NCBI GenBank assembly: GCA_018401435.1
Contig: JAGYJW010000007.1
Coordinates: 86,615 to 150,614 of the forward strand
Reading direction: 5' to 3'
From: Deltaproteobacteria bacterium
Lineage (GTDB): Bacteria > Myxococcota_A > UBA796 > UBA2385
DNA: 64,000 bases
Shown: piece by piece, positions 1-64,000 of the stretch
How positions within the stretch are numbered: position 1 is the stretch's first letter
Layout: every line of letters starts with the position of its first letter
Notes under the pieces: generated by a model
What the model was told of the DNA's origin: nothing
What the model saw: the letters and a program-made list of their open reading frames with translations, nothing else
Databases searched by the model: none
Position numbers and translations under genes: made by a program

Positions 1-2
1 CC

Positions 3-167
3 CGCGTGATCGCCATCGACAACGGCCAGACCCACGCCCTGCTCATCCCCTCCGACGCCCTGCCCCAGGGCCGCTACGCGCTGGTCGGCAAGAAGGACAA
101 GCGCGCTTTCATCCTGGACTTTGGTGAGGGGTCCGGCGCCGATGTGGCCGCCGCGCCCCTGGACTGA
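3..167 (+). CDS. 3' end of a hypothetical protein (truncated by the window edge)
   Basis: Open frame from position 3 (RVIAIDNGQTHALLIP...AAPLD) to TGA at 165-167 with GC3-rich codons. Confidence 0.6.
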   Translation, partial: RVIAIDNGQTHALLIPSDALPQGRYALVGKKDKRAFILDFGEGSGADVAAAPLD

Positions 168-173
168 TTTCCG

Positions 174-519
174 TCAGGGCGCCGCTTCAGGCGCCGCCTC
201 CGGCAGCCCCTCTGGGGCGGCCGGGGCCTCGACCGGCAGGGCCTCTGCGGCCGGGATCTCGGCAGGCGGGACCTCGGTGGCCGGAGCCTCTATCGGGGCG
301 TCTCTGGGCTGGATCTGCGGCTGGATCTGCGGCTGGATCTGCGGCTGGATCTGCGGCTGGATCCGCGGCCGGCGCTTGCACCGCCGGCGCGGCGTCTTTG
401 GGGGGCATCAGGTGGGCGGGCGCCTTGGGGGGCGGCGCCGGCTGATCGAGGGGCGGGCTGCCCGAGCAGGACAGGATCATCCACGTGCTGGCGCAGAGCA
501 GCATTTTCAGGCGGGGCAT
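174..519 (-). CDS. Pro/Ala/Glu-rich putative lipoprotein, apparently frameshifted near 303
   Basis: MPRLKMLLCASTWMILSC signal-like start and (ADPA)n repeat. A shifted frame continues DAPIEAPATEVPPAE...EAAP to TGA at 174-176. Confidence 0.5.
307..366. repeat. 12-bp tandem repeat (GGCTGGATCTGC) x5, encoding ADPA repeats on the minus strand
   Basis: Directly visible; the last unit has one mismatch. Confidence 0.95.
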
Positions 520-609
520 GGACCTTCCCAGGAGCATTCCCCCTCCCACTATCCGTTCTGCGCGCCCGGCTCCACGGCGGGGGCGGCTTGGACTGGATAG
601 GGCGGCGCC

Positions 610-1323
610 ATGAACATCCTCATCACCGGTGCATCCCGGGGCATCGGGCGGGCCGTGGCCGCTCGTCTCGCCCGTCCTGGCGGCCGTGTCGTCGTCAACT
701 ACCTGCAGAATCGGGCCGCCGCCGAAGAGACGGCGGCGTTGGTGCGCGCGGCGGGGGCCGAGGCCTTGCTGATGCAAGGCGATGTGCGCAATGTCGATGA
801 TCTCAAGGCCCTGGCGGGCGCCTTGGATTCGGTGGACGTGCTGGTGCACAACGCCGCCGTGGGCGCGCTGAAGCCCTTTGACAAGATGCGGCTGTCCCAC
901 TGGGATCTCACCCTGGAGAGCAGCCTGCGCCCCTTCTGGATGCTCACCAAGCTGGCGCCCCTGGCCGATGGCGCAAGTGTGATCGGCATCTCCTCCATGG
1001 GCAGCCAGCGCTTCATCCCCGGCTATGCCGCCATGGGCGCCGCAAAGGGCGGGCTGGAGGCCCTCACCCGGCAGCTGGCGGTGGAGCTGTCCCCCCGCCG
1101 CATCCGCGTGAACACCGTCTGCGGCGGCCTGATCGAGACCGACAGCCTGCGCTACCTGCCCGAGGGCGCAAAGATGCTCGAGTTCGCCGAGCAGTTCACC
1201 CCGCTTGGCCGGGTGGGCCGGCCCGACGACATCGCCCGCGCGGTGGCACTGCTCGTGAATGAAGACGCAGCGTGGATCACCGGCCAGGTCCTGGTGGCCG
1301 ATGGCGGGCTGTCCCTGCTCTGA
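610..1323 (+). CDS. SDR oxidoreductase, FabL-like enoyl-ACP reductase type
   Basis: TGASRGIG Rossmann motif, HNAA, Y-x6-K (YAAMGAAK), EALTRQLAVEL and C-terminal ITGQVLVADGG. Confidence 0.8.
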   Translation: MNILITGASRGIGRAVAARLARPGGRVVVNYLQNRAAAEETAALVRAAGAEALLMQGDVRNVDDLKALAGALDSVDVLVHNAAVGALKPFDKMRLSHWDLTLESSLRPFWMLTKLAPLADGASVIGISSMGSQRFIPGYAAMGAAKGGLEALTRQLAVELSPRRIRVNTVCGGLIETDSLRYLPEGAKMLEFAEQFTPLGRVGRPDDIARAVALLVNEDAAWITGQVLVADGGLSLL

Positions 1324-1409
1324 TTGCAGGGGAGCGTCGCCCCCGCGCCCGGCCCATGAAACAATGGGCGCCACCCGCGCGTCCACCCCGCGCCCAGCCC
1401 GGAGCCCCC

Positions 1410-1973
1410 ATGTCCGATCCCGATGCCTCGGAGCGCCGCAGCCCCTTCGACAGCTTCCGCATCGAGGTGGACCCCGAACAGATCGACGAGTCGGTCAAGC
1501 GCCTGACCGAAAAGGTGCGCACCTTCGTCGAACACGGCCGCTACACCAAGGTGCGCATCAAGTACAAGGGCCGGCCCATCCTGCGCGACATCCCCCTGGG
1601 GGTCTTCCTGGCCACCGAGGCGGTCACCTTCTGGTATGCCGGCCTGCTCAAGGCCCTGGTGGTCAACCTGGGGGCCCGGACCTTCATCGAGGTGGAGTTC
1701 ATCCACGAGGCCGACGAGAAGGTGCGCGAGGGCATCGATCTCTTCATGGCGGGTGAGGTGGAGGCCGCCGAGGCCGTCTACCGCGAGGCCCTGCGCATGA
1801 AGGCCGACGATCCCGCCGCCCTCTACAACCTGGGCATCTTGCTGCGGGTGACCGGCCGCCGCAAAGAGGCGATGGAGTGCCTGGAGAAGGCCGCCGCCGA
1901 CGAGGGCTTCGTCGATCGCGAGAAGGCGCGCGAGGCGCTGGACAAGATGAGGCGCGGCCCCCGCAACCTCTGA
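1410..1973 (+). CDS. DUF4342-like domain plus C-terminal TPR protein
   Basis: GGAG RBS before ATG 1410. N-terminal KVRIKYKGRPILRDIPL resembles DUF4342; TPR-like AVYREAL...ALYNLGILL...EAMECLEKA. Confidence 0.65.
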   Translation: MSDPDASERRSPFDSFRIEVDPEQIDESVKRLTEKVRTFVEHGRYTKVRIKYKGRPILRDIPLGVFLATEAVTFWYAGLLKALVVNLGARTFIEVEFIHEADEKVREGIDLFMAGEVEAAEAVYREALRMKADDPAALYNLGILLRVTGRRKEAMECLEKAAADEGFVDREKAREALDKMRRGPRNL

Positions 1974-1997
1974 CGGGCGGCGGGCTATCCTGGCCCC

Positions 1998-3434
1998 ATG
2001 CGCCCTGGCTGCCCCCGTCCTGCCTTCGCCCTCGCCCTGGGGATGGGGGCGATCGCCTGTGGGCCCGCCCCCTGCCTGCCCGCCGACGCGGTGGAGATCA
2101 GCGTGGCCTCGGGCACCCGCCCGGAGCTGAAGGCCGAGGTGGCCGCCGGCATCGCGGCCTACCGACGCTGGAGCGGCCAGCCCGCGCCCTGTCTGCGCTC
2201 CTTGACGGTGGAGTCCGAGCTGTGGGTGGCCGGCCTGCCCGCCGAAGGGCAGCTGATCGCCAGCGAGCGGCGGCTGCGCATTGGACCCACCACCGAAGAC
2301 GGCGCCCAGGTCACCCTGCACGAGCTCTGTCACCTCTGGGATGCCGATGCGGGCCGGCCTTCCGAAGACGCGACGCTGGGGGCGCGCTTGCCCCCGCTTC
2401 CGGAGAATCCGGCCTACCCCGGTCACTTTGACCGCAGACACGAGTCCTTTGCCCGTCTCTGCGCGATGGGGCCGGTCGATCCAGCCCTGGCCGGGGCCCG
2501 CCCGGACTGCGGCGACGCCGATCCTGCGCTGCTGGCCGAGATCGGCGCCCGGGTGTGGCCGGCGACCGCACCGGCCCTGCGGACCCTATCCGTGGAGAGG
2601 GTGGTTGAAGCGCAGGCGGTCCCCCTGGCGCCCCTGCTGGCCGGTGCCAGCCTGTTGCGGGCGGCCCCCTGCGGCGATCGTCTCTGCGCCCTGGTGCTGG
2701 GGGCCAGCCCCGACCTCTTGACCGAGGGCAGCTTCCCGGCACCTTGGGATCGCCTGGCCCTGGCCCTGCTGGTGATCGATCCTGCGGGGCCGACCCTGCT
2801 CCGGGGCCTGCCCGTGCCCCGCCGCGACGAGGCGGGCTGGTCCTTGTGGGGCGGGCCCGAGGGGGTGCTGCTGGTGGAGGCTGGCGAAGGCACCCGGGCC
2901 TGGTGGTTGCCCCGCCGAGGGGGCGCGCCCCAGGCCCGGTCGCTGCCCGCCTGCCGCCCGGGGCCAGCGTGGACGGGCGGGCCCGGGCCGCCGAGGCCTG
3001 GGTGGAGAGGCCCCTGGGCGCCGGTGCTCCATCGTGGTGAGATTGGGCACCTGGACCTCACTCACGGGGCGCTCACGCCCCTGGAGGATCGCCGGCTGCC
3101 AGAGTGGGGTCCCGGCGGCCTCCTGCGGAGCACCGCCTTGCCGCCCCACAGCCCGCCCCAGAGCCTCGCCTTGCAAGGTCCCGACGGCCCGCTGCTGTTG
3201 GCGCCCGGTCGGGGCACAAGCGCTGCGATTCCTCTCGAAAATGAAGAGCTGGCGCTTTTTGTCGAGGGGGTTGGCTGGTTGCGCCGCCGGGCCTCGGGGG
3301 ACTGGCTGCGGGCTGCGGGCCCCTGCCTGGGACCGCAGCTGCCAGGCCCGGTGCTGTCCATCGGTGGGGGCCTCTGGACGGTGGAGGGGGGGCCCCGGGC
3401 CCCCGTGCTGCGCCCGCTGCCCCTGCCCGGCTGA
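1998..3434 (+). CDS. Hypothetical lipoprotein with HExxH zincin-like motif
   Basis: Lipobox-like GAIAC and VTLHELCHLWD motif. The C-terminal half may contain compensating frameshifts. Confidence 0.5.
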   Translation: MRPGCPRPAFALALGMGAIACGPAPCLPADAVEISVASGTRPELKAEVAAGIAAYRRWSGQPAPCLRSLTVESELWVAGLPAEGQLIASERRLRIGPTTEDGAQVTLHELCHLWDADAGRPSEDATLGARLPPLPENPAYPGHFDRRHESFARLCAMGPVDPALAGARPDCGDADPALLAEIGARVWPATAPALRTLSVERVVEAQAVPLAPLLAGASLLRAAPCGDRLCALVLGASPDLLTEGSFPAPWDRLALALLVIDPAGPTLLRGLPVPRRDEAGWSLWGGPEGVLLVEAGEGTRAWWLPRRGGAPQARSLPACRPGPAWTGGPGPPRPGWRGPWAPVLHRGEIGHLDLTHGALTPLEDRRLPEWGPGGLLRSTALPPHSPPQSLALQGPDGPLLLAPGRGTSAAIPLENEELALFVEGVGWLRRRASGDWLRAAGPCLGPQLPGPVLSIGGGLWTVEGGPRAPVLRPLPLPG

Positions 3435-3475
3435 GGGGCGGCATCCCCTGGGCGATCCAGGGTCTGCGGTCCGGC

Positions 3476-3961
3476 TCAGCTGAAGTTGCACCAGTCATAG
3501 AGCAGGTCGGGGGCCGGCTCGAAGTCCTCGCTGGCGTAAAGCTGCTGGGCGACGTGGTTGTCGGCCCGCACATGCAGGTAGATATAGCAGCAGTCCAGGC
3601 GGGCGCCGACCGCTTTGACCCCAGCCACCAGGGCCCGCGCGAGGCCGCGGCCCCGGGCGGCGGGGCTGACATAGAGGTCGTCGATGCACAGCTGAACCCC
3701 GTCTTCTGCGGGGGCGCACATGCGTTGCACCATCACGAAAGCAAGCACGAAGCCTTCATCTTCGATGAGCAGCGTAAAGGCGGGACCCGGCCAGGCCAGG
3801 AAGCGGCAGATGCCGGCCTGCAGGCGCGGGGGTTGGCTGGCCCACTCGGCGGCGCCCAGCTCGGCCACCAGCCGGGCCACCGCCGGACCATCCGCCGGCC
3901 GCCCCAGGCGCAGGGCCGGGTGCAGCCGCGCCAGCAGCGGATCCTCTGCCGCAGGGTCCAA
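3476..3961 (-). CDS. GNAT family N-acetyltransferase
   Basis: IDDLYVSPAARGRGLARAL acetyl-CoA motif A and DNHVAQQLY. Confidence 0.85.
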   Translation of the reverse strand: MDPAAEDPLLARLHPALRLGRPADGPAVARLVAELGAAEWASQPPRLQAGICRFLAWPGPAFTLLIEDEGFVLAFVMVQRMCAPAEDGVQLCIDDLYVSPAARGRGLARALVAGVKAVGARLDCCYIYLHVRADNHVAQQLYASEDFEPAPDLLYDWCNFS

Positions 3962-4071
3962 GGGGCGCAGCCAGGGCGGGGGCAGGTGGGGGTCCAGCGC
4001 GGCCTCTGGGGGGACGGGACGGTCGAGGCTCTATCTGCCGTGATAGCCCCAGGTCCAGCCCTGGAGTCTCC

Positions 4072-4863
4072 GTGTCCGACCGCAGCAGCCTCTCTGACAA
4101 GCACGCCCTCGTCTGCGGCGCCAGCGCCGGCATCGGCCGGGCGACCGCCCTGGCCCTGGCTGCCCAGGGCGCACGGGTCACCGTCCTGGCCCGGCGCGCC
4201 GATCGCCTGGAGGCCCTCATCCCCGCCCTCCTGGACGCGGGGGCGGCCAGCGCCCGGGCCCTCACCGCGGACCTCGATGATCGCGCCGACCTCGCCCAAC
4301 GCATCGAGAGCCTGCTGGCCCTGGCCGGCCCGGTGCACATCCTCATCAACAATGCCGGCGGCCCCCCCGGCGGCCCCTTGCTGCAGGCCACCGAAGAGGC
4401 CTTGCTGACCGCCTTGGGACGCCACCTGCTGGCCAGCCACCTGCTCGCCCAGAAGCTCGTCCCCGGCATGGTAGAGGCCGGCTGGGGCCGCATCGTCAAC
4501 ATCATCAGCACCTCGGTCTATGAGCCCATCGCGGGCCTGGGGGTGAGCAATACCACCCGCGGCGCCATGGCCTCCTGGGCCAAGTCCCTGGCCAACGAGC
4601 TGCCCCCGGGCGTCACCATCAACAATGTGCTGCCGGGCTTCACCGACACCGAGCGCCTGTCCTCCCTGGCCGAGGCCCGGGCGACCAGCGCCGGCAGCAC
4701 CGCCGACGCGATTCGTGCCGACTGGCTGGCGGGCGTCCCCGAGGGTCGCTTGATTCGCGCCGAAGAGACGGCCGCGGCCGTGGCCTTCCTCGTGTCTCCA
4801 GCAGCCGGTGCCATCCGCGGCGTGAGCCTGCAGGTGGACGGCGGCCGCATGCGCAGCATCTGA
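4072..4863 (+). CDS. SDR oxidoreductase of the type found with kynurenine/2-aminomuconate catabolic genes
   Basis: CGASAGIG, NNAGGPPGG, ISTSVYEPIAGLGVSNTTR (no classical YxxxK), NNVLPGFT, VDGGRMRSI. Confidence 0.8.
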   Translation: MSDRSSLSDKHALVCGASAGIGRATALALAAQGARVTVLARRADRLEALIPALLDAGAASARALTADLDDRADLAQRIESLLALAGPVHILINNAGGPPGGPLLQATEEALLTALGRHLLASHLLAQKLVPGMVEAGWGRIVNIISTSVYEPIAGLGVSNTTRGAMASWAKSLANELPPGVTINNVLPGFTDTERLSSLAEARATSAGSTADAIRADWLAGVPEGRLIRAEETAAAVAFLVSPAAGAIRGVSLQVDGGRMRSI

Positions 4864-4889
4864 CAGCAGCATCTCCCCCAGGGGGCCCC

Positions 4890-6128
4890 ATGGACTACGA
4901 CGTCTTCTTCTCCATCAGCCAGACGCCGGTGGACGGCCGCACCCCAAGCGAAGCGGAGATGTTCCGCAACTTCTTCGACCAGGTGAAGGCAGCGGACGCC
5001 CTGGGCTACGACACGGCCTGGGTGGCCCAGAGCCACCTGTCCACCCAGGTGCAGAAGGCCCACGACCACCCCGTCGTGCCCCACTGGCAGGGGGAGATCG
5101 GCCTCAACAACGACATCTATCAGCTGGCCCACAAGGTGTTCTCCTGCACCCGTCGCATCGAGGTGGGCAGCGCGGTCAGCAATATCGTCTGTGCGGGCGG
5201 GCCCATGGCCCACGCCGAGCGGGTGGCGGCATTCGCGTCTCTACATGGCATGGACCCGACCGAATTCCGGCGCCTGCGCATCGGCTTCTCTGCCGGTCGC
5301 TTCGAGTTCATGAACCGCGCCTATGGGGTGGTGCCGCGGGATGCCGTCGAGGCCGCCGCCTGGCCGGCCCTGCGGGGGCAGGTCTTTGCCGAGGCCTGTG
5401 AGCTCTTCTTGCGCCTGCTCCGGGGCGATGTGTTGGCCTCCTCCGACCTCATGCCCACGGTGCTCACCCGGGACCTCTTCCGATCGGATGCAGACTGGGA
5501 GAAGGTGACCCAGGCCGCCCGGCAGGCCGGGCGCTTGCAGGGCGACACCGTGCCCATTCCCAGCCGCTGGTCCTTTGATGTGTTGCAGGTCATCCCCAAG
5601 GACTGGCGCCGCGAGCTGGTGGACCTGGTGATCGGCAGCCACGACCCCGTCCTGCAAGAGCGGGTCAACCAGTGGATGCCCGTCAAGGTCTTCAACCTCA
5701 GCATCACCCAACCCAAGGTGATCGACGAGACGCACGCGCGCATGGCGCGGGCCTACCACCCCGATGGCGGCCCCTGGAAGCGCGCCCACATGCCGCGCAC
5801 CGTCATGGTCTTCCTCAATGACGAGGCCGGCCTGACCCCCGCCAGCCGCAGCGCAGCGGCCCAGGTCGAGGCCCAGGCGGCCCTGGGCGCCTACTGGACC
5901 GCGCTCGAGGGCACCCTGGACCCCAAGAAGGTCGAGCGCGCCGCCGACAACGCCGTCATCGGCAACGCCGACGAGGTGGCGGAACAGATCGCCGCGCGCT
6001 TCCACCCCGACGATGTGCTGATGCTCTGGTTCGACTTCTTCAACCACGACAGCGACCGGGTGATCCGCAATATGCGGGCATTCAAAGAGAAGGTTGAGCC
6101 TATCGTATCCGAGCGGGTGGGCCGATGA
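4890..6128 (+). CDS. Luciferase-like (LLM class) flavin-dependent monooxygenase
   Basis: QVKAADALGYDTAWVAQSH, TRRIEVGSAV, RLRIGFSAG and IGNADEVAEQI match the LLM fold pattern. ATGA overlap with the next gene. Confidence 0.8.
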   Translation: MDYDVFFSISQTPVDGRTPSEAEMFRNFFDQVKAADALGYDTAWVAQSHLSTQVQKAHDHPVVPHWQGEIGLNNDIYQLAHKVFSCTRRIEVGSAVSNIVCAGGPMAHAERVAAFASLHGMDPTEFRRLRIGFSAGRFEFMNRAYGVVPRDAVEAAAWPALRGQVFAEACELFLRLLRGDVLASSDLMPTVLTRDLFRSDADWEKVTQAARQAGRLQGDTVPIPSRWSFDVLQVIPKDWRRELVDLVIGSHDPVLQERVNQWMPVKVFNLSITQPKVIDETHARMARAYHPDGGPWKRAHMPRTVMVFLNDEAGLTPASRSAAAQVEAQAALGAYWTALEGTLDPKKVERAADNAVIGNADEVAEQIAARFHPDDVLMLWFDFFNHDSDRVIRNMRAFKEKVEPIVSERVGR

Positions 6129-7264
6129 GCGCGCGGGGCCCCACCGGCTGGACCGGTCCGGGTGGGCGCATCTTCCCCCGCAGCCCCCTGGGCGAGCAGG
6201 AGGCGGGCATTCCCACCGGGCGGGACGTGCCTTGGGAGCCCCTGGTGGACTACCGGCGCTCCGGCGTCAGCGAGACCACCATCCACGGGGCGGTGGCCTG
6301 GGCCCACGGCGGCGAGGTGGTGCACGCCTTTGGCGGCAATGTGCTCTGTTATGGCCGGTCGATGATGAAGCCCTTGATGATCAAGGTCTTCGTCGATCTG
6401 CTCGATGATCTCAGCTGGGAGCAGCGGGCGATCAGCGTGGCCAGCCACAATGGCACGCCCGAACATGTCGCCGCCGCCCAGAGCATCCTGATGCCCGATG
6501 AGTGGGGCCTGATGCAGACCCCCCTGGACGTGCCCCTGGTGCAATTCGGCCGTCAGGTACGCCGCCCGCGGCGCTGGTACCACTGCTGTTCTGGAGAGCA
6601 CGCCGCCATCCTCTTGGGTTGTCGCAGAAAGGGGTGGTCGCGGGCTGGTTATATGTTGCCCGGTCACCCTTTCTTTGCGGCCTGGATGGACGTGATGCGG
6701 CGGGACCTGGGTGCAGACTGGTCGCCCTTGCGCGTGGCCCGGGACGGCTGTGGCCTGCCCACGGTATCCAGTACGGTGAGCGAGCTTGCGGTGATCTTCA
6801 GCAAGCTCGCCCAGCGCAGAGACGAAGACTGGATCTGGGAGGCCATGACCCGAAACCCCGACCTGGTGGGCGGCTTCAACCGGCTGGACAGCACCATCCT
6901 CAAGGCGGGTGAGGGCCGGGTGCTGGCCAAGGAGGGGGCCGACGGCCTGTTGGGCCTGGCCATCGAGCACCCGGACTACCCCGAGGGCCTGGGGGTGGTC
7001 ATCAAGATTGCCCATGGCTGGAATGCCCAGGCAACCTGGTATATTGCCCGAGGCATCCTGGGCAGCCTGGGCTTCGAGCTGCGCAACCCCTACAAGCTGC
7101 ACCGGCAGAAGGCCTTCCTGGTGCCCGGCGTGGTGCCCGCCGATCGCCTGGCCGCCTTGGAGCAGACCCCCACCTGGGATGCCTGGGACCCCGACATCGA
7201 GCGCTACCAATATGACTGGCGGGCCTATGCGGGCCCGGGGGGCGGCGGGCGCGGCCCCAGCTGA
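6125..7264 (+). CDS. Class 3 (Rhizobium-type, Asparaginase_II) asparaginase-like amidohydrolase with a variant active site
   Basis: RSMMKP, ASHNG, HCCSGEH (canonical NCSGKH), DGCGLP and AKEGADG motifs. Confidence 0.8.
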   Translation: MSARGPTGWTGPGGRIFPRSPLGEQEAGIPTGRDVPWEPLVDYRRSGVSETTIHGAVAWAHGGEVVHAFGGNVLCYGRSMMKPLMIKVFVDLLDDLSWEQRAISVASHNGTPEHVAAAQSILMPDEWGLMQTPLDVPLVQFGRQVRRPRRWYHCCSGEHAAILLGCRRKGWSRAGYMLPGHPFFAAWMDVMRRDLGADWSPLRVARDGCGLPTVSSTVSELAVIFSKLAQRRDEDWIWEAMTRNPDLVGGFNRLDSTILKAGEGRVLAKEGADGLLGLAIEHPDYPEGLGVVIKIAHGWNAQATWYIARGILGSLGFELRNPYKLHRQKAFLVPGVVPADRLAALEQTPTWDAWDPDIERYQYDWRAYAGPGGGGRGPS

Positions 7265-7320
7265 GGGGCCACCTGCGGCAGCATCGCGGCAAGAGCTGGA
7301 GACGACCAAGCGGAGCCAGC

Positions 7321-7764
7321 ATGTCCATCCACGCGTGCTACCCCTATCTGCGCGTCTCGGACGCCCCTGCCGCCATCGCCTTCTATGCGCAGGTCTTTGG
7401 CGCCACGGAGCGCTTTCGCCTGGTGGACCCCAGCGACGGGCGCATCGGCCACGCGGAGCTTGTCTTGGCGCCAGGCATCGTGATCATGCTGTCGGCGGAG
7501 TACCCAGAGATGGGCATGGTCGGCCCCAGCGGCAAGCCCGGCCTGTCCATGCACCTGCATGTGGACGACTGCGACGCCGTCTTCGCGCGGGCCCGGGTCG
7601 CCGGCGCCACCATCCTGCGGCCCCCTGCGGACCCGGTCCACGGGGAACGCAGCGGCAGCTTCGTGGATCCCTTTGGCCACGAGTGGATGGTGGGCCACAG
7701 CATCGAAGAGGTGCCCGAAGAGGCGATGCAGGCCCGCTGGGACGCGCTGGTGAAGGGGGGCTGA
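7321..7764 (+). CDS. VOC/glyoxalase (PhnB-like) family protein
   Basis: PYLRVSDAPAAIAFYAQVFGA, GRIGHAEL and GERSGSFVDPFGHEW. Confidence 0.85.
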   Translation: MSIHACYPYLRVSDAPAAIAFYAQVFGATERFRLVDPSDGRIGHAELVLAPGIVIMLSAEYPEMGMVGPSGKPGLSMHLHVDDCDAVFARARVAGATILRPPADPVHGERSGSFVDPFGHEWMVGHSIEEVPEEAMQARWDALVKGG

Positions 7765-7846
7765 ACGCGCACCGGCGCATGCGGCTCTCGCGCCTCCCCA
7801 AAGCAGGCGGGCGACCGGCGAGGGCAGCGCCGCAAGGGGGGCGGCC

Positions 7847-8443
7847 CTACTCAGTCACCAGGAAGCCTCCGGCGAACCAGGCCCGGTGCGGCCCCTCCAG
7901 GATGAGGCTGTGCACGTCGATCACGTCGCCCGGCGGCAGGGCTCGGACCTGGGCTGGGGCGCTCTGCAGCTGGTCGCCATCCCGCAGCACCAGCATCTGT
8001 CCGTCCGACAGGGCGCCTGCCCGCACCCACTCCCCCGTCTCTGCATCGGCGAAGCGGTGGCTGGGGGTGCTGCTCACCGTCTCGGCACCCGCCTGGATTG
8101 TGATCAGCTCCTTGCCAAAGCTATCCCAACGGAAGGCCACCCGCGCGGGCAGCTGCTGGCCGCTGCTGCGATCCACCGCCCAGACGGTGTCTCCGGTGCC
8201 CAGGTGGTTGATGGGCACATCGCCCTTGGGCGTGGCCACCAGCGTCTCGCCGGGAAAGCAGCGGGGCGGCTGCGGGCTGCCCTCCAGCGCGTCGAGGCTG
8301 AAGGCCAGGGCGCCGGTCGCGCTCTGGGCGGCCATGGCGGCGGCGAGATGGCCCCAGGTGGACCCGGCCGAGGAGGGCGTCCTCGCTGGCGGAGCGGGGT
8401 GGGCGCAGGACAGGCTCAGGAGCAGGATCGGGATCAGGCGCAT
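7847..8443 (-). CDS. Putative lipoprotein with a C-terminal Hint (intein-like/BIL) domain
   Basis: MRLIPILLLSLSC lipobox, CFPGETLVAT (block A), STPSHRF (block B TxxH), WVRAGAL; ends WFAGGFLVTE-stop. Confidence 0.75.
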   Translation of the reverse strand: MRLIPILLLSLSCAHPAPPARTPSSAGSTWGHLAAAMAAQSATGALAFSLDALEGSPQPPRCFPGETLVATPKGDVPINHLGTGDTVWAVDRSSGQQLPARVAFRWDSFGKELITIQAGAETVSSTPSHRFADAETGEWVRAGALSDGQMLVLRDGDQLQSAPAQVRALPPGDVIDVHSLILEGPHRAWFAGGFLVTE

Positions 8444-8519
8444 GAGGCCCTCTACCGGGCCAAGCGGGCGGTGGCCGGTCCGCTGCGGCGTTAGCGGAGC
8501 CCACGGCCCCGGAGCACCC

Positions 8520-9989
8520 ATGGCGAGGCGCGATCCCCGGGACCCTGAACTTCATCGGCAGGCGCTTCAGCCCCGCCGCCGGCGACGCGCCTGGCTGGAG
8601 AACCTCAACCCGGCCACGGGCCGGCTGATCTCGCGCATCGCCCGGTCGGGCTCCGAAGACGTCGATCGGGCCTGCGCGGCAGCTGCGTCGGCCCGCAAGC
8701 CCTGGGGCGACACCCCCGTCCTGGAGCGCGCCCGCCTGCTCGACGCCATCGCCGAGGGCATCCAGGCCCGCTTCGACGAGTTCGCCCGCACCGAGAGCGA
8801 AGACCAGGGCAAGCCGGTCAGCCTCGCCCGCAGCATCGACATCCCCCGGGCCATCGCCAACTTCCGCTTCTTTGCCGGCGCGGTGCGCCATGACGAGACG
8901 GGATGCCACGAGATGCACGGCCAGGGCGGGACCGGGGCCCTGAACTACAGCCTGCGGCGGCCGGTGGGGGTGGCCGCGCTGATCACGCCCTGGAACCTGC
9001 CCTTGTACCTGTTGACCTGGAAGGTGGCCCCGGCCCTGGCCTGTGGCAACCCGGTGGTCTGCAAACCCAGCGAGCTGACCCCGCGCACGGCCACCCTGCT
9101 GGCCGAGGTCATCGACGAGGTGGGCCTGCCCGATGGCGCCTTCAACCTGGTGCATGGGTTGGGTCCCGAGGTGGGCGCCCCGCTCACGGCGCATCCCCAG
9201 GTGGCCCTGGTGTCCTTCACCGGGGGCACGGCCACGGGCGAGCGGGTGGCGGCGGCGGCGGCGCCGGGCTTCAAGAAGCTCAGCCTGGAGCTGGGCGGCA
9301 AGAACGCGACCCTGGTCTTTGCCGACTGCGACTTCGATCAGGCGGTGGAAGGCGCGGCCCGGGCGGCTTTTGCCAACCAGGGCGAGATCTGCCTGTGCGG
9401 CAGCCGCATCCTGGTGGAGCGGTCCATCCACGACCGCTTCGTGGATGCGCTGGTGGCGCGGGTCTCGGCCTTGCGGGTGGGGGATCCCGCCTCCCCGGAC
9501 ACCGATATGGGCGCGCTGGTGAGCGCAGCGCACCGCGACAAGGTGGAGGGCTACCTGCGCCTGGCGGTGGAAGAAGGCGGCCGCCTGCGCTGCGGGGGCC
9601 AGCGGCCGTCCCTGAATCCGCCCCTGGACGGTGGCTTCTTCTTGCAGCCCGCCGTGATCACCGATCTGGCGCCCAGCTGCCGCACCGCCACCGAAGAGAT
9701 ATTTGGGCCCGTGGTGACGGTGCACCCCTTCGACACCGAAGCCGAGGCGTTGAATGCGGCGAATGGGGTGCGCTACGGCCTCTCTGCATCCTTGTGGACC
9801 ACCGATCTGCGCCGGGCCCACCGCCTTTCGGCCGCCCTCGACACGGGCATGGTCTGGGTCAATACCTGGCTGCTGCGGGATCTTCGCGTGCCTTTCGGCG
9901 GGGTGAAGGACAGCGGGGTGGGGCGAGAAGGAGGCAGGTTCTCCCTGGATTTCTACAGCGATATGAAGAATGTCTGCATTCAGCTCTGA
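8520..9989 (+). CDS. amnC: Aldehyde dehydrogenase, 2-aminomuconate 6-semialdehyde dehydrogenase (AmnC/ALDH8-like)
   Basis: ITPWNLPLYLLTWK, FTGGT, LELGGKN, NQGEICLCGSR, EEIFGP and WLLRDLRVPFGG, typical of the HMSD/AMSDH subfamily. The first ~25 codons probably carry two compensating indels (LNFIG reads in another frame). Confidence 0.8.
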   Translation: MARRDPRDPELHRQALQPRRRRRAWLENLNPATGRLISRIARSGSEDVDRACAAAASARKPWGDTPVLERARLLDAIAEGIQARFDEFARTESEDQGKPVSLARSIDIPRAIANFRFFAGAVRHDETGCHEMHGQGGTGALNYSLRRPVGVAALITPWNLPLYLLTWKVAPALACGNPVVCKPSELTPRTATLLAEVIDEVGLPDGAFNLVHGLGPEVGAPLTAHPQVALVSFTGGTATGERVAAAAAPGFKKLSLELGGKNATLVFADCDFDQAVEGAARAAFANQGEICLCGSRILVERSIHDRFVDALVARVSALRVGDPASPDTDMGALVSAAHRDKVEGYLRLAVEEGGRLRCGGQRPSLNPPLDGGFFLQPAVITDLAPSCRTATEEIFGPVVTVHPFDTEAEALNAANGVRYGLSASLWTTDLRRAHRLSAALDTGMVWVNTWLLRDLRVPFGGVKDSGVGREGGRFSLDFYSDMKNVCIQL

Positions 9990-10429
9990 CCCCCCGCTCC
10001 AAAGCGCAGGATGGCGGCGCGCAAGGGACCGTCGATGGGCTGGCTCTTGAGGTGTTCGGGGCTGCCGGGCAGGGTGCCCATCTGCACGACGCGGCTGTGG
10101 CCGCTGGCCCGCAGATCGCCGTCCGGGCCCACCACCCGGTAGTCCAGGCGCAGGCTGCTGCGCCCCAGCGCCCCCACCTGCAGCTCGACGGTGACCCGCT
10201 CGCCAAAGGCGCAGGGCCGCTGGTAGTCGCACTCGGCATGCACGGCGGGAAAGCCGCGTGTCTTCAACAACTCGGCATAGGGCAGGCCCAGGGCCTCATC
10301 GAACCAGCTCTCCATGGCCTGGTGAAACCAGTCGAAGTATCGGGGGAAGTAGGCGATGCCGACGGGGTCGCAGGCGCCGAAGCGCACGTCGATGGGGTGA
10401 CGGTGCAGGCCCGGCGTGGGGGTGGTCAT
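9980..10429 (-). CDS. Acyl-CoA thioesterase, 4HBT/hotdog family
   Basis: VRFGACDPVGIAYFPRYFDWF and AECDYQRP. Confidence 0.85.
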   Translation of the reverse strand: MTTPTPGLHRHPIDVRFGACDPVGIAYFPRYFDWFHQAMESWFDEALGLPYAELLKTRGFPAVHAECDYQRPCAFGERVTVELQVGALGRSSLRLDYRVVGPDGDLRASGHSRVVQMGTLPGSPEHLKSQPIDGPLRAAILRFGAGGQS

Positions 10430-12867
10430 GGGGCGTCCTCATCCAGGATGCACAGCTCGCGCAGATCTTCGAGGAAGGAGCTGGGGCGCTGCGCCCGGTT
10501 GCTGCGGTCGCGGCCCGCCCAGGACAGGTCCAAGGCGCGGCGGGCGCGGGTGATGGCGACATAGAGCACGCGGCGCTCTTCATCGAGCTTGGCGGTGCTT
10601 CCGTCTTGGGTTGCGAACCAAGAGGGCAGGCCCCCCTCGGTGAGGCCGGGCACCCAGACGGCATCGAATTCCAGCCCTTTGGATTGGTGCATGGTGAGCA
10701 CCCGGACCCCTGCGGCCTCGTCCAGCTGGTCCACATCGCGGACCAGGGCGGCGCGGTCCAGGGCCCGGGACAAGGCCGCGGCGGCGGGCAGATCGGGGTC
10801 GTCCAGCTGGGTCATGCGGGCCACCAGCTCGGCGAGGTTGTCCAGGCGCCAGGGCTCCTTGGGGTATTTGTGCTTCAAGGCCTCTTCGGTGATGCGGGCG
10901 ATGAGCTGGGCGGGCCGCAGGTCCTCGGCGGCCCAGCGGTCCAGGGTCTGGCGCAGGCGGGCGAAGAGGGGGGCCTCGCGCAGCACCAGGGCCCGGCGCT
11001 CGGCCGCATGCCGGGCGGCGAGGGGGGCCAGGCGGGCGGCCAACGAGGCGGTGGCCAACACATCGTCCAGGGCCCGGTGGGTGGGTTGAAAGGGGATCTG
11101 GAGGTGGGAGACCAGGTGTTCGAGGGTGTAGCGTTCGGTGCGGATCAGCCGTCTCGCCACATCCAGGCTGTCCCAGGCCACGGAGAGGTGCAGGGCCACG
11201 CCGTGCTTGCGGCCGGCGGCCTCCAACATGGCCACGTCAAAGCGCACATTGTGACCGGCGATGGGCGTCTGGCCGATGAAGCGCTTGAGTTCACCCAGCA
11301 CGTCGGCGGGGTGGCGGCCCTCCACATCCAGGCGCTCCTGGCTGATGCCGTGTACGGCCTCGCTGTCGCCCAGGGGCAACGTATTCTTGAGCAGGGCGGC
11401 CATGCGGTCATGGCTTGCAGCAGAGATGCGTCCGCCGCGCAGGCGCTGGGCGGCGACCTCGATCACCTCGTCCCGGCCGGCCTGGATGCCGGTGGTCTCG
11501 GTGTCCAGCACCACCACGTCGGGGGTGCCCAGGCCCCACAGGGGGTCGCCTTCGTCCACGGCGCGTTGGTTCAAGAGGTCGGCGAGGCGCAGCCCGCAGG
11601 TCGCGGCCTCGTCCAGGATGCGCCGCACGGTGCGTTCGCCCACGCCGCGCACCAGGCGCCGGGCCACCCGGCGGGCGGCCTGCTCGTCTCCCCGGTCATA
11701 GACCAGGCGGGCCAGGGCCAGGGCGTCCTTGATCTCGGCCCGGCGGTAGAAGCGGAACTGTTCGACGGTGGTGGCGGGCACGCCCTGGTCCGCGAAAGCC
11801 TGCCCCACATCGCCCACCTGCTGGTTGGTGCGCACCAGCACGGCGAGCTGTCGCGCGTCGGCCCCGGCGGCCAGGCGCGCCCCCATGGCACGGGCGATGG
11901 CGGCGTGCTCTTCGGCCTCTGTGGCGTAGGCGTGCAGAGTCGGGCGCTCCCCCTGGTCCGCACCTTCGGGAGCCAACACATGGCTCACCCGATTCGACAG
12001 GCCATCGGCGAGGCGATCCGCGACGTCCAGAAGGGCGCGGGTGGCCCGGAAGTTTGCGGTCAGCTCCAGCTTGTGTACCGGCCCGAAGTCGCGGTCCAGG
12101 CGGGCGAGCAGCGTCTGGGGGGCCGAGCCCCGCCAGCCATAGATGGTCTGGTCGAGATCCCCCACCAGGCAGAAGCTGCGCGCGTTGGCGGCCAGCACGC
12201 TCAGCACCTCGTATTCGGAGAGGTGGGTGTCTTGCACCTCGTCCACCAGCACCGAAGAGAAGCGGTCGCCCCATAGGGCCCGGCAGTCGGCGTCCCGCAG
12301 CAGCAGGGCGCGGGTGAGGAGCACCAGGCCGGCAAAGTCCACGGCCCCGCGCTCGCCCAGGGCCTCGACGTAGATGCGGGCGTCGCCTCGCGGGGAGAAG
12401 GCGCCGGTGGCCCACAGCTCGACCGAGGCCTCGCCCAGGGGCACCGCGGAGGCGTCGGCGTGGATGGCATAGAGGGCCTTGCGGGGCTGCTCCATGCCCA
12501 GCTCGCGCATCAGCTCCTCGGCGTCGTCTTCGTCCAGGATGCGGAAGTCGGTGGGCAGGCCCGCGCGCTCGGCGTGTTGGCGCAGAATGCGGTTGCAGAG
12601 GGAGTGGAAGGTGCTCAGCGTCACCTGGCTGGCCACCCGCGCGCCCACGGCCTTGGCCAGGGCCTCGCGCATGTGGTCGGCCGCCCGGTTGGTGAAGGTC
12701 AAGGCCAGCAGCTCGTGGGGCTTGACGCCGTCTTGCAGGGCGCGGGCCACCCGATGCGACAGCGTGGTGGTCTTGCCCGACCCGACGGCGGCCAGCACCA
12801 GCAGGGTGCCGTGCTGGGCCTCGATCACAGCCTGCTGTTCGAGCGTGGGGCAGAAGGGCGCGGTCAT
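10426..12867 (-). CDS. UvrD/Rep/PcrA-family helicase with an inserted DEDDh (DnaQ-like) 3'-5' exonuclease
   Basis: GSGKTT, LTFTNRAA, VDEVQD, VGDLDQTIYGWRG, TMHQSKGLEF, YVAITRAR. The insert carries LDTETTG, HGIS, GHNVRFD and HRALDD. Confidence 0.9.
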   Translation of the reverse strand: MTAPFCPTLEQQAVIEAQHGTLLVLAAVGSGKTTTLSHRVARALQDGVKPHELLALTFTNRAADHMREALAKAVGARVASQVTLSTFHSLCNRILRQHAERAGLPTDFRILDEDDAEELMRELGMEQPRKALYAIHADASAVPLGEASVELWATGAFSPRGDARIYVEALGERGAVDFAGLVLLTRALLLRDADCRALWGDRFSSVLVDEVQDTHLSEYEVLSVLAANARSFCLVGDLDQTIYGWRGSAPQTLLARLDRDFGPVHKLELTANFRATRALLDVADRLADGLSNRVSHVLAPEGADQGERPTLHAYATEAEEHAAIARAMGARLAAGADARQLAVLVRTNQQVGDVGQAFADQGVPATTVEQFRFYRRAEIKDALALARLVYDRGDEQAARRVARRLVRGVGERTVRRILDEAATCGLRLADLLNQRAVDEGDPLWGLGTPDVVVLDTETTGIQAGRDEVIEVAAQRLRGGRISAASHDRMAALLKNTLPLGDSEAVHGISQERLDVEGRHPADVLGELKRFIGQTPIAGHNVRFDVAMLEAAGRKHGVALHLSVAWDSLDVARRLIRTERYTLEHLVSHLQIPFQPTHRALDDVLATASLAARLAPLAARHAAERRALVLREAPLFARLRQTLDRWAAEDLRPAQLIARITEEALKHKYPKEPWRLDNLAELVARMTQLDDPDLPAAAALSRALDRAALVRDVDQLDEAAGVRVLTMHQSKGLEFDAVWVPGLTEGGLPSWFATQDGSTAKLDEERRVLYVAITRARRALDLSWAGRDRSNRAQRPSSFLEDLRELCILDEDAP

Positions 12868-13094
12868 TGCGCGCTCCGGCACCGGTCAAATCGGGGACCA
12901 TCAGCGGACACTTGACCGGCGACCTGACCCTCAGAGGCGCCGGAGGCGCCCGCCGCTCATCAAGCGGCGCAGGAGGGGGAGGCCGCATGTTGCGGCCGAT
13001 ATGGGGGAGGACAGCGTCCTCCTCCATCAGAAAAGAAGCGCCGGAGACCGAACGGACAGAATGTCCGGGCGGTTGAACGGTGCCCGCGCTCCCG

Positions 13095-13570
13095 GGGGTC
13101 ATCTGCTCGAAGACGACGTAGTGGTCGCCATTCATGCCCAGTCTGCGGTAGACCTCTTGGGCCCTTGTATTGCGTCGGTCCACATAGAGGCGCACGCCGC
13201 CCACCCGGGCCTCGGCAGCCTGGCGGAGCACCTCGGCGTAGAGGGTCTTGTAGACGCCTTGGCCCCGGGCCGCGGGCCAGACATAGACGGATTGGATCCA
13301 CCACACCACGGCGGCCCGCCAGTCGCTCCATTCGGTGGTGATCATCAGCTGGCCCAGCGTCTGGTCGCCCTGTTCGGCCAGCAGGTAGAAGGCCCCCAGC
13401 TCTCCAGAGAGGGCGGCGGCAACCCCCCGGGTGAGCACGTCGCGATCGAGCTTCAAATCCTCGGTCTCGATGGCCATGGCCGCGTTGCCATGGACCAGGG
13501 TGGGCAGGTCGGGGCCGGCTGCGCGCCGGATGGCGATGCGGCCGGGGAGAGGGGCGGGCGTGGGGGGCAT
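13095..13570 (-). CDS. GNAT family N-acetyltransferase (3' end uncertain, stop codon apparently lost)
   Basis: LMITTEWSDWR, WWIQSVYV, RGQGVY, RLYVDRRNTRAQEVY. Homology-like sequence ends near FEQM, but the frame stays open to 11696. Confidence 0.8.
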
Positions 13571-13593
13571 GGGGCTCTCGGTGTGCGTCTGGG

Positions 13594-14991
13594 GTGAAGC
13601 GCGCTATCCCGGGGGCGGCGCTTGGGCAGAGCCTGGGGCCCACTGCACTCCCCCCCCTGAGGTGGCTCTTGGACACCAGCCGCCTGCGCACCGTGATGGC
13701 GCTGAGTTTGCCGATCATTGGGGGCATGGTCAGCCAGAATGTGCTGAATCTTGTCGATACGGCGATGGTGGGCCAGCTGGGAGATACGGCCCTGGCGGCG
13801 ACAGGCATGGGCAGCTTCGCCAACTTCGTGTCGGTGGCCTTCATCACGGGGATGGGCAGCGGCGTGCAGGCCATGGTGGCCCGTCGCAAGGGCGAGGGGC
13901 GGGACAGCGAGGTGGCAGTGCCGCTCAACGGCGGGCTGCTGATGGCCTTGGGCCTCGCCCTGCCCCTCTGCGCGCTGCTCTACCTGTTGGCCCCCACGCT
14001 CTTTCCCCTGCTGGTCGATGATCCCGCGGTGCAGGCCGTCGGGACGGACTACTATCGGCTGCGCCTGATCGGGGTGGCCGCGGTGGGCATGAACTTCGCC
14101 TTCCGGGGCTACTGGAATGGGGTGGGGCTGTCCAAGATGTATCTTGGCACCCTGATCGTGATGCACACGGTCAACATCTTCCTCAACTGGGTGCTGATCT
14201 TCGGCAAGCTGGGGATGCCTGCGATGGGGGCGCCCGGCGCGGGCCTGGCCACCTCCATCTCGGTGTGGGCGGGGTCGGCGGTCTACGTCTTCTTGTGTTG
14301 GCGCCATGCGCGGCCCCAGGGCTTTCTGCGCGGCCTGCCCGATCGCGGCACCCTGCTCACCATGCTTCGGCTGGCGGTCCCCGCAGGCATTCAACAAGAG
14401 CTCTTTGCCGCCGGCTACCTGAGCTTCTTCTGGATTGTGGGTCAGGTGGGCACCCGAGAGCTGGCCGCGGCCAATGTGTTGTTGACCCTCACCCTGGTTG
14501 CGGTGCTTCCGGGCCTTGGCTTTGGTCTGGGGGCCGCCTCGCTGGTGGGACAGGCCCTGGGACGAGGGGACCCGGAGGATGCCCGGCGTTGGGGCTGGGA
14601 GGTGGTGCGCATCGCCGCCGGGGTGATGGGGCTGCTGGGCCTGCCCATGCTCTTTGCCCCCGACGCCATCCTCGGGGTCTTCCTGGAAGACCCCGACACC
14701 CTGGCCCTGGCGGTGCCGGCCCTGCAGATCGTGGGCGGGGCCATCGTCTTCGATGCGGTGGGCATGGTGCTGCTCAACGCCCTGCTGGGGGCCGGGGCCG
14801 CCCGACAGGTGATGGCGGTGGCCGTCGGCGCCCAGTGGCTGGTGGGCCTGCCCCTGGCCTGGCTGGTGGGGCCGGTCCTGGGCTGGGGACTGACGGCCAT
14901 CTGGGCATCGCAGGTGGGCTGGCGGGTCCTGCAGGCCGGCGTCTTCGCGCTGCTCTGGCAGCGCGGCGACTGGCAGCGCATCCGGCTTTGA
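13594..14991 (+). CDS. MATE family efflux transporter
   Basis: About 12 hydrophobic segments; LVDTAMVGQLG, NIFLNWVLIFGKLGMPAMGAPGAGLAT, LVGQALG. Start uncertain. Confidence 0.9.
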   Translation: MKRAIPGAALGQSLGPTALPPLRWLLDTSRLRTVMALSLPIIGGMVSQNVLNLVDTAMVGQLGDTALAATGMGSFANFVSVAFITGMGSGVQAMVARRKGEGRDSEVAVPLNGGLLMALGLALPLCALLYLLAPTLFPLLVDDPAVQAVGTDYYRLRLIGVAAVGMNFAFRGYWNGVGLSKMYLGTLIVMHTVNIFLNWVLIFGKLGMPAMGAPGAGLATSISVWAGSAVYVFLCWRHARPQGFLRGLPDRGTLLTMLRLAVPAGIQQELFAAGYLSFFWIVGQVGTRELAAANVLLTLTLVAVLPGLGFGLGAASLVGQALGRGDPEDARRWGWEVVRIAAGVMGLLGLPMLFAPDAILGVFLEDPDTLALAVPALQIVGGAIVFDAVGMVLLNALLGAGAARQVMAVAVGAQWLVGLPLAWLVGPVLGWGLTAIWASQVGWRVLQAGVFALLWQRGDWQRIRL

Positions 14992-15123
14992 GCGGGCGCG
15001 CCCGGGCCAGCGGCCCCACGGGAGCTTGTTGACGTCTGGTGACGCAACGAGACGCTTGTAGACCGACCCGCGCGGCAGGGGCATTGAATGGGGCGTTATT
15101 CGGGAGGGGTCGGGGCGCTTCCG

Positions 15124-15166
15124 CCCCGGCGCTCCCCCCCGTAGTTCCCCCCCGTAGTTCCCCCCC
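15124..15166 (-). repeat. 13-bp periodic C-tract repeat; G7-N6-G7-N6-G7-N6-G4 G-quadruplex motif on the minus strand
   Basis: C4 at 15124, then C7 at 15134, 15147 and 15160, separated by 6-nt spacers (GGCGCT, GTAGTT, GTAGTT). Confidence 0.8.
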
Positions 15167-15193
15167 ATTGGCCTCCTGGCGGAGTTCGGCCCG

Positions 15194-15824
15194 ATGTTTC
15201 CGCGACGCCGTCCATGGGCGGGCATCTGCCGCTTGCTTGGCGCCTTGGGCCTGTCGGGCTGCCTGGCGGGGTCGGCGGGCGTCGCCTCGGGGATCGATAC
15301 GGCAGCAGGCGGCAGCCGGCCCGCGGTGGCTCCTTCGGCCCGCCTCTCGGCCCTGGGCCGGGACCCCGGCGCGCGGGCCCTGGGCCGCCCGCGCCTGGCT
15401 CTTGCAGCACCCCGACCCGGGCCACGACCTGCTGGTCCAGCACCTGGCCGCGCGGGGGCCGGGCTGGCGGCGGGTGCCCAGAGTGCTGGCCCGCATGGGG
15501 CGCGAAGAGGGCGTTGCAGCGCTGGCTCTGGCCCTGCTTGACCCCGACCCGCTGCTCTCTTGGGAGGCCGGGCGGGCCCTGGGCCAGCACCCGGCACCGG
15601 CGGCGCGTTCGGCCTTGGTGGCCGCCCTCGACCACCCCTCTGGTCCCGTCGTGCGGGCGGCCCTCGCGGGCCTCAGCCAACGCATGGACCCCGTAGATTG
15701 TGCCGCCGTCCTCTCTGCATTGGCCCGTCTGGAGGAGGGCCCGGTGCGCAGCGACGCCTTGCGCCTGGGGGAGGATCTCGCCTGCCCCCTGGAGTCGGCG
15801 CAAGACAGCCTCGCCCTGCGCTGA
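15194..15824 (+). CDS. HEAT-repeat putative lipoprotein, frameshifted near 15375-15390
   Basis: Lipobox LGLSGC in the frame of ATG 15194. HEAT-like LLDPDPLLSWEAGRALG and LDHPSGPVVRAAL lie in the frame ending at 15824. Confidence 0.55.
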
Positions 15825-15849
15825 CGGCGGCACCCCACCCCGGGGCGCT

Positions 15850-16661
15850 TCAGGTCTTGCGGCCCTGGCGGTCGGAGCGCGCCATCAAGAAGGCGGTGAA
15901 TCCTGGCAGATGGCGCCCGATGAATGCGGCGAATTTGCCATGGCCGGTGACGACGACCTCGCGGCGGCGGTGCCACAAGGCGTTGACCATGGGGCGAGCG
16001 GCGGCATCGGCCGTCCACATCAGGGCGGCGGGCCGCCTGTCGATGCGGCGCTGGCGTCATGGGCGCCCTGGTTGTCGACCTGGGCGATCTCGCTGGCGAT
16101 GAAGCCCGGGTGGATGGTGGTGCAGGACACGCCGCTGCGCCCCAGCTCTGCCGACAGGGTGGAGCCATAGGCGTGAACAGCGGCCTTGGAGGCCGCATAG
16201 GCGCCCGAGCCCGGCACCGGCAGGTATTGCGCCACGCTGCCCACCAGTCCAATGCGCCCGCCAGTCTTCTGCAGCTCGGGAAGCGCCGCAGCGACCGTGC
16301 GCACCACCCCAAAGAGGTTGGTATCGAACTGTCGGATCCAGTCCTCGGTGTCGAGCTTGGCGATGCGCCCGCTCACCGCGAAGCCGGCATTGGCCACCAC
16401 CACATCCAGCTGCCCGAAGCGCGCGAGAATCTCGTCCACGGCGGCCTTTGTAGAGCCACCATCGGTGACGTCACAGGCCACTGCGGCGGCGCGGCCGCCT
16501 TGGGCCTCGATCTCGGCCACTGCGGCATCGAGCTTGTCCTTGCGGCGCCCGCTCACGATGACGGTGGCGCCTTCGGCCGCCAGGGCCTTGGCGATGCCCA
16601 GGCCAATGCCGGTGGCACCCCCGGTGATCCAGGCCACCTGGTTGTGGAAGCGTCGGGGCAT
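15850..16661 (-). CDS. SDR oxidoreductase (frameshift near 16050)
   Basis: TGGATGIG, ANAG, YAASK, IHPGFI. The C-terminus RPAALMWTADAAAR...RREVVVTGHGK...RKT-stop continues in a shifted frame to 15850. Confidence 0.8.
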
Positions 16662-16673
16662 GGGTCCTCGGGG

Positions 16674-17786
16674 TCAGGAAGCGGAGGGGGGGCGCAAGGC
16701 GGCCCAGGCGCGCAAGAAGTTGCCGCCCAACACCTTGGCGATGCGTTCGGCCGACCAGCCCCGTTGCAGCATCTGCTGCACCAGGCGGGGGAAGGTGTCG
16801 CCGGTGGCGATGTCTTTGGGGGGCACGATCGCGCCGTCATAGTCGCTGCCCACCGAGACGTGGTCGTCGCCGACGATGTTCATGACGTGCTCCATGTGTT
16901 CGAGCACCATGGTGCCATCCACCGGGCCCCCGGGGCGCTTCAAGAAGGCCTCCGAGAAGATGATGCCCACGGTGCCCTCCGTCTGGGCGATGGCGCGCAG
17001 CTGGTCGTCGTCCAGGTTGCGCCAGTGGGGGCGCACGCCGTCCACGCCGGTGTGGGTGGCGATCAAGGGCAGGGTGCGGTCGTGGGCCGCGACGGCGTCC
17101 CAGAAGGCGTCGGGGTGGATGTGGGCGAGATCGACGAAGATGCGGTGGTGATCGAGCTCTTCAACCAGGGCGTGGCCCTTTCGCGACAGGCCCCGATCCA
17201 GGCGCAAGCCGCTCTGCGGCGTGGAGGTGGCCCCAAAGACGCTGCTGGTGAGGTGAACCAGGGTGACCCGGGTGACCAGGCCCGGGGGCAAAGCGGCCAG
17301 CCCGCCCGGGGCGGCCTCCAAGGCGTTGCCCCCCTGGATGCTGACCAGCACGGCGTGGGCCCCGCGGGATCGTGCCGCCTTGTATTCGGTGATGTCCCGC
17401 GCGATCTGCAAGGCCCCAGCCGAGTCTTCGACCAGCTGCAGCAGCCGGGCGAGGTTCTTCTGGAAGGTGTGCCAGCGCAGGAGCGGGGGCCGGAAGGGGT
17501 TGGTGGTGATGCTCCACATTGCGCCCGAGACGCCGCCTTCCACCATGCGGGGCAGATCGAGGTGGCCAAAGAAGTAGCGCCCGCCCAGGGCCTGGTCGTG
17601 CCGCACGAGGGGGTCGTAGCCCCACAGGCGGGGCGGGATGAAGAGATCGATGTGCAGATCGATCAGGTCGAGATCGTGGGCGAGGTCCACCGCGTCGCGG
17701 CTGACGCCCAGGCGCAGGGCGATCTGGTCGCGATCGAGTGCCGGAGGGGATTGCGAAGGAGGCTGTGGAACGGTTGCGTCGGACAT
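16674..17786 (-). CDS. Membrane dipeptidase (peptidase M19) family
   Basis: IDLHID, IFVDLAH, ATHTG, RNLDDDQL, VGSDYDG, KVLGGNFLR. Confidence 0.85.
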   Translation of the reverse strand: MSDATVPQPPSQSPPALDRDQIALRLGVSRDAVDLAHDLDLIDLHIDLFIPPRLWGYDPLVRHDQALGGRYFFGHLDLPRMVEGGVSGAMWSITTNPFRPPLLRWHTFQKNLARLLQLVEDSAGALQIARDITEYKAARSRGAHAVLVSIQGGNALEAAPGGLAALPPGLVTRVTLVHLTSSVFGATSTPQSGLRLDRGLSRKGHALVEELDHHRIFVDLAHIHPDAFWDAVAAHDRTLPLIATHTGVDGVRPHWRNLDDDQLRAIAQTEGTVGIIFSEAFLKRPGGPVDGTMVLEHMEHVMNIVGDDHVSVGSDYDGAIVPPKDIATGDTFPRLVQQMLQRGWSAERIAKVLGGNFLRAWAALRPPSAS

Positions 17787-17872
17787 GCTCCGGCCCTATC
17801 GCCTTGCCCCGGCCCCGGCGATCTCCCCGCGGGCCGCTGCGAAGGCCCCAGGTGCGAAGTAGACTGCGCGCC

Positions 17873-18607
17873 ATGGTTGGCCTTCGTTCCACGCCCGTCC
17901 TCCGCCTGCTCCTCCTGCTCTGCGCCCTGGTGTTGGGGGGCCGATCCGGCCCGGCCTCCGCTGGCAGCCTCGCGGTGCTGGACGGCAACATCCACCGCCT
18001 GCTCAACGACGACAGCGGCTGGACCCTGCACCAGGCAGAAGGGTCGAATGGCGTCGCCGTCTATGCCAAGCCGGTGCCCTCTCTGCAGATGACCGCATTC
18101 AAGGGGATCAAGCGGCTGGCCGCCGATGTCGACCCCGCCCACCTCTTTGATCTCATCGTCGATATCGCCGGCCAGAAGCGGTTTTCGTCTATGTTGGTAG
18201 AGTCGCGCGTCCTGGCCAGCCAGCCCGACTCGCTCGCCTATTTCCAGGTGATTCGCCCCCCGTCGCTGGTGCCCGGCTCTCACCGATTCTGGATCAACAG
18301 CAGCGCGGTCGACCGGGCGGTGGGGGGCGAGCGTGGGCACTTCAAGCGCTCTTGGAGCGTCATGCCCGCCACCACCATGGGCGAGGTGCGACAAGACATC
18401 CTGGGCCGGTATCCCGACGCGGTCGAGGTCGTGATCAGCCATGGGTCCTGGGAGCTGGACCCCCAGCCCGACGGCTCGGTGCTCTATATCTACCGGACGG
18501 TGAGCCACCCCGGCGGGGGCATTCCCGACGGCCTCGCCCGCATGCTGGCCGGGCGCACCCTGCCGGGCAATATGTTGGATTTTGAGCGCGCGGCCGCAGG
18601 AGACTGA
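17873..18607 (+). CDS. Secreted START/SRPBCC-like domain protein
   Basis: Signal peptide; GWTL...GVAVY, GSWELDP and SHPGGGIP pattern typical of START domains. Confidence 0.6.
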   Translation: MVGLRSTPVLRLLLLLCALVLGGRSGPASAGSLAVLDGNIHRLLNDDSGWTLHQAEGSNGVAVYAKPVPSLQMTAFKGIKRLAADVDPAHLFDLIVDIAGQKRFSSMLVESRVLASQPDSLAYFQVIRPPSLVPGSHRFWINSSAVDRAVGGERGHFKRSWSVMPATTMGEVRQDILGRYPDAVEVVISHGSWELDPQPDGSVLYIYRTVSHPGGGIPDGLARMLAGRTLPGNMLDFERAAAGD

Positions 18608-18610
18608 GCC

Positions 18611-19636
18611 ATGCTCTTTGGGTTGAAGGGCGCCCTGGATGACCGGGGGGCCTCGCTGATTCTGCAGACGCCGCGGGCCTTCTGGGTGGTGCGGGGGCTC
18701 GTGCTGGCCCTGCTGGTGCCCCTGCTGCTGATCTTTCTGGTGGGCTTGCTGGCAGGCGTGGACATCCTGGCGGTGGGAGCCGAGGAGCCGGGCGTCTTCA
18801 CCGGCCTGGGGGCGCTGCTCTTCTTTGGGGTGGGTGGACCGAGTTTCCTGGTGGGCGCCTTGCATTTGCTGCGTAGCAGCAGCCGCAGCGCGCAGAGTCG
18901 GGTGGAGATCGACCTGGAGGCCCGCGAGATCCGCCCCACCGGCGGCCCGGCGGTGCCCTTCGACCAGCTGCGGGGGCTGGTGCTGCGCAAACCCAACCCG
19001 CTGCTGAAGTGGGTGGCCATCGAGGCCGACCTGGGCGGCGCAGCGACGGCAGCAGCCGATGACCCCAGTCCCTATCGGGCGCCCCGCGGCGGCGCGTCGC
19101 TGCGGCTGCTGGGCAATCTCAACGAGCTGGAGCTGGGGGGCGCCCGCAAGCTGATGCAGCAGCTGGCCGACCGCATGGGCGTAGAGGCCATGGACCGCAG
19201 CCCCAGCCTGCTGGGTGGCGGCGGCGAATCGGGGGCGGGGGCGGGCCGCATCGGTCATGCCGCCACCTACTTCCCCCTGCAGGGCATCTTCTTCTTTGCC
19301 AGCCTCTTCTTCCTCTTTGCGCGAAAGGACGACCCCGTCGGCCAATTCCATGCGCGGCAGTCCCTCACCCTGCTGGTCTTCGAGATGGTCGCCATCTTCG
19401 GCACGATCATCGTCGCGGTGCCCTTCTTGTTCCTGGGGGAGATCCTGGGCAAGGGCGATGGGGAGCCCCACCCCGTGGGGCTGGGAATCCTGGTGGTGGG
19501 CCTGCTGGGGGTGACGGGGCTGCGCATGATGCTGCGCTTTGTGGCCACCTACAAGGCCTGGCGCGGAAAGTCCTGGCTGATGCCTGGGGTGGGGCGGATC
19601 AGCGCCCGCTGGCTTCCCCCGGCCGATCCCGCTTGA
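18611..19636 (+). CDS. Membrane protein with a C-terminal DUF4870-like domain
   Basis: Two N-terminal TM segments; C-terminal FHARQSL...KAWRGKSWLMPGVG. Confidence 0.6.
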   Translation: MLFGLKGALDDRGASLILQTPRAFWVVRGLVLALLVPLLLIFLVGLLAGVDILAVGAEEPGVFTGLGALLFFGVGGPSFLVGALHLLRSSSRSAQSRVEIDLEAREIRPTGGPAVPFDQLRGLVLRKPNPLLKWVAIEADLGGAATAAADDPSPYRAPRGGASLRLLGNLNELELGGARKLMQQLADRMGVEAMDRSPSLLGGGGESGAGAGRIGHAATYFPLQGIFFFASLFFLFARKDDPVGQFHARQSLTLLVFEMVAIFGTIIVAVPFLFLGEILGKGDGEPHPVGLGILVVGLLGVTGLRMMLRFVATYKAWRGKSWLMPGVGRISARWLPPADPA

Positions 19637-19958
19637 TTGTGCCGAAACGCCCCAGGGCCAACGCAGAGAGGCCCACCAGGGCCAGTCCGCCCAGCTCGCG
19701 CAGCTCTTCGCTGTCGAATCCCAGGGCCAGGGTGGGGCTGTCCAGGCGGGAGGCGATGCGGAGGGCCCAAAGCAGGGCACCCAGGGCCAACATCCCCGAG
19801 ATGGCCGGGCTGCCGCGCCCGAAGAGTGCGGCCGCATAGAGGGCGGCGGTGAGGCCGTATACCGCCATCCACTGCAAGGGGTCTGGATCGTTGAGTTGCA
19901 CCGCGACACAGGCCAGCGCGCTCAGCAGTCCAAGGGTCAAGAGCAGTCGGCGCAGCAC
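19599..19958 (-). CDS. TMEM220-family membrane protein
   Basis: AVQLNDPDPLQWMAVY and EELRELGGL; GTG start at 19958. Confidence 0.7.
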   Translation of the reverse strand: MLRRLLLTLGLLSALACVAVQLNDPDPLQWMAVYGLTAALYAAALFGRGSPAISGMLALGALLWALRIASRLDSPTLALGFDSEELRELGGLALVGLSALALGRFGTIKRDRPGEASGR

Positions 19959-19966
19959 CGCGCCCC

Positions 19967-20773
19967 CTATCGGAAATAGCCGGTGAGCATCAGGCGCAGG
20001 TCGACCCCCGACGACCAGGCGTTGATCATGGGCCGGGTGCCTCGGGTGGCGCCCCAGCCGCCCTCCATGCGAAAGCCCAGGTTGCGCAGGGGGCGCATGC
20101 TGCCGCCCACAGCCACCCGCAGGCCGGGAAAGGGCCCGCCCTGGGCCTGCTCCCAGAAGCCGCTGCGGCCGGTCCACAGGGTCGGGCCGACGGCGCCATC
20201 GAGCGCCCAGAGCCCCAGGGGCTGGTGGTAGACGGCCATCAGGCCCAACAACGGGCCCTTCATCTCCAGTTGGTCCTGGGTGGCCCAGGCGGTGGCCAGG
20301 TCGGCCCGCAGGTTGAAGCGCCAGGCCACCGGAAGCTCGAACTGGGCGGCAAATGCGGGTTTAAGGCCGTTGGGGGGCAGGCCGCGATCACCAGCCATCT
20401 GCAGGCCCACCGACAGGCTGAGCTGGTCCCGGCGCCAGCGGTTGTCGTAGCGCTGGATCTGCTGGCGGGCCAAGGCGCCCACATCGGGGTCGTCCTCGAC
20501 CTGGTGCAGGGCCGACATCGCCGGCTCCCACTCTCGCAGATGGTGCAGGGCCAGTCCCTCGACCAGCTTGGCGCCCGCGTGACCATCGTCGGCCTTCAGG
20601 GTGTCGCGCGCCGCCTGCAAGGCCCCGTCCCAGTCGCCGTCTTCCACGGCGCCGCGGGCGGCGGTCCAGGCCTCGGGACCCGAGGCGGGCAAGGGCAGGG
20701 GAGGGCGCTCCTTGGCCTGGGCCAGGCCACCCAGGAGCAGCAGCACGGGTGCAAAGCGGCGCAGCGGATTCAT
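19967..20773 (-). CDS. TPR plus putative outer-membrane beta-barrel protein
   Basis: Signal peptide, helical TPR-like region, amphipathic beta strands and C-terminal aromatic GYFR. Confidence 0.55.
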   Translation of the reverse strand: MNPLRRFAPVLLLLGGLAQAKERPPLPLPASGPEAWTAARGAVEDGDWDGALQAARDTLKADDGHAGAKLVEGLALHHLREWEPAMSALHQVEDDPDVGALARQQIQRYDNRWRRDQLSLSVGLQMAGDRGLPPNGLKPAFAAQFELPVAWRFNLRADLATAWATQDQLEMKGPLLGLMAVYHQPLGLWALDGAVGPTLWTGRSGFWEQAQGGPFPGLRVAVGGSMRPLRNLGFRMEGGWGATRGTRPMINAWSSGVDLRLMLTGYFR

Positions 20774-21714
20774 TGGCCCCCTCCGCGGCCGTTGCGCAGG
20801 TTGACCTGGAAGACGTGCAGCTCGTCTTCGAGCAGCAGGCCCAGCACCTTGCCTTGGCCACCACCCGCAATCACCCGGCCAGCGGCCGGCGTGTCCACTG
20901 CCACCAAGGGGTCGCCGGTCTCGGCGTCCAGCAGCACGATCTGCCCGCCCACGCCGCCGGAGCTGGACAGGGCGAAGCTGCCGCCGGCGCCCATGTCGCC
21001 GACGGCGTTGATGGCCGTCTGCATCTCGTTGGCCCAGAGCCGCTCGCCGGCGGGGTCATAGGCCTCGATCACCCGGCCGTCGGCCACCACATGGGTGCCG
21101 CTCACGGGGTCGAGGGCGCAGATGGATCCCGGCGTCAGGCGGCTGCTGACCTCGACGCGCCCCACCGTCCAGGTGGCGCCGCCCACGGTCACCAGCAGCT
21201 GGTCCTGGGCGCGGTCGGCCACCACGCAGGGGGAGCCTTGGCAGGCGGCGGCGGGAAGGGCCACGGTGTCGATGTCGTCGGGATAGAGCCAGTCCACGCC
21301 GCAGCCGTCGGTGGGATCGTCGCGCAGCACGGCCAGCCCGGCGTCGGTGATGCCCGCCCCCAGAATGCCGGTGGTGCGCCCATGCACGCGCAGGGGCTCT
21401 GCGACGGAGCTGCCCTCCCAGTCAAAGAAGGCGTCGTCGCCAGCGGCCAGCACCCGGGCCGAAGCACCCGATTCGACGACATCCAGCAGGCGCTCGCGCG
21501 CGCCGGGCAAGGGATCGAAGATCTCGATCACCTCGCCGTCAAAGGAGGTTCTGCGCGTGATCTCGCCCAGGGCGCTCTGGGTGTGCAGGTCGCCGCCATC
21601 TTCTCCCACCGCCAGCCGCGTCCAGGCGCCGCGCAGGGCCAGGGTGTGGGTGATGGCCGCGGCGTCGGCGCAGCCCAGGGCGGGCAGGAGGCTGAGCAGG
21701 AGGAGGGCGCGCAT
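20770..21714 (-). CDS. Hypothetical lipoprotein, beta-propeller-like
   Basis: MRALLLLSLLPALGC lipobox; AYDPAGERLW and LLDAETG PQQ-like repeats. ATGA overlap with the next gene. Confidence 0.55.
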   Translation of the reverse strand: MRALLLLSLLPALGCADAAAITHTLALRGAWTRLAVGEDGGDLHTQSALGEITRRTSFDGEVIEIFDPLPGARERLLDVVESGASARVLAAGDDAFFDWEGSSVAEPLRVHGRTTGILGAGITDAGLAVLRDDPTDGCGVDWLYPDDIDTVALPAAACQGSPCVVADRAQDQLLVTVGGATWTVGRVEVSSRLTPGSICALDPVSGTHVVADGRVIEAYDPAGERLWANEMQTAINAVGDMGAGGSFALSSSGGVGGQIVLLDAETGDPLVAVDTPAAGRVIAGGGQGKVLGLLLEDELHVFQVNLRNGRGGGQ

Positions 21715-21867
21715 GCTCGGGCGGGGCTGGAGGGGGCCGCATCATAGCGCGCGACGTTGCCCGGCGGAGCCTGCCGACGCCTCCGCTTCCGCGCCGAAAC
21801 CTGGGATCGGCCCCCCAAGGGTGGGGTCTTCCCTTCAAGGCGCGGCACCACCGCCCGTAGAGCGTTC

Positions 21868-23365
21868 ATGTCCACCTCCGAACTTCCTCCTGCCCAAGGC
21901 AGCCCCCGCAGCCTGCTCTGGTCCATGGGGCTGGGGCTGCTTCCCCTCCTGGTCTTCCTTGTGTTGTGTGCCGCCCTGAGCGCCGCAACATTGGAGCTGT
22001 TGGAGGGCGAAGTGCAGGCCATGGTGCGCGAGCTTCGTGACGGCGGCCTGACCGCCGAGCGGATCGAGCAATTCGGCACCGGCCTTCGCAGGTCCTGGCT
22101 GGGCCTGTTTGCTGCGCTGCTGGTCATGACCGCGGCGACCGGGCTCCTGGTGCGGGCAGGTTACCGCCAGGTCAAGGGCCGGCTGCGCGCGGTGGACGCC
22201 TATATCGCGGGCCGGGTGCGGAACGAAGACCCCGTCGCCCTTCCCGGTGGCCGGGGTTGCGCCTTGGGCGAGCTGGAGGAGCGGGTCATGCGCGCGGCCG
22301 CGGATATGCGCGCCCACGAGTTCGAGATCGCTCGGAAGGGCGAAGCGCAGCGCTTCGAGGCCGCCTTGCAGCGGGCCCTGGAGCTGGTGGACGACGAGGG
22401 GGAGATCATCGAGGTTGCGCGGCTGGCGCTGGAGATCGCGACTGGGCCCTCGGATGGAGAGCTCCTGTTGGCTGACTCGAGCCAGGCCAACCTCAGGCGG
22501 GTCATCGCCACGGACAACCACTCCGGGGGATGCCCTGTGCGCTCTCCGAAGGCCTGCGCTGCGGTGCGGCGCGGCCAGACGCTGACCTTCCACTCCAGCG
22601 AGGATCTCGACGCCTGCCCCCGCTTGCGGGAGCATCCCCAGGGGCCCTGCGCCGCAGTCTGTACGCCGGTCTCGGTGATGGGGCGCACCATCGGCGTCAT
22701 CCATGTAACCAGCCCCGTGGGCGCGCCCTTGCGCCGCGAAGCCGCCGATGGCATCGAGACGGTGGCCACCCAGGTGGGGGCGCGGCTGGGCATGGTGCGC
22801 ACCCTGGCGGCCAGCGATGTGGCGGCCAGCACCGATCCCCTGACCGGCTTGCTGAATCGGCGCAGCTTCGAGGCCGAGGCGTCGGGAATCCTGGGGGATG
22901 GTCGCAGCCACTGCATCGTGATCGCCGATCTCGACCACTTCAAGCGCCTCAACGACAGCTTCGGCCATTCGGCCGGTGACCGGGCGCTCTGCCTCTTTGC
23001 CCGGGTGCTCAAGGACCATGTGCGGGGCAACGACCGGGTCGGCCGCTACGGTGGGGAGGAGTTCGTGATCCTGCTCTACGACTGCAAGCTGGAGCAGGCC
23101 AAGGGGGCGCTGGAGCGCTTGCGGACGACGCTGATGGCCGAGATCGGCACTGCAGGGGTGCCGCCCTTCACCTTCAGCATGGGCCTGGCCCGCGCCGGCG
23201 TCGATGGCACCGAGCTGGCGGGGCTGATCGAGGTGGCCGACGGGGCCCTCTACGAGGCGAAGTCCAGGGGGCGCGACCGGGTGGTGGTGGCGGGCAGCGG
23301 CGAGGATCGGGAGCTGGTGGGTCCCCCGCCTGGTCGAGGGCGCCGCCGAGGCGTCGGTGGCCTGA
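21868..23365 (+). CDS. Membrane-anchored GAF-GGDEF diguanylate cyclase (reads in frame into amnB as sequenced)
   Basis: Two TM segments, GAF-like region, TDPLTGLLNRR, DLDHFKRLNDSFGH, RYGGEEF, ADGALYEAK. The probable true stop TGA at 23363-23365 is in a shifted frame. Confidence 0.85.
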
Positions 23366-23448
23366 CCCTGGGGGCGGCGGTCGGTCCGTCGGAAGGCCAC
23401 TGTCAGCGCCAGGCGCCACGTTATGGGGCCTCCTTCCGCGGAGGCCCC

Positions 23449-24360
23449 ATGTCCCTGCCCGCCGGCTCTGGCCGCATCGTCGCGGGGGTGCTCGCGCCCC
23501 ACCCGCCCCACCTCGTCTATGCCGAGAACCCGCCCCAGAACGAGCCTCGGGCCGAGTGCGGCTGGGAGGAGCTGCGATGGGGCTACGAGCGCCTGCGCCG
23601 CAGCCTCGCCCGCACCGACCATGACGTGTTGATCGTGCATTCGCCCCACTGGAAGACCCGGCAGGGCCACCACGTGCTGGCGCGGCCGGCCTTCTCCAGC
23701 CTCAGCGTGGACCCGGTCTTCCCAAACCTCTTCCGCTACCACTACGATCTGCGCGTGGACGTCGATCTGGCGCATCTTATCATTGAGGAGGGCCGGGGCG
23801 AGGGCCTGGTGATGAAGGCCATGGAGAACCCCGACTTCCGGGTGGACTATGGCACCATCACCTCCTGCCACCTGGTGAACCCCAGCTGGGACCGCCCCAT
23901 CGTGGGCATCTCCAGCAACCGCGCCTACTACGACTTCAGCAACGAGGTGGGCGACGAGATGATGCTGGCCCTGGGCCGGGCCACGCGGCGTGCGGTGGAG
24001 CGCTCGGGCAAGCGGGCGGTGCTGCTGGCCAGCAACTCCCTGTCGCATCGGCACTTTACTGAAGAGTCGGCCATCCCCGAAGACATGACCCACGAGCACA
24101 TCTACCACCATGGGCAATACCTCTGGGATATGCACGCCCTCAAGCTGATGCGGGAGGGCCGCACCCGGCAGCTGGTGGACGAGATGCCCGACTTCATCGA
24201 GCAGGCCGTCTCGGAATGCAAGGAGGGCAGCCTCACCTGGTTGATGGGGGCCCTGGACTTCCCCGACTATCCGGCCGAGGTGCACGCCTATGGAACGGTC
24301 ATCGGGACGGGCAACGCCGTCGTCGAGTGGGACCCGCGCCGGGCCGGAGGTGCCGCATGA
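23449..24360 (+). CDS. amnB: 2-aminophenol 1,6-dioxygenase beta (catalytic) subunit
   Basis: LAPHPPHLVYAENPPQNEPR, HSPHW, SVDPVFPNLFRY, FRVDYGT, LLASNSLSH and YGTVIGTGNAV closely match AmnB/CnbCb. GGAGG RBS before ATG 23449. Confidence 0.9.
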   Translation: MSLPAGSGRIVAGVLAPHPPHLVYAENPPQNEPRAECGWEELRWGYERLRRSLARTDHDVLIVHSPHWKTRQGHHVLARPAFSSLSVDPVFPNLFRYHYDLRVDVDLAHLIIEEGRGEGLVMKAMENPDFRVDYGTITSCHLVNPSWDRPIVGISSNRAYYDFSNEVGDEMMLALGRATRRAVERSGKRAVLLASNSLSHRHFTEESAIPEDMTHEHIYHHGQYLWDMHALKLMREGRTRQLVDEMPDFIEQAVSECKEGSLTWLMGALDFPDYPAEVHAYGTVIGTGNAVVEWDPRRAGGAA

Positions 24361-25769
24361 GCCCCGCCTGGACCGATGCGGATCTGGTGATGGGCCTGGT
24401 GGTGCCCGGCATGCCCCAGCCCCTGCTGGCCCCCGACGGAAACCCCGCCTGGGCGGCCTTGCGGGGGGCCTATGAGGCTGCGGCGGCGCGCATCGCCGCC
24501 AGCGAGGCCGACCTGCTGGTGCTCTACAGCACGGGCTGGCCCAGCGTGATCGGCCACCAGATCCAGGCCATGCCTCGGCCCCGCTGGGTGCATGTGGACC
24601 CCGAGTGGCACGACCTGGGGCCGATCCCCTACGACTTCGCCATCGACGCGGCCTTTGCTGGGGCCTGGCGCGACGCGGCCGAGTCCCGCGGCCTGCACGC
24701 CCGCACGGTGGCCTATGAGGGCTTTCCCATCGATACCGGCTCGATCGTCGCCTTGAAGCTGCTCAATCCGCAGAATCGCATCCCGGCGGTCATCGTGTCC
24801 TGCAATATATACGCGGACCGCGCCGAGACGCTGGTGCTGGGAAAGGCCGCCCGGGACGCGGTGGCCGCGGGCGGGCGCAAGGTGGTGGCTGTCGCGGTGA
24901 CCCAGCTCACCGACCGCGTGCACACCCGCCCGGTGGCCGATGCCGACGACCACCTGTCCTCTCTGCAAGATGACGAGTGGAACCGCAAGCTGCTGGAGAT
25001 CCTGGGGGAGGGGCGCCTGGAGGATGTCAGCCAGCTGGCGCGCACCTTCACGCACCAGGCCCACGCCGACAGCCGCCTGAAGGCGATCTGGTGGCTGGGC
25101 GCCCTGATGGGCCAGCACAACCGCTACCGGGGCGAGGTGCTGGCCTATGGCCCGGTGCAGGGCACCGGCTGCGCGGTGGTGGCGCTGACGCCGTCGGCGG
25201 TGGAGGCCGCAGGTCACGAATTCGACGAGGAGGATGTGGAGAGCTTCGCCGGCGACCGCAGCGTGCTGGGCGCCGAGGTCGAAGCAGCCGGGGCTCCACC
25301 CCCGCCGGCCGTCCCCCCGCCGGTGGCCCCGGCCCGGCCCCGCAGCGGGGCGGTCTCCACCGACGCTGCTCCTTCGCCGGTGGGGGCCTACCCCCATGCC
25401 CGGCGGGTGGGGGATCTGCTCTACCTGTCTGGGGTGGGGCCGCGTCAGCCGGTGACCAATGCCATCCCCGGCGGGCCCATCCGCGACGCCAGCGGCGCCC
25501 CCCTGGACTATGACATCGAAGCCCAGACGCGGGCGGTCATCGACAATGTGCGCGTGATCCTCGAAGCCGCGGGCTCCTCTCTGGACCGGGTGCTGGACAT
25601 CACGGCCTTCCTGGTGGATATGGACCGGGACTTTGCCGGCTACAACAAGGTCTACGCCGAGGCATTCGCGTCGGTGGGGGCCACGCGCACCACCCTGGCC
25701 GTGCGCGCCTTGCCCACCCCCATCGCGGTGGAGTTCAAGGTCATCGCCGCCGCAGGGGAGGGCCCTTGA
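24357..25769 (+). CDS. amnA: 2-aminophenol 1,6-dioxygenase alpha subunit fused to a RidA-family (2-aminomuconate deaminase-like) domain
   Basis: N-terminal VPG.P.P, YSTGW, VHVDPEW, YEGFPIDTG, DDEWNR, YGPVQGTG (AmnA). Acidic/Pro linker. C-terminal PVGAYPHARRVGDLLYLSG...RTT...LPTPIAVEFKVIA (RidA). Confidence 0.85.
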   Translation: MSPAWTDADLVMGLVVPGMPQPLLAPDGNPAWAALRGAYEAAAARIAASEADLLVLYSTGWPSVIGHQIQAMPRPRWVHVDPEWHDLGPIPYDFAIDAAFAGAWRDAAESRGLHARTVAYEGFPIDTGSIVALKLLNPQNRIPAVIVSCNIYADRAETLVLGKAARDAVAAGGRKVVAVAVTQLTDRVHTRPVADADDHLSSLQDDEWNRKLLEILGEGRLEDVSQLARTFTHQAHADSRLKAIWWLGALMGQHNRYRGEVLAYGPVQGTGCAVVALTPSAVEAAGHEFDEEDVESFAGDRSVLGAEVEAAGAPPPPAVPPPVAPARPRSGAVSTDAAPSPVGAYPHARRVGDLLYLSGVGPRQPVTNAIPGGPIRDASGAPLDYDIEAQTRAVIDNVRVILEAAGSSLDRVLDITAFLVDMDRDFAGYNKVYAEAFASVGATRTTLAVRALPTPIAVEFKVIAAAGEGP

Positions 25770-26416
25770 CCCATGGTATATCGCCCGGAATATTGATCGA
25801 TATTTCGCCGGTATTGTCGCCGCGCATCGCGGTCTGGCCCGGGGATACTGCTTTCTCGCAGCGCTACCTCTGCCGGATGGACCAGGGCGCCAACCTCGAC
25901 CTGTCCACCATCGAGAGCACGGTGCACCTGGGCGCCCACGCCGATGCCCCCTCCCACTACCGGGCGGGGGCCCCGGGCATCGCCGCGCGGTCCCTGGACC
26001 TCTACTATGGGGACTGCGAGGTCATCCTGGTCGAGGTGCCCCGCGGCGGACGCGTGATGCCCGCGCACCTGCCGGGGCCGGTCTCGGCCCCCCGGGTGCT
26101 GCTGCGCACCGGCAGCTACCCCGACCCCGACCGCTTCAACACCGACTTTGTGGCCCTCTCGCCCGAGCTGATCCGCCACCTGGCGGCCCAGGGGGTCTGC
26201 CTGGTGGGCATCGACACCCCCAGCATCGACCCCTTCTCCAGCAAGGCCCTGGAGTCCCACCAGGCGGTGGCAGAGGCCGACATGGCGATCCTGGAGGGCC
26301 TGGTGCTGGACCTTGTGGCGCCAGGGGCCTACACCCTCATCGCCTTGCCCCTCAAGATCGAGGGGGCGGACGCCAGCCCGGTGCGGGCGGCCTTGCTGCC
26401 ACGGGGACGGTCATGA
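25766..26416 (+). CDS. kynB: Kynurenine formamidase (cyclase family)
   Basis: DISP, VWPGDT, HLGAHADAPSH metal motif, RVLLRT, GIDTPSID, ILEGL, ADASPVRA. TTG start overlaps the upstream TGA. Confidence 0.85.
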   Translation: MTHGISPGILIDISPVLSPRIAVWPGDTAFSQRYLCRMDQGANLDLSTIESTVHLGAHADAPSHYRAGAPGIAARSLDLYYGDCEVILVEVPRGGRVMPAHLPGPVSAPRVLLRTGSYPDPDRFNTDFVALSPELIRHLAAQGVCLVGIDTPSIDPFSSKALESHQAVAEADMAILEGLVLDLVAPGAYTLIALPLKIEGADASPVRAALLPRGRS

Positions 26417-27243
26417 TCGTGGTCACCGGAACCAAGCGCTCGGGCACGTCGATGTGGATGCAGGTGCTGCAAGCCGGCGGCATCACGGTGCTGGGGGAGG
26501 CCTTTCCGCGGGTCTGGGAGCAGTCCATCAAGGAGGCCAACCCCCGGGGCTTCTTCGAGAGCCGTCTGCGCAACGGCATCTATTACCGCACCAACCCCGA
26601 CCCCAAGACGGGCGCCTACCTGCCGCCGGGGCCCACCCGCAAGCACGCCGCCAAGGTCTTCATCCCCGGATTGATCCGCTCCGATGTGGCCTATCTGCAT
26701 CGGGTGGTGGCCTCGGTGCGCAATTGGCGCAGCTACTGCGCGTCCTTGGGCCGGCTCTACGCCATGGAAGACAGCTGGCTGGCCGAGCGGGGCGAAGATC
26801 CCGAGACGGGCGAGAGCCGCCTGGAGCAGGCCCGGCGCCAGCGGGTGCGGGTGCCCCCGGCCGTGGAGTGGTGGTTCGAGAACTACGATCTGGTGCGGGA
26901 TGTCGCCACGCGTCGCTACCCATTCCACATCCACAGCTATGAGGCGGTGTTGGCGGATCCGGCGCGTCACATCGACGCCATCTTTGCCTGGCTGGGGGAG
27001 GGGGACGCCAAGGCCGCGGTGGCCGCGGTCGCGCCCGAGCTGCGCACCCAGCCCGAGAGCTGCGACGCGCCCGCAGAAGGCGCCGATCTCGACCCCGACT
27101 TCTTGCGGGTCTTTGATGACTACTATGCGGCGGTACACGAGAAGGGCGTGCTGCCGGCGGCCCTGGTCAATGACATGAATGCCGTGCAGAAACGCATGGT
27201 GGAGCGCTTCGACCCCTTGCCCCCCGAGCGCCTGGTGCGCTGA
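26413..27243 (+). CDS. Sulfotransferase-like P-loop protein
   Basis: MIVVTGTKRSGTSMWMQVL (5'-PSB-like), NPRGFFE, YEAVLADP. ATGA overlap with kynB. Confidence 0.65.
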   Translation: MIVVTGTKRSGTSMWMQVLQAGGITVLGEAFPRVWEQSIKEANPRGFFESRLRNGIYYRTNPDPKTGAYLPPGPTRKHAAKVFIPGLIRSDVAYLHRVVASVRNWRSYCASLGRLYAMEDSWLAERGEDPETGESRLEQARRQRVRVPPAVEWWFENYDLVRDVATRRYPFHIHSYEAVLADPARHIDAIFAWLGEGDAKAAVAAVAPELRTQPESCDAPAEGADLDPDFLRVFDDYYAAVHEKGVLPAALVNDMNAVQKRMVERFDPLPPERLVR

Positions 27244-27254
27244 GGCTGCCGGCA

Positions 27255-27704
27255 TCAGTCCCGCTCAAAGAGCAGGTCGATGCCGTCCTCGTCCTCGCAG
27301 TCCAGCTCGTCTTCTTCCAGATCGCAGGTCAGGCGCAGATCCAGGTCGTCGATGTCGATCTCGAAGACCTTGCGGTCCTCGGTGTCCACCTCGATGTCCA
27401 CCTGGTAGGTCTCGCTGTTGCGGCCATCGGCATAGCCATAGGCGCTGCAGCCCCGGTAGTCGTAGAAGTAGCCATAGGTGAGCTCGCCGCCGTAGCTCTT
27501 GCCGTCCGGGTCGCCGACCTCCAGCGTGAGCACGGTGCCATAGGTGACGGTGCAGCCGGGACCATAGCTATAGGTGTAGCTGGTGGGTTCGCCGTCGATC
27601 TCGACGGCCTGCCAGTCCCCCAGGATGCCGGGGCTGCAGGCAGCGGCCGTGAGGCTGAGGCTGAGGGCCTGCAGGCTGGGAATTGTGAAGTTGCGGCGAG
27701 TCAT
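27255..27704 (-). CDS. Hypothetical lipoprotein (beta-rich, Tyr/Gly/Cys)
   Basis: LSLTAAAC lipobox, ILGDW motif; similar to the upstream gene. Confidence 0.6.
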   Translation of the reverse strand: MTRRNFTIPSLQALSLSLTAAACSPGILGDWQAVEIDGEPTSYTYSYGPGCTVTYGTVLTLEVGDPDGKSYGGELTYGYFYDYRGCSAYGYADGRNSETYQVDIEVDTEDRKVFEIDIDDLDLRLTCDLEEDELDCEDEDGIDLLFERD

Positions 27705-27764
27705 CGGGCGGGGCGCTCCCGGGGCGGCGCGCCATAGCCGGGACGGCCCTGCATGGCACCCTGG

Positions 27765-28343
27765 TCAGCGCTCCCAGTGGTAGGCGTAGCCATAGAGGTC
27801 GCAGTCGATGGCCGCATAGGTCTCGTCCATCTCGCACTGCCAGTCGATGCCGAAGGTGGGTGTGACGATCTCGTAGCTGCGCGACGCGACCCGCACGCCG
27901 GTGGCGTCGGACCAGGTGCCATAGCCATAGCCATAGCCATAGTCGTAGCCGCAGCCGTCGCCCTCGGCGGTGTAGGTGTAGCCGGCGTAGAGGGTGCCGT
28001 AGAAGCGGTCGCCGTTCTGGTCGGTGAAGTCGAATTCGGCCAGCAGGCCCGAGGTATAGGTGCAGTCGCCGACGGTGTAGCTGCTGTAGACCGGCCGCCC
28101 ATCGACGGTGGTGAGCCGCCAGACGCCGATCAGGCTGTCCGCGCCGGTCGGGTCGCCGCCGCCGTCGTCGCCGCTGCCGCCGCCATCGTCGCTGCCGTCC
28201 ACGGTGCCGCCCCCGGTGGGGCCGCCGTTGGTGTAGAGCGGCACATCGGAGTAGTCGTCGTCATCCTCGGCCTTGGGGCCGCAGGACGTGCTTCCGCCCA
28301 GGCTGAGGGCGAGGGCGGGGATGCCGTAGCTGCGCTTCCACAT
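27765..28343 (-). CDS. Hypothetical lipoprotein (paralog of 27255-27704) with a YG repeat
   Basis: Signal ending STSC, Gly/Asp linker, LIGVW, YGYGYGYG from (GCCATA)x4 at 27918-27941. Confidence 0.6.
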   Translation of the reverse strand: MWKRSYGIPALALSLGGSTSCGPKAEDDDDYSDVPLYTNGGPTGGGTVDGSDDGGGSGDDGGGDPTGADSLIGVWRLTTVDGRPVYSSYTVGDCTYTSGLLAEFDFTDQNGDRFYGTLYAGYTYTAEGDGCGYDYGYGYGYGTWSDATGVRVASRSYEIVTPTFGIDWQCEMDETYAAIDCDLYGYAYHWER

Positions 28344-28368
28344 GGGCTCTCCAGACGAGGGGCTCAGT

Positions 28369-30606
28369 CTACTGCGGCGCGGAGGCATCCGCCGGGGCGA
28401 CCGGCGCCGCGACCGGCGACGGGAGGGCTTCGGCCGGCGGCCGCACCGTCAAGCCATCGGGTCGGAAGCCCAAGGCGCGCACCAGGAAGGCCCAGAGATC
28501 GGCGGCCTCGTCGATGCGCTGGCTGGTGGACATGCCCGCACCATGGCCCGCCCGGGTCTCGATTCGGATGAGCACGGGGGGATCGCCGCGGTGGCCCTCT
28601 TGCAGGGCCGCGGCAAATTTGAAGCTGTGGCCCGGCACCACCCGGTCGTCGTGGTCCGCCGTGTGGATGAGGGTGGCGGGGTAGCGGGTGCCCGGCCAGA
28701 CATTGTGCACCGGCGAGTAGGCCAGCAGAGCTTGGAACATCTCTTGGCTCTCGTCGGCGCGGCCATAGTCGCTGGCCCAGGCCCAACCGATGGTGAACTG
28801 GTGGTAGCGAAGCATGTCGAGGACGCCCACCCCGGGCAGCGCGGCGCCGAAGAGGTCGGGGCGCTGCACCATGACCGCGCCCACCAGCAGGCCGCCATTG
28901 CTGCGGCCGTTGATGGCCAGGCGTTCGGGGCGGGTCCAGCCCTGGCCGATCAACCACTCTGCGCCGGCGATGAAGTCGTCGAAGACATTCTGCTTGGACA
29001 GCTTGGTGCCGGCCATATGCCAGTCTTCACCATATTCGCCGCCCCCGCGCAGGTTGGCCACCGCATAGATGCCGCCCATCTCCAGCCAGACCGCCCGGTC
29101 GGCCCGAAAGCCCGGCGTCAGCGGGATGTTGAAGCCGCCATAGCCGTAGAGCAGGGTGGGGTTGCTGCCGTCGGGCTTGATGTCGCGCCGGCGGGTGATG
29201 AATATGGGGATCTTCGTGCCATCCTTGCTGGTATAGAAGGCCTGTTCGGTGATGTAGCGGTCGCGGTCGAAGTCCACCTTGGGGGCCTTCCAGACCGAGA
29301 TGGCCGAGCTTTGCAGGTCGTAGCGGTAGAGGCTGGGGGGGGTGATGAAGTCGGTGTAGTAGAAGTAGGTGTCGGTGGCGCTGCGCAGGCCGCCAAAACC
29401 CCCTGCGCTGCCCACCCCGGGCAGGGCCAGCTCTTGTTGCAGACTGCCGTCCAGGCCGTATCGGCGCACAACCGAGTGGGCGTCGTGCAGGGTCACCGCG
29501 AAGAGGCTGTCCCCCACGATGGACACGGACTCCAGCGTGTCTTCACCCTGGGGCAGCACGTCTACCCAGGAGGCCTTGTCGGGTGACGACAGGTCCAGCG
29601 CAAAGACCCGGCCCCGGGGGGCGTCGAGATTCGTGCTGATGTAGACCCGGTCGCCATCCTGGCCCAGCACGCGATACATGGCGTCGAAGTCATCGAAGAG
29701 CTTGACCAGGGGGCCGGTGGTCCGGCCCTTCTCGTCCAGACGCCAGTAGTAGAGGCGGTTCTTCTCTTCCGTGCCTTCGCCGATCCACAGCCACAGCACT
29801 CGGCCGTCTTCACTCACGTCGGCGCCCACGCCGCGGGTGGGGTGTTCGGGGTCGGCGTAGATCAGCTCGTCTTGGGACTGTGGGGTGCCCATCACATGGT
29901 AGTAGAGCTTCTGGTTCTCGTTGACCTGCTCCAGCGGGCTGTCGGGGGCGGGAAAGCGGGAGTACCAGAAGCCGGTGCTGTCGGGGGCCCAGGCCACGCC
30001 CGAGAACTTGGCCCACTCGATGCGATCGTCGAGATCCTGCCCGGTTTCGATGTCCCGCACGCGCCAGGTGCGCCAGTCCGATCCGCCATCGGAGAGCGCA
30101 TAGGCAATGTAGCGCCCGTCCCAGCTGACCGAGGTGGCGCCCAGGGACACGGTGCCGTCATCGGAGAAGCCGTTGGGGTCGAGCAGGACCCGGGGCGGGC
30201 TGTCGGCACCATCCGCCACATAGACGACGGAGTGTTCCTGCAGGCCGTCGTTCTTGGAGAAGAAGGTGCGGCCGCCCATTTGCCAGGGGGTGCTGTAGCG
30301 TTCGTAGTCCCACAGCTCGGTCAGGCGCGCCCGGATGGCGTCACGCTCGAGAATATCTGCCAGAACGCTGTCTGTAAGCGTATTCTGGGCGTCGATCCAT
30401 TTGCGCGTTTCTGCGCTGTCCGGGTCTTCGAGCCAACGGTAGGGGTCCGGCACATCCACGCCGAAGTGGCTCTCGACAACGTCGGCGCGGCGCGCAGCCG
30501 GGTAGACGAAGTCCAGGGACTCCGCATCCTGGCCGAAGTCAGCATGCTTGGGAGCGCAGCCCAGGGATAGGGCGACGGCGGCGGCGAAGAGGGGGCGAAC
30601 GGACAA
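28369..30606 (-). CDS. Prolyl oligopeptidase (S9A) with a lipoprotein signal
   Basis: DPYRWLED, LYGYGGF, NLRGGGEYG, GRSNGG (Ser), DHDDRV (Asp), AGHGAG (His); LSLGC lipobox. Confidence 0.95.
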   Translation of the reverse strand: MSVRPLFAAAVALSLGCAPKHADFGQDAESLDFVYPAARRADVVESHFGVDVPDPYRWLEDPDSAETRKWIDAQNTLTDSVLADILERDAIRARLTELWDYERYSTPWQMGGRTFFSKNDGLQEHSVVYVADGADSPPRVLLDPNGFSDDGTVSLGATSVSWDGRYIAYALSDGGSDWRTWRVRDIETGQDLDDRIEWAKFSGVAWAPDSTGFWYSRFPAPDSPLEQVNENQKLYYHVMGTPQSQDELIYADPEHPTRGVGADVSEDGRVLWLWIGEGTEEKNRLYYWRLDEKGRTTGPLVKLFDDFDAMYRVLGQDGDRVYISTNLDAPRGRVFALDLSSPDKASWVDVLPQGEDTLESVSIVGDSLFAVTLHDAHSVVRRYGLDGSLQQELALPGVGSAGGFGGLRSATDTYFYYTDFITPPSLYRYDLQSSAISVWKAPKVDFDRDRYITEQAFYTSKDGTKIPIFITRRRDIKPDGSNPTLLYGYGGFNIPLTPGFRADRAVWLEMGGIYAVANLRGGGEYGEDWHMAGTKLSKQNVFDDFIAGAEWLIGQGWTRPERLAINGRSNGGLLVGAVMVQRPDLFGAALPGVGVLDMLRYHQFTIGWAWASDYGRADESQEMFQALLAYSPVHNVWPGTRYPATLIHTADHDDRVVPGHSFKFAAALQEGHRGDPPVLIRIETRAGHGAGMSTSQRIDEAADLWAFLVRALGFRPDGLTVRPPAEALPSPVAAPVAPADASAPQ

Positions 30607-30688
30607 GACGGGACCTCCACAGCGGCCTGGGCCCTAATGCGAAGCGCGCGCGCTGTCCCCCGTCTCAGGCAACAACGCTCCCCCCCCT

Positions 30689-31822
30689 TCAGGGCGTGGC
30701 GAAGCGGTAGAAGGCCTCGTTTCGGGCCGGGGGCACCCGGTCCTTGGGCAGCAGCAGGGTGCGCACGGTCCACAGATCCGTGAAGATCCGGGCGTGGGTG
30801 GTGCGGTCCAGGTATTCGACCCCCGACGAGCCGCCGGTGCCCACCCGCCGGCCGATGATGCGCTCCACCATGCGGGCGTGGCGGTTGCGCCAGAGCACCA
30901 GCTGTTCCTCCAGCTCGACCACGGTGTCCACGAGCAGGCGCGGCCAGGCCAGCAAGGGCAGCTGACGGTGGCTCTCGATATAGAGCAGTCCGGCGCGGGC
31001 CCGGCGGGCGGTGGGGCGCATGGCCTCGCCCACATCCTCGGCGCCAAGGAAGGCGCGGGCGCCGGCGGTGGCGGCTGCGAACTTTTCACGAATGGCGTCT
31101 GGGGGCGCGATCCCGGCAGAGGCGAGGCGCTCGGCCTGCTCCTCCTGCCAGCCTTCGAGGGCGCGGAGGTAGCCCGTGACGAAGGTGGCCACGACGGCCT
31201 CGTCGCCGGCATCGCCGGGGGAGGAGCCATCGATGGGGGTGCGAGACAGCCAGTCGCGCACCACCCGCCGCAGGGTGCCGCCCTCGTCCGCCGCGGCGCT
31301 GGCCGCCAAGACGCGGCCCCAGGCGCTGGCCCCGCCGGGGCTGTTCTTGGCCAGCTCGCGGATATGGGCCAGGGCGTCGGTCTGGCCATAGGTCTCCCGC
31401 TGGCTGGCCCGCAGGCCCAGCAGGATCTCCAATTCGCGCATCTGGTGGCTTTGAAAGCCGCTGGCGGGGGCCAGCTTGTCCCGGAAGCCCAGGAAGTCCT
31501 GTGGAGTGAGGGTCTCCATCACCTCGAACTGGGCGACGGCGTGGCGCAGGATCGTGCTGACTCGCCGCAGGTGATGAACCGCGTGGGGGACCGTCTCTTC
31601 GGGCACCCGGGCGGTACGGAAGGCCCCGATGGCCTCGCGCAGCTCCCGCAGCACCATCTTGAACCACAGCTCATAGGTCTGGTGGATGATGATGAAGAGC
31701 AGCTCGTCCGCCACCAGCGCCTCTTCGCCGCCGTCGACGCCGCCTTGCAGCGACAGCAGGGACTCGAGCTGAAGGTAGTCCCAGTAGTTGGGCAGGGGGG
31801 CGGTGGAGGTCGGGTCGGACAT
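30689..31822 (-). CDS. kynA: Tryptophan 2,3-dioxygenase
   Basis: YWDYLQL, ELLFIIIHQTYELWFK, FRDKLAPASGFQS, WRNRHARMVERIIG and GTGGSSGVEYL. Confidence 0.93.
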   Translation of the reverse strand: MSDPTSTAPLPNYWDYLQLESLLSLQGGVDGGEEALVADELLFIIIHQTYELWFKMVLRELREAIGAFRTARVPEETVPHAVHHLRRVSTILRHAVAQFEVMETLTPQDFLGFRDKLAPASGFQSHQMRELEILLGLRASQRETYGQTDALAHIRELAKNSPGGASAWGRVLAASAAADEGGTLRRVVRDWLSRTPIDGSSPGDAGDEAVVATFVTGYLRALEGWQEEQAERLASAGIAPPDAIREKFAAATAGARAFLGAEDVGEAMRPTARRARAGLLYIESHRQLPLLAWPRLLVDTVVELEEQLVLWRNRHARMVERIIGRRVGTGGSSGVEYLDRTTHARIFTDLWTVRTLLLPKDRVPPARNEAFYRFATP

Positions 31823-31939
31823 GGTTCACCTCGGCTTTGCCACCGGCTAACCAACGCGGGGCCAGCCGGCGCAGAGGCCGTGGTAGCGTGGCGCGCCCCG
31901 GGCCCCGACTGGCCCGACGATTTCGCCCTGGAGTGTCCG

Positions 31940-33094
31940 ATGTCCCGTCTGCCTTTCGCCCTGCTCCTGCTCTCTGGGGCCTGTGGTCCCACCACCGGCC
32001 TGGACGGCGACAAGGCCCGTGCCGCGGTAGAAGACGCATTCAAGGCGGCGAATCCGCCGGGGCGCACGGGGCTGCTGCTGGCGGGGCACTCGGTCTGGCT
32101 GGAGACCACCGCCTTTGACAAGAGCTGCCTGGAGGCCAAGGACCTGGCCTTCAACGACGATCCCGCCAGCCGCTCGGGGGCCTCGGGCCCGCGCATCTCG
32201 CCCACCTATTCGGCCCAGCGCTTCATCACCGCAAGCACCCCCAAGGGCTGGTGCGTGCTGCTGGGGGAGGACCCCAGCCTGACGGTGGAAGATGTCAGCT
32301 GGGGTGGCGACCACTACCGGGTGAGCGTGGCCGTGGGCATCACCAACCCCACCCCCTGGTTCGAGTGCCTGACGGAGAGCGAGAAGAAGCGGCGCATCGA
32401 CGTGCGCTTCGACGAGCAGGGCCAGGCCCGCCTGGAGGGTGGGGTGGACCTGCACCAGGGCGACTGCCCGAGCCCCCTGCCGGGTGGAGAGACCCGGGGG
32501 CCGGCGACCGCGCACCCGCGCCTGGCCCACGCGGGCCCCACCAAGGACGAGCTCAAGACCCTGGTGATGGCCTTTGACGACGCGCTCTACGCCGGCAGGA
32601 GCGCCGAGGCCCTGGGCATGACGGCCTGCTTCAACCTGGTGGACGCGGCCCCATTCTACGGAAACTGTTCGGTGGGGGAGATCATCAATGTGGGGCCGTC
32701 CTTCCACGGCGAGCAGCGCAGCCAGGATGGTACCCCCTGGGCCGAATATACCATCGCCAGCCTGGATGACCTGGGCCCGGTGCTCAAGGACAAGAAGTGG
32801 CCCGGGCTCTACCACGCCACGATGAAGCACAAGCGCACCGGCAAGGATCGCAGCTTCAGCGTGCTGTGGACGACCGAGGGCTGGAAGATGGTGGGCGTGA
32901 TCGGCCAGAAGGCCGAGTCACTCACCAGTCTGCGCTATCTTTACGATCTGCACCGTGCCGACCGCCGAGAAGTCTTCGAGCGGCGGCTTGCCGGCGAAGA
33001 GCTGGACGAGCAGGGCCTCTCGCTCAAGCCCGAGTCCGAGGAGGAGACGAAGCGCGGCGGCGGCGGTGGCGGCGGCGGGGTCGTGACCTTCTGA
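31940..33094 (+). CDS. Hypothetical Cys-containing lipoprotein
   Basis: MSRLPFALLLLSGAC lipobox and GC3-biased ORF. Confidence 0.65.
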   Translation: MSRLPFALLLLSGACGPTTGLDGDKARAAVEDAFKAANPPGRTGLLLAGHSVWLETTAFDKSCLEAKDLAFNDDPASRSGASGPRISPTYSAQRFITASTPKGWCVLLGEDPSLTVEDVSWGGDHYRVSVAVGITNPTPWFECLTESEKKRRIDVRFDEQGQARLEGGVDLHQGDCPSPLPGGETRGPATAHPRLAHAGPTKDELKTLVMAFDDALYAGRSAEALGMTACFNLVDAAPFYGNCSVGEIINVGPSFHGEQRSQDGTPWAEYTIASLDDLGPVLKDKKWPGLYHATMKHKRTGKDRSFSVLWTTEGWKMVGVIGQKAESLTSLRYLYDLHRADRREVFERRLAGEELDEQGLSLKPESEEETKRGGGGGGGGVVTF

Positions 33095-33118
33095 GCCGGC
33101 CCGGGGCCGCGCATCCGG

Positions 33119-35147
33119 CTATTCGGCGGTGGCGCCTTCGCCCTGGGACACCCGGTAGCGCCGGCGCGTTTCGACGGTGAAGGTCTCGGTGCTGCCGACA
33201 GCGTCGGGCCAGGTGATGGTCACCTCGGCCGTGGCCTCCTGCCCCAGGCCCAGGTGCACGCGCAGATCGTCCTGGTGGCCCCACTGGCCGCCGCCCCCGC
33301 CCACTTGTCGGGCCTGGGTGACCCCGCCCGCCGTCACATCGACGCGGGCGCCGATGGCGGCGCGGTTGCTGCCCGCGGCTCCCACCAGGTCCAGCTGCAG
33401 CCAGGCGTTGTCCTGGCCAACCTTGTTTTCGAAGAATCGAATGGCGCCGGTGGGATAGCACTCGCCCTCGCAGCGGGCCAGGGAGTGCCCCACCACGATG
33501 TCCAGGTCGCCATCCCGATCGAAGTCGGCCACCACGCTGCCGTGGCTGCGCAGATGGTCGATGCCGACGGCGGTGGGCACGGCCTCGAAGTAGCGCAAGG
33601 CCGACTGGTGCCAGAGCAGGCCCCGGGTGCCGGGGTAGTCGCTGCTCCCCACATAGACATCGGTCCAGCAGTCGTTGTCGAAGTCAAAGAGGCTGCCGGT
33701 GATGTCGCCGTCATTCCAATCCACCCGGTCGTGGTCCCGGGTCAGACCGGTCCAGTCGTTGCCCGGGCGGCGGAAGTCCGGGTCGGCGCTGCCCTGGTTG
33801 AACATCAGCTCGGAGGGATCGGAGCTGCTGCCCACATCCCAGTGCACGATCTCGGTGGTGAGCAGGTCGAACCAGCCGTCGTTGTCCATATCCGCACAGA
33901 CGGTCTGGCCGGAGTTTCCGCCCAGACGGAAGGGCTCGCGGTCATAGTCGTGATCCCAGCGAAAGGCGTCGGCGTCGCTGCTGCAACGGATATTCTCGGG
34001 CTCGGGCACACCCGCGCAGTCCTCGTCGGTGGGGTGCAGGGTGCACCAACAGCGCGCAGACTCGTTGTCGCTCCAGTCCTCCCGGTAGTCGAAGGCATAG
34101 CCCGAGGCGATGCTCTGGTTGCGGTAGCCGCCCTCGGGCAGGGCCTGCCACAGGTGGTTGGGCGAGCGGCCATAGCTGGCGCTGAGCAGCTCGGGCCGCT
34201 GATCGTTGTTGAGGTCGCAGGCCAGCGCCGCCCAGGCGCGGGTGTGGGCCCGCGCCTCGTTCAGGGGGCCCACGAAGTTCCAGGGCTCGGTGCGCAACCC
34301 CGCTGCGGCGGTGATGTCGGCGAAGCCCCCCGCCCCATCGCCCTGGTAGAGGGCGTCTTGGGCGGGGCTGCCGGCGGCGTCGGCATAGGAGGTGATCCAG
34401 AGGTCGAGGTTGCCGTCACGGTCGGCATCCACGAAGCTGGCCCCGTATTGGGTGGCAGGGTGGCTGCGGGCGGCGTTGGTGGCGTCGGCATAGGCGAAGG
34501 TGCCATCGCCCTGGTTGAGGAGCAGCTCGTTGTCGGCGACGAGATCGGTGGAGGTGGTGCCGGTCCAGGCGTCGAGATCGCCGTCGTTGTCCACATCTCC
34601 CCAGACCCACACATGGGCCTGCCGCCCCGCCGAGCTGTCGCGGCGTTGGGTGCCCCCTGCGGCCTCGGTCACATCGACAAAGTGCCCTGCACCGTCGTTG
34701 TGGAGCAGCCAGATGGCGCGGGCGCCAGCCCCGAAGTCGTTGCCGCCCGACCCGCTGCGCACCACCAGATCCGTCCAGCCATCCCCATCGAAGTCCACCG
34801 CGTTCATGCGAACGCCGATGGGGGCGATGGTGTCCAGGCCCCAGGCCGCGGTGGCCTCTTCGAATGCGGGGCGGCTGCCATCAAAGCGGGCGCCGGCGCC
34901 ACAAGAGCCCGGCAGGGGCGTGTCGCCGGGGCTGCCGGTGGCCCCGTGTCTTCACCCCTCCGCCGTCGGTGCCGTCGGTGCCATCGGCGCCATCCGTACC
35001 GTCGGCGCCGTCGCTTCCATCCGTTCCATCGGCCCCATCCGCTCCGTCGCTGCCGTCGGCGCCATCGGTGGCCGGCGCCCCCGAATCCCCACCCGAGCAG
35101 CCAGAGAGCAGGACAAGCAGGAGGAGGCTGGAGGCGCGCGCGTGCAT
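33119..35147 (-). CDS. FG-GAP repeat / ASPIC-UnbV (CRTAC1-like) lipoprotein, frameshifted near 34940-34960
   Basis: LLSGC lipobox and DGxDG linker from ATG 35147. Repeated DxDxDGxxD motifs and C-terminal NRAAIGARV...VHLGLG...ITWPD lie in the frame of 33119-34807. Confidence 0.8.
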
Positions 35148-35314
35148 GGGGGGCTCCGGGGAGGGCTGCAGCGTAGCCGCCGCGAAGCAACTTCGGGCCT
35201 TCGGGCTGCGGGATGAAGGGACGGCGAAGGGGTGTGCAGCGTGCCGGCTGCGGGTGGAAGCTGCGGCTGCACGCCAAGGACGCTACGATTGCCGCTCTCC
35301 CGGAGGCCGCCCCG

Positions 35315-36226
35315 ATGCGAAGGATCCTGACCCTGGTTGCCCTGCTGTCCGCCTGTGAGGCCAAGGACGGCGGAGCAGCCGCAGACACTGCCAGCGACGC
35401 CACGGATGGCGGCGACGGTGCGGACACCGGTGACGGCACCGACGGGGCAGATGGCACGGACGCCGGCGACGGTTCCGATGGCGCGGATGGCAGCGATGGC
35501 ACCGACGGCGGCGGGGCCACCGGCTGTTCGGGGGGGGCTGGCTTGGAGCGGGGCGATCGCTTCCTCAACACCCCAGATGGCGCCTCCTTCTGGGTGCTCT
35601 ATACCGAACCCGTCCCCGATTGTGCGCCGCTGCTGGTCTTCCTCCACGGCGGGGACAGCGTGGGCGGCTATGACCGGGGGCTGTGGCGCAGCCCCTTGCC
35701 CACCGGCGTGGACGTCAAGAGCAACGAGTGGGGCTATGCGCTGCTGGTGCCCTATCTGGAAGAGGCGGCCAGCACGACCCACAGCTGGTCGGCCGACCCG
35801 GCCGATGAACAGGCCGAGCTGGAGGCCATGATCGACAGCCTGGCCACGCAGGCCAACATCAACCTCGACCGCGTGATGTTCGTGGGCCATGGCGAAGGCG
35901 GCGACGTGGCCACCTGGCTGGCCTTGAACGCCCCAGCGCGCATGGAGCGGGCCACAACCGTGGGTGCTGGGTTGGGTTGCGCAGGCTTTGGCTACCCGGC
36001 CACCGAACCCTCACCCAAGCTGCCCTTCTATGCCGCCCATGATCCCGCAGACTCGGTGCGCCCCTACAGTTGCACCGAGACCCTGGAGCTGGAGCTGACC
36101 ACCCATGGCCACGACATCGACGTGGACAGTCGGGCCCTGGGCGCAGACGGCCACGGCTGGGTCCCCGACCTGACCGATGCCCTGTTGGAGGCCTGGCTGA
36201 CCGAGCGCACGCCGCCCACGCGCTGA
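35315..36226 (+). CDS. Lipoprotein with DGxDG linker and alpha/beta-hydrolase (PHB depolymerase/esterase-like) domain
   Basis: LLSAC lipobox; PLLVFLHGG, INLDRVMFVGHGEGG, HDPADSVRP, GHGW. Confidence 0.7.
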   Translation: MRRILTLVALLSACEAKDGGAAADTASDATDGGDGADTGDGTDGADGTDAGDGSDGADGSDGTDGGGATGCSGGAGLERGDRFLNTPDGASFWVLYTEPVPDCAPLLVFLHGGDSVGGYDRGLWRSPLPTGVDVKSNEWGYALLVPYLEEAASTTHSWSADPADEQAELEAMIDSLATQANINLDRVMFVGHGEGGDVATWLALNAPARMERATTVGAGLGCAGFGYPATEPSPKLPFYAAHDPADSVRPYSCTETLELELTTHGHDIDVDSRALGADGHGWVPDLTDALLEAWLTERTPPTR

Positions 36227-36239
36227 CGGTCCAGGGCGC

Positions 36240-37103
36240 TCAGAGATCCTCGTCGAGGGTGCCCATGCCACCTGCCACGAATTCCCGCACATAGCGCTGG
36301 TCGCTGTTGCGGGCTTCTTCGGGGGTGCCCACAAAGGAGATGCGCCGCTCGTGAACCATGGCGAGTCGGTCGGTCACGGTGAAGACCGTGTCCATGTCGT
36401 GGGTCACGACCAGGCTGGTCACCCCCAGCTCTTCCTGCAGCCGCAAGATGATGCCGTTGATGCGCCGCACATTGATGGGGTCGAGGCCGGTGGTGGGCTC
36501 GTCGTAGAGGATGACCTCGGGCTGCACGGCGATGGCCCGCGCCAGGCCCACCCGCTTCTTCATGCCGCCCGAGAGCTGGGCGGGGAATTTCTCTTCGATG
36601 CCGGGCATGTCCACCATCTTGAGCACCTCGGTCACCCGCCGGTCCATCTTGGCTTCGTCCCCCCAGCGGTGCTCGCGCAGGGGGTACTTGATGTTGTCCG
36701 CCACCGACATCGAGTCGAAGAGGGCCGCACCTTGGAATAGAAAGGCGACCCGGGCCCGCAGCGCCAGCAGCTGGGCGTTGTCCATCTCGGTGACCTCCTG
36801 GCCAAAGGCCTGGATGCTGCCCGAGGTGGTGGGCAGCAGGCCGATGAGCAGCTTGAGCAGCACGCTCTTGCCCACGCCCGAACCGCCGATGATCGTCAGG
36901 GTCTCGCCCGGGTAGACCTGCAGGTCCAGGCCTTCGTAGATGCTGAGCTTGCCGAATCGTTTGTGCACATTCTCGAAGCGCAGGATGGCTTCGGTACCCG
37001 GCGCCGGCAGAACGCGATGGGTCTTGCCCACATCGTCTCTGCGGCTGGCGCGGTCGTCCTCGGGGGGGGCGCCGGGGCTGTCGGGGGGGAGGGAATCAGG
37101 CAT
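36240..37103 (-). CDS. mlaF: MlaF/Mkl-type ABC ATPase
   Basis: GGSGVGKS, FQGAALFDSM, LSGGMKKRVGLARA, YDEPTTGLDP, VTHD. Confidence 0.9.
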   Translation of the reverse strand: MPDSLPPDSPGAPPEDDRASRRDDVGKTHRVLPAPGTEAILRFENVHKRFGKLSIYEGLDLQVYPGETLTIIGGSGVGKSVLLKLLIGLLPTTSGSIQAFGQEVTEMDNAQLLALRARVAFLFQGAALFDSMSVADNIKYPLREHRWGDEAKMDRRVTEVLKMVDMPGIEEKFPAQLSGGMKKRVGLARAIAVQPEVILYDEPTTGLDPINVRRINGIILRLQEELGVTSLVVTHDMDTVFTVTDRLAMVHERRISFVGTPEEARNSDQRYVREFVAGGMGTLDEDL

Positions 37104-37854
37104 AGATCTTCATCAGGATCTGGCTGAGGAAGAAGTCGGCCACCAGGATGGTGACCGAGGTGAAGACCACAGTGGAGGTGGTTGCCTTGCCCACTGCGAC
37201 CGATCCGCCATGCACCTTCATGCCGTTCCAGCAGGCGATGATGGCGATGATGGAGCCAAAGAAGAGGCTCTTGATGAGCCCGTGCATCACGTCGTCCACC
37301 GTCAGGGTCTCGACCATCTGTTGGGTGGCAAAGGTTGCGGTGAGCCCAACATCCAACATGGTGATGAGGGCGCCCCCCGCGCAGCCGATCACATCGGCCA
37401 TGATGGTGAGCAAGGGGATGGCCAGGGTCATGGCCAGAACCCGCGGCACCACCAGCTTGCGCACCGGATCCGCCCCCAAGGCGCGGATGGCGTCGATCTG
37501 TTCGGTGACCGCCATGCTGCCCAGCTCGGCCGTGAAGCCCGCCCCCACGCGACCGCCCACCAGCAAGGCCGTCAGCACGGGGCCCAGCTCCCGCACGATG
37601 CCCAGGGCCACGATCTTTCCCGTATAGACGGTGGCCCCGAAGGGCTCCAGGCCCACCGCGAACTGGGCGGCCATCACCATGCCGGTGAAGGTGGCGGTGA
37701 GCACGGTGATGCTGGTGCTGTCCACCCCCCCCTGCTCCAGCTGGGTGAGGGTGAGGTCGAATTCAAAGGGGGGCCGCACGATCTCGCGCAGGGTGCGCCC
37801 CGTGAGGATCGACACCTCGCCCAGGGCCTCAAAGAAGGGGAGCAGGGGGTTCAC
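37096..37854 (-). CDS. mlaE: MlaE-type ABC permease
   Basis: VRELGPVLTALLVGGRVGA, AELGSMAVTEQIDA, LVVPRV, VGKATT. Confidence 0.92.
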   Translation of the reverse strand: MNPLLPFFEALGEVSILTGRTLREIVRPPFEFDLTLTQLEQGGVDSTSITVLTATFTGMVMAAQFAVGLEPFGATVYTGKIVALGIVRELGPVLTALLVGGRVGAGFTAELGSMAVTEQIDAIRALGADPVRKLVVPRVLAMTLAIPLLTIMADVIGCAGGALITMLDVGLTATFATQQMVETLTVDDVMHGLIKSLFFGSIIAIIACWNGMKVHGGSVAVGKATTSTVVFTSVTILVADFFLSQILMKIYA

Positions 37855-38351
37855 GGTTCGAGGCCGCGGCTCTTGAAGCCCTGCACCATCTGCACGAAGT
37901 CGGGCCAGCCCTGCTCAAAGGTGGCGGGGGGCGCGATGTAGAGCAGGTCGTAGAGGCAGTCATCCTGCTTGGTGACCATGACGCCCACCTTCACCTTCAC
38001 CCCGTCGAGCTGCCCGCTGATCACCTGGATCAGGGCCTCGCGGCGGTCCAAGATCAGGGACTCGATGCGTTCGGGCTCGCCCCGGGCGATGCCCCAGCCC
38101 AGGTGCCTCGCGAGGTCGGCCAGCTGCCCATCTTCGTAGCGGGTGCCGCAATTGGCGTCGCCGTAGATGCTGCCGGAGATGCCGCCGTGAAACCAGGCGC
38201 GATCGGCGCTGCCGGGGTCCACTCGGGCCCAACCCGGGCCGGGCTGGCCCAGGCTGAAGCGGGGGCCGTCGTTGTTGCCGCCGCGGCGACCCTTGGCGCA
38301 GCCGCTCAGGACCACCAGGGCCAGCATGCAGAGACGGAGACCCACCCTCAC
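37851..38351 (-). CDS. Hypothetical lipoprotein
   Basis: LVVLSGC lipobox; CLYDLLYIAPP; 4-bp overlaps with both neighbours. Confidence 0.65.
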   Translation of the reverse strand: MRVGLRLCMLALVVLSGCAKGRRGGNNDGPRFSLGQPGPGWARVDPGSADRAWFHGGISGSIYGDANCGTRYEDGQLADLARHLGWGIARGEPERIESLILDRREALIQVISGQLDGVKVKVGVMVTKQDDCLYDLLYIAPPATFEQGWPDFVQMVQGFKSRGLEP

Positions 38352-39097
38352 TGTGCCCCCCCCGCGCGGGCGGCGCCGGCCTCTTCTTCGGTGATCTGCA
38401 TGAAGACCTGCTCCAAGTCGGTCGAGTCGTGTCCGCTCAACAGCTCGTCTACCGCGCCGAGGGCCACCAGGCGGCCCTTGTAGAGGATGCCCACGCGGTC
38501 GCAGACCTCCTGGGCCGTGTCCAGCGAGTGGGTGGAGAGGAAGACCGTGCGCCCCGAGTCGGCGACCTCGCGGAAGCGCTCCTTGATGCGCCGGGCGCCG
38601 TGGGGGTCCAGGCCCACCATGGGCTCGTCCACAATCAACACCCGGGGTTCATGCAGCAAGGCAGCCGACAGCACCAGGCGCTGCTTCATGCCGTGGCTAT
38701 AGGCCTCGATCAGCTCGTCTGCCCGGACCAGCAGGTCGTTGTCGGCCAGCAGCATGTCGCCGCGCTCGGCGGTGCGGGCGGGGTCCATGCCATAGATGCC
38801 CCCCACGAATTGCAGGAATTCCCGCGCGGTGAGCTTGTCGTAGAGGTAGGGCCGATCGGGGATATAGCCCACCCGGCGCTTGCTTTCGACGGGTTCTTCC
38901 ACGATGTCGATGCCGTCGATGAGGATGCGGCCCGATGTGGGCGTGAGCACCCCCGCGAGCATGCGGATGGTGGTGGTCTTGCCCGCGCCATTGGGGCCCA
39001 GGAAGCCGAAGACCTCGCCGGCGTGCACATGCAGGTCCAGGGGCTGGAGGGCCTGGAAGCTGCCGTAGCGCTTCTCGACGGCTTCGAGGCGGATCAT
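38348..39097 (-). CDS. ABC transporter ATP-binding protein (ABC-2/CcmA-like)
   Basis: GPNGAGKTT, YSHGMKQR, IVDEPMVGLD, LSTH. Start is 39097 or 39172. Confidence 0.9.
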   Translation of the reverse strand: MIRLEAVEKRYGSFQALQPLDLHVHAGEVFGFLGPNGAGKTTTIRMLAGVLTPTSGRILIDGIDIVEEPVESKRRVGYIPDRPYLYDKLTAREFLQFVGGIYGMDPARTAERGDMLLADNDLLVRADELIEAYSHGMKQRLVLSAALLHEPRVLIVDEPMVGLDPHGARRIKERFREVADSGRTVFLSTHSLDTAQEVCDRVGILYKGRLVALGAVDELLSGHDSTDLEQVFMQITEEEAGAARAGGAQ

Positions 39098-39158
39098 GGA
39101 CGGGCTCCAGAGCGGGGCATCGACGGGCTGGATGGGCCCCCTATCACCCTGGTTGGCC

Positions 39159-40664
39159 TCATTGATCGCCATCCAGGCGTTGAAAGCCCAGGCGGCCCAT
39201 CACGGCCATGATCTCGACCTGCCGGTCCAGGTCCCCTTCCGCCAGCTTGATGTGGGTGGCGTCGGCGGGGGTCTGGCCAAAGGTGGGGTCTACTGGCACC
39301 CAGTCGCTGTCTCCGCCCAGCCGGACCTCGGGCCAGGCGTGGTAGTAGAAGGCGCCCACGGGGCCGATGCGGTCGCTGTAGACCACCCCGGCGGCGATGC
39401 GGGCCGGGATGCCCGCGGCCCGGGCCAGGCTGACAAAGAGGGCGGTGTGCTCATTGCAGTCCCCTCGGGCGGTGCGCAGCACCTCCAGCCCGTTGGGAAC
39501 ACCCATGCTGGGCACCTTCTCGACGTAATCAAAGACAAAGTCCACCAGGCGCCGGGTCGCATCCAGGCGGGTGCTTGCATCGCCCACCACCTCGGCGGCC
39601 TTGGCGCGCAGATCGGGGTGGGCGGCCTGCAGGGTGAGGGTGGCCTGAAGCCACTCGGGCTCGCTGTCGTCGCGCACCGGCAGGGCCGGCAGGCTGGCGA
39701 GATCGGGGGTGGTCACCGTCACGACATCGCCCTGGACCGCCTGCATCGGGGGCTCGTTGCGCACGCGCTCGGGCTCGACCCCCTTGATGACCAGGCTGAG
39801 CTGGCGGAGGCTGCGGGCGTCGCGGATTCGGCCTTGAAGCTGGACCGCCGACAAGGAGATGAGGTCTACGGGTTCGCCGGTGGTGGGCACGTCCTGGGCG
39901 GCCTCGCGGGTCATCAGCACCGAGGACATGCCCATGGCGCTCTCCTGGCGCAGGGTGTCCCCGGCGGGGGTGACCAGCGCCCGGGCCTCCATGCCGGCGA
40001 AGCGGGTGCTCATCCAGTAGGCCTCTTCGCCGCCATCCAGCACCTCGACCGAGTCCACCACCAACTCCATCTCGCCTTCGGCCATGGTGAGGGGGTCGAA
40101 GTAGGGCACCGAGAAGCGCTTGCCCACCGCCAGCTCCTGGGTGCGGATCAAGGCGTCCAGGCTCTGGCTCACCTGGGGGGGGCGCGCGATGGGGAAGCGC
40201 AGGGTGGAGGTCTCGCCGGCCTGGGTGACATCCATGACGATCTCGTCGCCCACCACGGCCCCCACCGCGCTCAGCCGCACATCGCCCGAGGCCATGAAGA
40301 AGTCGAAGCGCTGCAGCCGGGCCTGGGCATCGGAGAGGGCGGCCCCGGCCGTGATGATCTCCTGCAGCTTGCCGAAGGTGGCCACCCGAAAGCTGGAGCG
40401 GGTCTCATTCAGCGTGCCGCCGTCTTCGGTGGGGGTGGTGCGGGTGACGGTGAAGCCGACGTGCTGGTCCTGGAAGTAGATGCCATACCAGCGCTCCTGG
40501 CCCGGGGCGACGGCCAGCGCGCTGGCGTCGAGCGGCACCTGGAAGGCCTTGTCGCCGCCTTGCACCACCAGGCCCACGGCCAGCCCCAGCCAGGCCACCA
40601 GGCAGAGCAGCTCGAAGAGGGTCAGCAGGTCTGGACGAAGGCGCAAAGGGATCCCGGGGCGCAA
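39159..40664 (-). CDS. Membrane-anchored transglutaminase-like domain protein
   Basis: N-terminal TM segment; Cys-His-Asp triad motifs GDCNEH, YHAWPEV, WVPVDPT. Confidence 0.85.
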   Translation of the reverse strand: MRPGIPLRLRPDLLTLFELLCLVAWLGLAVGLVVQGGDKAFQVPLDASALAVAPGQERWYGIYFQDQHVGFTVTRTTPTEDGGTLNETRSSFRVATFGKLQEIITAGAALSDAQARLQRFDFFMASGDVRLSAVGAVVGDEIVMDVTQAGETSTLRFPIARPPQVSQSLDALIRTQELAVGKRFSVPYFDPLTMAEGEMELVVDSVEVLDGGEEAYWMSTRFAGMEARALVTPAGDTLRQESAMGMSSVLMTREAAQDVPTTGEPVDLISLSAVQLQGRIRDARSLRQLSLVIKGVEPERVRNEPPMQAVQGDVVTVTTPDLASLPALPVRDDSEPEWLQATLTLQAAHPDLRAKAAEVVGDASTRLDATRRLVDFVFDYVEKVPSMGVPNGLEVLRTARGDCNEHTALFVSLARAAGIPARIAAGVVYSDRIGPVGAFYYHAWPEVRLGGDSDWVPVDPTFGQTPADATHIKLAEGDLDRQVEIMAVMGRLGFQRLDGDQ

Positions 40665-40807
40665 GCGACGACGCGCGACCCGCCCAGCCTACTTCAAAGC
40701 GCTGGCGGGCGCCTTGCCGTCGCCCGAGGTCTCCGGTACGAGGCCCCTCCGTCCGCCCTGTCCGCCCGCCGAGCCTGCTCGGGGGGCGGTCGCACTGGGA
40801 GAGAAGC

Positions 40808-42070
40808 ATGCAGATCCTGTCTTGGGGCGCCAGCGATGTCGGCCAGACGCGCAAGGTCAATGAAGACGCCTTCTTGCTGGTCCCCGACGTGGGGCTGGTG
40901 GCGGTGGCCGATGGCATGGGCGGCTTCCAGCGGGGGGACGTCGCCAGCCAGCTCGCCTGCAATGTAGTCAGGGAGCATGTTCTCGCGCATCGGGACACGG
41001 TGGATGCCTATCGGCGCAACCCCAACGACGCCGCCCGTGGGGCGGTCAAGGCCATGCTGGAGACGGGCATCCAGAAGGCCTGCGAGGAGGTCTATGAGGC
41101 CGCCATCGCGATCACCGGCGAGGGCGGGCGCATCGGCACCACCTTTGACGCCTTGCTGGTGGTGGGCACGACGGCCTTCATCGCCCATGTGGGGGATGGT
41201 CGCATCTACCTGCAGCGGGGCTCCGAGGTGCACCAGCTCACCGAGGACCACTCCCTCATCCAGCAGCAGATCAAGGATGGCACCCTCACCCAGGAAGAGG
41301 CCCGCAAGGCCCGCTTCAAGAATGTCATCACCCGGGCCCTGGGCGTCTTCCCCTCGGTGATGGTGGACACCTTGCACTTCGAGCTGGACCTGGGCGACCG
41401 CCTGCTCATCTGCTCGGATGGCATGTACCGCTATGTGGGCCTGCGGGAGCTGGGCTTCACCATGGCCGGCGATGTGGGCGACCGCACGGCTGGCGGCCTG
41501 GTGGAGCTGGCCAACAGCCGGGGCGGCCGGGACAACATCACGGTGGTGCTCTGCCTGGCCGCCGCCGAGGACGAGGCCGAGCGGGTGCCCCCCATCCGAG
41601 AGCGCATGGAGATCCTGCGCAAGGTGGATCTCTTCCAATACTGCACCTACCGCGAGCTGATGGCCCTCTGCGAGATCAGCGAACAGCGCGACCATGAGGC
41701 GGGGGATCTGCTCTTCTCCGAGGGCGATCCGGGCCGCGAGTGCTTTGTGGTGGTGCATGGCGCCATCAGCATCGAGAAGGCGGGGGGGCGCCTCGCCGTC
41801 ATGCGCCCCGCCGACTATTTCGGCGAGATGTCCTTCCTCGACAGCCCCCGGCGCTCCGCCGATGCGGTGGCCATGCAAGCCAGCAGCACCCTGGTGCTGG
41901 ACAAGGACCGCTTCCTGCAACTCATCAAGCAGGACAGCGATCTGGGCGCCAAGCTCATGTGGCAGCTCTTGATGAAGCTGTCGCGCATCGTGCGGCTGAG
42001 CAACGAGCGGCTGCTGGCGGCCACGGTGTCCCTGGAGGCCCTGGACGCGGACCTGGAGCCCCTGGACTGA
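40808..42070 (+). CDS. PP2C/Stp1 Ser/Thr phosphatase with a C-terminal cNMP-binding domain
   Basis: DVGQTRKVNED, VADGMGG, HVGD, NVITRALG, CSDG, GGRDNIT; then LFSEGD, FGEMS, RRSA. Confidence 0.9.
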   Translation: MQILSWGASDVGQTRKVNEDAFLLVPDVGLVAVADGMGGFQRGDVASQLACNVVREHVLAHRDTVDAYRRNPNDAARGAVKAMLETGIQKACEEVYEAAIAITGEGGRIGTTFDALLVVGTTAFIAHVGDGRIYLQRGSEVHQLTEDHSLIQQQIKDGTLTQEEARKARFKNVITRALGVFPSVMVDTLHFELDLGDRLLICSDGMYRYVGLRELGFTMAGDVGDRTAGGLVELANSRGGRDNITVVLCLAAAEDEAERVPPIRERMEILRKVDLFQYCTYRELMALCEISEQRDHEAGDLLFSEGDPGRECFVVVHGAISIEKAGGRLAVMRPADYFGEMSFLDSPRRSADAVAMQASSTLVLDKDRFLQLIKQDSDLGAKLMWQLLMKLSRIVRLSNERLLAATVSLEALDADLEPLD

Positions 42071-42085
42071 CGCGCGGCGGGCCGG

Positions 42086-42892
42086 TCAGAGGGGCGTGCC
42101 GAATCGGCCGTCGCGGAACTCACCAAAGAGGGGCAGGCCGGTCTTGCACTGATCGTAGCTCAGCCAGACAAATCGAGCTTTGCCCTTGATATTGCGCAAG
42201 GGGACATAGCCCCACACCCGGCTGTCGGCGCTGTGGTCGCGGTTGTCGCCCATGACGAAGACCTGCCCCGGGGGCACGGTCTGGGGGCCATAGTCGCTCA
42301 TGCGCAGGGCATAGGATTCGGTGGTGAGCAGCGTGTGGGGGTGGCCATCGAGGTCTTCGGTGAAGGCCTTGGTGGCGCTGGGCCGGCAGTGCTCGTTCAC
42401 GAAGGCGTATTTTTCCTGGTATTGTCGCGGCTGGGCCTTGCTGTTGATGTAGAGCTGGTTGTCCCTGACCTCGATGACGTCGCCGGGCAGCCCCACCACA
42501 CGCTTGACATAGTCCAGGGTGGCGAATGGGGGCACGGGCAGGTCGATGTTGTGCGACAGGAAGGTGTCGTCGGTGCCCGGCTTCACAAAGACCACGATGT
42601 CCCCGCGTTCCGGCAGATCCAGCTCGCCGATGGGCACCCGGGTCAGGGGGATGCGCAGGCCATAGCTATACTTGGTGACCAGGATGTGGTCGCCAATCTG
42701 CAGGGTGGGGACCATGGACCCCGACGGAATGCGGAAGGGCTCGGCGAAGACGGACCGGATGAGCAGGACCGCCAGCAGGGCCGGTCCCCAGGTGCGCAAG
42801 GTGTCCCAGAGCCAGGCCAGGAAGTGGTTGGCTTCCGCATCCGTCGGTGCCGGCGCCTCGGGAGGGGTCTCGGTGTCGGCTGGCTCGGTCAA
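42086..42892 (-). CDS. lepB: Signal peptidase I
   Basis: EPFRIPSGSMVPTL, DYVKRVVGLPGD, MGDNRDHSADSR. Start uncertain (TTG 42892). Confidence 0.93.
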   Translation of the reverse strand: MTEPADTETPPEAPAPTDAEANHFLAWLWDTLRTWGPALLAVLLIRSVFAEPFRIPSGSMVPTLQIGDHILVTKYSYGLRIPLTRVPIGELDLPERGDIVVFVKPGTDDTFLSHNIDLPVPPFATLDYVKRVVGLPGDVIEVRDNQLYINSKAQPRQYQEKYAFVNEHCRPSATKAFTEDLDGHPHTLLTTESYALRMSDYGPQTVPPGQVFVMGDNRDHSADSRVWGYVPLRNIKGKARFVWLSYDQCKTGLPLFGEFRDGRFGTPL

Positions 42893-42969
42893 CGCAATGC
42901 TCGCAGCTACGGGAGGGGCCGGGTCGTAACCCGCAGCTTGCAGGATTACCTTCCCGGAACGGAGCCCCG

Positions 42970-43596
42970 ATGACCGTCCCCCCCCGCCGGCCTGGCCCGC
43001 CGCCCCTCCCTGACCTGGGGCTGGGTGCACTGGCCGAGGCCCTCACCGCCCAGCCCTCGGTGCGCATCGCCGGCGAAGGCTTCTCCCGGGCCGCGGTGGC
43101 CCTGGTGGTGAATCCCGACCTCGACCTGCTCTTCATTCGCCGTAGCGAGCGCGATGGCGACCCCTGGAGCGGCCATATGGCGCTGCCCGGGGGTCGCGTG
43201 GACCCGGCCGACGCCGGGCCCCAGGCCGCCGCCGAACGCGAGACCTGGGAGGAGGTGGGGCTGCCCCTGTCGGGCGCCCAGCTGCTGGGGCCCCTGGACG
43301 AGGTGGCCTCTCCGGTGCGCCGCGGCCACGGGCGCCTGGTGATCAGCCCCTTCGTCTATGCGCTGCCCAGCCACCCCCGCCTGGTGACCAACCACGAGGT
43401 GGCGCAGACCTATTGGTTCGGCCTGCCCCGCATTCTCACCGGTGAGGGCCGCGGCACCTTCGATCTGCGCTGGCAGGGGCGGGTCATCCCCATGCCGGTG
43501 CTGCGGCTGGACGACGCCGAGATCTGGGGTCTCACCTTGGGCATCCTCGACGACCTGGTGCGCCGGCTGGGCCTGCCCCCCGTCAGTGGTCGATGA
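42970..43596 (+). CDS. Nudix CoA pyrophosphatase (NudL/PCD1-like)
   Basis: WSGHMALPGG, AAERETWEEVG, IWGLT; GGAG RBS. Confidence 0.85.
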   Translation: MTVPPRRPGPPPLPDLGLGALAEALTAQPSVRIAGEGFSRAAVALVVNPDLDLLFIRRSERDGDPWSGHMALPGGRVDPADAGPQAAAERETWEEVGLPLSGAQLLGPLDEVASPVRRGHGRLVISPFVYALPSHPRLVTNHEVAQTYWFGLPRILTGEGRGTFDLRWQGRVIPMPVLRLDDAEIWGLTLGILDDLVRRLGLPPVSGR

Positions 43597-45493
43597 GCTC
43601 CACGATCACCACGCCGGTGCCGTCTTCAAAGCTGTGCACCCGGCGGGTGTGCAGCTCGAGCTGACGCAGCAGGATCTGGAAGCCCTCGTCGGTATAGGCC
43701 GCCCGGTCGATGACCACGAAGCGCAAGCCCTCGCGGCGGAGGCGGTCCAGGGTGGCCTGGCGCAGGGGCTCGCTGGTCTCGTCATGGGCCGACCGGGGGA
43801 TGGGCGTGCCCGAAGTGATCGGCTGGCTGAGATCATCCCAGTTGCGCACCAGGGTCAGCAGATCGACGTCGATGCGCATGGGGACCAGCGACTTGAGCTT
43901 GGGGTAGCCCACCACCGGGTGTCCATGGAGCATCTGCATATATTGTTCGTCGGCGCTGCTCAGCCCCTCCCCCAGGTTGGCGAAGACGGGCAGGTCCGCC
44001 CGCTTGCCCGAGCGCGGGGCCGCCCGCACCGCCGGGATGGTGATCACGCCGCCGCTGGGCGCATCTTCGGCCAGCCAGCGGGCGAATTCCAGCTGGGGCA
44101 CCGGCTGTGCGGGGAAGCCGCGGTGCAGGCGGCTGGCCCGAAGCCCCAAGCCCACGCTCGTCACCGCCAACAGCAGCACCGTGCCCACCCTCAGCCCGCG
44201 CAGGGCGGGTCCGGTCAGCCGCCTTGCCAGGCCATCCCACAGGCGGTCGAGGCCCAGGGCGCCGCCCACCAGCAGGCCCATGCTGGCGGGCACCAGGAAG
44301 CGGCGGGGAAAGCGGATGCCTTCGATGCCAGGCAGGGCATAGGCCTTGACATTGATGGTCAGCACCCAGTTTCCGGCCCAGGTGCCCGCCGCCCCCAGCC
44401 ACTGGGCCAGCTCTTTGGGCAGGTAGACATTCCAGCCAAAGCTGAGGATCAAACAAATCGTGCCAGCGACCATCCAGGTGCTGGAGCGCCAGAGCCCGAA
44501 GAGGCCCAGCAGCAGGGCGGCCACCAGCACGCCGGTGGGCATCAGCGTGGGGGCCAAGGAGGCGTCTCGGGGGGCCTCGGGCCCGAAGTCAAACTGCCAC
44601 CAGGCGTGCAGATCGGCGGCATTCATCTGCAGCAGGCGGGCCTTCTCTGCCGGATCCACCGGGTCGAAGGCGAAGTTGGCATAAATCAGCGCCACCAGCG
44701 CCGCGCCCAGCCCCGTGACGCTGGCCAGCACCAGCACGGTGCCCGCCAGGCTGCCGCGGCTGCGATCGCCCCGCAGGCTGCTGGCGGCGGGGCCCACCAA
44801 GCCCAAAGCGCCCAATACGGCGGTAAAGATGGCGTTATAAGGCCCATCGAGGGCGCAGAGCAGGGCGAGCAGGCCAGCCCCCAAGGCCCAGGCCGTGCTG
44901 CGGTCCCGCAAGGCGCGGGAGGTGGCCGCCAGAAATGCCGGCATCGTCCAGACGGCCACATGCTCGGGCGTGCCATCCGAGATGGCAAAGAGCAGCATGG
45001 GCTGGGACAAGAAGGCCGCGCCTGCCACCGCCCCGCTCGCCCAGGAGCCGCCCAGCTCTTTGACCAGCCAGGCGGTGCTCAGCCCTGCCGCCACCAGCAG
45101 TAGCGCCAACGACAGGTTGTAGCCGAAGATCGGCCCGAAGAGCGCGCCTGCGGGGCTGAGCAGGATGGCGCTGCCAAAGGGCAGGATGAGGGCCAGCACG
45201 CCGTGGGGGAAATTCAGCTGTTGCGACCAGAGCGGGGTGTCGGGCGGGACCAGGGAGCGCCGCACATGGTCCAGGCCCCACATGCCGCGGATCGCGTCGG
45301 TGCCAGGATCGCCCAGGATGGCCCTGTTGCCCTCGGGCCAGATCGGGCCGAGAATAAAGGCCACAAGCACCATCAGCAGGCCGGTCACCGGCAGCAGGGA
45401 CCCCCAGGGGATCCGGCGCGGCGGCGGGATGGCCGGGCGAAACTGGCTGTGAAGCTCGGCCTGCGCGGGGTCGGCGGGGGTGTCGGGCGTCAA
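43583..45493 (-). CDS. Polytopic membrane protein, GT-C/YfhO-like glycosyltransferase candidate
   Basis: Many TM segments, N-terminal loop D...W...LNFPHG, RFPRRF, C-terminal periplasmic HGHPVVGY. TTG start overlaps the upstream TGA. Confidence 0.55.
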   Translation of the reverse strand: MTPDTPADPAQAELHSQFRPAIPPPRRIPWGSLLPVTGLLMVLVAFILGPIWPEGNRAILGDPGTDAIRGMWGLDHVRRSLVPPDTPLWSQQLNFPHGVLALILPFGSAILLSPAGALFGPIFGYNLSLALLLVAAGLSTAWLVKELGGSWASGAVAGAAFLSQPMLLFAISDGTPEHVAVWTMPAFLAATSRALRDRSTAWALGAGLLALLCALDGPYNAIFTAVLGALGLVGPAASSLRGDRSRGSLAGTVLVLASVTGLGAALVALIYANFAFDPVDPAEKARLLQMNAADLHAWWQFDFGPEAPRDASLAPTLMPTGVLVAALLLGLFGLWRSSTWMVAGTICLILSFGWNVYLPKELAQWLGAAGTWAGNWVLTINVKAYALPGIEGIRFPRRFLVPASMGLLVGGALGLDRLWDGLARRLTGPALRGLRVGTVLLLAVTSVGLGLRASRLHRGFPAQPVPQLEFARWLAEDAPSGGVITIPAVRAAPRSGKRADLPVFANLGEGLSSADEQYMQMLHGHPVVGYPKLKSLVPMRIDVDLLTLVRNWDDLSQPITSGTPIPRSAHDETSEPLRQATLDRLRREGLRFVVIDRAAYTDEGFQILLRQLELHTRRVHSFEDGTGVVIVELIDH

Positions 45494-46023
45494 GGCGCCT
45501 CCACCTTCCCCTTGGGCTGGCCATCTTCCCAGCGCCAGGTTCCGGCCAGCTGGCCGCTGCGGTGCCACTCCGACCACAGGCCATGGCGCTGGCCGCCGAC
45601 ATAGACGCCCACCTCGTGCAGCTGGCCATTGCCCCAGACGCTCAGGTAGGGGCCGTGGCGCATCTCGGTGTCGGGCAGCACGCAGTACTGCTCCTCCTGG
45701 CGACCCCTGCCTTCGACCCGATCCGTGCCTTCGGGGCAGAGATCGATGCGTTTGGCGGCTTGCACCGCGGGGTAGCTCTCCTCCACCGGGGGCAGGTTCC
45801 GGGGGGCCGGGGTCTCTACCCGCGTGGTGGTGGTCGGGCCTGCCGGGCGGGCGGTGCCTTCGTCGGTGGTGGTGGGGTTCGGGTTGCTGGGGCCCTCGTT
45901 GCCCACCACCACCTCTTGCTCGCCTTCGCGGCGGGACCAGGGCTCGGGCACGTCGTCACCGCCCCCGCAGGCCAGCACCGACAGGCCGAGGAGGAGCAGG
46001 GGAAAGGCGAGGGGACGGGCCAT
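45490..46023 (-). CDS. Lipoprotein with MORN-variant repeats
   Basis: VLAC lipobox; RHGPY..VWGNGQ and RHGLWSEWHRSGQ. Confidence 0.7.
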   Translation of the reverse strand: MARPLAFPLLLLGLSVLACGGGDDVPEPWSRREGEQEVVVGNEGPSNPNPTTTDEGTARPAGPTTTTRVETPAPRNLPPVEESYPAVQAAKRIDLCPEGTDRVEGRGRQEEQYCVLPDTEMRHGPYLSVWGNGQLHEVGVYVGGQRHGLWSEWHRSGQLAGTWRWEDGQPKGKVEAP

Positions 46024-46083
46024 GCCTGAGGGTACCGCGAAGGGGGGAGAGAAGGGGGGCGATCGGTCCAGGGGCGCCCGGAT

Positions 46084-46743
46084 TCAGCGCGCCTCGTCGG
46101 CCAGGGCCTCGATGTCTCGGGCCAGCGCCTCCAGGCCCTCCTCGTCGATGGGGTGAAATGCCCGCACCTCGCCCTGGGGGTCCACCAGCAGGATGCGCTG
46201 GCTGTGCGCGATCTTGGGGCGGCCGTCCTCGGTCTCGCCCAGGCGGTCCACGGTCTGGGCCAGGCTGGCCAGCAGCTGGTCGATGGCCTCGGGCTCTCCC
46301 GTCAGCAGGCGCCACTGGGGCAAGCGGGCGCCATAGCCCTGGCCATAGGCCGCCAGCACCTCGGGGCGGTCAAAGCCAGGGTCCACCGAGATCGACACCA
46401 GGCGCAGCGCGGGACCGTCAAAGGGGCGCTCGCCCAGCGTGTCGGCGATGGCGGCCATCTGGGTGGAGAGGGTGGGGCAGATATCGGGACAGCGGGTGAA
46501 GATGAAGTCCACCAGCACAATGTCGCCCAGCAGGTCCCGGGCGTGGCTGGGTTGGCCCGCCTGGTCGATCAGCGCATAGTCGGGCAGCAGGCCCAGGTGG
46601 GGCGGGGGCTCGGGGGCCTGGGCTTGCCGCCACATCGCCAGGGCGGGCACGGCCAGCACGGCCAGGGCAAAGAGCAGCCAGGCCCAGGGGCGCTGCAGAC
46701 CGCCGTCGGCCAGGGCGGGGCTCTGTGGACTGCTCAGGCCCAC
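46084..46743 (-). CDS. SCO1/SenC copper chaperone
   Basis: FIFTRCPDICP (CxxxC), SISVDP..D, IAHS. Start uncertain. Confidence 0.85.
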   Translation of the reverse strand: MGLSSPQSPALADGGLQRPWAWLLFALAVLAVPALAMWRQAQAPEPPPHLGLLPDYALIDQAGQPSHARDLLGDIVLVDFIFTRCPDICPTLSTQMAAIADTLGERPFDGPALRLVSISVDPGFDRPEVLAAYGQGYGARLPQWRLLTGEPEAIDQLLASLAQTVDRLGETEDGRPKIAHSQRILLVDPQGEVRAFHPIDEEGLEALARDIEALADEAR

Positions 46744-47750
46744 TGATCGACGGCCAGCGCGCCAAAGAGCGTCGTGAGGTGGGCCAGCGTGAACAAGAAG
46801 ACGCGCCGCGCCCAGACCGGCCCGGACTCTTCTCTGAGGCCCTGGATGCACATGCCCAGCAGGTAGAGGCCAAAGACCGAGCCGGTGGCCAGGGTGACCA
46901 GGCCGGCGACATCGGTGTGGTAGAGCGCCAGGGGCAGCATCGCCAGCGGCATGCTGTAGAGCACCATCTGTCGGCGGGTGGCCTCTAGCCCGTGTTCGGT
47001 GGGAAAAACCACCAGGCCCGCCTTCTCGTACTCTTGCTGACGGTAGATGCCGATGGCGAGGCTGTGGGGGATCTGCCACAGGCAGAGCAGCCCGAAGAGC
47101 ACCAGGCCGCCGGCGTCCAGCTGGCCGGTGGCCGCGGTCCAGCCGATCAGCGGGGGCATGGCCCCGGGGATGGCGCCCAGCAGCGTGGACAAGGAGTTGC
47201 GGCGCTTGAGCGGCGTATAGACCAGCACATAGAGGATGAGGGCGATGGCGGCGAGCAGGCCCGCGAGGGGGGTGGTCGCGAAGGTGAGCAGCGGGATGGA
47301 GACGAAGGACAGCGCCAGCCCGAAGGCCAGGGCCACGCCCGGCGCCATGCGGCCGGCTGGCAGCGGTCGGCTGGCGGTGCGCGCCATCAATCGATCGACG
47401 TCTCGTTCCAGGTAGCAGTTCAGCGCGTTGGCCCCGCCCACCACCAGCATCGTGCCCAGGACCGCCGCCAGGGCCGTGAAGGTGGACACCGGCGTGTCCG
47501 ACAGCCAGAGCCCGCCGCCAGCCGTGACCAGCACCAGGGTGCTCAGCCGAGGTTTTGTGAGCGAGATCAGGTCTTTGAGGAATCCTGGGTGGGCGTCTTG
47601 TCCGCCGGCACCCTTGTCCGAGGTCATGCCATCGGCCATCATGAAGCCCTCGCCGCCCGCCGCGGCGGCGAGGGGATCGTCCATGATCGCCGTCCCAGGG
47701 TCGAGCCCGGCGGCCGAAGGGTCGATGGCGAGGCTTCCAGCGCTGCGCAT
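46734..47750 (-). CDS. ctaB: Heme O synthase (protoheme IX farnesyltransferase)
   Basis: LTKPRL, NCYLERDVDRLMARTASRPLP, YTPLKR, GAMPPLIGW, WQIPH. The start may be a downstream Met. Confidence 0.92.
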   Translation of the reverse strand: MRSAGSLAIDPSAAGLDPGTAIMDDPLAAAAGGEGFMMADGMTSDKGAGGQDAHPGFLKDLISLTKPRLSTLVLVTAGGGLWLSDTPVSTFTALAAVLGTMLVVGGANALNCYLERDVDRLMARTASRPLPAGRMAPGVALAFGLALSFVSIPLLTFATTPLAGLLAAIALILYVLVYTPLKRRNSLSTLLGAIPGAMPPLIGWTAATGQLDAGGLVLFGLLCLWQIPHSLAIGIYRQQEYEKAGLVVFPTEHGLEATRRQMVLYSMPLAMLPLALYHTDVAGLVTLATGSVFGLYLLGMCIQGLREESGPVWARRVFLFTLAHLTTLFGALAVDQWA

Positions 47751-47956
47751 TCCATCTCCAGAGGCTGGGGTGCTAACCGGCCCGCTGCGAGGTGGCTGTC
47801 AAGGCTGGCTGTGCCCCTCGCGCCCTGCGCCGACATCGGGGCCCAAGGCGCCCTTCCGACGACGGGTGCACGTGCCGCGGGACCGCAGGCCCCGAGCATG
47901 CTAGTCTTGAGATCCGCATAAGCCGCACAGGCACCGTCAGGGCGCGGTCACGCGCG

Positions 47957-47985
47957 TTGACGGGCCGGCCGGGCGAGGGTTAAGC
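47957..47985 (+). promoter_or_regulatory. Possible sigma70-type promoter for the cox operon
   Basis: TTGACG, 17 nt, TTAAGC; the -10 match is weak. Confidence 0.3.
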
Positions 47986-48098
47986 CGCTGCCCCTTTCGG
48001 GGGTGGTGGCCTCGGGCCTCGCGAGATCGGACCTTCATCGGACTCCCTCGCGCGCTCGACGCCGCAGATCCCTGGGACCGCTAACATCGAGGTGGATC

Positions 48099-48371
48099 GT
48101 GTCTGACAGCCACAGCACCCAGGGTGCTCCCGACCAGGCGGCCCTCGCCGCAAGCCTCGCCGGCGTCGCGGTCGAGCCCGACAACGTCCCCACCCGCTTC
48201 CTCACGCTGGTGGGCGCCGCGCTGACGGTGGTGGTGATCGGCGGGGTCCTGCTCGCCATCACCCTGTTCAACCACGAGAAGGCCGCCCAGTTCGAGGCCA
48301 AGGGCTACGGCAACATCGATCAGGCCCCCCACGTGATGCCCAAGACCGAAGGTCCGGTGTCGGCCCAGTGA
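48099..48371 (+). CDS. Small single-TM protein heading the cox operon
   Basis: GAGG RBS, GTG start, one TM segment, GTGA overlap with the SCO gene. Confidence 0.65.
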   Translation: MSDSHSTQGAPDQAALAASLAGVAVEPDNVPTRFLTLVGAALTVVVIGGVLLAITLFNHEKAAQFEAKGYGNIDQAPHVMPKTEGPVSAQ

Positions 48372-49216
48372 CCCGCTCCCCCGCCCGCACCCGCCGCCTG
48401 CGCCCGCTGTGGCGTTGGCTGGCCGTGGTCGCGCTGGCGGCGGGACTGGGCTTTGCACCTGGGGTTCAGGCCGCCGAGGCCCTGCCCCAGGAGCTGGTGG
48501 GCGTGACCGTGGTGGAGCACCTGGGCGACCGGGTCGATCCCAACCTGCGCTTCACCGACGAGCAGGGGGTCGAGCGCAGCATGGGCGAGCTGCTGCAGGG
48601 CGATGTGCCCGTGCTGCTCACCCTCAACTACTACTCCTGCCAGACCCTCTGCAGCCTGCAGCTCAACGCGCTGATGGGCGGCCTCAAGGGCCTGGACTGG
48701 ACCCCCGGCGACCGTTTCCGCATCATCACCGTCTCCATCGACCCCAAGGAGGGGCCGGAGCTGGCGCGGGAGAAGCGGGCCTCCTACCTCGAAGCCTATG
48801 GCCGGGGCGACGTGGACTGGCGCTTCTTGACCGGCCAGCCCGACCAGATCGAGGCCCTGGCCTCCACCATCGGCTTTGGCTACCGCTTCGACGAGCGCAC
48901 GGGCCAATACGCCCACCCCGCCGTCCTCACCTTCCTCAGCCCCGACGGCGTGGTCGCCCGCTACGTCTATGGGCTGGAATACTCCCCCCGCGACCTGCGC
49001 TTCGCCCTGATGGAAGCCGCCGCCGGTCGCTTGGGGAGCCCCGTTGACAAGCTCGTGCTGAGCTGCTTTCGCTACGACGAGACCGAAGGTCGCTACACGC
49101 CATTCGCCTTCGGGGTCATGCGCCTCGGCGGCGTGATGACCATGGTGGCCATGGCCGGTCTCGGCATCGTCCTGTGGCGCCGGGAACAGACTCGGCCAGA
49201 CCGGAGTGACACGTGA
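48368..49216 (+). CDS. SCO family protein (cox-operon type)
   Basis: YYSCQTLC, TVSIDP, QYAHPA, C-terminal CFRYD and TM segment. Confidence 0.88.
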   Translation: MTRSPARTRRLRPLWRWLAVVALAAGLGFAPGVQAAEALPQELVGVTVVEHLGDRVDPNLRFTDEQGVERSMGELLQGDVPVLLTLNYYSCQTLCSLQLNALMGGLKGLDWTPGDRFRIITVSIDPKEGPELAREKRASYLEAYGRGDVDWRFLTGQPDQIEALASTIGFGYRFDERTGQYAHPAVLTFLSPDGVVARYVYGLEYSPRDLRFALMEAAAGRLGSPVDKLVLSCFRYDETEGRYTPFAFGVMRLGGVMTMVAMAGLGIVLWRREQTRPDRSDT

Positions 49217-50211
49217 CGCCCCTCCTCTTCACCGCACTCGCAGCCCAGGCGCAGGCCCAGGAGCTGGTCCGCCCCGACCGTGATGGCAGCTTCTGGCTGC
49301 CCCCCGCGGCCTCCACCCTCGCCACCGAGATCGACGCGGTCTGGGACTACATCTACTATGTGGATGTCTTCTTCTTCGTGGTCATGGTGGTGGCCATCGT
49401 CTTTCTCTTCGTGCGCTACAAGCAGAAGCACGAGGGCGAGCGCACGGCGGACATCAAGGGCAACCACACCCTCGAGATCGCCTGGTCGGTGGGCCCCACC
49501 TTCTTGCTGGTGGCGATGTTCTGGATGGGCTTCAAGGCCTATATGAACTCGGCCGTGCCGCCTGCGGACGCCTACGAGGTCAAGGTGACGGGCCAGAAGT
49601 GGTTCTGGACCTTCACCTACACGACGCCGGACGGAAAGACCTTCGACAGCGACAAGCTGATCGCCCCCAAGGGCACGCCGGTCAAGCTGCTGATGTCGTC
49701 CAAGGACGTGCTGCACAGCTTCTTCGTGCCGGACTTCCGCATCAAGAAGGATGTGCTGCCCAACCGCTACACGGTGCTCTGGTTCGAGGCCCCCTGGGAG
49801 GGCGAACACCAGATCTACTGCACCGAGTATTGCGGCGACAACCACAGCCGGATGCTGTCCACGGTGCAGGTCCTCGACCCCCAGGACTTCAACGTCTGGA
49901 TCCGTGAGAAGTCGGCTGCCGGGCCCGTCACCGACGGTCCCACCCTCTTCGCCACCAAGGGCTGCGCCGGCTGCCACAGCATCGACGGCAGCACCCTGGT
50001 CGGACCCACCCTCAAGGGCAAGTTCGGCACCCAGGAGAAGCTCGCCGACGGCACCTCGGTGACCGTGGACGAGAACTACCTCCGCGAGAGCATCGTCGCC
50101 CCCGCCGCCAAGGTGGTCGCTGGCTTCTCGCCGGTCATGCCGCCTTACGCCGGTCAGCTCACCGACGAGCAGATCGACGGCCTGATCGCCTACATCAAGA
50201 CCCTGAACTGA
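49213..50211 (+). CDS. coxB: Cytochrome c oxidase subunit II with fused cytochrome c (caa3 type)
   Basis: DVLHSF, CTEYCGDNHSRM (CuA) and CAGCH heme c motif. Confidence 0.96.
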   Translation: MTPLLFTALAAQAQAQELVRPDRDGSFWLPPAASTLATEIDAVWDYIYYVDVFFFVVMVVAIVFLFVRYKQKHEGERTADIKGNHTLEIAWSVGPTFLLVAMFWMGFKAYMNSAVPPADAYEVKVTGQKWFWTFTYTTPDGKTFDSDKLIAPKGTPVKLLMSSKDVLHSFFVPDFRIKKDVLPNRYTVLWFEAPWEGEHQIYCTEYCGDNHSRMLSTVQVLDPQDFNVWIREKSAAGPVTDGPTLFATKGCAGCHSIDGSTLVGPTLKGKFGTQEKLADGTSVTVDENYLRESIVAPAAKVVAGFSPVMPPYAGQLTDEQIDGLIAYIKTLN

Positions 50212-50220
50212 GGATCCCCC

Positions 50221-51867
50221 ATGAGCTCCTCGACCGTTGACGGCCTCGACCCTGCCCACAGCGGGGACCACCCGTCCTACCTGACGGCCCAGCGCGGCCT
50301 GCTGTCCTGGCTCCTCACCATCGATCACAAGCGGATCGGGGTGATGTACCTGGGCACCATCCTGACCTTCTTCATGATCGGCGGTCTGCTGGCCATGGGC
50401 GTGCGGGCAGAGCTCTTCACCCCCGAAGGCGACCTGTTCAGCCCCAACACCTACAACCGGGTGTTCACGCTGCACGGCGCCATCATGGTCTTCCTGGTGC
50501 TGGTGCCGGCCATCCCCGCCAGCTTGGGCAACTTCCTGCTGCCCCTGCACCTGGGTGCGGTGGACGTGGCCTTCCCCAAGCTCAACCTGGCCAGCTTCCA
50601 CATCTATGTGCTGGGGGCCTTGTTCCTGGTCTACACGCTGATCACCGGCGGCGTGGACACGGGCTGGACCTTCTACACCCCCTATAGCAGCCAGTCCGAC
50701 ACCTCGGTGCTGTCGGCGCTGACGGGCGTGTTCATCCTGGGCTTCTCCAGCATCCTGACCGGCCTGAACTTCATCGTGACGGTGCACAAGATGCGGGCGC
50801 CGGGCATGAGCTTCGGCCGCATGCCCCTCTTTGTGTGGGCCATCTACGCCACCAGCGTCATCCAGGTGCTCGCCACCCCGGTCATCGCCATCACCCTCTT
50901 CCTCGCCATCTTTGAGCGGGCAGTGGGCATCGGCATCTTCGACCCGGCCCTGGGCGGCGACCCCGTGCTCTTCCAGCACTTCTTCTGGTTCTACAGCCAC
51001 CCCGTCGTCTACGTGATGGTGCTGCCGGCCTTCGGCATCATCTCCGAGCTCGTCACGGTGCACAGCCGCAAGCACATCTTCGGCTACACCGCCATCGCCG
51101 CCTCGTCGGTGGCCATCGCGGCGGTCGGCTTCTTCATCTGGGGCCACCACATGTTCGTGAGTGGTCAGTCCGAGCTCAGCGGCACCATCTTCTCGCTGCT
51201 GACCTTCGGCGTGGCCATCCCCACCGCCATCAAGCTGTGCTCCTGGGTCGCCACCCTCTACAAGGGCTCGATTCGCTGGAACACCCCGATGCTCTACGCC
51301 ATCGGCTTCCTCTGGATCTTCTTGATCGGCGGCCTCACCGGCCTGCCCCTGGCCACCATGGCCACCGATGTGCACCTGCACGACACCTACTTCGTGGTGG
51401 CCCACTTCCACTACGTGATGATGGGCGGTGTGCTCTTTGCGCTCATCGGCGGGATGCACCACTGGTGGCCCAAGATGACCGGCAAGATGTACAACCTGAA
51501 GATCGGCAACGCCGTCTTCCTGCTGGTCTTTGGTGGCTACAACCTGACCTTCTTCCCGCAGTTCATCGCCGGTACCCGCGGCATGCCCCGCCGCTACCAC
51601 GAGTACCTGCCCGAGTTCGAGTTCTGGAACCAGCTCTCGACCATCGGCGCCTTCACCTTCGGCGTCTCGCTCTTCATGGTGCTCGGCTACCTGCTGACCT
51701 CCTTGATCAGCGGCGAGAAGGCCCCCGCCAACCCCTGGGGTGGCAAGTCGATGGAGTGGGAGACCGAGAGCCCCCCCATCGAACACAACTTCGGCCACAA
51801 GCCCATCTGCACGCACGGTCCCTACGACTTCGACGAGATCGTCCCGAACCCGAAGGGCGGCCACTGA
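50221..51867 (+). CDS. coxA: Cytochrome c oxidase subunit I (A2 type)
   Basis: [37 protein letters not shown]. Confidence 0.97.
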
Positions 51868-51924
51868 GCCCCCTTCCTTGACGGACCCCCACGGACCCCT
51901 GCGGGGCACCCGGAGAATCTCCCC

Positions 51925-52617
51925 ATGAGCACCTCTGTCGAGAACGAGTCCAGCGAGGCCGCCCACGGCGACCAGCCCTGGTACCTGGCCCACCACTTCC
52001 ACGACATGGGGCAGCAGAACGCTGCCACCAAGTTTGGCATGTGGCTCTTCCTGGTCCAGGAGACGCTGTTCTTCGCGGGCCTCTTCATGGCCTACATCGC
52101 CTTCCGCTGGCTCTACCCGGACACCTGGCTGCAGGCGGCCGAGCAGCTGGACAAGACCATGGGCGGCGTCAACACCGTGGTCCTGCTGGCCAGCAGCTTG
52201 ACCATGGCCCTGGCCGTTCGGGCAGCCCAGACCGACGACCAGAAGAAGCTGCAAATCTGGCTGCTGGCCACCATTGGTGGGGCCTTCGGCTTCCTCGTCA
52301 TCAAGTTCATCGAGTACAGCCACAAGCTGCACGTGGGCTTGTTGCCGGGCAAGTGGTTCTCGGCGGGCGAGCTGACCGGCGAACCCTCGGCCACCTTCGC
52401 GCCGCAGATCTTCTTCAGCATCTACTTCATGATGACCGGCGTGCACGGTCTTCACGTGGTGATCGGCATCGGCGTGATCTTCTGGATCTACCTGCGCGCC
52501 CGGCGCGGCGACTTCAACCCCGAGAATTACTCGGCGGTCGAAAACGTCGGCCTGTACTGGCACCTTGTGGACCTGATCTGGATCTTCCTCTTCCCGCTCC
52601 TCTACCTCGTGCGCTGA
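51925..52617 (+). CDS. coxC: Cytochrome c oxidase subunit III
   Basis: [29 protein letters not shown]. Confidence 0.95.
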
Positions 52618-52645
52618 CGCGCCCCCTGCGCACCAGGAGACCCCC

Positions 52646-53056
52646 ATGGCTTCCGACGCCCACGCCGCCCACGGCGAGCACCACGTCACCCCCCTCAAGA
52701 CCTACTACATCGTCTTTGGCTGCTTGTTGGGCCTGACCGGCCTGACCTATGCCGTGTCCTTTGCGGGCTTTGAGCCCAAGGTCAGCATCGTCATCGCCAT
52801 GGCGGTGGCCCTGACCAAGGCCTCGCTGGTGGGGGCCTGGTTCATGCACCTGGCCCACGACGTGAAGTTCAACATCTTCACCTTCTTGTCGGCCCTGTGG
52901 TTCGCCGCCATCTTCTGGATCTTCACGATGGCCGACGTCACCAGCCGGGGCGCCATCCTCGAAGACATCGACAACTTCACCCTGCGCCAGGACAACGCGC
53001 CGGCCGCCACGGTTGCGCCGCCCGCTGCCCCCGCGGAGGGCGCGGCCCATCACTGA
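52646..53056 (+). CDS. ctaF: Cytochrome c oxidase subunit IV (CtaF-like)
   Basis: Three TM segments, KASLV..WFMHL, and position after subunit III. Confidence 0.85.
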   Translation: MASDAHAAHGEHHVTPLKTYYIVFGCLLGLTGLTYAVSFAGFEPKVSIVIAMAVALTKASLVGAWFMHLAHDVKFNIFTFLSALWFAAIFWIFTMADVTSRGAILEDIDNFTLRQDNAPAATVAPPAAPAEGAAHH

Positions 53057-53069
53057 GCCCCAGCCGCCT

Positions 53070-53315
53070 GTGGCCCCTCCAGACCCGGCCGCGGAGGTCG
53101 CCCAGGTGGCGGCTCCGCGGCCGGCCTGCAAATGCGGCTATGACCGCGACCACCTGATGGTCAGCCGGGAGCCCCGCTACGGCGTGTGGAAGGGCTTCTG
53201 GGTGATGTTCATGGGGGTGTCCATGCTGCCCTACCGGGTGGACTTCCGCTGCCGGGTCTGCCTGCAGGTCTTTGACGCGACCACCGACCCGGCTGTCATG
53301 AAAGACACGATGTAG
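53070..53315 (+). CDS. Small Cys-motif (CxC...CxxC) protein
   Basis: CKCG...FRCRVC flanking a hydrophobic stretch; GC3-biased. Start uncertain. Confidence 0.6.
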   Translation: MAPPDPAAEVAQVAAPRPACKCGYDRDHLMVSREPRYGVWKGFWVMFMGVSMLPYRVDFRCRVCLQVFDATTDPAVMKDTM

Positions 53316-53393
53316 GACGGATCCTCCCCCCGGGTCACCGGCCCGCGCGCCGCCCCCAGGCTAAGGAGCCCGCCACCGTCCAGGGAGGACACC

Positions 53394-54374
53394 ATGAAGG
53401 ATCCCATCAAGGTCGCCGTCACGGGCGCCGCCGGCAACATCGGCTACGCCCTGCTCTTCCGCATCGCTTCGGGCGACTGCTTTGGCAAGGACCAGCCGGT
53501 TCAGCTGCAGCTCCTCGAGATCCCCCCGGCCATGAAGGCGGTCGAGGGTGTGGTCATGGAGCTCAACGACTGCGCCTTCCCCCTGCTGCACGGCGTCACC
53601 ATCTCCGATGACCCCAATGTTGCCTTTGCCGGCGTCAACCGGGCCTTCCTGGTGGGCAGCAAGCCCCGCACCAAGGGCATGGAGCGGGCCGACCTGGTGC
53701 GCACCAACGGCCCCATCTTCACCGGGCAGGGCCGCGCCATCAACGACCACGCCGCCGACGATGTGCGCGTGGTGGTGGTGGGCAACCCCTGCAATACCAA
53801 CGCCCTGATCGCCATGCACGCGGCCCCCGATGTGCCCCGCGAGCGCTTCACCGCCATGACCCGCCTGGACCAGAACCGCGCGGTGGCGCAGGTTGCGGGC
53901 AAGCTGGGCCTGACGCCGGGCGCCATCAGCAAGATGGCCATCTACGGCAACCACAGCCCCACCATGTTCGCCGACTTCTTCCACGCCGAGGCCAATGGCA
54001 AGCCGGTGCTCGGGCAGATCGACGAGGCCTGGCTCAAGGAGATCTTCCTGTCCACGGTGGGCCAGCGCGGCGCGGCGATCATCGAAGCCCGGGGCGCATC
54101 CAGCGCCGCCAGCGCCGCCGGCGCCGCCATCGACCACATGGCCACCTGGGAGACCGGCACCCGGCCCGGCCAGTGGGCCAGCATGGCCGTGCCCAGCAAG
54201 GGCGAGTACGGCGTGCCCAAGGGCCTGATCTTCAGCTTCCCGGTGACCATCTCCGGCGGCAAGTACAGCGTGGTCGAGGGCCTGACCCACAACGCCTTCG
54301 CCCAGGAGAAGCTGGCCGCCACCATCGCCGAGCTGGAGAGCGAGCGCGAGGCGGTGGCCGACCTGCTCGGCTGA
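53394..54374 (+). CDS. mdh: Malate dehydrogenase (MDH type 2)
   Basis: [42 protein letters not shown]; GGAGG RBS. Confidence 0.96.
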
Positions 54375-54619
54375 GCCCGAGCACCGCAGGCCCCGCGGGG
54401 CCCCCTCGGCCCCCTCGGCCTGCGCCGGGGGGGCCGTCTTGCTCCCCCCCCGGCGCGGCCGGATGCGATCGACCCGGGGCAGGTCATTGGCGCAGGTTGG
54501 GGGCAACGTGCGCGCACGAGCTTGCAAAGCGCTTGCAGAAGTCGAGGAAGGCTGGCCACTTCGGCTATGCTGGTCTGCCGGCCCTGTTGTCCCATCGGCC
54601 CGACCTTGCGGAGGTCCCC

Positions 54620-56191
54620 ATGCGCACCCTCTCCATCCTCCTCCTCCCGGTGCTCGTCGGTTGCACCGAGTCCAGCCTCCACGGCCTGAAGGATGGCGAG
54701 GGCGGCCCCGACGCCCAGATCGAGGTCACCCCCGAGTATGTGGACTTCGGCATGGTGGGCTCCGATGTCGACACGGTGTCGCGCACCTTCGTCATCCGGT
54801 CGGTGGGCACCGAGGACCTGGATGTCAGCGGCATCACCCTGCAGGGCGAAGACGCTTTCAGCTTCATGATCGCCACGGCCGATACCAGCTTCTTGCTGCC
54901 CTCTGGGGCCGAACGCGAGATTCAGGTGCTCTACGCCGCCACCGGCAGCGACGGCAGCAGCGCCGAGGCCAGCATCGCGTCCAACGCCGCCGACAACGAG
55001 ATCAAGATCGTGCAGCTGGTCGGCCAGCCCGCGGTGCCCGATCTGCAGGTCAGCCCCGACCCCCTGGAATTCGGCAACGCCTATATTGGCTGTGACCGCA
55101 CCAACGACGTCGAGCTGACCAATGTCGGCGCCGAGACCCTCATCGTGGACTCGCTGTCCTGGGCCGGTGACGACACCAATATGGGCTTTGTCGGCGGAGA
55201 CTTCGAGCTGCCCCTGGTCTTGGAGCCCGGCGAGTCCGTGTGGGCCAGCTTCTGGTTCAACCCCAGCGACCAGGTCGAGTATGGCGGCGAGCTGGTGGCC
55301 CTCACCAACGAGCCCGAGGGCGAGACCCGCCACGAACAATTCGGCAGCGGCATCTATGCCGGCGCCTATACCGACAGCTGGGAGATGCCCTACGATCCGC
55401 CCGCAGACATCATGTTCGCGGTGGACCAGAGCTGCTCCATGGACGATGACGCCTCGCGTCTGGCCAGCAACTTTGGCTCCTTCATCACCCAGCTCAACGG
55501 CTACAGCACCGACTGGCAGATCATGGTCGCCAACAACGACGATGGCTGCACCAACTCGGGCATCCTGACCCCGGCGACCTCGGGCTATGACTCCACCTTC
55601 CGCTCCTCGGTGGGTGCTGGGGGCGGCGCCTACACCGAGGCCCTGCTCACGGTGGCCGCCAACGCCATCGAGAAGGCCAGCACCGGCGTCTGCAACAACG
55701 GCTTCTTGCGCGCCGACGCGATGCTGCACATCGTGCTGGTGAGCGATGAGCCCGAGCAGTCCTACACCGGCTGGAGCAGCCTGGTGAGCCGGGTGACCGC
55801 CGCCAAGGCCGCGTCGGGCGGCAGCTCGGGCAATGTGCGCATCTCGGCCATCGCCGGCGATGTGCCCTATGGCTGCAGCAGCGCGGACGCGGGCACGGGC
55901 TATGCCGAGGCCGTCGCGGCCACGGGCGGCGTCTTCCTCAGCATCTGCTCGGACTGGGCGAGCCCCACCAACCTCGCCCTGCTGGCCGAAACCTCGGTCA
56001 GCCAGGACAGCTTCACCCTCAGCCGGGTGCCGGTGCCCAGCACCATCGCCGTCACCCACAACGGCGCGCCGCGCTCCGCCAGCGACTGGTCCTTCCAGGC
56101 CAGCGACAACTCGGTGCGCATCCTCACCGGCGTTCCGGGCGAGGGCGACACCGTGGACATCAGCTACAACGGCGTGGCCTCCTGCGACTGA
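54620..56191 (+). CDS. Lipoprotein with two Ig-like (choice-of-anchor D/ASH) domains and a vWA domain
   Basis: LVGC lipobox; two P..(V/L)(D/E)FG...(S/N)VG.E.L repeats; MIDAS-like VDQSCSM and VSDEPEQS. Confidence 0.75.
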   Translation: MRTLSILLLPVLVGCTESSLHGLKDGEGGPDAQIEVTPEYVDFGMVGSDVDTVSRTFVIRSVGTEDLDVSGITLQGEDAFSFMIATADTSFLLPSGAEREIQVLYAATGSDGSSAEASIASNAADNEIKIVQLVGQPAVPDLQVSPDPLEFGNAYIGCDRTNDVELTNVGAETLIVDSLSWAGDDTNMGFVGGDFELPLVLEPGESVWASFWFNPSDQVEYGGELVALTNEPEGETRHEQFGSGIYAGAYTDSWEMPYDPPADIMFAVDQSCSMDDDASRLASNFGSFITQLNGYSTDWQIMVANNDDGCTNSGILTPATSGYDSTFRSSVGAGGGAYTEALLTVAANAIEKASTGVCNNGFLRADAMLHIVLVSDEPEQSYTGWSSLVSRVTAAKAASGGSSGNVRISAIAGDVPYGCSSADAGTGYAEAVAATGGVFLSICSDWASPTNLALLAETSVSQDSFTLSRVPVPSTIAVTHNGAPRSASDWSFQASDNSVRILTGVPGEGDTVDISYNGVASCD

Positions 56192-56203
56192 TCCCGGACG
56201 GGT

Positions 56204-57231
<1,028 letters not shown>

Positions 57232-57235
<4 letters not shown>

Positions 57236-58848
57236 GGCTGGGCTCCGGTGGGGACCACCAAGGGGGGCAGGTAGCTGGCCGGCGCGGGGAGGCCGCAGAG
57301 CACCAGCAGGGTGGCGCCAATCTGGGCGAGACCGCCGCCCGGCTGGCCGCCCGCCTGCTTCAAGGTCCAGCGGCCGGTGGGGTCCACCAGGATGAAGGGC
57401 ACGGGGTTGAGGCTGTGGCTGGAGGAGGGCAGGGGCTGGCCGGCGGCGTCCTTCTGGGGGCGCCCCGCCTTGTCGAGCTTGAACATCTCGTCGGCATTGC
57501 CGTGATCGGCGGTCACCAGCAGCAGGGCGCCCTGTGCGGCGCAGGCCTGCACCACCGGCGCCAGGGCGGCATCCGCGGCCTCCACCGACTGCACCGTGGC
57601 CGCGAAGTCGCCGGTGTGGCCGACCATATCGCCATTGGCCAGGTTGAAGCGGATGTGGTCGTAGCCGCCGTCCTTTAGGGCGCCGACCACCGCCGCGGCG
57701 ATCTCGGCCGCCCGCATCTGGGGGTGGGCGTCGGCGCCGCCGGGCCAGCTGGCCACCTCCTTCCAGACCTCGCCGGGCAGGGGGGCCGAGCGGTTGCCAT
57801 TGAAGAAGTAGGTGACATGGCCGAATTTCTGGGTCTCGCTGGTGGCGAAGACCCGCTTGCCCGCTGCGGCGAGATTCTCTCCCACCGTGTCTGCAATTTC
57901 GGGCGGCTCCACCAGATAGGCGGATGGAAGCGCCAGATCGCCGTCGTACTGCATCATGCCGGCAAAGCTCAGGTCGGGCACGCGGCCCCGGTCAAAGGCA
58001 GAGAAGGCCGGCCCGCCCTCAAAGGCCTGGCTGATCTCGACCGCCCGGTCTCCGCGGAAATTGGTGAGGATCACGGCGTCGCCGTCCTGCATGCCGGCGT
58101 AGTCGCCCACGATGAAGGCAGGCAGGTGCTGATCGTCGATCTCGGGGTCTTCTGCGTAGAGGGTATTCACCGCCTCGGAGGCCGAAACAAAGCGCCGCCC
58201 CTCGCCGCGCACATGGGTCAACCAGCCCCGAGCCACCATGGGCCAGTCTGCCCCGTAGCGGTCCATGGTGATGTGCATGCGCCCGCCGCCGCTGCCGATG
58301 GCCCAGTCGCCGGGGCGCGCCGCGAGATCGCGCTCCAGGGGTTCGATCCAGGTGAGGGCAGAGCGGGCCTGCACGTCGCGCCCATCGGTGAGCACATGCA
58401 CGCGGACCCGGCGCAGGCCCTCGGCCCGGGCCCGGTCCAGCAGGGCGTGGAGGTGGCGCACATGGCTGTGCACATTGCCGTCGCTCAGCAGGCCCAGCAG
58501 GTGCAAGGTGCCGCCGGCCCGGCCGCGGGCGACGGCGCGCTGCCAGGCGGGCGTCTGCCAGATGCGGCCGCTCGAGATGGCGGCCTCCACCAGCTTTGCG
58601 CCCTGGTCAAAGACCCGGCCCGCCCCCATGGCGTTGTGGCCGACCTCCGAATTGCCCATGTCCCCGTCGCTGGGCAGCCCCACCGCCGTGCCGTGGGCGG
58701 CCAGCAGGCACCAGGGCGCCCGGGCCATCAGGCTGTCCAAGGTGGGGGTGCGGGCCTGGGCCACGGCGTCGGTGTCGTCGCGGCGTCCCCAGCCCACGCC
58801 GTCGAGAATGCACAGGACCACAGGCGGAAGGGCCATTCTCAGCTCCAT
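57232..58848 (-). CDS. gpmI: 2,3-bisphosphoglycerate-independent phosphoglycerate mutase
   Basis: [45 protein letters not shown]. Confidence 0.95.
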
Positions 58849-58864
58849 GCGGCCGGGCCGCGGG

Positions 58865-59371
58865 TCAGGAATCCTCGGGACGGACCGGCTGGATCATCTC
58901 GGTCATGGCCTCTTCGGGGCGGTCCGGCTCGGGCTCGGGCACCCGCATCCAGCGCGGCGGCCGCACCGGGCGCTGGCACCAGGCCGTGGTCGCCACGCCC
59001 ACCGCCAGGAAGGTGGGCAGCAGGCTGCGCCAGTAGACCGACAGAAAGAGCCCTAGCGATTTGTCAGCGTTCAACCGGCCGGCTTGCCAGTCGTGGGGCC
59101 AGAGGAAGAAGAAGAACCAGATGCCGCCCATGCCCGCCAGCAGGCCCATGGGGGCCCCCACCCAGGCCGGCATGCGCCGAAAGACCAGGATGGGGCTGAA
59201 CAGGATGCCGGTCACGGCCCCGGCGGTCGCCGCCTTGAGGGCGCCCATCGAGAAAGCAGCCTGGGCCAGGGTCCAGGAGTCGTCGGGCACCATGACCAAC
59301 AGGGCCGTGGCCCAGCCGCCCAGGGCGAGGCTCACCAGCACGCGACCAAAGCGGATCCAGGCGTCGGACAC
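58865..59371 (-). CDS. Hypothetical membrane protein (about 4 TM segments)
   Basis: Hydrophobic ORF co-oriented with gpmI. Confidence 0.6.
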   Translation of the reverse strand: MSDAWIRFGRVLVSLALGGWATALLVMVPDDSWTLAQAAFSMGALKAATAGAVTGILFSPILVFRRMPAWVGAPMGLLAGMGGIWFFFFLWPHDWQAGRLNADKSLGLFLSVYWRSLLPTFLAVGVATTAWCQRPVRPPRWMRVPEPEPDRPEEAMTEMIQPVRPEDS

Positions 59372-59440
59372 CGGCAGACCTTAGAGCGGGGGCGCGGCGG
59401 GCGCCAGGGGCGGCGTTAGCCTGGGCAACGGAGGCAGCCC

Positions 59441-60661
59441 ATGGATCGTAGCGTGGTGATCATCGGCGGTGGCATCACCGGCACCCTTACGGCCGTGCGC
59501 CTCGCGCGCTCCGGGTGGCGGGTCACCCTGCTTGAAGCCGCGCACATCGGCGCGGGCTCCTCCTCGCGCACGGCGGCCGGCATCCGCCAGCAGTTCAGCA
59601 CCCGCGAGACCGTGCTGGGCATGCGCTACGCCGTGGACGTCTACAAGCGCTTTCCCGAAGAGGTGGGCGGGCTCGTCTCGCCCATTGTGCAGAATGGCTA
59701 CCTCTTCTTGCTGGAGGGGGAGGAGGCCCGGGCGGCGGCGGCGGCCCGGGTGCAGACCCAGCAGGCCTGTGGTCTGCACGAGGTGGAGCTGCTGAGCGCC
59801 CAAGAGACCGCCTTCCGCTTCCCCATTGTGGACGGCGACCGCATCTCGGGTGCCACCTGGTGCCCCACCGATGGCTTTCTGCGCCCCGAGGTGGTCTATG
59901 GCGAGGCCGCCGCCAGCGCGCGGGCGCGGGGCGTGCGCATCGTGCAGGGGGCGCCCGTGGTGGCCGGACACCACCAGGGTGGGCGCCTGGTCGAGGTTCA
60001 GGCCAAGGGCGAGCGTTTCGGCGCCGACCTCTTCATCGACGCCACCAACGCCTGGGGGCCGCGCACCGGGCGCATCCTGGGCGGCACGGATCTGCCTGTC
60101 GCCCCCCTCAAGCGCTACCTGTGGTTCCTGGGGCGCGGCGGCGCCATGACCGGGCCCGAGCTGCTGCGCATGCCCATGGTGATCACGCCCACCGGCGCCT
60201 ACTGCCACCCCGAAAATGCAGACTCGCTGATGACCGGGCTGGCCCACGACGCCCCGCCGGAACCCGACTTTGACAATGAAGACCAGGACCGCATTGACGC
60301 GGAGTTCGACCACCGCAGCGGGGTGGACTCCCGCGCCTATGAGGTCTGGGCCCAGGTGGCCGACGCCTTGCCCGCAGTCGGGGATTTCGCCGGCATCCAC
60401 GCCACCACCACCGGCTTCTATGGCGCCACCCCCGACCACAACCCCTTCCTGGCCTATGACCCGGCGGTTCCCAACCTGCTGCGGCTGGTGGGCTTCTCGG
60501 GCCATGGGGCCATGTTCGGGCCCTTCAGCGCGCTGGTGGCCGACGCCCTGGCCGAGGAGGGGGGCCCGCTGGAGGCCGTCGAGGTGCTCGGCCAGCGGGT
60601 GCCCCTGGCCGCCTTCGCCATCGGCCGGGACTTTGCCGGCCACGAGGCCATGGTGATCTGA
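59441..60661 (+). CDS. FAD-dependent oxidoreductase, DAO/sarcosine oxidase beta-like
   Basis: IIGGGITG, GSSSRTAAGIRQQF, DATNAW, TPDHNP, GFSGHG. Confidence 0.88.
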   Translation: MDRSVVIIGGGITGTLTAVRLARSGWRVTLLEAAHIGAGSSSRTAAGIRQQFSTRETVLGMRYAVDVYKRFPEEVGGLVSPIVQNGYLFLLEGEEARAAAAARVQTQQACGLHEVELLSAQETAFRFPIVDGDRISGATWCPTDGFLRPEVVYGEAAASARARGVRIVQGAPVVAGHHQGGRLVEVQAKGERFGADLFIDATNAWGPRTGRILGGTDLPVAPLKRYLWFLGRGGAMTGPELLRMPMVITPTGAYCHPENADSLMTGLAHDAPPEPDFDNEDQDRIDAEFDHRSGVDSRAYEVWAQVADALPAVGDFAGIHATTTGFYGATPDHNPFLAYDPAVPNLLRLVGFSGHGAMFGPFSALVADALAEEGGPLEAVEVLGQRVPLAAFAIGRDFAGHEAMVI

Positions 60662-60729
60662 GCCCGGCCCGGGTCAGATCGGGATCCTCCGCGTTAGGCA
60701 GGGGGCCCCACCGACCCCGCGGAGCGCCC

Positions 60730-62961
<2,232 letters not shown>

Positions 62962-62988
62962 TCCGGGCCCGGGCGCGCCGGGGCGGCC

Positions 62989-63555
62989 TCAGCGCCCCCC
63001 GGCGTCGGCGGCCTGTCGGCCCGTCACGGGGAAGGGGGCCGACCACTGGTCGTCTTCGTCCACCACGCGCAGGTTCAGCGTGTAGCTGCCCGCGCTGGCG
63101 CAGGACACGTTGTCGGCCGTCTCGTTGAAGGAGCCCGAGCAGCTGCCGCCGCTGTTGCAGGTCAGGGCGTAGCGGGCGATCTCGGTGCTGCCCTGGGACA
63201 CGATCACCCCCTCCTCAAAGAAGGTCTGCACTGTGTCCAGGCCCTGGGGATCATCAAAGCTGGCCTGCACCACCCACAGCCAGGCGCTCTCGCCGGTGCT
63301 GTGGGGGTAGCACCAGGCGTCGCCGTTGAGCACCCGGGGGGCGCTGTCGCCGCTGCCGTCGGTGCCGTCGGTGCCGTCGGTGCCGTCAGTGCCGTCGGTG
63401 CCGTCGGTGCTGCCATCGGCACCCTCGCTGCCGTCGGCGCCGTCCCCGCCAAAGGGGCTGTCTTCGTCGGTGGATGCGCTGTCGGCCGCGTCGGTCTTGT
63501 CACCGCAGGCCAGCAGCGAGAGGGGGATCCACAAGCAAAGGGCGAATGGACGCAT
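62989..63555 (-). CDS. Hypothetical lipoprotein with (DGT)n linker
   Basis: MRPFALCLWIPLSLLAC lipobox, GGAGG RBS, Cys-containing beta domain. Confidence 0.7.
   Translation of the reverse strand: MRPFALCLWIPLSLLACGDKTDAADSASTDEDSPFGGDGADGSEGADGSTDGTDGTDGTDGTDGTDGSGDSAPRVLNGDAWCYPHSTGESAWLWVVQASFDDPQGLDTVQTFFEEGVIVSQGSTEIARYALTCNSGGSCSGSFNETADNVSCASAGSYTLNLRVVDEDDQWSAPFPVTGRQAADAGGR
63355..63408. repeat. 9-bp tandem repeat (GCCGTCGGT) x6 encoding TDG repeats
   Basis: Directly visible; one unit has a mismatch. Confidence 0.9.
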
Positions 63556-63697
63556 GGGGCCTCCGAAGTGTTCCAGCCTAACCCCTATCGGACAGCTGTC
63601 CGGTTTGTCCGCGGATCTCTGGCGATGGGACGGGCGTGGAACGGGCATCGGAATCGGCCATCCCCACCGATGAACGCCCCCTTCTCGGGCCCAACCA

Positions 63698-63726
63698 TTG
63701 ACAGGTAGCGACAGATTGTGAATACT
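63698..63726 (+). promoter_or_regulatory. Sigma70-type promoter upstream of rho
   Basis: Perfect TTGACA (63698-63703), 17-nt spacer, AATACT (63721-63726). Confidence 0.65.
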
Positions 63727-63822
63727 GCGAGTCCTCCCTCTCCGTCCCGCCGTCGCTGCGGCGCTGCCCTTCCCCCGGCACCGTCCAGCACCAGCCTCCC
63801 GCCTCCGCTCCCCCAGCACAGC

Positions 63823-64000
63823 ATGGCTATGGACCTCTCCGAACTTCGCCCCTGCAATATTGCCGAGCTGGTCGAGCTTGCGCAGGTTGAGGGCATCGAC
63901 AACGCCTCCGGTCTCCGCCGGCAGGAGCTCATCTTCGAGATCGTGCGCCGCAAGGCCGGATCCGGGGGTGGGGCCATGGGCGAGGGCGTCCTCGAGACGC
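63823..64000 (+). CDS. rho: Transcription termination factor Rho, N-terminal part (truncated by the window edge)
   Basis: MDLSEL...IAELVELA...GIDNASGLRRQELIFEI...GEGVLE matches the Rho N-terminus. Confidence 0.88.
   Translation, partial: MAMDLSELRPCNIAELVELAQVEGIDNASGLRRQELIFEIVRRKAGSGGGAMGEGVLET

What the first reader, a model, noticed from the sequence alone, without database searches (positions are those of the whole stretch)
4072..31822. Candidate new tryptophan catabolic route: kynurenine to aspartate plus 2-aminophenol, bypassing kynureninase
Seen: kynA (30689-31822); amnB, amnA-ridA and kynB in one overlapping operon (23449-26416); an AmnC-like ALDH (8520-9989); and an SDR, LLM and asparaginase-like operon (4072-7264). 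KynU, KMO, 3-HAO and ACMSD are absent from the window. Known: TDO and KynB make kynurenine. AmnAB, AmnC and AmnD degrade 2-aminophenol, and were described in nitrobenzene/aminophenol degraders. Some LLM-family enzymes are type II Baeyer-Villiger monooxygenases. Inference: kynurenine is an aryl ketone, so Baeyer-Villiger oxidation with aryl migration would give the beta-aspartyl ester of 2-aminophenol. This can rearrange to N4-(2-hydroxyphenyl)-asparagine, a plausible substrate for an asparaginase-fold enzyme releasing L-aspartate and 2-aminophenol. The two unexplained enzymes would therefore fill the gap between the two known half-pathways. I know of no described pathway like this.
Basis: partly seen in the sequence, partly recalled or inferred. 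Interest (0 to 1): 0.92.

Follow-up and report, generated by a model that had tools for sequence, protein, structure and literature searches.

The report
Kynureninase-free tryptophan breakdown gene cluster
Eight genes that lie scattered in this window form one tight operon in many bacteria and marine archaea that lack kynureninase, which points to an undescribed way of breaking down tryptophan, probably via aspartate and 2-aminophenol.

Summary
In 80 loci fetched with the LLM alone, SDR, LLM, class-3 asparaginase, ALDH, AmnB, AmnA-RidA, KynB and often TDO form one co-directional operon. All of SDR..KynB are present in 19 of 37 loci with enough flank. Record titles name Myxococcota, Planctomycetota, Latescibacterota, Bdellovibrionales, Thermoanaerobaculia and Poseidoniales/Thermoplasmata.

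In 201 genomes of the window's phylum:
- The LLM is in 28 genomes; 27 of them have the asparaginase, 27 have AmnB and 26 have TDO.
- None of the 28 has kynureninase (42 other genomes do) or 3-HAO (33 others do).
- The window's own genome shows no kynureninase, 3-HAO or KMO-like gene.

AmnB, the ALDH and the RidA domain each match solved 2-aminophenol-pathway enzymes best. The asparaginase keeps its catalytic residues and the arginine that holds the substrate's alpha-carboxylate.

The genomic link is therefore shown. The chemistry (Baeyer-Villiger oxidation of kynurenine, then hydrolysis to Asp + 2-aminophenol) is inferred, at about 0.55. The role of the SDR, which lacks the catalytic Tyr, is open. 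Nine literature searches found no description of this route.

The parts
4072..4863 (+). Atypical short-chain dehydrogenase/reductase (263 aa). NAD(P)-binding motif present; the classical YxxxK is replaced by S159-N160-x-x-R163. Role open: flavin reductase for the LLM, or reductase of a downstream enone.
   Evidence: adh_short 128 bits. N160 and R163 are invariant in 39 orthologues. Aligned against two classical SDRs of the window. Same motif in the unannotated structures 5VA8/5IDX/5VPS. Lies directly upstream of the LLM in 52 of 71 loci with >1 kb upstream.
4890..6128 (+). Divergent luciferase-like (LLM) flavin-dependent monooxygenase, 412 aa. Proposed kynurenine Baeyer-Villiger monooxygenase (inferred).
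   Evidence: PF00296 45.3 bits. No solved sequence relative better than E = 0.006. AF2 model pLDDT 89.9. Foldseek best hits are LLM TIM barrels with TMq about 0.6; 3,6-diketocamphane monooxygenase ranks 50. 4297 homologues, the top 120 at 66-100% identity. No CofD, so no F420 in the genome.
6125..7264 (+). Class-3 (Rhizobium etli type) asparaginase-fold serine hydrolase, 379 aa. Proposed beta-aspartyl-(2-aminophenol) ester/anilide hydrolase releasing L-aspartate (inferred).
   Evidence: PF06089 163.6 bits. ReAIV/ReAV 56-63 bits. Foldseek top hits are all ReAV/ReAIV. R78, S79, K82 and S107 are invariant in 59 of 59 orthologues and K269 in 58 of 59. Zn-ligand positions are C155/E158/C209 in 51 of 59 and S/Q/D in 8 of 59. 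Residue roles come from passages of PMC8602277 and PMC12292245.
8520..9989 (+). 2-aminomuconate-6-semialdehyde dehydrogenase-like ALDH (AmnC-like).
   Evidence: Aldedh 551 bits. TIGR03216 631 bits. Best solved relatives are 2-aminomuconate 6-semialdehyde dehydrogenases 4NPI/4I1W, 547 bits. Directly follows the asparaginase in 45 of 49 loci that hold both.
23449..24360 (+). 2-aminophenol 1,6-dioxygenase beta (catalytic) subunit, AmnB.
   Evidence: 382.7 bits over residues 8-300 to 3VSG_B, and 372 bits to 8IHG_A. The His/His/Glu aligned with His13, His62 and Glu251 of 3VSG_B are conserved in the printed alignment; that these are the iron ligands is recalled. RBS and ATG.
24357..25769 (+). AmnA (non-catalytic LigB-type alpha subunit) fused to a RidA-family domain (2-aminomuconate deaminase-like). 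The frame is open from 24216; the likely start is 24357.
   Evidence: 7TXY_A 177 bits and 3VSG_A 160 bits for residues 19-286. The RidA part is best matched by 6IZH, 2-aminomuconate deaminase, 99.7 bits (numbering from start 24327). Start site. The fusion is seen in 27 of 36 loci.
25766..26416 (+). Kynurenine (aryl)formamidase, KynB.
   Evidence: PF04199 55.7 bits. TIGR03035 203.6 bits against a cut-off of 223. Follows AmnA directly in 21 of 26 loci that hold both.
30689..31822 (-). Tryptophan 2,3-dioxygenase, long form (377 aa).
   Evidence: PF03301 192.6 bits, profile positions 16-346. TIGR03036 172 bits, below the 390 cut-off. Sits directly upstream of the SDR in 11 of 16 loci that hold both. 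Present in 26 of 28 LLM genomes.

Best explanation
These eight genes encode a kynureninase-independent pathway for tryptophan catabolism. In this window they lie in three pieces; elsewhere they form one operon, usually TDO-SDR-LLM-asparaginase-ALDH-AmnB-AmnA/RidA-KynB.

Steps supported by close homology:
- TDO and KynB turn tryptophan into kynurenine.
- AmnAB opens the ring of a 2-aminophenol.
- The ALDH oxidises 2-aminomuconate semialdehyde.
- The RidA domain deaminates 2-aminomuconate.

Inferred middle steps:
- The FMN-dependent LLM inserts an oxygen between the aryl ring and the C4 carbonyl of kynurenine (or N-formylkynurenine). This is a Baeyer-Villiger reaction with aryl migration, and it gives the beta-aspartyl ester of 2-aminophenol, which may shift to the anilide.
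- The class-3 asparaginase-fold serine hydrolase holds the aspartyl part by its alpha-carboxylate and releases L-aspartate and 2-aminophenol.

The tryptophan side chain would thus leave as aspartate rather than alanine. The Tyr-less SDR, the LLM's most constant neighbour, may supply FMNH2 or reduce the enone made by RidA towards 2-oxoadipate. Neither role is shown.
For: Synteny. Loci were fetched with the LLM alone.
- Of 80 loci, 64 hold the SDR, 60 the asparaginase, 53 the ALDH, 39 AmnB, 36 AmnA, 26 KynB and 18 TDO; many loci are cut short.
- Of the 37 loci with at least 3 kb upstream and 7 kb downstream, 19 hold all of SDR..KynB within 7.4-14.6 kb, and 33 are fully co-directional.
- No other gene family recurs in more than 6 loci.

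Breadth. Record titles include Myxococcota, Planctomycetota, Latescibacterota, Bdellovibrionales, Thermoanaerobaculia, Poseidoniales and Thermoplasmata.

Phyletic pattern in 201 genomes of the phylum.
- LLM in 28, asparaginase in 28 (27 shared), AmnB in 30 (27 shared), TDO in 26 of the 28 LLM genomes.
- Kynureninase in 42 and 3-HAO in 33, none of them an LLM genome.
- Kynureninase in 0 of 5 cluster genomes from other phyla.
- Where the locus lacks them, AmnB is elsewhere in 4 of 5 genomes and TDO in 5 of 5.

Own genome. No kynureninase, 3-HAO or full-length PF01494 enzyme.

Enzymes.
- AmnB scores 382.7 bits to solved 2-amino(chloro)phenol 1,6-dioxygenase.
- The ALDH scores 547 bits to AMSDH.
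- The RidA domain is best matched by 2-aminomuconate deaminase.
- The asparaginase keeps the nucleophile Ser, both Ser-Lys tandems and the Arg that binds the alpha-carboxylate of L-Asn in ReAV.
- The genome has no CofD, so the LLM should use FMN and not F420.
- Two PF01613 flavin reductases lie elsewhere in the genome.

From established knowledge (recalled): LLM-family type II BVMOs exist (diketocamphane monooxygenases), and an aryl-ketone BVMO followed by an esterase is the route for 4-hydroxyacetophenone.
Against: - No biochemical data exist for any of the three middle enzymes.
- The LLM is no nearer to the known type II BVMO (Foldseek rank 50) than to luciferases, SsuD, RutA or F420 enzymes, so the reaction type rests on pathway logic alone.
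- One Zn ligand of class-3 asparaginases (Lys138) is Glu or Gln here, and 8 of 59 orthologues lack all three ligands.
- The SDR has no assigned step.
In G172, AmnB and TDO lie 22-29 kb from the LLM on the same contig.
- The lower meta-cleavage genes were not found in the window's genome: 4-oxalocrotonate decarboxylase gave nothing, and the HOA aldolase model gave 108 bits against a cut-off of 286. The fate of the ring carbon is unexplained.
- The genomes in the phylum sample are related, so the mutual exclusion is in effect a pattern across about 7 LLM families against at least 9 kynureninase families.
- Most genomes are MAGs.
Confidence: 0.55

Rival explanations
1. Hydroxylation-first route. 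The LLM hydroxylates kynurenine at C3, standing in for the missing KMO. AmnAB then opens the ring of 3-hydroxykynurenine, itself an o-aminophenol. The asparaginase-fold enzyme cleaves the resulting vinylogous amide or beta-dicarbonyl at the old C4 carbonyl. The products are aspartate and 2-aminomuconate semialdehyde, which feeds the ALDH.
For: It explains the same gene set and the same absence of KynU, 3-HAO and KMO. It also yields aspartate and converges on the AMSDH-like ALDH. It needs no free 2-aminophenol, which is toxic.
Against: AmnB is a close full-length relative of enzymes that act on small 2-aminophenols (382.7 bits); a much bulkier substrate would be expected to show more divergence. 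Aromatic hydroxylation is not a known LLM reaction, and C-C hydrolysis is not known for the class-3 asparaginase fold (both statements recalled, not tested).
Confidence: 0.12
2. The operon is a tryptophan/kynurenine pathway, but SDR, LLM and asparaginase carry out different chemistry that has not been guessed. Examples are action on N-formylkynurenine, or on products downstream of 2-aminomuconate. In that case 2-aminophenol, or another AmnAB substrate, arises in another way.
For: The LLM reaction type cannot be read from sequence or fold. The SDR is atypical and unassigned. The lower pathway is missing from the genome, so extra steps are needed somewhere. SDR-LLM persists in 2 genomes without the orthologous asparaginase.
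Against: No other enzyme recurs in the cluster that could make an o-aminophenol from kynurenine. The asparaginase keeps the residues that hold an aspartyl/asparaginyl substrate. The LLM and the asparaginase are adjacent in 52 of 70 loci.
Confidence: 0.2
3. The cluster makes a product (a secondary metabolite, a pigment such as a phenoxazinone, or an NAD precursor) rather than degrading tryptophan.
For: 2-aminophenols dimerise to phenoxazinones (recalled). TDO and KynB also serve biosynthetic clusters in actinomycetes (recalled).
Against: The ring-opening dioxygenase, the semialdehyde dehydrogenase and the deaminase are catabolic enzymes with high similarity to characterised ones. No synthetase, tailoring or export gene recurs in the cluster. 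The distribution includes streamlined marine archaea.
Confidence: 0.06
4. Two unrelated modules (SDR-LLM-asparaginase, and AmnAB/ALDH with TDO/KynB) merely travel together.
For: In this window they are 13-17 kb apart. In some genomes they lie on different contigs.
Against: They are contiguous and co-directional across several bacterial phyla and archaea. They co-occur genome-wide even when unlinked. In the phylum sample the PF06089 subfamily was found (E <= 1e-20) in 28 genomes, 27 of which carry the LLM.
Confidence: 0.04

Closest known systems
Classical bacterial kynurenine pathways (TDO, KynB, KynU with or without KMO, 3-HAO, ACMSD, AMSDH, 2-aminomuconate deaminase)
   Same: The first two steps (TDO, KynB) and the last two cluster-encoded steps are the same. 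The ALDH scores 547 bits to AMSDH, and the RidA domain is best matched by 2-aminomuconate deaminase.
   Different: No kynureninase, 3-HAO or KMO was found in the window's genome. None of the 28 LLM genomes holds kynureninase or 3-HAO. A LigB-type AmnAB stands where the cupin 3-HAO would be. Three extra enzymes (SDR, LLM, class-3 asparaginase) fill the middle. The side chain is predicted to leave as aspartate, not alanine.
2-aminophenol meta-cleavage pathway of nitrobenzene/aminophenol degraders (amnBACD..., cnbC)
   Same: AmnB, AmnA, AmnC-like and AmnD-like proteins with high similarity to the solved enzymes.
   Different: Here the module sits in a tryptophan operon of uncultured marine and soil lineages, not in pollutant degraders. 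AmnA is fused to the deaminase in 27 of 36 loci. The lower genes (decarboxylase, aldolase) were not found in this genome.
4-hydroxyacetophenone route: aryl-ketone Baeyer-Villiger monooxygenase followed by an esterase (recalled, not looked up)
   Same: The same proposed logic: an aryl ketone becomes an aryl ester, which is hydrolysed to a phenol and an acid.
   Different: That BVMO is a single-component FAD/NADPH enzyme, and its esterase belongs to another fold. Here the candidates are a two-component-type LLM and a class-3 asparaginase, and the substrate is an amino acid.
Type II (LLM-family) BVMOs: 2,5- and 3,6-diketocamphane monooxygenases; bacterial luciferase
   Same: The same TIM-barrel LLM fold and presumably FMN dependence (no F420 pathway).
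   Different: Only remote similarity: TMq 0.56 and 14% identity to 5AEC, at rank 50. No sequence-level match was found in the PDB.
Class-3 L-asparaginases ReAIV/ReAV of Rhizobium etli
   Same: The fold. Also Ser48-Lys51, Ser80-Lys263, Arg47, His139 and Asp187 equivalents, plus two Cys ligands.
   Different: About 22-26% identity. The Lys138 zinc ligand is Glu (51 of 59) or Gln (8 of 59). The 8 orthologues with Gln also have Ser and Asp at the two Cys positions. The gene context is tryptophan catabolism, not asparagine use.

Membership tests
2-aminophenol 1,6-dioxygenase (AmnAB/CnbC) | Two adjacent LigB-type subunits, a catalytic beta and a non-catalytic alpha | tested here: met
   23449-24360 and 24357-25769 both match PF02900. 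They match the beta and alpha chains of 3VSG, 8IHG and 7TXY respectively.
2-aminophenol 1,6-dioxygenase (AmnAB/CnbC) | His/His/Glu iron ligands in the beta subunit (identity of the ligands recalled: His13, His62, Glu251 of CnbCb) | tested here: met
   All three positions are identical in the printed alignment to 3VSG_B. That these residues are the ligands comes from memory, not from a call.
2-aminophenol 1,6-dioxygenase (AmnAB/CnbC) | Turnover of 2-aminophenol | not testable with these tools
   Needs an enzyme assay.
Class-3 (R. etli type) L-asparaginase, PF06089 | Two Ser-Lys tandems and the neighbouring Arg (Ser48-Lys51, Ser80-Lys263, Arg47 in ReAV) | tested here: met
   R78, S79, K82 and S107 are invariant in 59 of 59 orthologues and K269 in 58 of 59. 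Residue roles from PMC8602277 and PMC12292245.
Class-3 (R. etli type) L-asparaginase, PF06089 | Zn site Cys135-Lys138-Cys189 | tested here: not met
   The Lys position is Glu in 51 and Gln in 8 of 59. Both Cys are kept in 51 of 59 and replaced by Ser/Asp in 8. It is therefore a member of the fold family but not a typical ReAV-type enzyme.
Class-3 (R. etli type) L-asparaginase, PF06089 | Hydrolysis of free L-asparagine | not testable with these tools
   Needs an assay. The context argues for a different beta-aspartyl substrate.
Luciferase-like monooxygenase (PF00296) | TIM-barrel LLM fold and a Pfam match over the gathering score | tested here: met
   45.3 bits against 27.9. The AF2 model (pLDDT 89.9) matches LLM structures with probability 1.00.
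Type II Baeyer-Villiger monooxygenase (LLM subgroup) | Specific relatedness to the diketocamphane monooxygenases, or demonstrated BV activity | tested here: inconclusive
   5AEC ranks only 50th and is no closer than non-BVMO LLMs. No sequence signature is known to me.
Classical SDR | Catalytic Tyr-x-x-x-Lys | tested here: not met
   Replaced by S159-N160-x-x-R163. N160 and R163 are invariant in 39 orthologues. The fold and cofactor motif are kept.
Tryptophan 2,3-dioxygenase | Pfam and NCBIfam model scores | tested here: met
   PF03301 192.6 bits against 34.9. The equivalog model TIGR03036 gives 172 bits, below its 390 cut-off, so this is a divergent long form.
Kynurenine formamidase KynB | TIGR03035 equivalog score | tested here: inconclusive
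   203.6 bits, just under the 223.05 cut-off. PF04199 is met.
2-aminomuconate-6-semialdehyde dehydrogenase | Closest characterised relatives | tested here: met
   The top seven solved matches are all AMSDH/AmnC, at 498-547 bits; the next family scores 403. TIGR03216 gives 631 bits against 693.

The most novel reading that the evidence does not exclude
A widespread, undescribed 'aspartate-forming' branch of the kynurenine pathway replaces kynureninase in at least several bacterial phyla and in the abundant marine group II archaea. It would contain three new enzyme activities. The first is an LLM-family Baeyer-Villiger monooxygenase acting on an amino acid (kynurenine). The second is a class-3 asparaginase-fold hydrolase specific for beta-aspartyl 2-aminophenol. 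The third is possibly a Tyr-less SDR serving as the flavin reductase. It would also give the 2-aminophenol meta-cleavage genes, known so far from pollutant degraders, a natural substrate and a likely evolutionary origin.
Probability: 0.5. Interest if true: 0.9.

Novelty: new variant of a known kind. Interest (0 to 1): 0.85.

Why it matters
Tryptophan breakdown after kynurenine is textbook metabolism, and every described route passes through kynureninase. These data show a conserved gene set that stands in for kynureninase and 3-HAO. In the window's phylum the two solutions never occur together.

They include marine group II archaea, which are among the most abundant planktonic archaea (abstract of PMC6461757, seen in the listing).

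If the proposed chemistry is right, it has four consequences:
- It adds a new reaction to amino-acid catabolism.
- It changes how carbon and nitrogen flow from tryptophan is modelled in these uncultured groups: aspartate instead of alanine, and no anthranilate.
- It assigns functions to three large families now annotated only generically.
- It explains where the 2-aminophenol degradation genes of nitroaromatic degraders came from.

The hypothesis can be tested directly with four or five recombinant proteins.

Tried and rejected
I replaced it with a search restricted to ORFs around the cluster that do not overlap known hits. That found no further conserved family; the largest occurs in 6 loci.
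- Complex prediction for LLM + SDR gave no verdict. It is neither for nor against binding.
- Foldseek on the LLM model and the protein Atlas gave only generic LLM relatives and no functional lead.
- The AF2 model of the asparaginase (pLDDT 74.9) and its fold search only confirmed the class-3 asparaginase fold. I could not examine pocket geometry with these tools.

Literature.
- None returned a paper linking kynurenine with Baeyer-Villiger chemistry in bacteria, with an LLM, with an asparaginase, or with 2-aminophenol formation.
- None returned a paper on an SDR flavin reductase paired with an LLM.
- Subscription journals are not covered by these searches.
- Supplementary files were not consulted.
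- PMC10470539 (2-aminophenol microcompartment in Actinobacteria) has no occurrence of kynurenine or tryptophan.
- The ASPDH preprint (10.64898/2026.06.05.730449; passages only) concerns eukaryotic steps after 2-aminomuconate, not this route.

Readings rejected.
- F420-dependent reductase for the LLM: no CofD in the genome.
- AmnAB acting on 3-hydroxyanthranilate made by KynU/KMO: neither gene was found.
- SDR as an ordinary ketoreductase: it has no catalytic Tyr.

Not done: an ACMSD search; a tree of AmnB to test the direction of recruitment; an expression check in public RNA runs; a pocket comparison of AmnB.

Full report
**Observation.** The window has about 70% G+C. I called genes by third-position G+C and scanned them against Pfam and NCBIfam.
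- SDR, 4072-4863.
- A divergent luciferase-like monooxygenase (LLM), 4890-6128. PF00296 gives 45.3 bits, over the N-terminal half only.
- An Asparaginase_II (PF06089) protein, 6125-7264. Its start overlaps the LLM stop.
- An ALDH, 8520-9989.
- A LigB-type beta subunit, 23449-24360, with its own GGAGG and ATG.
- A LigB-type alpha subunit fused to a RidA domain, ending at 25769. The likely start is ATG 24357, overlapping the amnB stop.
- KynB, 25766-26416.
- TDO on the minus strand, 30689-31822.

In this window the set lies in three pieces. A glyoxalase-family ORF and a Hint-domain ORF separate the asparaginase from the ALDH. About 13 kb of unrelated genes (UvrD-like helicase, MatE, peptidase M19 and others) separate the ALDH from amnB.

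I fetched loci from one genome per species using the LLM protein alone. I then ran tblastn with 31 window proteins against these loci.
- Hits: SDR in 64 of 80 loci, asparaginase 60, ALDH 53, AmnB 39, AmnA 36, KynB 26, TDO 18. Many loci are short contigs.
- Among the 37 loci with at least 3 kb upstream and 7 kb downstream of the LLM: SDR 33, asparaginase 31, ALDH 30, AmnB 27, AmnA 25, KynB 20, TDO 10.
- Of those 37, 19 carry all of SDR..KynB within 7.4-14.6 kb, and 6 of the 19 also carry TDO. In 33 of the 37, all members present are co-directional.
- Adjacency: SDR directly upstream of the LLM in 52 of 71 loci with room; asparaginase directly downstream in 52 of 70; asparaginase to ALDH 45 of 49; ALDH to AmnB 23 of 38; AmnB to AmnA 33 of 36; AmnA to KynB 21 of 26; TDO to SDR 11 of 16.
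- A typical order is TDO-SDR-LLM-asparaginase-ALDH-AmnB-AmnA-KynB, as in L034, L068, L048 and L079.
- A search for any other recurring ORF family in and around the clusters found none in more than 6 loci. The conserved unit is therefore these eight genes, and it includes no dedicated flavin reductase.
- Record titles place the loci in Myxococcota/'Deltaproteobacteria', Planctomycetota, Latescibacterota (a complete MAG chromosome), Bdellovibrionales, Thermoanaerobaculia/Holophagales, Eisenbacteria, and archaea of the Poseidoniales/Thalassarchaeaceae/Thermoplasmata. Some automatic labels in these titles look unreliable.

**Phyletic pattern.** I ran six searches over the same 201 genomes of the window's phylum.
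- The LLM (E <= 1e-60) is in 28 genomes.
- The asparaginase subfamily (E <= 1e-20) is in 28, and 27 are shared with the LLM set. The exceptions are G172 (LLM only) and G167 (asparaginase only).
- AmnB is in 30. It is in 27 of the 28 LLM genomes; the miss is G112, whose asparaginase hit is only partial (residues 11-108). AmnB is also in G167, G187 and G051.
- TDO is in 90, including 26 of the 28 LLM genomes (not G097 and G164).
- Kynureninase (TIGR01814, E <= 1e-30) is in 42 genomes, 36 of them over the curated cut-off. 3-HAO is in 33. Neither is in any of the 28 LLM genomes.
- At the family level, the LLM occurs in families f1, f2, f3, f5, f7, f39 and f44. Kynureninase occurs in f11, f12, f16, f18, f31, f36, f38, f41 and f45. 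The two lists do not overlap. These genomes are related, so this is a pattern over roughly 16 families, not over 201 independent trials.
- By my reading of the coordinates, the asparaginase lies within 7 kb of the LLM on the same contig in 24 of the 27 genomes with both. AmnB lies within 25 kb of the LLM in 20 of the 27 with both.

Outside the phylum sample:
- Five cluster-bearing genomes (the genomes of L052, L014, L055, L073 and L075) have no kynureninase match.
- Five genomes whose LLM locus lacks AmnAB nearby have AmnB elsewhere in 4 of 5. The miss is a 1.2-Mb MAG. All 5 have TDO.
- Of five genomes whose locus lacks the asparaginase, three have the orthologue elsewhere (69-71% identity). 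Two have only a 34-35% identical paralogue.

In the window's own genome (94.9% complete, 6.25% contamination):
- Kynureninase and 3-HAO gave nothing.
- The best PF01494 match is 40.5 bits over half the model, so no KMO-like enzyme is seen.

**What the individual proteins say.**
- AmnB matches the beta chains of solved 2-amino-5-chlorophenol and 2-aminophenol 1,6-dioxygenases over its whole length (382.7 and 372 bits). The His, His and Glu aligned with His13, His62 and Glu251 of 3VSG_B are conserved; that these are the iron ligands is from memory.
- AmnA matches the alpha chains (177 bits). Its C-terminal domain is matched best by 2-aminomuconate deaminase 6IZH (99.7 bits), ahead of generic RidA proteins.
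- The top seven solved matches of the ALDH are all 2-aminomuconate-6-semialdehyde dehydrogenases (498-547 bits); the next family scores 403. The 2-aminophenol module is thus assigned by close homology.
- The asparaginase-like protein is a distant class-3 asparaginase: 56-63 bits by sequence, with only ReAV/ReAIV at the top by fold.
- In 59 orthologues, the equivalents of ReAV Arg47, Ser48, Lys51 and Ser80 are invariant, and the Lys263 equivalent is kept in 58 of 59.
- In ReAV, Ser48 is the nucleophile and all four tandem residues are essential (passages of PMC8602277). Arg47 holds the alpha-carboxylate of bound L-Asn (passages of PMC12292245).
- The zinc site differs. The Lys ligand is Glu in 51 orthologues and Gln in 8, and those 8 also lack both Cys.
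- This is what one expects of an active serine hydrolase that still grips an aspartyl-type substrate but has a changed leaving-group side.
- The LLM has no solved sequence relative (E = 0.006 at best). Its confident AF2 model (pLDDT 89.9) is about equally far (TMq 0.5-0.63) from luciferases, RslO1, SsuD, RutA, F420 enzymes and the type II BVMO 3,6-diketocamphane monooxygenase, which ranks 50. The Atlas returns only unnamed LLM clusters.
- The genome has no CofD, so FMN is the likely cofactor. Two PF01613 flavin reductases lie elsewhere in the genome.
- The SDR keeps the nucleotide-binding motif but has S-N-x-x-R where classical SDRs have Y-x-x-x-K. N160 and R163 are invariant in 39 orthologues. 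The same motif occurs in three Burkholderia structural-genomics entries of unknown function.

**Mechanism.**
Shown by homology:
- Tryptophan to N-formylkynurenine to kynurenine (TDO, KynB).
- An o-aminophenol to 2-aminomuconate semialdehyde, then to 2-aminomuconate, then to 2-oxohex-3-enedioate (AmnAB, ALDH, RidA).

Shown by comparative genomics:
- These steps, plus SDR, LLM and the asparaginase, are one unit that occurs instead of kynureninase and 3-HAO.

Inferred:
- How kynurenine becomes an o-aminophenol.
- An asparaginase-fold enzyme makes aspartate from a beta-aspartyl-X compound.
- Kynurenine is asparagine with an aryl group in place of the amide nitrogen.
- A flavin monooxygenase of a family that includes Baeyer-Villiger enzymes can insert an oxygen between the aryl ring and the carbonyl. 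X-H is then 2-aminophenol, the very substrate of the enzymes to which AmnB is closest.
- The BVMO-then-esterase logic is known for 4-hydroxyacetophenone (recalled).
- I put this reading at about 0.55.

The main rival keeps aspartate as the product but reverses the order: the LLM hydroxylates C3, AmnAB opens 3-hydroxykynurenine, and the hydrolase cuts the resulting vinylogous amide. I put it at about 0.12, because AmnB is so close to small-substrate enzymes and because neither activity has a precedent that I know of.

**Open points.**
- The SDR has no step. Its tight pairing with the LLM, its missing acid-base Tyr and the lack of a cluster reductase suggest an NAD(P)H:FMN reductase.
- Alternatively, the absence of 4-oxalocrotonate decarboxylase, and of an HOA aldolase above cut-off, in this genome suggests a reductase leading to 2-oxoadipate.
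- The complex prediction gave no verdict (listed under tried and rejected).

**Novelty.** Nine full-text searches found no description of this route or of these enzyme functions. Subscription-only papers and supplementary files were not covered. The enzymes belong to known superfamilies, and the two ends of the pathway are known. I therefore class it as a new variant of the kynurenine pathway, not a categorically new system, but one of high interest.

**Verdict.** Interest 0.85.

Noticed in passing
window 21757-24360 (+): The GAF-GGDEF (diguanylate cyclase) ORF runs in the same frame into amnB with no stop codon before 24360, although amnB has its own GGAGG and ATG at 23449. This is either a GGDEF-AmnB fusion or a lost stop. 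In other genomes AmnB sits in open frames of about 300-360 aa.
   Followed up: partly
L032:9734-10450, and L062, L077, L078: The archaeal (marine group II/Thermoplasmatota) clusters show no KynB hit but carry a conserved 238-aa Formyl_trans_N-family ORF. It may be an alternative way of removing the formyl group of N-formylkynurenine.
   Followed up: partly
window 4072-4863: The cluster SDR belongs to a subfamily without the catalytic Tyr-x-x-x-Lys (S-N-x-x-R instead). The subfamily also includes three solved but functionally unannotated Burkholderia proteins, 5VA8, 5IDX and 5VPS.
   Followed up: partly
window 7321-8521: A glyoxalase/VOC-family ORF (7321-7764, +) and a Hint-domain ORF (7847-8521, -) lie between the asparaginase and the ALDH. 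These two genes are directly adjacent in 45 of 49 other loci, so this looks like a local insertion.
   Followed up: no
window 10426-12867 (-): A UvrD-type helicase with an RNase_T exonuclease domain inserted in its C-terminal half. The same gene sits between the ALDH and amnB in the closest relatives (L002, L003, L005, L012).
   Followed up: no
G000:C18:2661-3101: A second contig of the same assembly is 100% identical to the last 147 codons of the asparaginase-like gene. It is probably a duplicated contig end, in line with the 6.25% contamination estimate.
   Followed up: no
phylum sample: TDO comes in forms that track the pathway. Most LLM genomes (and some with neither pathway) give one full-length match to PF03301, the long form. 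Most kynureninase genomes give two split matches, the short bacterial form.
   Followed up: no
window 48000-54000: A stretch with lower G+C (0.65-0.68) and negative GC skew. Its ORFs have third-position G+C of 0.94-0.95 and low first-position G+C, unlike the rest of the window.
   Followed up: no
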